A stretch of DNA of 64,000 bases from Zygnema circumcarinatum SAG 698-1b (taxonomy: Eukaryota; Plantae; Zygnematophyceae), in contig CM074811.1 in the NCBI GenBank assembly GCA_037447605.1, positions 1,178,001 through 1,242,000 of the forward strand. Reading direction: 5' to 3'. The notes beneath the pieces are model-generated. The model searched no databases. It had not been told where the DNA came from and saw nothing but the letters and a program-made list of their open reading frames with translations. Positions 1 through 64,000 of this stretch are shown here, piece after piece (position 1 is the first letter of the stretch; every line of letters begins with the position of its first letter). The position numbers were made by a program, and so were the translations under genes.

Positions 1-1441
1 CGTCGGACGGCATGAGCTGGCAGAATTGTCTGCAGAGGGGCAAGATGGGCTTCCGCAGGGTTGGCGGCTCTTGCATGGGAGGAGGTGTGGGAGGGAAGTG
101 CGAGGGCCGCTCTAAGGGGTGGGAGGAAGAAAGAGAGGAGTCGCTAGCAATGATTCGACATTCGAAGTAATTTTTTAGAAGTGATCCATAGCACTGCGTT
201 GAGAATTTGCATAGATATCGATAACTGGGTGAGAGAATAGAGAGCGGTGGTAGTAGATTCAGAAAAGGGAGAAAAGAAAGGGGAGATATGAGAGATAAGA
301 TAAAGAGTCTGAACTCGTATGGATGAATTCAAACTGTACAGATTGCAGTACGTTTTGGTAGGGTTTGAAAGACGCAACTCCTTGTTGGGTCGGTACGATA
401 GGTTGGAAGTCAAGTGGCTAGGCTGTACATAAGACCTTGCCGAACTGGGATATTGCCACTGACCGTTTGAACCTGAGTGAGGCCTTCCAATGAGGCCATC
501 GTCTCGTCGCCACTTTCTGTTGCTTGCGACTGATTTGATGTACATACAAGCCTGTTGCATAGGAAGGTTAAATGCAACGGATTTTTGAACTTTGTCATGG
601 TGACTTTGAAGTTTGAATTACAAGAAAGAGAAATCGATTCCCGTGCGTGGACGTAAGTTTGTGTTTCTAATTCTACAAAAGAAGCTAATTCTACAATAGC
701 TATGGTGAGGATACATGGTCCGTGGCATGTGGGCCAATCGCTGGAAACTGCAAGCTTTCTAAAACGTGATATCAGTCCAGTTAAACGGAGCCGGAAACAA
801 AGCATCCTGTGGCAGTGATGCAAAATCATTGGCTTTTTCCCTTCAAAAGGATTGAACCAAACCTTCATGCAAATGGAACTGATACCTTCACCATTACACA
901 CACATACCGTTATGTGAACGAGATCGTCCATAGCATTGTACACATTTCTTATCATAGAGGCATAACCTACCGCTTGCACAAACGAATAATCCTGAAGCAA
1001 CCCACATACGTCAACCTATTAGCATGCTGCATGCGGAATTATGCTTCCATGAGGTAAGCACGCATCCCCATAGAGCCTCCGCGAGGGTCATCCGCGCCAT
1101 GGCAGCGCCGAGGGAGCCGCAGGAGACCGGTACTCTACCACAGTACCGTACGGTAACCCAACGTTCAAATTTCAGAAACTTAAAAAGGCCAAATCAAAAT
1201 TCTGAACTCAGTCCTCGGACATATGGGGTACCAAAAAGTGAGAAAAAACGTGTCTCGTTGTCCTGCTAAAGAAAGTCCCTCATTGGCCTAGCGGCGTTGT
1301 CGCAGGCGTCGCCAGCCAATGTCCGCGCTCCGTGTCGTCGCACGGCGTCGCATGGCGTCGCCCTGCGACCCTCCTTCTCGCCTCGCTGCAGCTTAGGGCG
1401 GGACGCGGTCGCTCGCAAGTGGCGGCCGCTCTCATCAATAG

Positions 1442-2373
1442 GGGTAGTGATATTTCCACCCCTTTTTTGGATCCAAACACCCTTTCCCGGCCGGGCAGAT
1501 TTCAAAAGGGATTAAAAATGCTTTTTTCACACCTTTTTGGAATCGATACCCACCTTCTTCCGTCGGCTGATTTTATTTTTGCTAACCAAGGAAAATGATA
1601 CCCCGTCACCGCATTTTGAATACTGTATCCCGCCTACCTGAATTTTTTTTTTGAGGGAAAGAAATATCTGCCTGCCCGAATCCGCTCGGAGCGGAAGATC
1701 CGTCCGCCACGAGATCGTTCGCGGGTGTCCGTCTTTCACACGTGTGTGTCAATCGCAGCTGTCGATTCCCTCGCAGATCGCACCACTGCAGATCACCGTT
1801 CGATCTGCAGCCGGCCTTGATCTCAGCGAATGGAAAGCGCCCACGAGTCCCGTCAAAGCCGGATCGCACTTGCGAGTGCGCGCGTACCTCGGCCCGAGAT
1901 CTTGTTCTATTGTCAGCTCCCAGCCAATCAACATTTGCCACGTGTTAAATTTTTGACGTGGAAAATTTTGATTGGTCCAAACTCTTTATGTACAAAATTT
2001 TTGGTACGACCGTACGATATTTGTACGGACAAATTTTTGAGACGACTTTGGCAAGATACGTGGGCCCGTGCCATTCGCTGTGACCGAGCCCGGCTGCAGA
2101 TGAAATAGTGATCTGCCTCGTTGCGATCTGCGAGGGAATCGACGGCTGCGATTGACCGCACGCGTGAAAAAAAATTCAGGTAGGCGGGATATTCAAATGG
2201 AGTGAAGGGTTATAATTTTCCTTGTTTCGCAAAAATACAATCTGCCGATGGAGGGTGGGTATCGATTCCAAAAAGGTGTGAAAAAAGCATTTTCCGTTTT
2301 TAATCCTTTTTGAAATCTGCCCGGCCGGGAAGGGGTGTTTGGATCCAAAAAAGGGGTGGAAATATCACTACCC
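1442..2373. mobile_element. Long-TIR fold-back non-autonomous DNA transposon (element A; Merlin- or MULE-like)
   Basis: Termini GGGTAGTGATATTTCCACCCCTTTTTTGGATCCAAACACC and the reverse complement at 2335-2373. Imperfect arms continue to about 1815 and from about 2090; the right arm lacks about 85 bp. Flanked by direct repeat CATCAATAG (1433-1441, 2374-2382), or 7 bp if the termini are read as GGGG/CCCC. No transposase ORF. Confidence 0.9.
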
Positions 2374-2380
2374 CATCAAT

Positions 2381-3153
2381 AGGGCTTGTTTGTCGGACTT
2401 CACAAATAGTTACGGAAAGTTTGCGATCAGTATTGCGAAAAACAAAAGTTACTGATGTCTGATAGTGATTGCTTTGCCGAACCTGAACCGAACCTGTGGC
2501 AAGTCAACCGTGTGAAAAGTGCAAGTCCACTTTACGGACTGCACGCTCCCAAAAGTACGGACCGTACATGTCGTCCGTACGAATTTGTCCGCAGCCAAAA
2601 CAGGGCCAAAGGTCCTGTGCGGACGAAACGGGCGTCATCGTGACGTCATGGGGTCCTGCGGCCCCCCCTTCCTGCCCGCCTCCTCCCGTCCCCTCTGCCC
2701 GTGGGAGAGGGAGAGGGAGAGGGAGAGGGAGAGGGAGAGGGAGAGGGCTTTAGGTTTGCAATTCAAACCTTTAGCGTATAACAGGTTTCTAGGAAGGGTC
2801 TCCATTGTTATTTGTACAATCGACAAACAACCCAATGGCTTCCAGCCACGTCTTCACTTTTGCTCTGTTTTGCCAACGTGGCCACTTGTAATTGGTGCAT
2901 GTTGCAACCAAAGTAAAACCGGCCCATGCATGAACGGCGGGCGGCCCCAAGTTTTTGTCGCGGCGGGCGGGCCATGACGTAATGTGACGTGCCGTTGGGT
3001 CGTTTTTTGGAGGTCGTAGGGGAGGACGCGGTCACATCGCGTCACGATCACGGTTAGCTTCGGGAGCTCATTTTCTTACGGACGTGGGACTTGGAAAAGT
3101 TGCGGAAAGCTCATTATCAGTATTACGGACGTCTTTTAAGTCTGACAAGCCCT
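2381..3153. mobile_element. Short-TIR non-autonomous element B
   Basis: Left end AGGGCTTGT(TTGT)CGGACTT, right end AAGTCTGACAAGCCCT. Flanked by AAT (2378-2380) and AATGG (3154-3158). The TIR core GTCAGACYT is shared with the elements at 33232 and 40044. Contains a (GGGAGA)n tract at about 2702-2747. Confidence 0.75.
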
Positions 3154-3577
3154 AATGGCCAGCGCAGCACCCGGACCGGGGGGCCGGGCGGGGGGGTCTG
3201 GATAAAGTCAAGGTGTCATCGATAAAGTTAAGGGAAGTAGGGAAGTAGGGAAGTGAGGGAGGGAGAGGGGGACTAGAGGGGGAGGAGGGGAGGAAGAGAG
3301 TAGGAGTAGAAATGAGAGTGGGAGGAGGGGAGGAAGAGAGGTTTTGCTGGTGCGCAAGTGCTATGGTGGGCGCATCAATAGGGGTAGAGAGGGGTTTCAG
3401 GAGGTTGTGAAACCTGCAGGAGCTGGGGGGAGGGGCTGCCAGCTGGAGTAGAAATGGGAGGGGGAGGAGGGATTGGAGGGCTTGCTGCTGCGCAAGTTCT
3501 ATGATTACCCCGTCAATAGGAGTTGAGGGGCTCAGGAAGTTGACTTCTGCAGTGGCAGAGTCTGAGCATTGACGGCA

Positions 3578-6500
3578 ATGGCGGAGAGCAGTGTTGTGCT
3601 CGAAGAGGAGATAGATGAGAATTATGAACCTACTCAAGAAGGTAATTGTGTTGAAAATGCCAGTGTGGGCACAATGAATGGGATGGAAGGACTCCAACAG
3701 CCCGTTTTTCTTTTATTTAAAAAAAAAAATGTCCTTTAGTTGTATTACCTTTGAACGGTAACCAGTCATCATGTGATTTAGTGGATAGATGGGTGAAGAC
3801 TGTCGGCAGACGCCATTTTACTAAAACAATCACCTGTGCTTGTTTTGAGAAGAGGCTATTGGTGCAGAGAACTTCTGTGTCATATCCATGCCGATTCTTG
3901 ATGCTGCTGTCTTTGAGGTCATGATTCAAGCACTCAAATGTGGGCGCTTATGTCACGTATAGATTTGGACCGACAGTTTTTTAATGGAGATTTTATAACT
4001 TTTGGACTCGTTTGAAAGAGGCAAAGCTTTTCAAAGTAGTAAAGGTCATCTATGCTATGGTATTGATACTAAAGAAATCTTCAATCTCCACCCTGTGCGA
4101 GGGATACACGAGGTAAGGCACCTGTGCCTTTTTTACCTGTCCTTATAGACGTCAAGGTGCAGCAGCCTCACGATTTCATATGCGAGCTGAGCCACTTGTG
4201 CATCACATGTGCTCAGATATCCTCGAGTATGCTCAATGGCTTGGAATGGAATTGCCCGAAGAAAACGAGCTACTATGGATCGCCAGGGAGGGCTTGAAAG
4301 CGCCATTGCCAGACCGTTGGAAGCCATGGTACAGACCTTCAGCCTGCCAACTTATTGTTGAGCTTGTTACTGATGCCGGTGACACCTGCCTTATTAATCT
4401 CAACTTTAAGGATGGCATCTGGATGTTTAGAGGTCCCTTTTAGGCACCGGAGAACTCGATGGTTCTAAGGTGCAAAAGCCTTATGAAAAAAAGTTTAACC
4501 CCTGTAGGTAGTGCAACACAAATTATGGGCTACACCGTAGAGAGTTTAAGACTTTAATAGGAACCCAAGGTATCTTAGCCTCTTTTGGTCGTGCGGCCTA
4601 CCTGGGGCGGCAGTCGTACGCAGGATGATGAAATTTATTACTTCAACTTCTCCACCGGGGAAAGTGTGTGGGACCATCCCTGCGATGAACATTACAGGTG
4701 TGTTAAGAATCACGTGGCTCACTTCGCATACCTCTGTGGACCTCTCTCCAGTTTTGCCAAATATGCATGGCCGTTGAAAAATGAAAGGGGAACACCAAGA
4801 AGTACTCTAGTCTCTCGCAATATCCCTACGGTAACGCATAGGAAATGTGTTGATAGATTGTTCTACCCGCGAACCCTGTATCCCCCGGGGACGGCTGGGA
4901 AACAGAAATCTGTACAAGGACGAGAAGGCGAAGTTGCATGCGAAAAGACAGTTTCTCCTGCACGAGCAGCAGCCCCCCCCCCCGCAGCAGCAGTCTGGCG
5001 AGCCTCGGTCAGGACTGCTTCGCCAAGCCTCCCTGCCTCCACAGCCGGGCCAACAGCAGAAGCCATTGCAAAGGATGGGTTCTCTGCAGGCAATCCACAC
5101 TATCCAGCAACGGAGCTTAGGTGATGAGGTAAGCATATTTGGACTTCAGTCAAACCTCTAAACAAGATGTTGAAGAAGTTCAGCTGGACACCTTTGTATT
5201 CCTGAGCATTCGCGGTCTTCATGGAATTCTGAAACACGCTCGCACCGCATGATACATGCGGTTCGTATCTCATATAAGATGGACTCAAATCGGCAACGTA
5301 ATCTCCTTAATTCCAGGATTATTTTTCCCCTCCAAATCAGTCCAACCGTCTTAGTTTCAACATAAGCAGCTATGCCCCTTCTCGATCAAGTTTCTATCAC
5401 AAAATTTGCACGATATTTATGAGCGCATGGTTAATTATCCTATCAACGGGCAATGAGTGTGAAGTTTGGCACTGAAAATATTTGCAGTTTATTCTACATA
5501 CCCAAATGAAAAGATTACGATTCCAACTACTTCAGATTAGTATTCTTAGAATGGAAAAGTCTACTTTTGCCTCTCCAAACCTACACTTCTCTTGAATATG
5601 TTCTCTTCATGTCGTACTTGTTGCCAAAAGGATGAAAGTGCTTATTGTGCAGGAGAAGCGGCGTAAGGCAAGTGTAGAGAGGGGTTCACCTTCCTCCCAG
5701 CCAATTTCAAGCCAAGGCAGACCTGTGGATGGCTCGGGGTCTAATCCAGGCTCACCTATGCACGAAGCTTCAGGAAAGAATAGAGGTGCACAAGTCAACC
5801 CCCCCTTCAATCATCATCTTTACCCTTACCTGCCGCTGCCTGTTTGGAGTCGCAACCTCCATTTGAGACCGCTACTTTCCTTTGGCCTTGTTTGTATCAT
5901 CCTATCTTCTTCAACGGGGCAATTTTGTAGTATCCTTCTCCCACTGCCTCTGCTCTTTAAGTGCAATCCAATACTGACTCCTGCAAATATTTTCTTTTTT
6001 TTTTTGGATTTCCAGCCTCTTCGGGAAGACTCAGCCGGTCCTCCAGCCGCGGAACTCAGAACTCAGGCAGTGAAACAGAGGCTCCCCAAAGAGTCTCGAA
6101 TAAGGGAGGCACCGCTCGTAGACATTCAATCGGAGTGGAAATGGAGGTGCTAAAGGAGGAGCAGTCCGGTCCGTCAACTAATCTCAGATCAGGGATTTTG
6201 AAAAAGCAGACAGGGCAGAACCCCCAGCAAAGCAATAGTCGCAATTTTGGAACTTGGTCTCCGGAAGTGTCGGGTGGGTCCGTTCGCCGAGTGGCTGCGA
6301 CATTAGCACGGGGAGGCTCGGGAGATTTGACCGTAGCAACTCGCCATCTTGGTGAGTTTTTTCCACTCTAAATTCCTACGAGGGATTAGGGTTGTATGAT
6401 GCCGATGGATGTCTGGCCATGTTCGATGTGTATGGCCTGAGTTGGAAGTTCCGAACGCGATTTGTTACTGCGTGAAGGCAAGGGAAATGCGGACTCATTG

Positions 6501-6986
6501 CCTATGATACTTTTGGGCAAGTGTATATCACTTCTATCTCGAGGTTTCTTAACATACCGCAACACGTGCATGTTTACTCTCGCATTGCACTGTCAAGTAT
6601 GTGTTACGTTTCTCTGGGGCATGAGCCATCCTCTGCTCTTGATTACATCAGTTTAAGTCTAACCTGTACAATTCGTTAGCCAAAAGGTGCATATCTCTCC
6701 ACAGGTGGGAAGGCATAGCTTTATTCCCATTGTACTATTCATTTTAAGGATTCGTTGTCGACATAATATTGGAAAGGGAAGTACTAGAATTGTCGAACTC
6801 CTCATCGTTACTTCGCTCCTATTAACATTGTCGTGGGACTTGTGGGCAATGCTTCTTCTTCTTCGTCTTCTCCTTCTCCTTCTTCTTCTTCTTCTTTTTC
6901 TTCTTCTTCTCCTTTTTCTTCTTCTTCGTCGTCTTCTTCTACTTCTTCCTCTTCTTCTTCTTCTTCTTTTTCTTCTTCTTCGTCTA

Positions 6987-7017
<31 letters not shown>

Positions 7018-10000
7018 TTCTTCTTTTTCTTCTTCTTCGTCTACTTCTTCTTCTTCTTCTTCCTCTTCGTCGTCTTCTTCTTCTTCTTCTTCTTCTCCTT
7101 CTTCTTCTTCGTCTTCGTCTTCTTCTTCTTCTCCTTCTTCTTCTCCTTCTTCTTCTAGAACCAGAAGAATGGACTGACTCGGAGACGGATGATGGAGGTC
7201 ATCAAAAGCCCCAGTATCCAGCGTCTCCTCATGCTCGCGTTCAGGCCATGGCTTATGGCGACGGAGGGAGGGAGAGGCTGAAGCTCGTCACAAACTCGCT
7301 CCGAAGATCAGAAAGCGGAAATCCTCTAGGCTCTGTTTTGGTTGCTCCATCACGCTATGGTATGTATTCTCATATCGCCACTACTTTCCCCGCCCCCATT
7401 CTGTTTCGGGATCAAACAAGAAATGTGTGGACTGAGGTAAGGTCTAGACATACCTTCATGAATTGCATGGTTTTTGCAAAGCAAGCTGATTTTATTGTTT
7501 CAGTTGAAGCAACTCCAGTTCGTTAATGGATAAATGGAGCTTGCTTGGCAAGAAGGGTTGTGGGATTGTCTTCATGCATCCTCCTTTTGTCCCTGTTCCT
7601 TGCTCCATATTGAGAGCAGCCAAAATCAGCGATAAAGAGCGGGATCTTGCCATTCGACAGCAGCAGCAACGTAGTCAGCTGTCACCATCAAAGAGCGTTG
7701 GAGCTTTGAAGGTGAGGAGTCATAAGGTGTAAAATGATCAAAGTGGTTGCCAAAAAGTCATAAGTTATACGCTCTCAAGATGGTTGCAACAACCTTTTCA
7801 TTCGTGTATGCGTTAGTGTTTGTGGGTGCTTAAGGGCCAATTTGGATAGCTGTGGAAAGTGCGAGCAATATCATTTAACATGCTTTGGTCAGCTATGGCT
7901 GGCCATACAGGAGTCAGGGACGAAGATGTTTGAAGATTTATGCAACTGGTGAACTGAATAACTCCAAGCCTTATTGCCAGGTTTCGGATCGAAAGCAGCG
8001 GCAGGAAGAAGTTGAGGAGCGGCGACGGCAGGAGGAGCAGCACAGGCGAGAGAGAGAGAGAGAGAGAGAGGGAGTGGCGCGAGACAATGAAGGAGAGGTT
8101 GTAGCAGAGGATTTCCGCAGGCAGCAGACAATAGACAGGCAGAGAGGGGAGCATGAAGACTGGGACGTACAGGTGCAGGTATGCTGCAAAATTCTATACT
8201 TAATGTGTACTTAGGAAGATTTTCCATGCACTGCCTGAGAGCTGCTGTGTGACTATCAGCCGCCCGAAATTTCGAATGATTACCGCATTGCATTTCATTC
8301 CACCGTATGTAAAGTGTGTCGCAAAGTGACTTTTTCATATAGGAGATTGCCAACGGCATTTCGAAAGAACTGACTTGGATTTCCTTAGCTACCAATGAAT
8401 CATGACCATTTTTTTTTTTTTTTTTACTATCTAAAGACTTCTGGACGAGTTTGGTAAAATGAATTTTGTCGCTAGACTGTGTGAGCAGACCGAGTTTGAC
8501 CAGGGCAACTTCTGACACAGAGGAATCAATGCAGCATTTGCTCTGCTTGTCTTTTTGTAGTCCGCACCATGTTTTGAACAAAGCAAACTGCAGGGCATAT
8601 GATAACACTTTAGACACCGAGAGCGGTTAAATTCCCACAATTACAAGGCATGCTAGTAATGCATTTAGCAAGGTATAACCACGATCTAGTCATCCTACCA
8701 ACAATTGGCTAAGACCATTTGACAAAACTAGTCAAGTGGTGTATGAACCCCTTGTAATCGTCATCTTGTGAGCCCTTGTTAGCCCATTCTGCCATCAAAA
8801 CATTCCTTCAATATTGCCAAAAGGGATTGGGTGTTTATATAGGGAGGCCAAGAGAGGGATTCAGCTGGTCGGGATGATCGAAGAAAGAGTATGGAGAGTT
8901 CAACAATGTGGAAAGCTCAAAGGCAAAACGAGCACGAGATGGCCCTAACGAGACTGGACGAGGGAGTGGTCGCTGATATGGAGGTGAGGCAAAAGGAGGG
9001 TTTCTCCTCTTATAGCAGGAGGGTTAGCTGCATGCAGCAGTACATTATGAGGCAAAGAGAGGCTGAAATGAGTGGGAGGGGGGAGAGAAAGCCTCATCAG
9101 CTTCGATGCTCAACTCTGTAACTACTCTATTAGGGACTTAAATTAGGTGTAGAAGGACTGATATAGCTGATGCAAATAGCAGCGTGAGATGCTATGGTTT
9201 GGGCTTAAGCTGGGGTTTACGGTGAGTTTATCAACATGATTGTGTATACAGCATTGACATGAAAGTGTTTCGTCTCCGTTCGCGATTGATTGCTTACCAC
9301 AAATCCACTTCTTAAAAGGTAATGTGGGAAAAAACATGCTATTTGAACATAGGCGATAGTATGAATCCAGAAGAAAACTTGGAAAGTTGGAGATTTTTCG
9401 AGTCATGAAACGGGAGCAGCTAACTCACTCACGGATTTTCTGTTACAAGCTTTGACACGCGTAGTTTTAGGCCCTCCCGTTCAGCCAACGATACTGATCC
9501 CCCATTTTTTCCCTCTCCTTCCCCGGAGCAGGAGGGTGCTCGCCTGCAAGAGATCGCCAATGCCTCCCGCAGACGTCTCGCCAAGTTTGAGGCAGAATGC
9601 GATGTACGGCTCGCAAAACTGCAGGCAGATAGAGAGATTCTTGTCCGGAAGAGGGAGAAGGAGATCACAAAGTTGGCGGAGAGGTTGGGGCAGGTGAGTT
9701 TTCCACTTCGCATGCTGATGCAGGCAGAGGATAGTCGTCTGTTGTTTGTGGAGCACATTTATGTCTTGCAATTGGGAGGTAGGAAAGGGAAATTGCCATG
9801 CATTTGTCTGTTTCTAGGACTTTGTTCTGTTGTGGGTTCTATTTGTCAAGTATTTGACAAGGTTTGGGCTGCATGCTAGTGAAGTTGGTCTACCAAAAAT
9901 GAAAGCTATTCCTGTAGTGGGATGTCGGATTGACAAGAGACAATGCATTTGCCTCATCCATCATTACATTATGCTTGCCAACTTGGACGGAGCTGTTCAA

Positions 10001-13000
10001 GTCCTGCAGGGGCCTGCCCCCTAGATTTTCTGGTAAACCCACTTTTGGTTTCTCTACACAATTCGCCGATCAGCAAACTGAAAGCAATGCTGTGTGGATT
10101 GTGGGCAGCCTTTAGATGAGGGAGCATTAGTGAATGCACGAAGCGTTGTCGTGGAGGAGGGCCGTGCCCTGATCGCGCAGGAGAGGGAGATTGCGGTGGC
10201 AACTGCACGGGAGGAGGGAGAGAGAGAGAAGCAGCGGATATTGGCTCGCATTCATGAAGAACTCGGCATGCAGTTGGCATTGGAGAGGCAACGGATGGCA
10301 ATCGATCCTGGAAAGACCGCTATGGTGAGTGGTTGCAGCACTCTCAACACTAAAAGCACATACTTAGGCATTGGTCATTTCAGTTTTGAAATGTGAAAGT
10401 GGATATTTCCTTGTAATGAGTGGAGGGGAATGGTCTGTTTTTGCCTCAACATCTCTATCCTGGGCTTTCAGTTGATCGCTGACTTGCAGCAGGTAGGGTG
10501 AGTTTATGTTGAAATGATCTCCTTCAGATGCATCGAATTGCTCATAAGCCCCTTTAAGTTCTCATGATGTTCCAGCCACGTATATCCTGCACTCCCTGAA
10601 TTTGCTTTGCTTTGGGAAATGTGTTAAGGACGGACATCGTTTGTGCGTGAGACTTCACTCCCCTTTTCCTGAAACAATCTCATGATATGTCCTGATAGTC
10701 TGATATGTCTTGACTGGAATCCGTTGCTCTTCTAAGCCCCCTTGTTAACTAAGAAACCCAAACGACGATTTTGCTTTGCTCATCGATTGTCGATTTGCAC
10801 TTCTTCCCATGTTCTGCAAGTATTGAAGCATTATTAGTATTGGAGTCGGAGTGATGTGCAGGAGCCTGCAACCTCCGGCGAACGGAGCAATCCGGAAGCA
10901 TTGGTCCGCCAATGGAAGGCCAAAATGGAGCAGGAACAGGCCGCTGCAAGTCAGGGGCAGGGCGAGCAGGTGATGCAATAAACTCTTCTGAATATGCTTC
11001 TTTGGTTGCTGCATGGGAGGAGGAGAGAGGAGAGAGGAGAGGGCGAAATGTGTGGGCTGTTGGTCCAATTCATTGTGCTTGTGCTGTGGTTTGACAATCA
11101 TAAGTACAATTCCATAGTCTCCTGTTTCTCGTCTGAAGTTGTTTGCCGTAGAACTTATATGCAGGTAGTGGGTCTGAGTGAGAGGTGCCATTTTGAGGTC
11201 ATGTTAAGGATGTATTGCAAGTGGGGTTCTGACCCGGGTGAAATAGGGTTTGGTTTTGTTTGCAGGCGGGACGGATTAAGGTGCTGGTGGCGGAAGATGA
11301 GATGCGTATGCTAGAAAGTGCACGGAGAGAAGCAGCGGTGCGGGTGGAGAAGGCAGTGGAGCAGGAGGAGAGGAGAGAGTGGGACGGTCTGATGAAGCAG
11401 ATGCGAGATAGAATCCGAGTTCGAATAGTGGAAGAGGAGAGAAAGGCCCTTCAGCAAGAGAGACTGGAAATGCTGGATAGGGTGGGAGAGGTGGTAGCCG
11501 AACAAGAGGCGCAGGAGTTGGAGAAGAAGAGAAAGGAAGTTATGGAGAGAGTGGAGAACGAAGTGGAAGCTGAAGCAGTAACACTGAAGCAGGTCAAGTT
11601 GGAGGAGGCTCGAAAGAGAGTGGATGGAGTGGTTGCTAGTTGGGAAGAGGAGGAGAAGAAAGCTTTGGCTGAGAGAGTGAAGCAGCGAGTGCGGGAACTG
11701 GAGAAGGGCACTTTGGAGAATGAGCGAGCAAAGGTAATGGAGTGGGTACGAAAGCGAGTGGAAAATGAGGGTAGGGACTATGCAGAGCAGCACCGAGCGA
11801 AAGTGAGGATGAGGGTAGAGGAAGAGGAGGCCCGCCTTACCGACATTCTGATTGCAGAAATGGAGGAGAGGGTGAAGGAGAGGATAGAGGATGCAGAGGA
11901 GCAGCTGCTTGAAAGTGTGCTGGCGATAAGGAGGGATGGATTAAACGGAGAGAGGCGACTTTTTGTGACCGAAGACACATTGGATGAATTGGAGAAGGAG
12001 AAGTGGGTGAGGTTGGATGAGCTCCGAAAACAGATGGAGATGCGCGTTGCAGATCAGATCGCTAGTGAAGAGGCAGAACTTGTGGTTCAAAAGAGGAAGG
12101 AGATGCAGGCGAGAGCAGAATTGCTTCTTCAGGAAGAGGAAAGGAGGGCTGCTAACCTGCAAAAGAAGGCAAGTAGTGCTCGGTGGAGTTCAGAAGGGGG
12201 TGGGGGAACGGGAAAGCTGGATGGAGTGGTAAGGAGCATGGAAATGACACAAGCAGATGTGTTCCGAGAAATGCAAGCGAAAGTGGTAGGGGAGAAGCAG
12301 AGTTTGGAGATAGCAGTGAAGGAGCATCTAGCCTTAGTGAGGAAGGATATGCTGGAGAAGGAAAAGAAAGAAATTGAAGTGATTCGAGCGGAGATGCATG
12401 CACGGGTTCAGAAGACAATTTCTGAGGAAGAGAAGCTGGAAATGGAAAGGTTGAGGCTGGGGATTAAGGAGAAGATTGTTGAGACTCTGGAAATTCAAGA
12501 GCAGACAGTTGCGGAAGCAGTGAGGGCAGAACTAAGGTTGAAACTGGAAGAGAGGTTGAAGGTTGAGGCAGAAGAATTGACAGAGCGTTTGAGGGCGGAA
12601 ATGATGGAAAGAGTGAGAGCCGAGGTGGAGGCAGAAGCAAAGGAAGCGATGAAGAGAGAAAAGAGAAAAGGGTCTCTGAAGGGATCGTTGCAGGGTGGGA
12701 GTGAAGAAAGTTTAGTGCAAAGTGCTGAAGCGAATGAGGAGGAATCCGAATGGGTGACTGCAAAAGAGACGATGCTGAAAGCCCTTGAAGCAGAGATGGA
12801 GGAAGTGAAAGCAAGCAGGCTGGTTAAGATGGATGAGAACTTGGCACTTGAAGTAGCGAACATGCGGGAGGAGAAGATGATGATAATGACACGAGAGGTA
12901 CAGGAAGGGGCAGAGAAGGAGGAGGAGGGTCTGGAAGGAAGGCTGAGGGAGGAAGAGGCGAAGTTATGGGAAGCGAAGCTGACAGAACTTGAGGTTGCTA

Positions 13001-16000
13001 TTGACGAGCAACTGAAGCGAGAGAGGGAAGAGAGGTACGAGAAAGCGAAGAGAGCTATGGAAATGAACCTCAGGTATCAGATTGCAGCAGAGAGGGAGAA
13101 GAAATTAAGCAAATCGTTGGGTGTGGAGGAAGGAAATGCACAGGTGGAGGAAGGAATCGAAGAGGTCCTTATGCAGGCTAAAACAAGGCTGACAGATGAA
13201 TTGATGAGAGAAGTGGAGGCTGAGATTGCTGAGTATAGGGAGAAACTTTCACTGAGGGCAGAAACTGAGGATAGGTGGCGGCGGATGAGTGAAGAGATGG
13301 CTCAGGAGAGGAGCAAAATGGCTGAAGGAGTTTTGAAGGAAGACTTCTCACATATGGAAGTTGAGCAAAGATTGCAAGCGGAAGCAATTCAGAGAGAGCT
13401 TTCTGCCGGGTTAGAGGAGTTCAGGGCTCACGTAAAGAGTAAGTTCGATTCTGATTGTGTAGACATCAAAAAGAATGCAGAGAGAGATCTGGAGAGAGTC
13501 AAGGATGACATGGAAGGGAAAGTGGAACAAAAGGTTGCAAGATTGAAGGCAGAGACGAGACAGGTATTTGACCGGGCACGCAGAGAGATGGATGAAGCAC
13601 TCTTAAAGCAGATGGAAGAGGAAAGGGCAAGCAGATTGGCTCGATTAGCGGAAGAACTGGACAGGGAGGAAATGGAAATCAGGAGGCAGTGGGAGGAAGC
13701 CATGGTGAGAGAGGAAGGTCTGGTGAAAGCAGCATTAGAACTCAAGGAGACGAGGGAATGGAAGGGGGAAAAGACTTGGCAAGGCAAACCCAATGGGGAA
13801 GAAGAAGGGCCTTTGGGAGGGCTTAGTCTCAGTGGAGATGGAAAAAGAGGAGCACAAAGCCATGGCCGAAAGCAGCAAGAGCTGCCGACATTGCCGGAAT
13901 GGGAGGAGAATACAAGAGATGATGTGAGTAGACTTTCTGGTGAGGAGGGAGGAGAGCCGAACAGCTCAGAACGTGGGCATGTGCAGAAAGGGATAAGCAG
14001 TTCTGGACTAGAAGGACTTATATCTGGAAAGGCAGCTCCTTTTGGTTCAGGATTACAAAATAGAGAGGAGATGGGCTCAAACAGAAAGTCAGAAAATGTG
14101 CAAGCGGACACAGGGCTTCGTTCATATGAGAATGCTGCTGGGCAGGAGATACAAAGACAGGAGAATGCGCACATGGAGCTGACAAGAGTGAATGATCTTG
14201 ACAATTTGGGTCAATCAGAAAGGAATGTGAATCATGCACTTGCTTTGTCAGGGCCATCTCAAGGAGGTGTGGAAGGCAATGGGAGAGAATTTGGTGAGAA
14301 TGTTGTGGGTTTTGAGGAGAGGAGTGGGTGGGGAAAGGGAGGCAACTCTGCTGGAGAGAATGCGGATGAGCTTAGGACATCTCCAAATGCCGCAGCCAAC
14401 AAATCGGAACCTTCCTCCAACAGAAGGAAAAGCATAGATGGAGAAAAAGCCCCAATCTCGAAATGGAATGAAGGTGGTTGGAGCACTCGCAGTAGCCATA
14501 GAAGAAGCCGACATCGAAGGCGGGCTGCAGATGAGAGTGAGGATTATTATTCAGCATGGACAGATACAACAGCAGCAGAAATGTCTCCGGTAAGTCTCAA
14601 TGGCTCTGAGAGGTGTAGAAGGGTTTTAGGGGAGTCAAGGAAGTTGTTCAGGAAATCTCCACTCGCATGGGTCGTCCTTGAAATTCGTTACAGGAGCCAT
14701 TTTGTGTGGTTTGGCAGGGTTTTGAACAAATCCGTTTAGTTGAGCAAGTGGAGAAGGAGGGCTTGTTCTTTAACAGTGCTTTCGCTTTTGGAAAAATTTT
14801 GGTCCGTGTCAGTCTGTAAAGTTTGCGATCCCCCAAAATGTATTAGGAAAAACTCTCCTGTCTGTCGGCAAAGGACTGCAAAGTTGCCGATTATGGGCAA
14901 AATGATGGAGAGCACAAATGAATGGATGGATGGGATGTTTGTACTTGTTTGCAATCTGATTCCTATTTCCTTTTTTTTGTGTTATTTGCATGGTGGGTCT
15001 CAGTTTTATGGCCACCTTGAAGCCCGACGAAGGTCGGTTGGTCGAAGAGTCGATGTGAACGAGAATGGCATCCAATCAGAGCCTCCTCAAGAGTATGTGA
15101 TTCCTTCATTTGAACATGAACCTGTTCCATGCACCCCTTCACCTTGCAATGTCGGAACGGAGATGACTTTCTATGTCTTGCTGCTGGATAGCTAAAGTGT
15201 TTTTGAAAACAGTGCGGTTGCAGCCATCGCTTGAAATGATCGGTTTTGGTTGTTCAGATACCTTGAGACTAGCAGTCTGATCATGTTGATTGTGTTTCCA
15301 AACTTTAATATTAATTTTGTGTTCGTAACTGCCTGTTTGAAGTCCATGATTGGTTGAGCACAGCTTTAGAAGGGTCGTTGCAGTGTTCTTAACCTGCAAC
15401 AGAAACAAAGGGTCTTTCAATATCAAGCCATTTTGCTATGTCAGTCAAACTCAATCTTTTGGTGATGTGAAGGTTTTGTTGTAATGTCCATCCTTTTGCT
15501 TTCATGCAAACCATTCACAGTCGATTTGCTTGTCAAGCCTGCAAGTTCTTCTTTGTAGTAACCACCTTCTTTGATAAGGTATTAACATGTTTTTTCTCTC
15601 TGCAGACTGTCCATTTCCGAGCGTGCAAAGCTCTTTGTGGCTGAACAAGAGCGCTTTCTTCAAGAACGTCAAATTGTGATTGAGCAAGCGCGAGCTGATT
15701 GGCGGAGACGCATGCATGCTTTGGACCAAGTAAGCATCGCCTTACCCTTAATGTGCTTTCAAACTGCACTACACTTATGTGCTTCACGAGGGGGCCCACA
15801 GTTGCAGCATGATGGGTTTGACGTCTCTCCTTCCTGAGGTGCTGCTCACGTATGCATACGATGCATACGATGCATATGCATGCATCATATCGTATGCATG
15901 TATACCAATCAGTGAAGTCATAGGTCTTCAATTGGTTCCTACTACAAATTTTCTGAGAGGCTGGGGACTGCCCTGTTGCTGGGGAAATTTCCAGTTGTCG

Positions 16001-17554
16001 GATGAGGAGGAGAGGCGGAGAAGTGGCAGCTACCTCATGGAAGTGAAGGCTACTTTGGACGAGCATGTACAGCAGTTGGAGGAGGATATCCGTCACGTAT
16101 GCATACTACGCTTCTCTCTGCCTGCACAATCGACCCCCTCTAAGCTTGATAGAGGCAGAAACAGTTCCCTGCGAACCAGTATTGAACGTACGGACACAGA
16201 TCTGTCCAACACGCTGCATCGCATGGATATGGACCTTTCTCGGAGTATAGGAAGATTAGAGAGGGAGCTTTCTCCAGCCGACAGAAGAATGGATTCAGAT
16301 CAATCTCGTGCTCTTTCAAGAATGGATAGCGACCAATTTCGAACTGCACTTGGTGCTGAGTCTCTTGATCTCTCTCCTCCCCATTATTGGGAGAAGCAAG
16401 GCAAGGGTGGTCGAGCTTCTGCTTTGGTATCTCAGCCTGGAAGCCCATCTTCAGCAGCGGATTTGAGTATTGCTTTTGCTGAAAGACGATTGAGTCGAGA
16501 AGCATATGGGAACGGAGAGAGACGTGTGAACAGCAGAAGGAGGAGCATGGGAGAGGACGGGTCATGGCTTGACGAAGTGTATAGGACGCGTATTGGAAAT
16601 GGCTCCTTGGAAAGCTTCCGAGGAAATGGGTTCGGGAGTAGAGGCAAGGGCCACTTGAGAGAGAGAGCAGGATGGATGGAGGGGAGGTACACAGATGATG
16701 AGTCTCTGTTGGGAAGGAGACGTTTGAGGGGTCCTGTCAGGAAGGGCAACATGGAGGCACTTTTCAACCCACTGGGAGCTACCATGGAGTCGCCATCGGA
16801 CAGGTCAGGAGGGGCACTTTTGCGGCCACTTCAGCAGATGTGAGTCTCTTTTTAAGTTCAGGGGACTGACGTTGCTTCTATGTATTACCTGTCCACAGTA
16901 TGGCTATTCCAAAGGCCCGAAAAATTATGTGTCCCACTCCCACGCCTTTACATGGATGCTAAGTAATGCTTTTTCTGTGTCAGGCCTCTTAGACGGACAG
17001 TCCACCAACAGCGAGAGCTCCTGGGTTACCTCAATGAAACGGATGAGCGGAAGCTAACAACAGAAATGGTGAAGCAACATTCCAACTGGCTCACTCGCTT
17101 CCAAGAAGACATGGCAAGTTCTGGCCTACCTCTCCCATACAGACCCTCTGCTTCAAGCACTACCTCTAGCGCAAGCCCTCTCAGGTGAGCTTGCTGGGCT
17201 TGACCTGAACGTTTCAGGAAGTTGTACAAGGTAGCTTCTGAGCCGAATGTGTTTTGAGGAGGTTTTGCTCTGATTCAGAACGTTCACCTCCTCCTCCCCC
17301 TCCCCCTTCCCCCCCTTTCTCTCTCTCCCTCTCTCTCCCCCTCCCTCTTCCCATCATCCACTTGCACGGGGCAAGTCTCTAGAAGCTTCTATGTGGAAAT
17401 AGCTGTGACATGAAATTTTGATCAAAGAAGCGCGGGCTGCAGACTGTCCGTAGAGGAGTTCCGCAACTTGCGGTCGAGCCATAGTGTAGTCCCCAAGCTG
17501 CGCGTCGACATTGACAACGAGAGGGAGCTCGTCATCAACATTCGCCCCAAGTGA
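3578..17554 (+). CDS. CEP164: CEP164-like WW-domain centriolar distal-appendage/coiled-coil protein (multi-exon)
   Basis: Spliced N-terminus from exons 3578-3641, 4217-4328, 4614-4697 and 4906-5128 reads MAESSVVLEEEIDENYEPTQEDILEYAQWLGM...[48 protein letters not shown], which matches the CEP164 N-terminal/WW signature. Further in-frame GT-AG exons at about 5653, 6016-6351, 7159, 7981, 8868, 9531, 10109, 10862, 11266-14589, 15606, 15996, 16985 and 17443-17554. Some internal boundaries are approximate. Confidence 0.88.
6852..7156. repeat. Imperfect (TCT)n trinucleotide tract, intronic
   Basis: About 300 bp of TCT/TTC with TCG/CCT/TTT/ACT interruptions. It ends directly at the acceptor ttctag|AACCAGAAG of a CEP164-like exon. 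Confidence 0.95.
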
Positions 17555-19544
17555 AGTGAAGTGAAGTGAAGTGAAAGGAGTGACTCCGAGAAGCCCGCCT
17601 CGTCCACCTCATCACTCCACCCTTGCACAGCGAAGATGCGTACTTTCCCGTCTCCAGCCCCCAGCCCAATTCCTGACTCGGAACGCCTATCCAATTTGCG
17701 TCACATTCTTCAAGGTATGGCAGAGAGAGGGAGAGAGAGAGAGAGAGGGAGAGCGTGAGAAAAAGAGAGGAGCTAGGAAGGCGTGAGAGCGAGATACCTG
17801 TGAAAAGGATGTACACGGAGGTGTACTATTGAGTGCCTCTCTCTGCTGCAGTTTACATCGGATTTAAATTCAATATTTCGAGTCCTTCTATTTTTGGTTA
17901 GCAATAGCCTCTTTCTTGGCATCAGGTTTTCGGTTTTAAGGCTCGTGAGCCCCCTTTACTTCCTTAGCCTGCGAGAGGCAAGCTGTGTATCAGCCGTGTA
18001 TAGGTCGTCCTTCGAGGTTTTTAGGCCCACGATTATCTCCACGTAGAGGTGATTAGCGGAAAAATAATAAGTCCTTTTTTCTTTTAGGGTTATAACTAAC
18101 GCTGAGTCTATGGTTGTAGGAGACTCAGGGAGATCAGGGAGATCAGGGAGGAGTTGTCGCTTCTGGGTGGAGTAAAACAGAGCAACGCTTGATATCTGAA
18201 ATTTCTAATTATCTTAATAAATAATTATTTTCTTTTGTTTTCTCCCACCCTCTCCTCTTCCCCTTCTCCCCTCTCCCCTATCCCCCTCTCCCCTCTCTCC
18301 CTCTCCCCTTCTTCCCCGCTCCGCTTCCCAATCCATCTCCCCCTCTACCCCCTTGCCCCCCTCCCCCTCGCCTCCGGCCTCCCCTCTTCTCGGCCCTTCT
18401 CCCCTCCCCCTTCCCTCCTCTGTCACACACATCGCAGTGAGTGTCAACAAGTATATGTATGGCATATGAGATATATTTTAGAAACTGGGGGAGGTGGCAT
18501 TGATCTCACGATGGCGAGGCCATCAAATGTACATGGACGAAGTCAGCATGGGGAACCACTCACTCTCTCTTTGGGGCCTCACTTAAGGAATGGGGCTCAC
18601 TTAAGGCAAGTTCTTATGCAACAACTGGCAAAAGAGACTAGTTTCAATTGAACTCAAAGTTGGCGCCTCAACAAGTAGAGTGCTCTCTCCCTCCCACTCT
18701 CCTTCTCCCTCTTATCTCCTGCCCCCTCTCCTTCCTCTGCTACACAGCACAGCCCAACCAATCACTGTCTGAAAAAAGCGGAAAAGGCATGTCTGTGCTC
18801 ACGACTCTCTTCTACGTCTTGGATGGTTCTATGTGCTTAATGTTCTAGCGCTTGCTACGGAACTAGGGACAGTAAGGGCCCTTCGGGTTGGGAGAAGAGG
18901 CAGAAACAGGGGGGATGGAGGCTCCTAGTTACGTCAAACTGTCATGGAATTATCATAACATCTCAACTCTAACTGCAGCATAGAGCGGCCAGTTCAATTC
19001 ACATACAATCAACATGGAATGCTGTCTAACTACGTTGGGAGTGAGAGCCAGTGCGGATAACAACGGTAAATGGCAAGTGAGAGGCGATTAAGAAACAATG
19101 AACTCTTCTTGTGGGTCTGCCAGCTCATCCCTGAGCCAGCTCAGTCCTGCAGAACCTCCACACAAGTGTTATCCGATCAGAAGGTCCCTTCCACTTGCAA
19201 ATCGCAACATTTGAAGGACCGGGATGAGCCAAGGAAGGCCTTTGCATAGACTCAACCAAGGAAGGCCTTTGCATAGACTCAACCAAGGAACTCAAACCAA
19301 GCAGAGCAGGCAAGCAGAGCTCTTCTCATGACCTGCTTTTGAGCCACTTCTGGAGCGCAACAAAAAAATGTAAACGACACGATTACCTGCACTGAGAAAC
19401 TCCTGGTTTGTGCCCTAATACTAAAAAGTGGTGCAGCTCAAAATCAAAGTGGAGTCCTGATCAGCATCAAGGGTGCGCCCTACATCTGAGGGGGAGTGAT
19501 GTATGCCGACCGTATCGCGATCGAGGTCAGAAGACAGCTCGGCT

Positions 19545-22500
19545 CTACTTGTGCAACACGTGGCGCTGCCGCTTCTTCTCCTCCCTCCAGCCCTGCCCCA
19601 CTCCCACCCACCCTCTCTCAAACATCAGATGCAGTCAACAACAACTCCTATCCCTTCCCACCCCCCAAAGCGGGCCCCTTCGCGTGACATTTCTTTACAA
19701 ATTTGAAGCTTGCTTCAGATTTACCAGATTACTATGTGCACTATACCATCACTGAGGAAGTAAGTAGGACCACGTTTTCATTCAAAAAGTCAAACCTCAT
19801 TCCATACCTTCTTCCGTTTGTCTGCCTCCTGGTCAACTCTCTCCTTCCATGTACTTTTTCGCAGCTTGATAGGTCGGTTTCCCACATATTTTCCTGCAAA
19901 CCCTCGTTTTGGTTAGTCTCAGCACTTCAGCCTGCAGCGCCTCATATTTTCTTCCTTTCCACATTCGTCAACTCCAGTCAATCACTTTTCTTGAGCTGGT
20001 TTCGCGATCACTTCAAGCAGGAGAACCGACACATGGGTTTACTTTGCTGCAAAAACAAACTTCTTCATACTATTCCAGAAGGGAAGCTCCTGGGCAGCTT
20101 CTGCTCTCAATTTGATCAGATTGTGATTGTGAAGGCTCGTACTTACCAAAAGAAATCTGCACCTTCTGTTCATTCCTTATACAATTTGCCTGATATTCAT
20201 TTCTCCTTCTTCTTGTTGCTGTCTATGGCTTGAGAACCTTGAAAGCCTCAGTGTACCCAATAAGACCTTATCGCCATAGAGCATTGATTTATGGAGATTA
20301 GTAAATTGTCACCACTTGCATTACAATGGCTAAGTTCCCAACTCACCATTCATCTCTTTGAGTGCTGAAGCCAAATCCAGTGGGTCCCCAAAGCTCACAA
20401 AGCCATAACCTTTGGTTTTGCCCGTCCTTTTGTCCCTCACTACCTGCCATCAACAAGCCACAATTAGCAACACTACGCTCACAACTATGACTTAGCCTTA
20501 TGAAGCCGCTTTATTCAAAAGTGCAGGTCCTCGTCTGTCTTAGACATTACAGGCTTACACTCCCAGGAGAGCTACACACTGTCCTAGACCGGATTATGGT
20601 TTTGAAGCTACAGAGCAGGATATAATTCTGGCAGAAACACATACTCTCGCCATGTTGAAGCTCGGAAAGCGCGCAAATGCCTTTGTCAGAACTTCATCGT
20701 TTACTTCATTTCCCAAATCTCCGCAAAAAAGTCGGTGATCATCTGCCAGAAAGCAAGCACAGATGCCACAAACGAGATTTCAGTATAGCCAAACAATTAT
20801 AGCACATGGCCCCCTCGTCATCTGACAAGCCAATCTTTTATCGTGTCCTTACTCTCAGGGAAATCAGCCAGAGTCGGGTCCTCCCATATCTGTCCCGCCG
20901 CGAGTCGAGGTACGGCCCTCTTTTTCTGCTCCGCCTTCGCTGCTCCATCTCCGCTTGCAAGGGCCGCTTTCACACTCTCCAATGCTTCTGGAGTGATGGT
21001 TGCAGCATCCTTTTGAAAGAGTTGCTCTGCCTGTCAATTGCGCAACCCTCCCATAGTCAAACCTTTAGAAATCCTTTCTCCCTAATTTTCTAAAAGGAAG
21101 GAAAAACCGAGATGGCACTAAAGCCCTTAATATATTATGGTGGCATACATACTACGACTTGCCCAGGCTTTACCCATTCAATAAACTTCTTGATTGTAGT
21201 CCATGTCCACTAGGAAGTCGAACCCTAATCCCCTTCATTCTCAACTTACCTCCGTAGCTACTGCACCAGCCCCACCTATGATCATAGGAGCTGCAGAAAT
21301 ATTTGGCTTCATGGGAAGCCCAGGGGGGAGGTCTCATCTGTCCGAAAGCAAATCGCCCTATCCCTTCCATTTGACACAGAGCTGCCCATCTTCTATGCCG
21401 GTCCCAAGCCTCTAAAGCATACCCTAAACCGCTCACACCCATTCAGTTGTACTTACCAGTTGCTGCCGACCATATGAGTATGGCATCGCTGGTGTTGAAT
21501 ATTGCGCAGAATACTGCTCTTGCTGCTGCTGCTGCTGCTGTTGCTGTTGTTGCTGTTGCTGCTGCTGCTCCGCCGCCATGTAGTACGACTGCTCCGCGCT
21601 TGATGACTGCTGCTGTGGATGCTGCATGCCGTAAGTTCCCGGATAATACGAGTGGTTTGCAGAGCGAGGGGCTCCGGAAGTTGAAGGTCGAGAGGGAAGA
21701 GACTGAAATCCTTGAGAAAATGAGAACTGTTGAGTTGATGGCTGAGAAGCGTTACTTGCTGAGGGGTACCCACTGCCTGTCGAAACCTGCAGAGCATAAC
21801 TAAGCAGCTTGTTTGAGCTGCGTTGGTAGGTGGCCCAAATGCACTGGAAACGAGGAGAATAAAGCTTGTGGTGTGTGGTCATTTTTGAAGAAGATGCACC
21901 GCTTGGAGTTGCGCATGAAAGGGTTTAGTTGTCCTTACAAAATGTCCAGGAGAAGACGCTGTAGTGGCTGGAGTTAGAGTTGCGGAAAGCGCAGAAACGT
22001 TCCCACTTGAATGCATGGGTGGCAAAGGCGGCAGAGGCGGCTGGCCAGCTAGAGCAGGCGAAGCACCTGGTTGCCGGGGGGGAAGAGGAGGGCGGCCCTG
22101 CACAATGGACGATTCTCTCTTCAAACGGGGCTCACTCCCGCGACTAAATTTAAGGAAACTCAAAAAACTGCAGGCTCACGCCTTCACCCTTAAAGAGAAG
22201 ACGTCTATCACCAAGGATCAGCAACAACAACATAATTGCATCCCTAGCCAATCGAACAAAACCATCAGCAGTTTATGAACTATTAACGAGGCACAGTCCG
22301 TTGGCTATCGCCTAAGGATAGCCGATAGCAAATTTCTGCAGAGTGAAATTTGGATGTCACATTTCTGAACTGTTGAAATATTAAATACGGGAAAGGCTCG
22401 GTGCGCTGGCAAGCTGATGTGTCATTGAGATGAGCTCACACTTCCAAGGTACTCTAAGATACTCAAGATAGGGCAAGGAGCTTTTCAGCCTTTACATGGA

Positions 22501-23296
22501 AAACATGAATGGCTTGAGCGTTTGCAAGCTTTTGCAACCCTGAAACCCAGAGAAGGATTCTAACTTGCAGTCGCGATACAACTGACACTCAAGTTCCCAA
22601 CATCTAGGCAGTTTCAACCTCTTCGCACAAAACAGCCCTGATTTCAGACTCTAGTCTCAAACCTATCCTGTTGGACAATGTGCAGCAAAGTGAAACCTAA
22701 TTCTCGTTCTCTAGATTTGGCCTGAAAGCCATCGCATTGAGCCGACCTGATTTAATCAAACTGTGTTCAGCTGTCAATACAGAGCCAGAAGTAGGTTCCT
22801 TACTTCCATTCCTTGAGGTCTATCTCCCCAAAACGAGCGCAGGAAGAAATGAATGGCAACCAATCTGCGATATCATTTCTTATTCTTCAGCCGCTTTACA
22901 AGCAACGGTGCTTGGAAAAAAATGATTTGCTCAACAGAACTGCCAAAGTAGCAATAGCAGTAGAAGGTGGAGGAAGTGGGAGACGAGAAGGGCGACGGGC
23001 AGAAAAGTGCTTACATATGGGAGAGATGCAGAAGATGGATGAGGAGGGAGAGGAGGCGGAGAGGGAGAAGGCCGGAGAAGTAGTCCCAACGGAACAGCTG
23101 TCGAGGCACCACTTTCTTGCGGAGCAGGAAGAGGCGGGGGATTCATGGCGGATCTTGGAGGCGGAGGAGGAGGAGGGGGAGGTAGAGGCACTTGCGCTAC
23201 GAGGTGTGCGGGAGGCGCGAGTGAAGAAGGAGGCTCTGAACCCAAAGCCTTCATCTCCGCTTCGAAGCGCTCCAGCTCGCTCAGAAGGTTGGCCAT
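19545..23296 (-). CDS. RBM42: RBM42-like RRM RNA-binding protein (multi-exon)
   Basis: Pro/Gln-rich N-terminus (MANLLSELERFEAEMK...). Spliced core AEQLFQKDAATITPEALESVKAALAS...PRLAAGQIWEDPTLADFPENDHRLFCGDLGNEVNDEVLTKAFARFPSFNMARVVRDKRTGKTKGYGFVSFGDPLDLASALKEMNGKYVGNRPIKLRKSTWKER. Last exon 19545-19592 ends VLHK*. Confidence 0.92.
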
Positions 23297-23567
23297 GGCA
23301 GCGCCGGGATCAGACTGCTATATGGAGAGAGCGCCCCGTGTCTCGCAGAGAGAGAGAGGGAGAGAGGGAGAGAGAGAAAGAGAGAGGGAAGAGGGAGCGA
23401 GGGAGACATATTAGGGTTGGCGAGGACACGAGTGGGCGCTAGAGCATAGGAAGACTGTAGGAACACACTAGGATCCACGTGGACGAATACGAGTTCGTCA
23501 CGTATCGCCACGTGGACATACTCTCCGTGCGGCCGTCTGGTTGTACGGTACAGTACTAGAATATAAA

Positions 23568-25300
23568 GGAAAATTCTATTCGGGGGCGACTATTTACAGT
23601 GTACGGATTCTGAATGTAGTGTACGATTTCGCCGGGCAGCAAAAAAATCAATTTTTTGGTTGCCCGGCGCTGTTTCATACTTTTTAGAATACATACAGAC
23701 CTTTTTCGTCGGATGTACGGATAGTGATTTGAAATGTACGAAGCGCGCGCGTCTACAAGGTATAAGGGCGCAACACGTGGAGCAACATGATTGGTCGCGG
23801 CAACATATGACGTGGCAAGTATGTTTGGGACCGTGACGTGACGAAACGAGACGCGACAAAAGTGGAGTCCGCGGACGGCTGTCGGAAATGGCCGGAATTA
23901 AAACTGACAGAAAAAGATAGGGCACATAACGTAGCGTGTTTCAGGAAAAATCTGTCAGTTTTTATTCCCGCCATTTCCGACAGCCGTCCGCGGACTCCAC
24001 TTTTGTCGCGTCTCGTTTCGTCACGTCACGGTCCCAAACATACTTGCCACGTCATATGTTGCCGCGACCAATCATGTTGCTCCACGTGTTGCGCCCTTAT
24101 ACCTTGTAGACGCGCGCGCTTCGTACATTTCAAATCACTATCCGTACATCCGACGAAAAAGGTCTGTATGTATTCTAAAAAGTATGAAACAGCGCCGGGC
24201 AACCAAAAAATTGATTTTTTTGCTGCCCGGCGAAATCGTACACTACATTCAGAATCCGTACACTGTAAATAGTCGCCCCCTTCTATTCTCACACCTTTTT
24301 TGTCTACACACAGGCCTCTTTTCGCCGGGCAGATTTTAAAATAGCACAAAAAAGAACACACCTTTCACACCTTCTCACCTTTTTTTTTTCACCTTTTTTT
24401 TCCCACCTTTTTGAAATCGATACACGCTACTAGTCCTGAGCGGCCGAGCTCCGTGAGTCCTTTTTCTGTCGGGCAGATTTTACTCCTTATCATTTATTTT
24501 CAGAGAAAAAAATATCTGCCTGCCCGAATCCGCTCGGAGCGGAAGATCCGTCCGCCACGATATCGTTCGCGGGTGGCCGTCCTTCACACGTGCAATAATT
24601 TTCCGCCGTCGATATTCACGCAGATCGCACCATGGCAGATCACCGTTCGATCAGCAGCCGGGCTCTGTCCCACGTGTCCCACCCAAGCCGGCTCCAAGGA
24701 CCGTACAAAAGGCGTACGCCCGCAGCTTCGAGGAAAGTCAAAAAACGTAATAATTAAAGTTGAGTGCCTGTACCAATCACAGTTTGCCACGTCTAAAAAG
24801 AGCACGCGGCAGATGGTGATTGGTTCAAGCTCGCAATGTAAGGAATTTAGACTTTCCTCGAAGCTGCGACCGTACGAGTTGTGTACGGTCCTCGAGCCTG
24901 CTCGGGTGGGACACGTGGGCGTGTGCCATTCGCCGGAAGCGAGCCCGGCTGCCGATCGAACGGTGATCTGCCGTGGGGTGATCTGCCGTGGTGTGATCTG
25001 CTCTAGAATCGACGGTGTATAGTTTCTGCACGTGTGAAGGACGGCCACCCGCGAACGATCTCGTGGCGGACGGATCTTCTGCTCCGAGTGGATTCGGGCA
25101 GGCCGATGAAAAAAACAAGAAGGGGTAAAATCTGCCCGATGGAGAAAGGTGTGTATCGATTTCAAAAAGGTGGGAAAAAAAAGGTGAAAAAAAAAGGTGA
25201 GAAGGTGTGAAAGGTGTGTTCTTTTTTGTGCTATTTTAAAATCTGCGCGGCGAAAAGAGGCCTGTGTGTAGACAAAAATGGTGTGAGAATAGAATTTTCC
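23568..25300. mobile_element. Long-TIR fold-back element (outer, about 1.03 kb without its insert), related to element A
   Basis: Termini GGAAAATTCTATTC(TCACACC) ... GGTGTGAGAATAGAATTTTCC. 8-bp TSD AATATAAA (23560-23567, 25301-25308). Inverted arms run almost to the centre (about 24741/24850). Segment 24510-24590 is nearly identical to 1660-1740 of element A. Confidence 0.9.
23582..24280. mobile_element. 699-bp palindromic MITE nested in the left TIR of the outer element
   Basis: Arms 23582-23911 and 23951-24280 (330 bp, mismatches seen only near the loop) with a 39-bp loop. Termini GGGGGCGACTA/TAGTCGCCCCC. 8-bp TSD TTCTATTC (23574-23581, 24281-24288). The ORF track shows identical peptides on both strands. 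Confidence 0.95.
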
Positions 25301-25475
25301 AATATAAAACGACAAAACCCCCCAGCCCGGACCAAAGCCGGCCCAATGTACGGTCTGCCGGTTTGGAGAGCGCCGGATCCCCAACCGTCGCCGGCCGTCT
25401 GGAACCAGGTGGCGACGTTTGACTTGTCCACGTGGCTCCTAACTATGCCAATATGTACAGTACTATGAACTACGT

Positions 25476-25575
25476 ACTGACTGACTGGCTGACTTATTGA
25501 CTGACTGACTGTTTGACTGACTGACTGACTGACTGATTGACTGGTTGACTGGCTGACTGACTGGCTAATTGACTG
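25476..25575. repeat. Imperfect (GACT)n tetranucleotide repeat, followed by 3x GCCACGGAC (about 25606-25632)
   Basis: Direct reading: actgactgactggctgac... for about 100 bp. Confidence 0.9.
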
Positions 25576-26344
25576 CCTGGCTAAAGGCCAAAGGTCAGAC
25601 ACTAGGCGCCACGGACGCCACGGACGCCACGGACGGACCAATAGGAGCGGGCTTGAAAGAGGCAACCAATTCAGAGGAGTATGATGTCGGTGGCCAGTAA
25701 CAGGACGACACGTGGCGCTGGGGGCCAATCACAGCGAGGGGCGGCGGCCGGTACATTATTGAGAGGCGCCGCGAGAGGGAGGGAGGGATGGAGGGCGAGA
25801 GGGAGGGAGAGAGGGAGGGAGGTACCATTGAGCAGTGGGACTGTGGGCCCGTCTGCGTTTGATTCATCCTTCATCTACTGATAAGGGGGCGCCCTGTGCT
25901 GCATGGTAATGAAGAAGAAGCGGAAATTTGTAAATCAATTGTGGAGGTTCTGTCGTTATGTAAAAGGATAATCTCTTGAAACTGTGCTTCTCTCTGTGAT
26001 ATATGGTGTTCTCTGAATGGCAAGCTCGGACGAGCTGTACGGATGATGATGAACCCATGGGGATTTCTTATGTAAATACCCCATTCACCATCTTTTGCAT
26101 ACCCTCCTCCTTTGAGTAAGTTTTTTATCCAAGCAGCGATTGAGCTCAAAACTTCAAAAATTAAAAACCTGGTGGGACCGTCTCTGATGCCGCTCTTAAT
26201 TATGAAAATTCCTTTTTTCTTGCAGGCTCAAACCAAACTCCTAATTAAAACTGGCTTTGAGCTCGCGCTGAGCTGAAACTTTTGGGTTACATCCAGGCCC
26301 TTTATTTTTTTTTTTTGTTAGTTCCTGCGACGATCTTCGTGGTG

Positions 26345-26564
26345 ATGGCGGCCTCAGAGCAGTCAAAGTTTATCTACGCTTTTGTCGCTAGCGGGAGGAC
26401 GGTCCTGGCGGAGTACTCGGCCTTTAAGGGCAACTTTCCCTCTCTGGCGGTGGAGTGCCTTCAGAGTTTGCCAAAAAGCGGCACTTTTTCATTCACGCAT
26501 CACAAGCACATCTTCAATTACGTGGTTGAGGGCGGCTTTGGTAAACTTCAAGTCAGTCATAACA

Positions 26565-26598
<34 letters not shown>

Positions 26599-28339
26599 TT
26601 AATTAATTAATATAATATTATATATAGTATATAATTAGAGCTTGTTTTTCAGATAAAAAAAAAGGCATGAAACTTTCCATGTTACTTTGTTTTCGGGCCA
26701 CTATTCCTTCTTTTGGTACGGTTTCACAAACCCAGATTTTGGAATTTGCATATTTCGCATTCTATGCTAGGTAGGCTTCTTTAAAAATCCCAGTTTTCAG
26801 AGCTTGCGTATTCACCTTCATTCTTTCTGTATGCCTTTAAGAACCCACTTTTCTGAATTTGGAGAATTTCCATTGATTGGCAGCGTACATGGTCCTCGTG
26901 GAGGAAACTTTACCTCAGTACCTCGCTTTTGGGTTTTTGGAAAATGTGAAATTCGATTTCAGCAAGTATCGGAAGGAGGCCCAGACAGCGCCGTATCTTG
27001 CATTGAATGAAACTTTTGGGTAAGCACCTTTACTATCTACTTTTTATTGGACCAGTGATTTGGGCAATAAAATTAGGCCCAAAAAATGTTTTTGGCACAT
27101 TAAACAGTAGCATGCTTGCTATAGGTTTATAAAAAACGCATTGTTGCTCTTTAGCACTTATTTTTTACGCTGTTTGTCTTTTCTCGTCAACTTTGTCCTG
27201 CTTTTCCTCTTCTGTGTTAGTAATGAAGAGGGCTCAATGTGTAAGCTGTTCTTCAACTGTGGCCCTCGTTCTGGCTTCGAACTCACTTGAAAGAGCAGAG
27301 TCAAATTGGCATTGGCATTTACTTCTCTCTCTCTTCTCTCTCTTCGCTTTCCCTTTTCTTTTTCCAACCCGACTCGATAGCATGTGATGGCGTGGTGGTG
27401 GGGCATGCAGCCCAAAGCTGAAGGAGCGAATGGGGTATATGGAGGCGCACCCACAGGAGTTTGACAAGTTTGCTAAAATCACAGCGCAGGTGCAGCGATT
27501 GTTATATACTTCAGGATCTCATGAAGCCATTCATCAATCTCATGATGCATGGACGCACATTGGACATTTGTTAAGCAAGCTGGTTTCAGCAACTTGCGAA
27601 CCCATAGAGAAAGAAGCATCATTAGTGCTGTTTCTTACGCATCACTGGTGTTGATAAAGTACAATCGATGCATGGCTTTGCAGGTCCATGAGGTGGAGGG
27701 GGTGATGAAGGAGGCAATCGATAAAGTAAAGTCCTAAACTCTTCCAAAGGACCCCACCTATGCGCAGCCCGTTTGAGAAGCAGCCTATGGTATACATGAC
27801 TTTAGGAAAAGGCTTCTCAGTTACAGCGTTATTGTCTTGTAGAGTGGGCGCTGTAAGTGCATTTTGGGTCTTTGACTTAATCGAGAGGGTCCCTGGTTGC
27901 GGGTTTGCTGGTCCGCAGGCTCTACGGAGAGGAGAGAAACTTGAAATTTTGATCGACAAAACTGACCAACTGCGAGAGCAGGTAATGATTAACTTTATCG
28001 ATTGCTGCTCGGAAATACTGTTCTTTTCGGGTAACCTCGACACATCGTTTTGCTTTTCTTCCTCCGCTGTGGGAGCATTATCACTTATCAAGACAAAAAG
28101 AGTGGCTAAGCTGTATGAACACCCCCCCATTCCCCCCCTTGTTTTTTGCAGTTTTTAATTCATTATCAAGAGGGTTTTTTCTGGGTTGTCAGGCGCACAT
28201 GTTCCAGAAGACGAGCGAGCATATTCAGACAAAAATGTGGTACGAAAATTTAAAAGTCAAACTTGTGGTTGTCGGCGTTCTTATCCTCCTCGCCTTCTTC
28301 GTCTACCTCTCCATATGCGGAGGAATCACGTGCAATTGA
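26345..28339 (+). CDS. Longin R-SNARE, VAMP7/VAMP72-like (6 exons)
   Basis: MAASEQSKFIYAFVASGRTVLAEYSAFKGNF... longin domain, then SNARE motif VHEVEGVMKEAIDKALRRGEKLEILIDKTDQLREQ, then KMWYENLKVKL + TM + CGGITCN*. GT-AG junctions checked at 26540, about 26883, about 27411, about 27684, about 27919 and about 28193. Confidence 0.92.
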
Positions 28340-29525
28340 CGTCATGAAAGGGTAGTCCAATCGTCGTAAACAGTGGGAGCCTGCCTTTTGAAAGTAGTCT
28401 ACTCAGTTTTTCTGCCCCCCCTGGGGCTACAGTCACTCAGAGAAGTGATTCATACACGTAGAAAAAAGGAAAGCGGGAACTGTCCATTAGCAGGAAAGGC
28501 ATGGAAATGTAAATATTATGTTTACACGTATGCAGTCGAGGAGGATCTCGTCCTTTCAGATGTTTTTTTAGATTTGGTAGACGCCTAGGCGGTTTCACAA
28601 GCGCCTTCTTCGTTTATGAAGAACATTGACTCTTTTTCTGCAATTTTAGGCTGTACATAGCGACTTTGTCAAAAGATATTGCCTATAAGAATCATTTCAT
28701 GTTGACTTTATCAGGATCAAATCCTGAGCTGCATCAGAATCAGAAACATCAGAATATGGGCGGCTGATGTGAACAAGCATGAAATGGACAAGCAAAAAGA
28801 TTGAAAGGCTCTTCATTCCCCATAGGTTACAGCTCATATGTCATCAGATATTTTAGGGAAATCTCGTTTTATTTCATTTATTTTTCAATATATGAACTTA
28901 CCTTCATGCCATGACACAACTACAACATCCCAATCCTTCGCCATCCCTCTCTACTCACACAAAGACCGTACAGAAGCTCAAAAAATTTACTCTGGCGACC
29001 TTGAAAGAAGGCATCCCCACTAAATAGGACAAAACCCAACTACTGTACCAATCGAGAATAACTTAAACAAGCCTGCAGTTTCACATATAGACGCTGTAAT
29101 ATGTGACAAGAGACAGGCTTGCTTTGTTCATTTATAATAAAAGCAAGCAAGTGCTTCTTACTCAGCTTGCAAGAGGTCCCGGAGCGAGAGAGACCGGAAC
29201 ACCAAGGCTGACAGGTCCCGGAGGGAGAGTTCCTTGACTATTCCTTTCTGCTCCAACCCTCACATACCACCCATTAGCCTCTCTCTCCTCTCGCCTTCCC
29301 TTCCACTCTCTTCTCTCTCTCCTTTCCAGTCCAGCCTTTCAAGAAGCAAGAGAAGCTCTCTTGCTCAAAGAATTGGCCACTCGCCCGAAAACTCCTTCCC
29401 CTCTCCACCTCCCCCCCTCTCCCTTTCCTTCTCATTCCCCCTCCACCCAATACAGAGGTAAAGGACAAAGAATAGTGGTTTAAGGCCAAAGTCAACAGGC
29501 GCTTGATAAAGTCAACATTTTTTCT

Positions 29526-32500
29526 TCACTTACGAATGTTTCCCGCATAAATGAGGCGCAGTCGCTCGTTAAGAAGGACTTGCATTGCCTGAGTGAGAGT
29601 TTCCGTGTTCACTTGAAGGTCATAGCGGATGTTATCCAAGAACCTGCACAAGCAAGATAAGACAAAAAAATCATAGAAGGGAAAGTCGACCACCGTCCCG
29701 GTGACGAGTTTTAAGACCACTTTGGTTGTAAAATTTGAGAGTTTCTTGGCTCTTTGATGCTTGTTTAGTTCCGAGATGTGGATACGTACGCTTTCTGCCA
29801 ATAAAACGAGCCCAGAATCTGTCGATATGTGCGCCCAGTTGTAACCATTCCGTCCCAAATCCGTTGCAGTGCGTAAAAGTCCGTAAAGACATTATCGAAT
29901 GCAATGTTGAGGAACCCACCCAGCAGACTATCGTCGATGCGGGCCAGCTCAGAAATCTGCCATTCCAACCTCCGCAAAGTTGATCTTTAGCTCATCGAAG
30001 ATCAACATTTCCACCACCTGCTATTCTCGCTTCTTTATTCTTCTAAAGCCGATCATTTCGTTAAATTAAACTCATCAAACGACATGCACCGGTCGAACAA
30101 ACCACTTCCACTGGCAAAAGGAAAACGAGCTCCACTTTCTCCTTATTACTCTTTATGTTCTTCCACTTATTATACTAGAAGCCGACTCTTACCGGCATAA
30201 AAGGCGAATAATAGACTGCGCGTTGGACTTCCTCCTGTGACAGCTGAGCATGTTTTGCAGCTTCTGAAATCCTACCCACAAAAAGGTTCTCAGAAACAAA
30301 CAGTTCAGGACGAAATACACAGAGTTCAAATAACGACAACGACAAGTACGGCCCCTCCAACACCAGCCCTAAAAGTGAGGTTTTGCACGCTTACTTGTAC
30401 TGAGCAGTGAGACCTGCAATAGTGCTGACCAGGCCTCCATTGTCAAAAGCAAAAGCATCGATAGTTTGCGCTCTCAGTGCTCCTCGAAGAAGCGACATCG
30501 ATATTTCGATATATCGGAGTGCTTCTCCGACATGAGCCAAAGCGCGTTCCTGAGCAGCTTCAGCAGAAAGAATGTCCCTCCTTCGGGAAGATAACAAAGC
30601 AACCTACAAAAGCGTTGACCAGACTGGTAAGAGAGAGAGAGAGAGGGAGGGTGGAAGTAGATATAAGGACAGAGGAGGGAGGGGAGTGAGAGCGGAGGGA
30701 GAGCGGGAGAGGGGCGGCAGAGGACAATGAGATGAGAAGGGGAAGGAGGAGTGGCGAGAGAGGGAAGGGCGGGAGGTAGAGTGACAAAGAGCGACCGGGT
30801 AAGGAGAGAGGGGGCGGTAAGGGAAGGGATATGCATAAAAGTTGAGTCCCAAAAAACTACCCACATTTTGCTCGGCCACATTTTCCGCGGGATCTCCGCC
30901 ATCCCATCCGCCATACAACTGTTCCAGAATCGCCAGTTGACGTTTTTCTTTCTCAGCTTTCAGATTCACCTGCATGACGTCATGCTACCTTCAAGTCATC
31001 ACGTTGTTGGCATAAAATGACACCAACTGCCATGTCCTCTTTTCCGAACAATGCAGACCCGGAGAGCCTATTGAACAGCAAGAACAACCACCATCCTTCG
31101 CCCTAACAACTTCAACTTTAAACAACAAAAAGCTTATCTACAGCGTCTGTTTCCACCATGCACAACTCCACCCTAAACAGGAATCACGATTTCCTTCCCA
31201 TATCCTCGCAGACCCTGAACTGTCCAGAAACATAACACAAACACCCCAAAAACGCTCCGTTTGTCAAGATCAGTCCACATATGGTGCCGCTGGTGAGATT
31301 TGAACCTGCGTCTGCGCGTCAGCCAGAAGCTCCTTCGGTCCTTTACAGGCCTCCGCGGCAGCCGCCTCTTCATCGCGAGCATTCTGAAGAACAACCTCTC
31401 CCTCCTTCACATTCTCCTCTGCCGTTTGAAGGCGCCCTTGGTAGTTTTTGATGCTGTTGTCGGAGCCCGCAACAACCAACAAGCAAAGTAGAGCTGGCAA
31501 GGAGGTCAGGTGAGAGGGTTGAGAGCTAAGGGAGGGAGACGGCGGGCGGGGAGGGAGGAGAGGAGAGGGAGAGGGGGAGAGAGAGAGAGATACAGCGAGA
31601 GAAAGAGAGACAGGGAGTTGAACACTCACCATGCAGCAAAGCAGCTCTTCTGCAGCTTTTTCAGCTTCTTCACCAGTTTCTTCTGCCCGGACTCTGCAAC
31701 TTCTCTCTTCGTTTGAGCAAGCTTCAATGCCGCGTTGACTTCCTCCACCAACTTGTTCCCCAAAGAAGGAAAATATGCAAATACATACAAACTGGTCACC
31801 TCCAAACTCGTCCTCACATTGCAAAGAAGCATATAATTACTGGCAGTTGGTTCAAAACCTCGAGTACGAAGTCTGAATCACTAACAGGGAGGGCACTCTT
31901 AAATGAGAAGCCTGTTCCATCGTTACATTAATGACACTCACTAATAAATCAACTCGCTAACACATTTCAATACTAACCACAACAGTCCATTTCCAAGATG
32001 AGCGCTCAAGTTAACTGTTGTAATTGCTATTGTCACAATCATTATCATATTACCATCATCGTAAAGTGGTTACGATAATGATGATAATAATACTAATGAT
32101 AATAAAAATGATGATGATGGCATTACCATAACAATGGTGAGGAGATGAGCGGTACCTGCTGCTGACCATAGAGGCGCGCCTCTGCGCCCTCCAGCCTCTG
32201 GATCTCCTCCTGCTGGCGGAAAAACTCCTCCTTCAGACCCTCCGCCCAGCCCTCACCATTTTCCGGAGGGGGTTGGTACTCCGCCTGCCGCACACTCGTC
32301 GACCGCTTCGTGGCCTGACCATAGTGCTGCGCCCTCCCTACATGCGTGCCCTCAGAAACCGAACAAAGGAAGACACAGGAGAGAGAGAGAGAGAGACAGC
32401 GATAGAGTGAGAACGAGAGCAATGTACCTCTCTGTAGTCGAGGGCCTCCTCTCCCGCCAGATGCGTGGGCTTTTCAAAATCCACAGCAGGACGCGGCTTC

Positions 32501-32562
32501 CCCGGCTCCGGCACGAACTCCACCGCCGCCTCCTCCTCCGGGGTGCGCCGCCTTTGCGCCAT
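29526..32562 (-). CDS. Uncharacterised coiled-coil protein (about 9 exons)
   Basis: Chain of helical exons with GT-AG ends, mostly joinable in frame (the exon 2 and exon 6 acceptors are uncertain): MAQRRRTPEEE / EEFFRQQEEIQRLE / LVEEVNAALKLAQTKRE / QLYGGWDGGDPAENVAE / ALAHVGEALRYIE / ISEAAKHAQLSQEEVQRA / LGGFLNIAFDNVFTDFY / LLNERLRLIYAGNIRK*. Confidence 0.78.
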
Positions 32563-32593
32563 GGCCGCCCTCCCAATCCCCCTCCCCCTTCCC

Positions 32594-32625
<32 letters not shown>

Positions 32626-33231
32626 TCTCTCCCTGTCTCCCTCCCTCTCCCCCTCTCCCTCCCTTCCGCCCGCCCACCCTCGCACTTGAAGGGCCCAACT
32701 CCTGCAACTCGCCGCCTCACACTCACAGGTTAGATCCAGCCTTGGCCAGTTGGCCCCCACCCAGTCAGCCTGCATCCAATGGGATGGCGCCACGTGTACA
32801 TTCCCTGCACGCGCTGCGATTGGCCGGGTTTGCCACGTGGCAGTCGTCCTCCAAGAGTCCCGGAAAGAAACCGTCCCCATTGGTCTGCAGCCATCAGGCC
32901 CTGCCACGCTGGTCAACCGTGGTCACCGCAGGTTGAAGTCGACAGGCGGCGCCGACCAGGTACGGTAACCGCGGTGGGTGTGGACGGACGCTGAAACTGT
33001 CCACGTGGCGTGCAATGATTGGCCGAAGTCGCCCTTAAAGGCGGGGCCCGAAAATGTGAAATCTGACGTAAGGCAATTTGGGATTCCCACATGGAACCCA
33101 CCCTCAAAAACTGCCCGGATGCCGATCCATGTCGCTGTTCCATGCTGTTTCAAGTAATTTTAGAAATTTAGGTTTACGTGGCATCAAGTTATTGGACAAT
33201 TGATTTTTTTCCAAGGTACGACCCTACGAAT

Positions 33232-33390
33232 AGGGGGTGTCAGACTTAAAAAATTTCAGTACGCGTGTTCGTAAGTTTGACATCAGAACGAGTACTCCAG
33301 TATAATCGCAATCCTCCTGCGGCGGAGTACTTTCGTAACCTTTTTTTTCGTAACGCTTTTCGTAAGATTTTGTTAAGTCTGACACCCCCT
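33232..33390. mobile_element. Short-TIR MITE (element C)
   Basis: Perfect TIR AGGGGGTGTCAGACTTAA / TTAAGTCTGACACCCCCT with internal CGTAA repeats. Flanks AAT (33229-33231) and AATGG (33391-33395). Confidence 0.9.
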
Positions 33391-33916
33391 AATGGCGCGG
33401 CTCTCCGAGAAGGCTCCACCTGGTGGTGACGTCACAAACGACCAGTGCGGTCAAATTCGTACAGCTCGTACGCCACCGTGGTCGTGTCTGCCTATCAAAA
33501 ATTGCCACGTCACCACGCTTATGCTCCGAAGGTACGAATACCGTACAGAAAATGTACGAAACGGTACTGTACTGTACTTGCAAGTGGGTGAGTACACATG
33601 TACGGACGGCCTCCTGCAATTCCCCTCTTGCAGAAACTTCTTGTCCCTCCCCTCTCTCTTCCTGTCTCCTTCTCCCTCTCCCCTCTCCCTCTTCCCTCTC
33701 CCTCTTCCCTCTCTGGGGTAGTCTGGAGATCCGCTCTGTGCATGTGATATTCAGCGTCTCGGGCCTTGATCCCCGCTGATTTCTTTTCTGATTTATTCGT
33801 GGAGTCGTTTGTTCTGTGAAGCGTTTATTTTGGCACCTGGTTTGCTTTGATGGCTGGGCCATCGTGAAGATGTTGATGAAACTGTTATTGAAGGACGTGT
33901 ATCTCAAGCTGCAGCC

Positions 33917-36900
33917 ATGGCGTCCATGGTGGACGGAATGCGTCACCCTCGCCATGGCGTTTTCTCCGCGGCTCTGGTCATAGTCATTTTGGCTATAACT
34001 TTCAATTCCTTCTCACAAGCGCTTGAAGATGGCTGTCAACACAGCAGGCTGTATCATGACGAATGCAGAGCTCTTGTGGACTTGCATCACCTTTTTGACC
34101 AGAATTCCTTCGCAAGGAATTGGCCGGATCTTGCTTATTTGGCCTGGAACCTCACGAAAGACCCTTGCAAGAGCTGGTATGGCGTCCTTTGCGCGGAGGT
34201 ATGAGCTGAATTCCTTCTGTTAGTCTTGCGTGTGAGCAGCTACCATTGGTTATGTCTGGAATGCTGCTCGCCTGCAATATGTTTGGAACTTCTGGTTATG
34301 CTAGATATAGTGAAAGCCGATCTTTGTGTCGGTTTGCAATTTGGAAAGTCAAGCTACAATGAAGAATATATTGAAGAAGCTTGATAGCAGATAATGATTT
34401 TTCCTCTAGCGGTCGGTGGAGGGCCGTCCCTACCGCCCACTAAGGTGTCAAACTTTCTTCGTTCCAATTTTTGGAATGGAGGGCCAGTGAACACTCTCAG
34501 CAGACGTGCCTTTTAAGCAGTTAGTGTTCCGGAGTCTCCTTTGGAAGGACTCAAACATACTTGGTGTACATTGGATTGCATATGTGATAAGAACAGGGGA
34601 TAGAGGACTGGACATGCGCATGTGCAACTTTTCGTGTATGCCAATGGTAATTGAATTGCGGTGTCACGTATGTAGAAATCCTATGCAGCAGTCGGGGAAG
34701 CATTCAAACTTCCGTTTTAAGCCTTGCTTTTAGGCCTAGAAATGTGCATGTGCATTCGGGGCTCAGTTGGACTGTCTTCAGTTCAATACTCACAGGACGA
34801 CCACCCATGCTATTATGTGATGCAAGCAAGACAATGCCACTTGCGGTTTTTGGGTCGTTAAAAGGTCGTTGCATCATCACTGGACATGATTGCCTCTCTG
34901 CTTCTGATCCTCTGCAGGTCAATGGCGGGCTTAACCGCACTGTAACCTCTCTAGACCTTTCGGGCAAGGAATCTGTTGGCTATGGTGCGCTATTATACGG
35001 TGCGAAAATTCCGGATTCAATTATGAAACTCAAGAATTTGACATCTTTGGACTTGTCTAGCAATTACTTTTCCTCTTACTCGATTTCGAACTCGAGTTTT
35101 GCGGCATGGAATCTGCCATATCTGCAGGTGAGACGGTTTTTCTGGTGAGGACGTGGGGAATCCTGGAATCCGAGCAACAGTCAAGACGAGTCTCAAAGGC
35201 TTGTCATATTCACTCAGGAAAACTGTGAATGTGACTTATCGACACCTGCTGGTTGTGCAGTTTGAATCAGGGCCTTTCCTGCCCTTTCTTCCTTTGCCAT
35301 GTCTCTGCGTTCAAGCCCACCTTTTCGGATTATTTGCATCCTTTCAAAAAAAAGATTCAATGCATTTGTGACATTCGCTTCATATAGCATCGCCGTTTGC
35401 GTCATTCTTCCATACGATGACAACGTTCACATGTTTTTAATGAAGCGGAATGCTCATGTGTGATGCATTCACAAATGAATTATGATGTGCTTACATTCCA
35501 GGTGCACATCTCTAAGAAGTGGGTGATGCCTCAATTTGCGTTCTGATACTCTTTCCACTGCCTTGTGCTTTTTGGCATACTCCACCTTTAAAGAACCTCA
35601 CGCTGAAGAACAACGTGTTTATGGAGATTCCATATGAAATAGCGACTCTTCCTATGTTGCAATTTCTGGACTTCAGCAATAATCCGGTACTTCTGTCCTT
35701 GTCAGGGCTCCGATCAACCCTTTGCTACTTTGAATTGTGACTGTACTTGTAAGCGACTGTACAGTTTATTGTGAGCAGGAAAGCTATCGTGAACGCATTT
35801 CTCGGTCTCGTAGTTTGGATATCTCTGTACGCCAAAGTAGGCCGTGGCTCTCTCCTGCCATTTCCTTTTTAACAGTCTATCCACTGAAGGGTACTTCCAA
35901 AGCTGGAGGGTGCTGTCTTAAGAGACTTTTGTATGGGTGCATGCAGCTGAGTCCACCGCTGAGATCGAATGTTGGGACATGGGACAGTCTCGTGTATTTT
36001 AATCTCAGCAGGTGCTCGGTTTATGGGTCTGTACCATACTTTATTCGTGGTGAGTTCCTCTACATCCTGAACGCAGAAACATAGATTGTCTGTCTATCCT
36101 GGTAGTCAGGGTGAGTTAGGCCAACTGAGGTGGAGGCTGTAAATCGTCCGGATTGGCGCAAACAGTCAAGAGAGAGCGAGGGATAGGAGGAGGAGAGGAG
36201 TAGCTTCAGGGGGGAAAAATCGTTTCCGCTTGTTATTTGGTAGTTCTGTGTGATGGTGACATCCACAGGCTCTTAGTTTAGTTTGACAAGGGACTTCACT
36301 GCAGAAAAAAAGAATTACTTTCTTCTCTCTTGTTTTTGCATGACAGGTGGTAGTCAGAGTCTGTGCAGATATGGTCAGACTGAAAGTCTTGGATCTTTCG
36401 CATAACCAGCTTTCAGGCTCAATCCCTGACTGGCTTGGAGAACTCCGGAATCTTCAGGTAAAACCTGAGCTTTAAATGGCAGCCCTAATTTCATACTTCC
36501 AGTTGACCTTCATTTCCACTATCCGTTTCCCCCCTCCACTTTTCATTGAAACTGAAAGCAAAGCCCTTTTTCTCTTTAGAATAAGAAAAAGAATCATGAT
36601 TTCCTAGACAGTCCTTCACTCCCGTAGCGCCTAAGTCTATAGGTGAAATGCCTGCTCCGCTATTCAGTCTATGACAGACAGGAGAACTTTTACTGTTTCA
36701 TTCTGAAACTTGAGTTCCCCACTTTCATTCACTGATGCCAGCCATGACTTCACATACCTGATTGTCTCTCCCCTTCAAAACAGTTATATTCGTGTAATGT
36801 GTAAAGTGTCGGGTGTCAAAAAGGGAATGGTCAGTGAGTTTTATGTTGAGTGCTCGTTACTCATTGGGTTTGCCCATCTATTCTGCAATAATTGCAGTAT

Positions 36901-37767
36901 CTTAATCTGGACGAAAATCGATTTTCTGGGCAAGCACCTTGGTTCTTGTATCGTATACCGGAGGTGCACCTCAATGGCAATATTGTCTGCAGGTGCTGTC
37001 TTCCCCCAGCAATTTGCTTTTTCTTTCTTTACTATTTGAAACCCTGATCGGAACTTCAGGGTTCTGAATATTCCAAAAGTTCAGTTTTTTTGTTAGTGTC
37101 GCATGCTGCGCTTTTCACATTCCCACCTCTTTATATGACGTCATGCAAATCTATAGGTTTTTGGTGACTCTCCTCGTTGTTCACTTTCTTGTTTTCGTGC
37201 AGTCGAAGCTTTGGATCTCCATGCAAGTCCTTCTCCTCCATCTACCTGTGGCTGGTGGTCGCTGTCGGTACTTGCATTGCTGTGATGACTGTCTGTGCCA
37301 CTGTCTGCATCTACTTGAACTACCGCGGGAGGTGAGAGCGTCTACCCCATAGCTACACTTCTTGTCTTTTTCCAAAAAAAAAAGAGTTAAAACTTCAAGA
37401 ACGTGGCTGTTATTTTGCCGCCTCCTTCGAGCTATGGAACTCTCACTTCACAGCTCCATTGCGAAGTCCCTCACACGCATTTAGTCTATGAGGGCCAAGC
37501 TCAGTTTGGAGCTCAGTCGGAGCTGAGAAGGGGGAATTGTGTCCATGCAGGCGTGAAGGTGGTGCTGAGAGGACAGATCTGCAGGAGAACCCCCATGGAG
37601 CAGTGCCAGTCTTTGAGGAGGCAAAGGATGAAAGCACTTTGAATATTGAAACCCGGCCGTCCTTTCCCGTTGTTGTTGATGGAAAGATCATAGGAATGGC
37701 CTACGCAGATATGGACACACTGCACGGCGTACCTGAGAGCGGTCACTCTTCGGGGACGGAGAGATAA
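33917..37767 (+). CDS. LRR receptor-like protein (signal peptide, LRRNT, LRRs, TM, short cytoplasmic tail, no kinase)
   Basis: Hydrophobic signal (AALVIVILAITF) and LRRNT cap (WNLTKDPCKSWYGVLC). LRRs LTSLDLSSNYF, LQFLDFSNNP, LKVLDLSHNQLSGSIPDWLGELRNLQ and YLNLDENRFSGQAP. TM IYLWLVVAVGTCIAVMTVCATVCIYL at about 37230-37320. Last exon about 37550-37767. Confidence 0.85.
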
Positions 37768-38754
37768 CCCCGAGCCCAAGGGGGGGGGAGATGGGGCCCG
37801 TGGGAAGGGGGGAAGCTTGAAATGAGTTCCGTTGTTCCCTGAAAGCAGACAGCGATGCTGGTCTGCCTTGAAGCAAATGGATCTGGGCGATGACTGATGA
37901 GAAGCCGAGAAGTTGAGGAGGCTGCAGCTATTCCTCATTGGAGCCGATGGAGCTCAATTGGACTTTCTTCCGCAGCTCGCGCCTGTCGACGAAGGCTCGT
38001 TGATTCCGCTTAGGAAATATGAGTGCTTCTGCGATGGGATCGCTGCGGCGGCGAAGTTACCGCAATAGATTTTCCATTGAAACTTATTTAGAGGTAAATA
38101 ATTCTTTGCTATGTGTTAGAGTTCCTGCTATGCAAAGTATTGGGCTAAGCGAAGTACTGGGCTTTTGACGACATAGGGTGCGGTTAGGGAAGAATAACTT
38201 AGTACGTGGACAGCGCGCCGCTGTAGAAGATGCAATTGACTTAATCGAACGTATCATTAACTTATCGAATGTAGCTTGTTATGAGCATAAACGAAGAGTC
38301 TGTGAAGCCTGTTTATTATCTTTTTAGCCGGGTGACACATTTATGAGACTCCATATGGGTGCATATAGTTTCTGGCAAATGGGTCACGCAGTCTGACTTC
38401 CACAACGTTTTTTATCGCTGGAGAACGTCACCACTCCCCCTCCACACACTCCCCCTCCACACTACCCCCCTCCACCTTTCCTCACTCCCCCCTATTCCAG
38501 CCCCCGTAGCCCCCTCCCTCCACTCCGACCCCCCCCTCCCTCTCCCCCCACTCACCTCTCCCAACCTCCTCCCTCCCCCCTTCCCTCTCCCCACACTGCC
38601 CTCTCCAAACCTCCTCCCTCCCTTCCCCACCCTCTCCCCCCCTCTCCCCTTCCCCCGCCTTGAAAACAAGGCGTGACTTGAAGATACAATGTCACTAGGC
38701 AGACATATTTATGCTTCGTCCTTTTTTTGTAAAAAATACGATAACTTCAACACT

Positions 38755-39819
38755 CTATAATTCCAATACCATCTTCTCGCCACTAAGCCCCGTCTTAAAC
38801 TCCTCCAATGCCTTCTGGATCGATGCCAACCCTCCTTCAACTAACTTGATTTTGGGACTGGCCACAAACTCTCCCGACTCCAACTTCCCCTTCAGCCAGT
38901 CGTTAAAAACAAAGGCGAAAAACTCATTGCGCTCCTTCTCCTCCGACGGCGTTACAATGAACTTCACCATCGTGTTCCGCCAGTTCGCCATCCTCCACCA
39001 CAGCGAACCGAAGGTGAAAGGAGCCATGGCTACCTTCCCCAGCCTCGCCTCCCCCTTCAGCTCGTTCAAGACCTTCACGCAAGGCAGCACATCTCCTCCA
39101 GCCGCAAGAAAGGCCGTGTCAACCGTAACCCCATCCTCCTTGGCAGCCTTTACGATATTAGCCACAACATCCTTGTCCTTGTAGTCAAACACCTGGCTAG
39201 CCCCCAAGCTCTTGATGTACTCATGATGCTTTTGACTCGCTGTAGCATAGACCCTGAACCCCATCAGCTTCGCAATCTGAGTAGCCGTTGAGCCGATACT
39301 GCTGGCGGCTCCCCACACGAGCATCCCCTTCTTATCAGCCGGACCATGCATGGTGTCGAGCGGCAGCCCAATGGTGTGCCAGCCCGCCCATACGGTAAGA
39401 GCCGCCATAGGCAGGAGGCTCCCCTCGTTAAAACTCATCCCCTCCGGCAGAGGCACCACGGTGGAGGCCGGCACAAGCACCCTCTTCTGGAAGGCGCCAT
39501 AGTCGGGCTCCCCCTTCTTAAAGAAGCATGGAGCAAAGGCTGCTACGCGCGTGCCCGGCTTGGGCGCGTCGGAGGGGCTGGGCGAGCCCACGGCGAGGAC
39601 GATCCCGGCAATGTCTGAACCCAGCACCGCCGGGTAGCGGACGGCGGGGAAGCCGTAGGCGCGCTGGAGGTGGTCGATGGGGTTCAGGGCGATGGACCTC
39701 ACTTCTATGAGGATTTCGTGTGGACCCGGCGACGGGGTTGGGCGGTCTTGAAGGAGAAGGTCAGCGCGGGATTTGGGGAGAATGGCGGCGAGGTGCGAGG
39801 AAGAGGAGGAGGAGGACAT
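38755..39819 (-). CDS. Intronless MDR-superfamily NAD(P)H oxidoreductase, enoyl-reductase-like (CipB/LovC/ToxD type)
   Basis: Uninterrupted 354-aa ORF: EVRSIALNPID, YPAVLGSDIAGIV, YGAFQKRV, LVWGAASSIG (nucleotide-binding), YATAS..H.EYIKSLGASQVFDY, and C-terminal GLASIQKALEEFKTGLSGEKMVLEL. No catalytic Zn ligands seen. Confidence 0.93.
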   Translation of the reverse strand: MSSSSSSSHLAAILPKSRADLLLQDRPTPSPGPHEILIEVRSIALNPIDHLQRAYGFPAVRYPAVLGSDIAGIVLAVGSPSPSDAPKPGTRVAAFAPCFFKKGEPDYGAFQKRVLVPASTVVPLPEGMSFNEGSLLPMAALTVWAGWHTIGLPLDTMHGPADKKGMLVWGAASSIGSTATQIAKLMGFRVYATASQKHHEYIKSLGASQVFDYKDKDVVANIVKAAKEDGVTVDTAFLAAGGDVLPCVKVLNELKGEARLGKVAMAPFTFGSLWWRMANWRNTMVKFIVTPSEEKERNEFFAFVFNDWLKGKLESGEFVASPKIKLVEGGLASIQKALEEFKTGLSGEKMVLEL

Positions 39820-40043
39820 GGCTTGGAGCTTGTGTTGCTGCGGCGCGGGTGGGTAGGGGGGGTGGGAGAGGAGCGGGAGAGGTGGGAGGAGAGGGGGGAG
39901 GGAGAGAGGCGTGGGAAGAGAGAGGGAGGGGGGGGGGAGACGAGAAGACGGGGGAGGGAGAGGGACGTGGCGAGAGAAAGAGGGAGGGGTATGGAGGGAG
40001 ACGAGGGGGAGGAAGGAGCGGGGGAGGGGCACCTAAGGAAAAT

Positions 40044-40245
40044 AGGGGGAGTCAGACCTTGACCATCGCTTACGAAATTCCCGAATTCCTTATACTAAAA
40101 GTCAATTCTTTCGTGTACGAATTCCGGGTCTGGATCCGCGGATCCGGCAAGCATTTCCGTACCGAAATGCGTACCTAGCCAATGCTAAATTCGCCCGACA
40201 GGCTTACGAAATTGATTTGGCGATGGTCAAGGTCTGACTCCCCCT
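40044..40245. mobile_element. Short-TIR MITE (element D)
   Basis: Perfect 26-bp TIR AGGGGGAGTCAGACCTTGACCATCGC with subterminal GCTTACGAAATT direct repeats. Flanks AAT (40041-40043) and AATGG (40246-40250). Confidence 0.92.
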
Positions 40246-41512
40246 AATGGACGGGTCAATTTACGGAGTTTTAAAACCGACGTGGAAAGTTTGTTCGAAA
40301 AACCACAAACGGAAGATTTTCAAGTTAAATACATTTTTTAAAAGCTTGCCCTGCCAATAGAGGGGTGCCACGTGGCGCGCAAGTGGCACTCAGGATTGTT
40401 TGAGACTGCCCTGAAATTCGGGCAAGATGAAAATGCCGTTTCAATGTCGGAATTTTGACACTGACGTAGTCGTGTGCCACGTGTCGTATTTTTGTTCGCT
40501 GCTTAGATTCTATCAGTCCTAGGAGGGCTGCTAGGAAGCTACTATGGTGACGTCATTAAAATGCTGCAGCCAATCAGAAGTCGCCGACTACCCTTTAAAT
40601 TGTACATCCTGCGCGTCATGGGCGATAATCTTTGTCGTTTGCGTGGAACAAGGAAATAATATCTCATATCGCCGAAGTATCGGCTGTGGCCCACATGGCT
40701 TGCCGGTGCCGGGCTGCCACCGTTGGCGCCAACACCGTACAGTACTTTCAACCGAGTTTGCCGTGACCGGCAGTTTTTGTCGGCCATATCCGATACGTCG
40801 GCGATACGGGGATATGCATACACTCATCGCAAACGAGAAGCTGGCCGCCACGTCGCACAAGCCGCCAAGCCCTGCCTGGCCGTGCTTCCTCTCGCTTGGT
40901 CGGTGGCTCCTGATTGGCTGCCACACCTCTGCTGACGCATCAGACCATCATCATGGTGCCGCTACTGGAGGCGTAATTTGTAATAATATAAAAAGATGAA
41001 AAAAAATGAAATCCGGTGCAAGGAAGAACAGGAGCCGTCCGATAATTTGACTGATCGGACGGTACAAATTCACTCTGGTCTCCCAGTGTTATGACGTACA
41101 TTGACGTCATTCAAATAAACCGTACGGTGCTCACAATGGGCCAATCAACGTCGCGACAAAACCTACGGCACAGAATTTGTTGCATCCAGGTGCTTGCCAC
41201 GTCACGTCCGTCACGTCCGTACGGGGATACTCACGTCCAAACGCAACTGCCGCTTTGTCAACAAATTCGGGCAGCCACTGAAACATTTCATACCTACACG
41301 ACCGCGCTGCCCGTGTGTTAGGTCAGAAGTTTGGAACTTTATTCTGCCTGCCCGATGCCGCAAATCCAGAGGCGACCCCCCTGCCCGACCAAGAAAACAT
41401 TTTTCTCCAACCACCAAATATTTATACCTGCCCGTCCGTGCCTGTTCTCGCACTCGTACACCTGTAACTCCCGTCCCTTCCACCTTCCAACCCTCCCTAA
41501 CCTCGAGATCGT

Positions 41513-41566
41513 CCAATGACGACCTGCCACGTGCACACGTGTGAACACGTGGCGAATCGCCATTGG
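41513..41566. promoter_or_regulatory. Inverted pair of CCAAT-N9-CCACG (ERSE-I-type) elements upstream of the GT61-like gene; telo-box AAACCCTAA at 41717-41725
   Basis: CCAAT gacgacctg CCACG (41513-41531) and CGTGG cgaatcgcc ATTGG (41548-41566), about 190 bp upstream of the ATG at 41753. Confidence 0.6.
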
Positions 41567-41752
41567 CAGGTGCCCGCCCATAATGGTCAACCGAAGGTGC
41601 TCCCCCGTCCCTCCCTCACCGGCCCTTTCTCCTCTCTCCCTCCCTCCTTTTCTCCCTCCCTCCCTCCCTCGCCCTCCTCCCGCCTGCGCGGCATGCCTCT
41701 GCTTCCCTCCCCCCTCAAACCCTAACTGAGGGCCCACTGCTGCACAGAAGCC

Positions 41753-44700
41753 ATGGCGGCTGTGGCGGGCCCTGCAAGGCGGGGCTGGGCCGCCCTCTTT
41801 GCGCGCTCCTCGTCTCTCCGCGGGGCCGCCCCGAAGCGCAGCTTCCTCGCCCCTTCCACTGCGCGAGAGTGGCCCTCGCGGCGGCGCAAAGGCGGGGGCA
41901 AGACCGCGCGGGACTTGTGCGGCGCTGTCCTGTGGCAGGTGCTCCCCTCGCCTTGCAGGGCCTGCTCCAGGACGCAGGGAGGCTGCACATTGCTAGGGCT
42001 TGAGCATGTCTGTACGTTTTTGGGATCTCAGACCGGTATTGACGTTTTCTAGGGTTAAGTTCAGCGTTGACCTGTTTTAAGGTTAGCTATGATGTCTTGA
42101 GGGTCAGCGTGTAAGTAGTCCTCATTTCAGTGAACCATTCGATCGGGGATTTAGAGAGTGATCGACGTTATCATTCAGTAGTTTTATCTGCTTTTTTAAC
42201 CGTGATTTATTCATTGTTTCCAAACTAGTTAACGCTTAGCATTCTAACACTTCCGAGAATTTTCATATTCTCGATTGCCATCCTCGTCTTTCATGTGACA
42301 ATTGCTGGAGTCCTACATTAGGTCAAAAACCTTTTTTTTGTATCTGATTTTTACAGTTCTGATTTTCCCTTTTGCACACGACATACTACCCATACATATT
42401 TGAAGTCATTGATCCTCAAGCATATTCTCTTTTAGGGCGCTGCTGATTTTGATTTATGAACTTCTTTTGCTAGCAGAATGTCGAGGTTTAGGGCGTAGCT
42501 CTGCTGCTTTGTTCAAGAAACTTTCTCAAATGGTTGGCCCACTCCATGGCTGGGATTTGGTTAGGTTTCAGTTCAAAACGACGGAAAGCGGAGCCGCTTG
42601 AGGCCGTGCTGTTGGTCAATGCAGCTCGTTTTGATGTTGCTCGTTTCGTTGACAGTTGCGAAATTCATTCTTGGAAAGCTGGGTCCTTCCTTCACAGGAG
42701 AAGGAGCCAATTCTTTCAAGCATCTGGTGACTCCTCCCTCTCACTTTCAGCTCTCTCCCATTCCTCCTTTGTACGCCAAGCTCCCTCCACACAAAAGTCA
42801 ACTTGGGGATCATCTTATCTTTCTACTCTTCCCTTTTTGGTGGCGTGGTTAGGGGATGGAGGGAAACTCAACACAAGTACAAGAGGGAAGATCAGTTCGT
42901 GATCTTCGGGAAGAGCTGCGAAGAGAAGGAAGGAGGCTGTGGGGAGGCATACGGGAAGCATGGAGAAGGCCGTTCTATTCCAAAAGCAGTTCAGAGATTT
43001 TTCTAGACCCGTGGGAAGTTTCTGCCAAGCCCATTGATAGAGTTCCTCTCGGCTTTGAATTGAGAACAGAAACAATGCAGCGAGTTCTCATAGATGAAAT
43101 CTATCACTGGCACGACGCAATCAGGGCGCAACCATGTAATGAAACTTTGGAATGTCCGAGATTTAGCAAGTGTTCGGACCCTGCTTCATATGCAGTCGGA
43201 ATATGTCGAAATTCGGATCTTATCGATAAGAAGTTTGTGGGCAAACTTCCGCTGAATTTCCCGCCGATGAAGAAATTGGATCGGACTTTGGTGGCGACAA
43301 TGGCGGACTTTAGAGTGAGTTGAGGAGCTCATTTGGGCTATGCCAAACCTAGACTAAAATAAATACTTAAGTAATACGGATGCTGAAACCTATGGGAAGA
43401 ATAATTCCTAGACTGCTGTGCTGGACGATTGTATAGAATCAATTCCGGTTTTAACACCACTTCAATATGGACGAGGACAATTCTGAAAATAATGTTGACT
43501 TGGTTGTTTTTTTTTTTGTGTCCAGGGGAAGGTGTACATACTCGAGAACGTTTTTGTCAATGTGAAAGGCCACGTGTTCAACAAAACACATTTTTTCATT
43601 TTAGGGGGTTGCGCTTCATACACTGAGAATTATGTCTATTCTGCAAAAACCAAGTAGGGCTTCCCCTCCCCTTCTCCCATTCCCTCTCTTCTTCAACCTG
43701 TTATTCTTCAGCCTCCTCTTCCATCTCATCTCCCCCTTCCACCTTTCTTTCCCTGTCTCCTTCCTTCCTCCTCTCTCCTCCCCTCATTCGCTTTCACTCA
43801 CTCCCTCCCTCTTGCCCTCATTCCCCGCTCCCGCTTCTCCCCTCCCTCCCTCCCTCTCCTCACTCCCACGCTCTCGCTCTCTCTCTGTCCCTCTCAACAC
43901 ATCCTCCTATGCTCTCCCCCTCCCTCCCTCTCACACCTCCCACGCTCTCGCTCTCTCTCTGTCCCTCTCAGCACATCCTCCTATGCTCTCCCCCTCCCTC
44001 CCTCTCCTCACACCTCCCACGCTCTCGCTCTCTCTCTGTCCCTCTCAATACATCCTCCTATGCTCTTCCCCTCCCTCCCTCTCCTCACACCTCCCACGCT
44101 CTCGCTCTCTCTCTGTCCCTCTCAACACATCCTCCTATGCTCTCTCCCTCTCTATCTCCCTCCCCCCATCTCTCCTTCTCCCGCCTCCTCCCGCGCTCCC
44201 TTCTGCAGTCTGACGCGGTTCAGCGTGCTGGCCAACCTGGTCACATGGAGCGGCCAAAACTTCTTCCACGCTCTCACGGAAACACTGCCGGACCTCCTCC
44301 TCCTCGACCCCATTCTCAAGAAATTTCCGGTGCGCCCTGAACCCCATGCGCTCGGAATAGCTCCAAAACCTTGAAAACTGCTTATCTAAGATCTGGGTTT
44401 CTAATCTCAGGACTTTCCTCTCACTCTATCCCTCTCGCTCTCCTTCTCCCTCCCACTCTCTCTCCCTCTCAATGCTCCTAACAGCACATTCCGATCGCCA
44501 CGAAGAAGTATCAGGTGAAGAAAGGAGTTGGCGTGGCACCCATAGCGACGCATTTAGGGTTCAACATTTCCGCTCTCAACCTGCAGTACCTGCAGGACCA
44601 CATCAGCGATAAAAAAGTGAAGCACGAGAATTTGTTCTTTGCGAAGAGAGTTCTTGTTCCTGGCCACCAATTCTGTGGGAAGCCGAGCGGAGCCGTTGTG

Positions 44701-45625
44701 CACCTCCTGAGGGAGAAACTCCACGTCCCATCTCTCAAGACTGGAAAGTGAGCAATCTTTTGAGCTGTTTTGTGTATTGAGGTGCTTGAAAACCTGGCAT
44801 TGTTCTGCTGTTATTTTTGAGCGAAAATCAATTGCGCGTTTGTCCATATATAAAACTGTTTTTTTCGCTTCATGTTGGCTACAGCTTTTGGGCCTCCGAG
44901 CAAGCTGACTTTAGTGAATGTGGAATGGCTTGAGTCTGAGCTTGGACAACAGGAGAACAAGAATTACAAGAATAATGACTTGATTGAGAGGTAGAGAGGT
45001 AGAGAAAGAGAGGGAGAGAGTAACTAAGAGAGTGGACGAGAGTGTTCCAGCTTTGAGCCTCTCTGAAATTTGAGAGATGCAAAATGGAATTGTGCCCTGA
45101 CTTCCTCCCAATGTTGGTCTTTGCAGTGACTCCAGAAACGAAACCACGAGCAACCGCCTCGTCAGCGCTGCGCTGGCGATGTCTGATTGGCTGGTGGTGG
45201 TGGGGAGGAGAGCTTCCGGCCACCCTCGCGCCATTGTGAAGCAGGACGAGCTGCAGCGTTACATGGAGCGGCTCTATGGGAGGGACCGGGTGGTGAGCTT
45301 TTGGGGGAACCTGACGGTACCTGCAACGCTAACGCTGTTCCGTAGAACGCTGCTGTTCGTTTCGCCGCATGGAGCGGGCATGACCAATTTGCTGTTCATG
45401 CAAAAAGGGGCGGCCGTGCTGGAAGTGATGCCGAGAAACTGGTCAAACCCGTGCTACCATTTTCTGTCAGATCGATGTGGGCTGGATTACTATCTTTTGT
45501 ACGGGGAGGGGAATTTCACCTCGCCCCTTGAGGCGAATTTTACGGAAATTGGGGAGCTCGCTACGAAGATCTTTCCTTGGGCTTCAGTGGCTTTGAGAAC
45601 AGGCTTGAAGGTGGGCGCTTGGTAA
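41753..45625 (+). CDS. GT61/DUF563-like glycosyltransferase (multi-exon; 5' structure uncertain)
   Basis: Type II TM-like MQLVLMLLVSLTVAKFIL (about 42615). Exons 42856-43314, about 43527-43653, 44209-44330 (NFFHALTETLP), about 44486-44748 and 45128-45625 with SPHGAGMTNLLFMQKGAAVLEV, the typical GT61 motif. Confidence 0.82.
43862..44150. repeat. Intronic pyrimidine-rich minisatellite, about 75-bp unit x4
   Basis: The unit CTCCCACGCTCTCGCTCTCTCTCTGTCCCTCTCAACACATCCTCCTATGCTC... recurs at about 43864, 43937, 44013 and 44091. Confidence 0.9.
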
Positions 45626-47269
45626 AGTTAATGGGCATTCGGTAAAGGGCATTGAAGGGTTAAGGGCATTGAAGTTGAGCCAATGAAGAGGTTGGCGAAG
45701 CTTCTGAGGTGTAACATGCTCGCGGGGTAATTTTTTCTGTTATTGGTAGAAAATTCTGGTAGGAATTTGTTCTTTTTTCGTTGCTCTATTCGTTATAGAT
45801 TGTTGCAGATGTACAGTAGTAGCCTAATTGTGAATAATGTGCAATTTCTCTAGAAATTAGGATTTGCTTAGAAGGTATAGTGAAATTCGAGATGATGCGT
45901 AGGCTGAAATCTGAAATGATTTCATAGGCATAGAATAGCAATTGATTTTTTCTTTTTTGGAAGTCCAAGCATTCTTTATTTTCAATGTATTATTTAGACC
46001 TTTGAGGAACGACCCAACTCCCCATTGCAGATGCCGCCCATTACCACGTTGCCATTCTTTTCGAGACCCATGCCATCCATCCATCCGTCCATCCATGCCA
46101 TGCCGTGCCATGCCACGTCATGCCATGCCAACTATCCTTCCTGCCTTGGTCTGCATCTTCAAAAGCTGCCTACACTGTCTTCCCTAACACTGTCCAACCG
46201 TACCGTAGTCCCTAATTGACCACCGATATAACGACACGATATTATCGACCCCAGAAGGAAAATATAAATACAATACGATACTATCGGCAAATGAATTAAT
46301 ATCCCGATATGATATTTGCCCGTACTCAAAATAAATATAAAGACCCCGATACGATATTATCGGATAGAGGTGTGCGTCTACAGTTTGTTTCTGCTGTGTT
46401 CCTGCGCAGCCTTACAAGGCTTTACGGCTGTGCCCGCATCTTCGAGTACGCTCTGAACACACCTTTTGGAAGCCTCACAGGCAGGCAGGCCTTCACTCAG
46501 CTCCTCTTTCTGCCAAGGTAGAAGATAAGAGAGGAGAGGCCTTTTTTTGGAACTTTTGGGGTCTGCAAATGCTGCCAGATTATCGTTGTTTGGCTGCAAG
46601 GCTGCACTAGATGTGTATTTTAGGGATGAACTTTCTTAATAGGTGATGATATCTCAAACCTAGCAAATTGATGGAAAAGATGCGAACAATAGAACGGGAA
46701 TAGCCATTTTCGGTAGCACTAAAAGCGACAGGTCCGTATGACAGGAAGCATGGGAAGCAGAGCGAGAGGTACATCGCATCGCTCTGTAGGATAAAAGAAA
46801 GCAGAGGTCGCCAACTAGCAGTGCTGTAAGGTAAAGCTGATGCCATTCATCCATGAGCATTCTGCACTCTTCATTGTGCATCACATCTCGGCTTGTAGAC
46901 TCGCGCCGCAAAAGCCGAACTTAGGGCTACATATTAGGGTTTAGATATGCCAGCAGGCGCTTGATACAACATTTATTTTTGCAAGCTTGACCACCCGCGA
47001 TAAGTGATTAATCTTCAAAGGCTGCAAGGTCAAACGTATGCTGCGCTTAGAGTACTGTTAAAAAAATTGCCAATATCTTACATTGTTACATTAAATCTCT
47101 TCAAATAGATGAATGCAACAGGAGGATAACCGAAATCGTTTTTTTTTTGCGGCTGGTTGAATAATGGGTAAAGTAGCGTTTTACGAGCGGTGCTACTTCT
47201 AACCGACAACCTAGGAAGCATCGTCTATCTGAGGTTCTTCAAGGGAGGACGTGACGAAATTGTCTGCGG

Positions 47270-52302
<5,033 letters not shown>

Positions 52303-52978
52303 CAGGCAGGCCACTGGTGGAATGGTGTGTGTAGGAACTGCCTTTTTCGCCAGGGGTGGCTCTATGGGGAATGGGAACGGGATGGGAAGAGAGTGGGCGC
52401 CGGGGGAGGGACACGCACAGCATCGTGTAAAATTATTGCACGTAGCTATCGCACGTTGTTCCAGTTTCCAGCCTTGTCAGCTGTGCCGTCTATAGAGGTC
52501 CTTTTGCAAGAGCTGTGGCTCGTGAGCCAGGGTTAGAGTTGGCGGAAACATTCCGTCTGTCCTTTCCTCCACATTCCCCCTTGTTTTCCGTTTCAACCCT
52601 CCATTCCAAATGTTCAGAGCCTAATGAGCACTTCATCTCTTCCCACCTACACTCCCTCTATGCACACACGGTGTTGTCAAAGGGAAATATGTGAAACGAA
52701 GGGAGGCGAAGAAGGGAAGGGAGGCAGGAAGGAGGGGGCGGGGGAGTATCATTCTTGAAAGCGGATCTAAAGGAGACAAGGGAAAGAGGCACCATATAAC
52801 GGATGCGCATAGACTTCTCGCAGGCAGCATCGACCAAAACACCTAAAAAAAGGACCACTATTTTCTTCAAATGAAGCCGTGCATTACACAGAACAGGTCC
52901 TGTTTTGTTAATTGAATACATAAAGGGAGCATCCGCCCCCGCCCTGCCTGCCACGTGGCAGAGAGAGAGAGAGAGAGC

Positions 52979-57482
<4,504 letters not shown>

Positions 57483-57690
57483 GGCTTCCCGCTCACGACC
57501 TTGCGGGACGCAAGCTGTGCTGCGCTACTAAGAGGGAGAGGGCGAGGGGGAGAGAGCGAGCGCGAGATCGCGAGAGGGAGAGGGGGAGGGAGAGGGAGTG
57601 GGAGAGGGAGAGGGGCATCTCTGCGCCACGACGACACGTCACCGCGGAAGGAGTCTGGATGGACGGCGGAGATTCGATCGCTGGTGGCGT

Positions 57691-57706
57691 ATTGGCGCCA
57701 CGTGGC
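57691..57706. promoter_or_regulatory. Palindromic G-box GCCACGTGGC adjacent to an inverted CCAAT box upstream of HEMB
   Basis: ATTGGCGCCACGTGGC about 210 bp upstream of the HEMB ATG. Function inferred only. Confidence 0.45.
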
Positions 57707-58242
57707 GACGCAGGAGGGGCTCCAAGATGCGCGCCATATCCAGCCCGGCCGCGGCAATATCCGAAACGTGTCCTCGCGCGCAGTGGGAGCACCTCCGACT
57801 GGGACCGGCGATGAAGTGTGAACATGGCCAGGTGCGGGAGGACGATGCAGTGGGAACACGGACAGATGTATGGTAATGGAATAAGGGGCGTATGAAAAGT
57901 GGCGTCGTTGCCAGTGTGAACAGGGCGAAGGCAGACAGACGAGGATGCAGGTCACAACAGAGAAGAGCTTCAGAACTTGACATTCACAAAAGCTTGGAAG
58001 CACAACATTGGCCTACTTGGCTCGCTCCCTCAGTCGATTTCGCCCACTCCTAAGAACAAACATTACCATGAGGGTAATAGGCATTCTTGTACATTTGATG
58101 GCCTCGCCATCCCTGAGATCAATGCCACTCCCCTTTCTCATTCTCCACTTAAAGAAGACGAACACACAAACACGTAATCACGCCCAACACAAGCACGGCC
58201 GATCGACAGAGCACAAGTGACCCCAAAGGGCTGAGGACATTT

Positions 58243-61200
58243 TCAGAGGGACAGCGCCTGGGGGGGCTTCCAGCCGCTCATGGGGCGGCCCAGCTGCCCA
58301 CACGCCGCCATCTCGTCGTCGCCGCGGCTCTGCCTTACAAACACGAGCCTCCCCCCGGCAATGAGCGCTTCTTTGAACTTGACGAGCTGCTCCGGCGAGG
58401 ATGGCTGAAAGGGCGTGCCCTCATGGGCATTGAAAACGATGAGGTTGATCTTGCATGGAAGGCCTTCTGTTAGCCCCAGCAAGCGCTGCGCGTCTTCCAA
58501 ACTGAGTGCCCAGAGAGGATTCCAACCCGGTAAGAAGGTTAGTTGACATGGAAAGAGATGGGGAGCAAATGACCACAGTTGAAAGGCTGGAATGGAGGTA
58601 TTGGTAGAGCTGTAGAAGTTTGAGCAGTCAAGACAAAGTTCATCGCAGTACAAGTTGACCTTTTCATAATGTGAGATCTCCACCTCTTCGTAACATGGTT
58701 GCCATTCAGGGCCTACCTGTCATTGATTCCTGCAAGCATTATATACTCGAGGAGCACGTGGTCCTGCTGCTTTGTCCTCGGGAACTCCTCCCGCAGCGCA
58801 CCAAGCAGAGTAGCTATGTCATAGCGCTTATTGATGGGCATGATAGCACTCCTCACCTGCGTTTAGGGCAAAACCTAGCTACGTTTACTGAGAACTCATA
58901 AAGAAAAATCTGGCTGACTAGCTCTAACCGAAATTAGTATCGCACATGAACAACCCTCATGTACACAACTGCAGTAAAAATCCACCTTCACAACTCTCTC
59001 CTCCAACGCTAATCAGGGTGAGGTATCCAACTCCTCCCCAGAAAGACTCCCCTCTTTAACAATCACCGTTGATCCATCGAAAACTAGTTTGAATTCCAGT
59101 AGTTACCTCCCTTCCAAACTCAGCCATCCATTAGCCAACCCCCCCCCCCATGGACTGCTGCTGCTCACCTCATCAGTAGTAGCGTTCAGACTGACCGCCA
59201 AGCTGGCAGAAGACTCTCTGCAAAAGGTGCGAATTTCGGGAACAAGACCACTGGTAGACACAGTGATGCGAGGGGGTGAACAGGCCAACCCTGCCGGATC
59301 TCCGATAATTTCGAGGGCTTTCAGCACCACCTCCAAGTTGTGAAGGGGCTCTCCCATGCCCTGATCCATAGAAGGATGCCTTTGTTCAATTAAGGGGATG
59401 AAGACTCCACAGCAATAGGTTGAGGGGAGTAAAGCACCATATGAACATCGAGCGAGCAATGATTCAATTGGCACACACCTTACGCCACTCAAGGGTTTCT
59501 ACTCTATGCTCGGGGCCCTATGACTATGGGAAGTTGTCTGCTGCATACCATGAAGACAATGTTCTTTATAGGTCCGACTTCAGCCGTAAAGAGGCGGCGA
59601 ACCTGGACAATCTGATCCACTATCTGCCCAACACTTAAGTTTTTCTGAAGACCCATCCTGCAATGTCCGAAGCAATCCCCAGAACAACAAAATACTTGCA
59701 ACACATTAATCCACTTCCTTTCTAGCTTTCACATACAATGGAAAACACACGCGGAAGCTAGATTGCCGCCAATGAAGAGTTCGAGTGATAAAGACCATAC
59801 TTGGCAGTGAAGCAGAAGCTGCAGCCCATCGCGCATCCAAGCTGGCTTGAAACGCAAACTGTGTGCCTTCCAGTTCCGTTTGGAATCAGAACGGTCTCCA
59901 CTACCCCTCCACCCGCTGAGTCTTCCTTAAGTCTGAAAGCCAACTGCACAGCCAGTCAGAAGGAGTGAACTCCTCGAACACATGCTGCATCTTGGAAAGC
60001 TGGCAAGGACAAACTTCCTAATGACACATAAAATAATCGCCGCTTTAAATTTGTACAAAAGAATGGCTATTGCTCTGTTAAACATAGGGCTTAAAATAGT
60101 ACAATATGATTTCTGCTTCGTCTAAACTCACAAAAATAGTCCATTTCGACAGGATGAATATGATTATGCTTAAGCAGCGGAAGAGAAATCAAAAGAAAGA
60201 ATGTGAGATTTAGCCGAGTGACCTTGCGTGTGCCATCTCGACCCGTCTTCACTTCCTCCAACACGAGTGAGTCAAAGTGTGCGTGTTGATCTAAAAGGTT
60301 CCGAAACTTTACACTAACGCCTGAATCACTCAACCCACAAATCCAACTCCTTAAGAGGGGTGAAGGACAGTCTGGCAGACTCAGAAGAGTAAGACCAAGA
60401 CCTTGACCTCTGCTTTCCCAATATCTTGTTTTGACAGATCAAGGGTTTCAAATTAGGAGTTTGCTGGAAAACAAATGCCAAATCCAGCTTTGCATGTACT
60501 AAAGGCCTCACTAGTCTTGCAAATCGTCAACAACAGTCAGGCCAAAAGCAATACAGACAACATTTGCTAAATCTGCACCTTCCATTTCCGAGGGATGCTT
60601 GGCCCAATAACCATCCCGGTAGAGCCATGCCCACAGCTGCCGCGCCCTCTTCCTCTCGTTTCCCAACTCCTCCACATAGTCCTGAATGCAACCGAAAATT
60701 TCCAGCAGATTAGCAGCCTGTCGCACATAAGAATGGATTTGATTATTTCAGTTACAGTCACCATCACATTGTTCTGTATTCATGACCAGTTCACAGCGAT
60801 AACTCCCGCCTTTTATCAACGAATTCCTAAAACATGAGATAATCCACGACCACTGAGTTCATCGACGACGTGACAACCGTTGCAAGCATAAGCAGAAGGG
60901 CTTGTACATTACCTCCAATTCTGAAAATTTCATATCTTTTAAATGACGCTGAGGTGACGATTTCATCAAGTACTTCCCTCCAGAAGCTGAACACACGGAA
61001 AAATCACCCAGACCTCTAATGAGAAAATTGACAATTGATCCCAACTACATAGTCACCACGGCCCTAATTTGCGGTTTTCACCATGAGCCTTCAATTCTGC
61101 ATTGAAGGAAAGCCAATTCAAATTAATGCTGAAAATGAACCTGAAACTCCAAAACCCGTCTAATATATTAAATAGTTTTGTGTTCTCCTCGCAATCTTAG

Positions 61201-61645
61201 GACAAATTCTGATAAGCGCTGCCACTTTCATACAGCAAGGCTGCAAACTGCAGGCGCTCCCGAGTGACAGAACATGTTCGGAATACGAATTTCCAAACCC
61301 CTCTCTTCGCTTACTTGTTCCCTTCTCATGCTCGAGAACCCCCACGCCATGGCTGTCGGCTCGCAACCTCACGCCCTCCTCTTCCAGCGATGCCAGTACA
61401 CACATATCTCTCTTCCTGGCTTCCCTTTTATATCTATCACTGCGCCAGCAAACCCCGTCGATTCCACCTCCTAACCCTAACCCTAATTCTCGAGCCTTCC
61501 AGCATTCATCTAAACGCACAGTCGCCGAAGTGCAGAAAGAACACCTCCCAGTCCTCGCTCCCTTTTCCATAGCTTCCGCCTGCCTGCTCCTCCACCCTGT
61601 GCCATCCAGCAGACGCCATCGCGATGAGCAAACCGCCATGGCCAT
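58243..61645 (-). CDS. rlmN: RlmN-like radical-SAM RNA methyltransferase (plant organellar type; start uncertain)
   Basis: [18 protein letters not shown] (CxxxCxxC), [50 protein letters not shown] and [13 protein letters not shown], spread over about 9 GT-AG exons. Confidence 0.93.
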
Positions 61646-62725
61646 GGCCGTCGAAGAAGCTTTCCAAAGGTTCCTTTTCTTCCTTTTTTAATAGGTCATC
61701 TCTCACATTGGCTCTTAATATTGCCCTATTCCATGTGCATTTGAGGGCATCGCCACCGTGAGTTCAATGCCTCCCTTTATCTTTAAAAGGTGAGTGAAGT
61801 AGGGCCTTTCCAAACGCGCACTTCTCACAGTTTTTCGTTTTGGAGACGCACAGGACGCATAGGTACGCTGTCAGAGGACAACAAAACTGGACTTTTGGAC
61901 GCCTTTGGACGCCCAGTATGCTTTTGAAATCGAGGCTCATTTTGCTTTTCGAGAGGTGTCGGCAATTGGCAGATGCTCAGCAAAACCTAAAAACTTTCTG
62001 ACGTTTTGCTTACGTCAGAGGACAACAGGCGCAGTTTGCAGTTTGAAGCTTGTGACCATATTCGCACCCAAAAACAGGGTACGACTTTTATTATGCATTT
62101 TTTTTGCACTATAGTCTTCCACTGGCTGAAGGAGCAGAGGGTCTGTTCACATCTTAGCCTTTCAACACCATTTCAAAATGGAGGAGAGAGCAGTTTCACT
62201 TAGCAGCCTTCTGTCTGTGCCAAATGAACCAAAGGCCTATATACATTCAAGCATTTGACAAAGGACTCAGTCATCACATACGAGAGCAAATAGTAAGTAC
62301 CCTCCAAAAGCTTAACATCACAAAAAAGAGAATATTGAAGGTCACGAGCTGAATACATGTCCTGCAATGTTACGAGGTTGGAGCAAGGCCCCCTCTCAAG
62401 ACTCAGGGCAGAAATGTCAGAGAGAAGGGGGGGTCACTCGAGCTACCAACAAAGGGGCATCCCCCTCTCCTGTCTTTCTTTTTGGCTGGAGCCAGTCCGA
62501 AAGTGGGGTCACAAATCACCGACTCCAAGAAGCCTTAAGAGTTTCTGCCCCTCAAAAGAAGTAGTTCCCCCCCCTGCTGCTATTGAAATGTCATCACCTT
62601 TTTCATGCGGACTATAAACACTCGCAAGACTACTTCAATTACACCTCTCTGAGTGGAAGGGGGCAGACCTCCTTGAATGAGGAGTCACAAAGACTCCTCC
62701 TATACCCGCCTATTCTCAATACTCT

Positions 62726-63839
62726 TTATGCGTCCTTGAGCTTCTTGATCTCCGCCTCCATGCGGAGAACACTCATATGAACTTTGAGGAAGCGGAAGAG
62801 AACCCTGAAGCAGCAAAAAGAAAATTTGTCAGTTACACCTGAACATGATGTCGTGCTCCCTTCCTAGTTGTCCAAAATAAAGGGCTCAGCTTTTGGGGAA
62901 AAAACCAAGATGTTATCAAGCGAAGGAAGGAATACAGACGAGTGCTCGTAAGCTTTGTGAAGTAAAATGCATGGCAGCGATAATGTGTGCGAGACCTCAC
63001 CAGTACAGAAATAGAGCCGCTAAAGCGAGCAAAAAGTTTCTCTGGTTTTTGACAGCCTGCAGCCCCAAAAGGAAGCACCGCAACATTCGCTGATGGCCAA
63101 TGGTTAGAAGGTGAATACTTGCAGAGTTGACATAAGCATGGTGGCTTCTGGGGTGGCACTTTAATGGAAAATATTAATGTGAGTAGATGCTGCCTGTAAC
63201 CATCTCATTTGCTGACATTCCCGGCTGCTCCATTCAGTGGTTTTCACGTGGCATTACTCACCGACTTTTCATGGCGGTCTCGATCGGCAGACGTGCAGAG
63301 ACCACCTTGCCCTCCACAGACCGGCCGGTGCTCATACTTCCAATATACATCTGCAAATACCGCGATTGTAGTGGATTACGCAGAGAGGAGATATGCTGCA
63401 TAATATTACTAAGTTGCAGAATAGGAACATGAGTAACGAAAGACCAACATTCAGAACTGACCTTTCTACAGCTCTGCTCAACTTCTTCCAAGGACTTATC
63501 GAGACGTGTACTGCACTAATGATGCGGCAACCAAGAAAAAGAATTGGCCCCATAAACGTGTCGTTAGCCAGCCTCATTCGTGATTCAAGCCGAATAGCTA
63601 TTCCTCGGTACAAAGGAGCAAACAGCTAAACTAATACAAAGCCATAAATAACGGGAAAGTGACATACCAAGGAGTTGAAAGATAGCGAAGGGCACGATGG
63701 CTGCTAGTGGATGCATGAGTTTGGATAAAAGCGGAATTGTTTTCGCACGAATTGCATGGTAGCTAGGGATGGAAAGAACTAGAAGCAAAACAGCCTCAGC
63801 TGCTGCTAAAGCTCCACAGACCACCCATTGTAGAGACAT
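62726..63839 (-). CDS. BAP31/YET-like ER membrane protein (plant short type, 4 exons)
   Basis: MSLQWVVCGALAAAEAVLLLVLSIP...IVPFAIFQLL / DVYWKYEHRPVC...DRDRHEKS / AVKNQRNFLLALAALFLYW / VLFRFLKV...IKKLKDA*, all joined by GT-AG. Confidence 0.88.
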
Positions 63840-64000
63840 TGTCCTCCTTTAGCTTTAGTCGAGATTCCGGTAAACGAGAACTCTAATAAGCAGGGTATAT
63901 TCAACACGAACTGTCGGAGGAGAAAAACCAATGGCCAAAAAGGGAAAAGATTCTAGAGATAATATGAAACAGACTTTGCAGATTTTGCCAGTTTTCCTCG

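Follow-up and report, generated by a model that had tools for sequence, protein, structure and literature searches.

Why should CCAAT-N9-CCACG, a composite sequence known as the ER-stress element ERSE-I, recur between ordinary genes of Zygnema circumcarinatum? The window considered here comprises 64,000 nt of strain SAG 698-1b (CM074811.1, positions 1,178,001-1,242,000, forward strand), and its two strands hold 13 exact copies. These include, at the same positions and on the same strands, all 12 copies listed in the preliminary description, to which we add a thirteenth on the minus strand (33177-33195). The one-mismatch copies that had been placed at about 24805 and 33491 are likewise present, at 24805 (-) and 33491 (+).

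In shuffled sequences with preserved dinucleotide content, the mean number of sites is 0.11, compared to 0.12 in the earlier estimate. The maximum is 2, and none of 100 shuffles reaches 13; the frequency in the 64-kb window is about 100 times that of chance. A scan over spacer lengths, suggested before for the whole genome and performed here at the scale of the window for k=0-30, yields a lone peak, with all 13 sites at k=9 and none at any other k. The three other relative orientations of CCAAT and CCACG give no peak. When the second motif is shortened, CCAAT-N11-ACGT has 14 matches and CCAAT-N10-CACG has 13, with no further peak; the sole extra CCAAT-N11-ACGT site is at 9557, inside a region read as the WW-domain gene.

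One could attribute the excess to chance or base composition, as CCACGT and ACGT are generally enriched in the intergenic regions that hold the sites. The density of CCACGT is 4.08 per kb there vs 0.38 per kb elsewhere, and the corresponding values for CCAAT are 3.4 and 2.08 per kb. However, the 36 CCACGT and 30 CCAAT motifs in these 8.8 kb predict, by simple arithmetic, only ca 0.06 coupled sites, and the excess is therefore not a by-product of promoter composition. Together with the shuffles, the empty neighbouring spacings leave this explanation with practically no probability; the spacing scan already refutes it. These results confirm that the element with constrained spacing is real.

The full unit is longer than the ten bases defined earlier, and can be written as RRCCAAT[C/G][A/G]-N6-[G/T]CCACGT[G]. 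In this extended consensus of the 13 exact sites, purines precede CCAAT, the first base 3' of it is C or G in 10 sites, and the second is A or G in all of them. The NF-Y matrix has the same preference, that is, CCAAT[C/G][A/G] with purines before CCAAT. In the other half, CCACG is followed by T in 13 of 13 sites and the CC of CCACGT is preceded by G in 10 of 13. Eight sites contain CACGTG, corresponding to CCAAT-N10-CACGTG, and the remaining five have CCACGTC, CCACGTT or CCACGTA instead of a full G-box. The assignment to the ERSE-I consensus stands, the ten defined bases and the exact 9-base spacer being present in all 13 sites.

The eight CACGTG sites raise the possibility that the partner of NF-Y is an E-box bHLH or bHLH-ZIP protein, either USF-like or a plant G-box bHLH, rather than a bZIP. 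At human sites occupied by NF-Y and USF, some of them in LTR repeats, CCAAT and CACGTG are separated by 10-12 bp (PMC4889920, PMC12065363), and the distance in the eight Zygnema sites fits that range. The two systems are also alike in that CCAAT and CACGTG are held at a fixed distance, in the promoters of the host as well as in mobile repeats. However, the human repeats are LTR12/MLT1 retroelements (PMC4889920, PMC12065363), whereas the carriers here are foldback and TIR DNA transposons of a plant lineage, CCACGT is invariant, and the five sites lacking CACGTG are not E-boxes. Furthermore, a search of the 64-kb window for CCAAT-N10-CANNTG returned nothing beyond the CACGTG subset, with no other CANNTG at that spacing. 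The presence of CCACGT in every site but of CACGTG in only eight is consistent with a CC-flanked half-site for an ACGT-core bZIP but not with an E-box, and a bHLH partner seems rather unlikely.

All 13 exact sites are located within four head-to-head intergenic regions, between diverging gene starts, and several of them are arranged as inverted pairs 51 to 64 bp in length (Table 1). Four nested DNA transposons contain seven of the sites, and the other six are in promoter DNA free of transposons, in agreement with the previous statement that all are in promoter or transposon DNA. That none lies inside a gene also agrees with the flanking gene starts, in models that are read from the sequence alone: the starts, and several gene identities, come from open reading frames and splice-like junctions. 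The WW-domain and longin-type first exons in site-flanking genes were recognized in this way. Pfam identifies ADH_N/ADH_zinc_N in the enoyl-reductase-like gene, Glyco_transf_61 in the GT61 gene and LRRNT_2 in the LRR receptor-like gene, and in scans of many open reading frames most candidate exons were not assigned to any family. At least one other promoter region, at 46.0-46.4 kb, is rich in CGATA/TATCG-type motifs and contains no CCAAT-N9-CCACG; the element, though common, is therefore not found in every promoter region.

Table 1. Positions of the composite sites, and of the transposons that carry some of them, in the 64-kb window.
Feature	Position	Strand	Context
Foldback transposon A	1441..2374		Long inverted arms, GG termini, target duplication ATCAATA
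Inverted exact pair, 52 bp	1924..1975	1924+, 1957-	Centre of symmetry of foldback A
TIR element D	2382..3152		TA-flanked; ~430 bp upstream of ATG 3580, WW-domain gene
Inverted exact pair, 64 bp	2832..2895	2832+, 2877-	Inside TIR element D
Foldback transposon C	23568..25300		Same family as A; target duplication AATATAAA
Foldback transposon B	23582..24280		330-nt arms, 99% complementary; target duplication TTCTATTC
Central pair of foldback C, 51 bp	24773..24823	24773+ exact, 24805- one-mismatch (CCGCG)	
Exact site	32776..32794	+	213 bp upstream of ATG 32563, minus-strand coiled-coil gene
ATTGG-N9-CCACGT variant	32819-32838		Next to exact site 32776..32794
Exact site	33004..33022	-	Head-to-head intergenic region 32564-33916
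Exact site	33177..33195	-	Missed in the preliminary description; 38 bp left of MITE E
One-mismatch site (CCTAT)	33491..33509	+	~410 bp upstream of ATG 33917, LRR receptor-like gene
Exact site	40354..40372	+	535 bp upstream of ATG 39819, minus-strand enoyl-reductase/ADH-like gene
Inverted exact pair, 54 bp	41513..41566	41513+, 41548-	~190 bp upstream of ATG 41753, GT61 gene

Among the transposon-free sites, the one at 40354 is only ca 330 bp from its start codon once MITE F is discounted. The pair upstream of the GT61 gene encloses a third CACGTG, and no transposon is seen in the sequence around it. The one-mismatch site upstream of the LRR receptor-like gene directly precedes a CT-rich tract of that gene.

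Elements A-D are bounded by inverted termini and flanking duplications (a TA flank in the case of D). Foldback A is inserted at the left border of D, and foldback B is nested within the left terminus of foldback C. The arms of B carry one exact site each, 23776- and 24068+, identical in sequence, and the central pair of C and the pair of A are homologs. The site is kept among the diverged A/C copies: when the four arms of this family are aligned, 63 of 66 core positions are identical, compared to 37 of 54 in the spacers and 90 of 240 in the outer flanks. The earlier observation that spacers vary while the cores are retained is borne out. The terminus GGGCTTGT..CAGACTT of element D is also found in the related MITEs E (33233-33389) and F (40045-40244), neither of which contains a site.

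It had been cautioned that copies within related transposons are not independent. This applies within the A/C family and within B, but not further, as blastn comparison of the flanks (±150 nt) relates only the four A/C foldback family sites and the two B arms to each other, all other flanks being unrelated. Approximately nine independent origins are then left. Conservation of the core with a free spacer across unrelated contexts points to a common trans-acting reader and not to common descent.

The count owes something to transposon biology, given that transposons contain seven of the 13 sites. One can also envisage that the motif is owned by the transposons, as their own promoter or as a transposase or host-factor site, and that the free copies are worn relics with no host function. 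The pairs of A and C, placed exactly at the symmetry centre and conserved amid decayed surroundings, would be consistent with this, as would the fact that nested transposons occupy these same regions. However, the six other sites have no flank similarity to the transposons or to one another, and terminal repeats were not found around them. Moreover, three unrelated transposon types bear the site at differing internal positions, MITEs E and F are without it in spite of their relation to D, and the extended consensus agrees with the preferences of host factors. With the common reader indicated by the conserved cores, transposon ownership is improbable. The idea of a promoter grammar carried by transposons holds in so far as the site is present within four of them. 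Its spread to new genes is, on the other hand, unsupported; the site-bearing elements sit in regions that have their own G-boxes and CCAAT boxes and the two related MITEs are siteless.

We now turn our attention to the neighbouring genes, which bear on whether the sites are true ER-stress elements marking a UPR regulon, driven by NF-Y together with a factor of the bZIP28/ATF6 type, as is the case in Arabidopsis and mammals. At ERSE-I, ATF6 or bZIP28 binds only together with NF-Y, and the sequence found here matches that consensus including the strict 9-base spacer (PMC3935401). The sites adjoin genes for a WW-domain protein, a proline-rich protein, a VAMP7-like SNARE, a coiled-coil protein, an LRR receptor-like protein, an enoyl-reductase-like protein and a GT61 protein. 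Three of these, the VAMP7-like SNARE, the LRR receptor-like and the GT61 gene, belong to the secretory pathway, which would be in line with a UPR regulon. However, classical UPR genes, such as those for BiP, calnexin, calreticulin or PDI, are absent next to the sites in the window, in accordance with the earlier remark that the neighbours are not classical UPR chaperones. Apart from the three secretory genes, the sites are flanked by the WW-domain gene, the enoyl-reductase-like gene and two genes for coiled-coil or proline-rich proteins. The sites thus do not mark promoters of ER-stress chaperone or folding genes, as ERSE-I does.

The frequency of the sites also speaks against such a regulon. 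Four site-bearing intergenic regions in a single 64-kb window are far denser than a UPR regulon; in Arabidopsis, no more than ca 2% of promoters contain even CC-N12-CCACG, the loosely defined UPR motif of PLACE (PMC3602376). In addition, ERSE-II (ATTGG-N-CCACG) has no match in the window. Because the neighbouring genes are ordinary, a strict ER-stress regulon has a low probability, while a link to secretory load is still conceivable, because the products of the three genes named above either belong to the secretory pathway or depend on it. The likeness to ERSE-I consists of the identical ten defined bases, the strict spacer, the NF-Y-type CCAAT flanks and the promoter-proximal position. The differences are that the element here has no tie to UPR chaperone genes, that it occurs at ca 100 times chance in an arbitrary 64-kb window, that CCACGT is always present in it, that inverted pairs are frequent, and that DNA transposons are among its carriers.

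The intronless ADH-like protein gave no match in an exact look-up. Its homologues have at most 63% identity, the named ones being fungal, and the loci of two of the best homologues contain no ERSE site.

Taken together, we consider that the element is probably a selected composite, with the sequence of ERSE-I, for NF-Y and an ACGT-core bZIP, which would serve as a common promoter module in either orientation, carried also by transposons and not restricted to ER stress. The NF-Y trimer would occupy the CCAAT half. The CCACGT half would be taken by a bZIP dimer, for which the G-box, ABRE and bZIP28 types are candidates. If the two bind co-operatively, as proposed here, this would explain why the 9-base spacer alone is tolerated while its sequence is free. 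We infer in this way the binding proteins, the transcriptional activity and the lack of stress specificity. The element would act upstream of ordinary genes in head-to-head regions, as a common building block of promoters or enhancers, and its frequent inverted pair may, by its symmetry, be a module that can serve both genes of a diverging pair. Non-autonomous DNA transposons bearing the same element (three foldbacks and one TA-flanked TIR element) would have inserted into such regions and into one another, and would have kept the element while the neighbouring sequence decayed.

A partnership of this kind has precedents in plants. NF-YC binds to both ABFs and HY5, and a general role as coupling element for ACGT sites has been suggested for the CCAAT box (PMC3602376). 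NF-Y interacts with HY5, ABFs and bZIP67, and has been proposed as a general bZIP partner (PMC3602376). The GCCACGT(G) half corresponds to the ABRE/G-box core and in this respect resembles the known combinations of a G-box or ABRE with a coupling element. It differs from them in the rigid 9-base spacer, which in the papers searched, none of them on algae, we did not find described as a genome-wide plant promoter grammar; literature searches for an algal occurrence of the module, or for its general use in plant promoters, likewise gave nothing specific. The pair pattern has no match in viral contigs, a collection that probably holds little algal nuclear DNA. In metagenome contigs it occurs at two loci, apparently the same plant-like stretch, where ca one match is expected by chance. 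The metagenome collections, too, probably hold little algal nuclear DNA, and the two scans say little about the lineage.

One can speculate further that in this streptophyte lineage the NF-Y/bZIP composite has become a main general promoter grammar, often as a symmetrical pair for diverging genes, and that site-bearing transposons are preferentially retained in promoters, where they seed new regulated ones. We regard this extension as tentative, and on balance doubtful.

If confirmed, the present findings would mean that a motif regarded in plants and animals as a specialised stress element serves, in a relative of land plants, as a common module of promoters, and would offer a view on NF-Y/bZIP partnerships before or beside land-plant specialisation. 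They would also provide a simple and testable grammar of co-operative transcription factors, with a spacer that is fixed in length but not in sequence and a pair independent of orientation. The transposon copies allow one to ask, as in a natural experiment, if host promoter modules are spread by mobile DNA or merely tolerated in it, and for organisms of this group the 50-60 bp pair is a candidate bidirectional promoter part of compact size.

A pattern search on both strands of the window returned 13 exact matches to the ERSE-I motif, CCAAT-N9-CCACG, whereas shuffled sequence that preserves dinucleotides averaged 0.11 matches and never exceeded 2. The 12 sites listed in the preliminary description were all recovered, but its total was one too low, a site at 33177-33195(-) having been overlooked; the two one-mismatch copies that it gave, at 24805(-) and 33491(+), were both confirmed. 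The sharpest test of the excess is the spacing scan. With the spacer length k varied from 0 to 30, the 13 matches were found at k=9 and none at any other value in the window, which upholds the fixed 9-bp spacing claimed earlier. The three other relative orientations of the halves gave no spacing peak in the same scan.

We have also considered promoter composition as the cause of the excess. Both halves are denser in the site-bearing regions than elsewhere (4.08 vs 0.38 per kb for CCACGT, 3.4 vs 2.08 per kb for CCAAT), and the 8.8 kb holding the sites contain 36 CCACGT and 30 CCAAT. Local half-site densities predict ca 0.06 coupled sites, compared to the 13 found. The excess is thus no by-product of composition, and this explanation was rejected.

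The full unit exceeds ten bases and can be written RRCCAAT[C/G][A/G]-N6-[G/T]CCACGT[G]. The base 3' of CCACG is T at all 13 sites, the one before its CC is G in 10 and T in 3, and CACGTG is present in 8/13. After CCAAT, the first base is C or G in 10/13 and the second A or G in 13/13, while each of the two preceding bases is a purine in 9/13. The left half agrees with the NF-Y matrix, and the right half reads as a G-box/ABRE-type bZIP site with an ACGT core. Relaxing the pattern added little in the window: CCAAT-N10-CANNTG returned just the CACGTG subset, and CCAAT-N11-ACGT one extra site only, at 9557. A pattern scan of the window for ERSE-II (ATTGG-N-CCACG) gave no match. ATTGG-N9-CCACGT, with the CCAAT box inverted but the distance unchanged, was found twice vs ca 0.1 expected, so that the CCAAT half may have some freedom of orientation.

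Features bearing on the motif (window positions unless a contig is named)
Feature	Position	Strand	Details
Foldback transposon A	1441-2374		target duplication ATCAATA; pair 1924/1957 exactly central
TIR element D	2382-3152		TA-flanked; pair 2832/2877
Foldback transposon C	23568-25300		target duplication AATATAAA; 24773 exact and 24805 one-mismatch, central
Foldback transposon B	23582-24280		target duplication TTCTATTC; 330-nt arms 99% complementary; one site per arm
MITE E	33233-33389		in region (iii); without motif
ATTGG-N9-CCACGT	32819-32838	+	pattern scan/reading
ATTGG-N9-CCACGT	25710-25729	-	pattern scan/reading
Region (i)	left of ATG 3580		WW-domain gene; exon 1 MAESSVVLEEEIDENYEPTQE then gt; WW-type exon at 4579
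Region (ii)	ATG 23297 to ATG 26346	- / +	proline-rich gene to VAMP7/longin-type gene
Region (iii)	ATG 32563 to ATG 33917	- / +	coiled-coil gene to LRR receptor-like gene (LRRNT_2); 32776, 33004, 33177 exact, 33491 one-mismatch
Region (iv)	ATG 39819 to ATG 41753	- / +	enoyl-reductase/ADH-like gene (38758-39819, intronless; Pfam) to GT61 gene; 40354, and pair 41513/41548 ca 190 bp before ATG 41753
GA/CT tracts	2700-2750, 3230-3480, 23340-23410, 25765-25822, 31529-31617, 32570-32700, 33640-33715, 39881-39962, 41600-41690
Metagenome locus L002	1746-1804 (contig Ga0115844_101387)		three exact CCAAT-N9-CCACG sharing two G-boxes within 59 bp

Gene starts and models were read from the sequence, with exons unspliced, and the genes are predicted only. 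On this reading, all 13 sites fall within four intergenic regions of head-to-head type; for region (i) this arrangement is assumed, since sequence reading and Pfam scans recognised no left-hand gene. The GT61 gene is identified by a later exon that matches Glyco_transf_61; together with LRRNT_2, it is the basis for placing this DNA in the plant lineage. Seven sites are located in four transposons and six in DNA with no detected transposon, and CCACGTGG and CCAATCA boxes of its own occur in the host DNA of region (ii). Pair lengths are 51, 52, 54 and 64 bp. For single sites the orientation toward the nearer gene is not constant. Long GA-/CT-rich tracts adjoin nearly every gene start read, on either strand, between motif sites and ATG, and are probably 5' UTR or core-promoter features.

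It should be pointed out that not all promoters carry the site: the 46.0-46.4 kb region has CCACGT but no coupled CCAAT, and no CCAAT-N9-CCACG. The promoter-like stretch at 46190-46370, between the GT61 and GCN5-type genes, is packed with CGATA/TATCG-type dyads such as CGATACGATATTATCGG and seems to follow another promoter grammar.

Two further observations concern the genes themselves. The best relatives found for the ADH-like gene share 61-63% identity with it, the named ones being fungal (chytrids, lichen-forming fungi), and none exceeds 63% in the protein collection, which lacks the Zygnema genome and close kin; this fits a candidate horizontal transfer. At 6798-7211 and 43839-44180 there are a 9-12-base periodic low-complexity repeat within a long ORF, giving Ser, Glu or Arg runs by frame, and a ca 77-bp tandem repeat coding Pro/Ser/Leu-rich sequence.

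As to the transposons, foldbacks A and C are one family, B is nested within the terminal 14 bases of C (the nest spans 23560-25308), and the insertion point of A is exactly the TA flank of D. Promoter regions in the window serve as transposon nests. Among the four A/C arms, identity is 63/66 over the 11 core positions, compared to 37/54 in the spacers and 90/240 in the 40-nt outer flanks (ungapped comparison). That the cores were kept while their surroundings drifted is a sign that selection acts on the site, whether to the benefit of the element or of the host. One-mismatch CGAAT-N9-CCACGTG copies at homologous positions in these arms, 1827-1845(+), 2059-2077(-) and 24914-24932(-), may represent a second site in each arm, in decayed or variant form.

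When the ±150-nt flanks were compared by blastn, the related sets were the four A/C-family sites, the two arms of foldback B and, trivially by overlap, the pair partners; the remaining similarities were low-complexity CT/GA tracts. With the links limited to these three sets, about nine independent origins remain.

Viral contigs scanned for the pair pattern gave no match, and metagenome contigs apparently one plant-like stretch, present on two of them (loci L001 and L002). Contig Ga0115844_101387 also bears copia-type coding remnants several kb from the sites. The clustered arrangement therefore exists in other plant-like DNA, a single stretch that gives no measure of frequency.

Strict spacing with free spacer sequence, two half-site consensuses and promoter location are together as expected of a site bound co-operatively by NF-Y and a bZIP, which is the most likely reading. 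ATF6 or bZIP28 binds ERSE-I only jointly with NF-Y (PMC3935401). NF-YC binds ABFs and HY5, G-box/ABRE motifs abound in those promoters whose regulation is disturbed in nf-yc mutants, and a role as general coupling element has been suggested for the CCAAT box (PMC3602376). In human cells, the CCAAT and CACGTG sites occupied by NF-Y and USF lie 10-12 bp apart, also in LTR12/MLT1 repeats (PMC4889920, PMC12065363).

The sites could instead mark a strict ER-stress (UPR) regulon, and three of the neighbouring genes do encode components or clients of the secretory pathway. However, the neighbouring genes are ordinary, and four site-bearing regions within 64 kb make such a regulon unlikely. The preliminary description had proposed a broader NF-Y/bZIP grammar carried by transposons, which is supported in part: the motif grammar is real, its gene context is not UPR-specific and seven of the 13 copies are transposon-borne, while binding by these proteins is something we infer and any spread by transposons is hypothetical.
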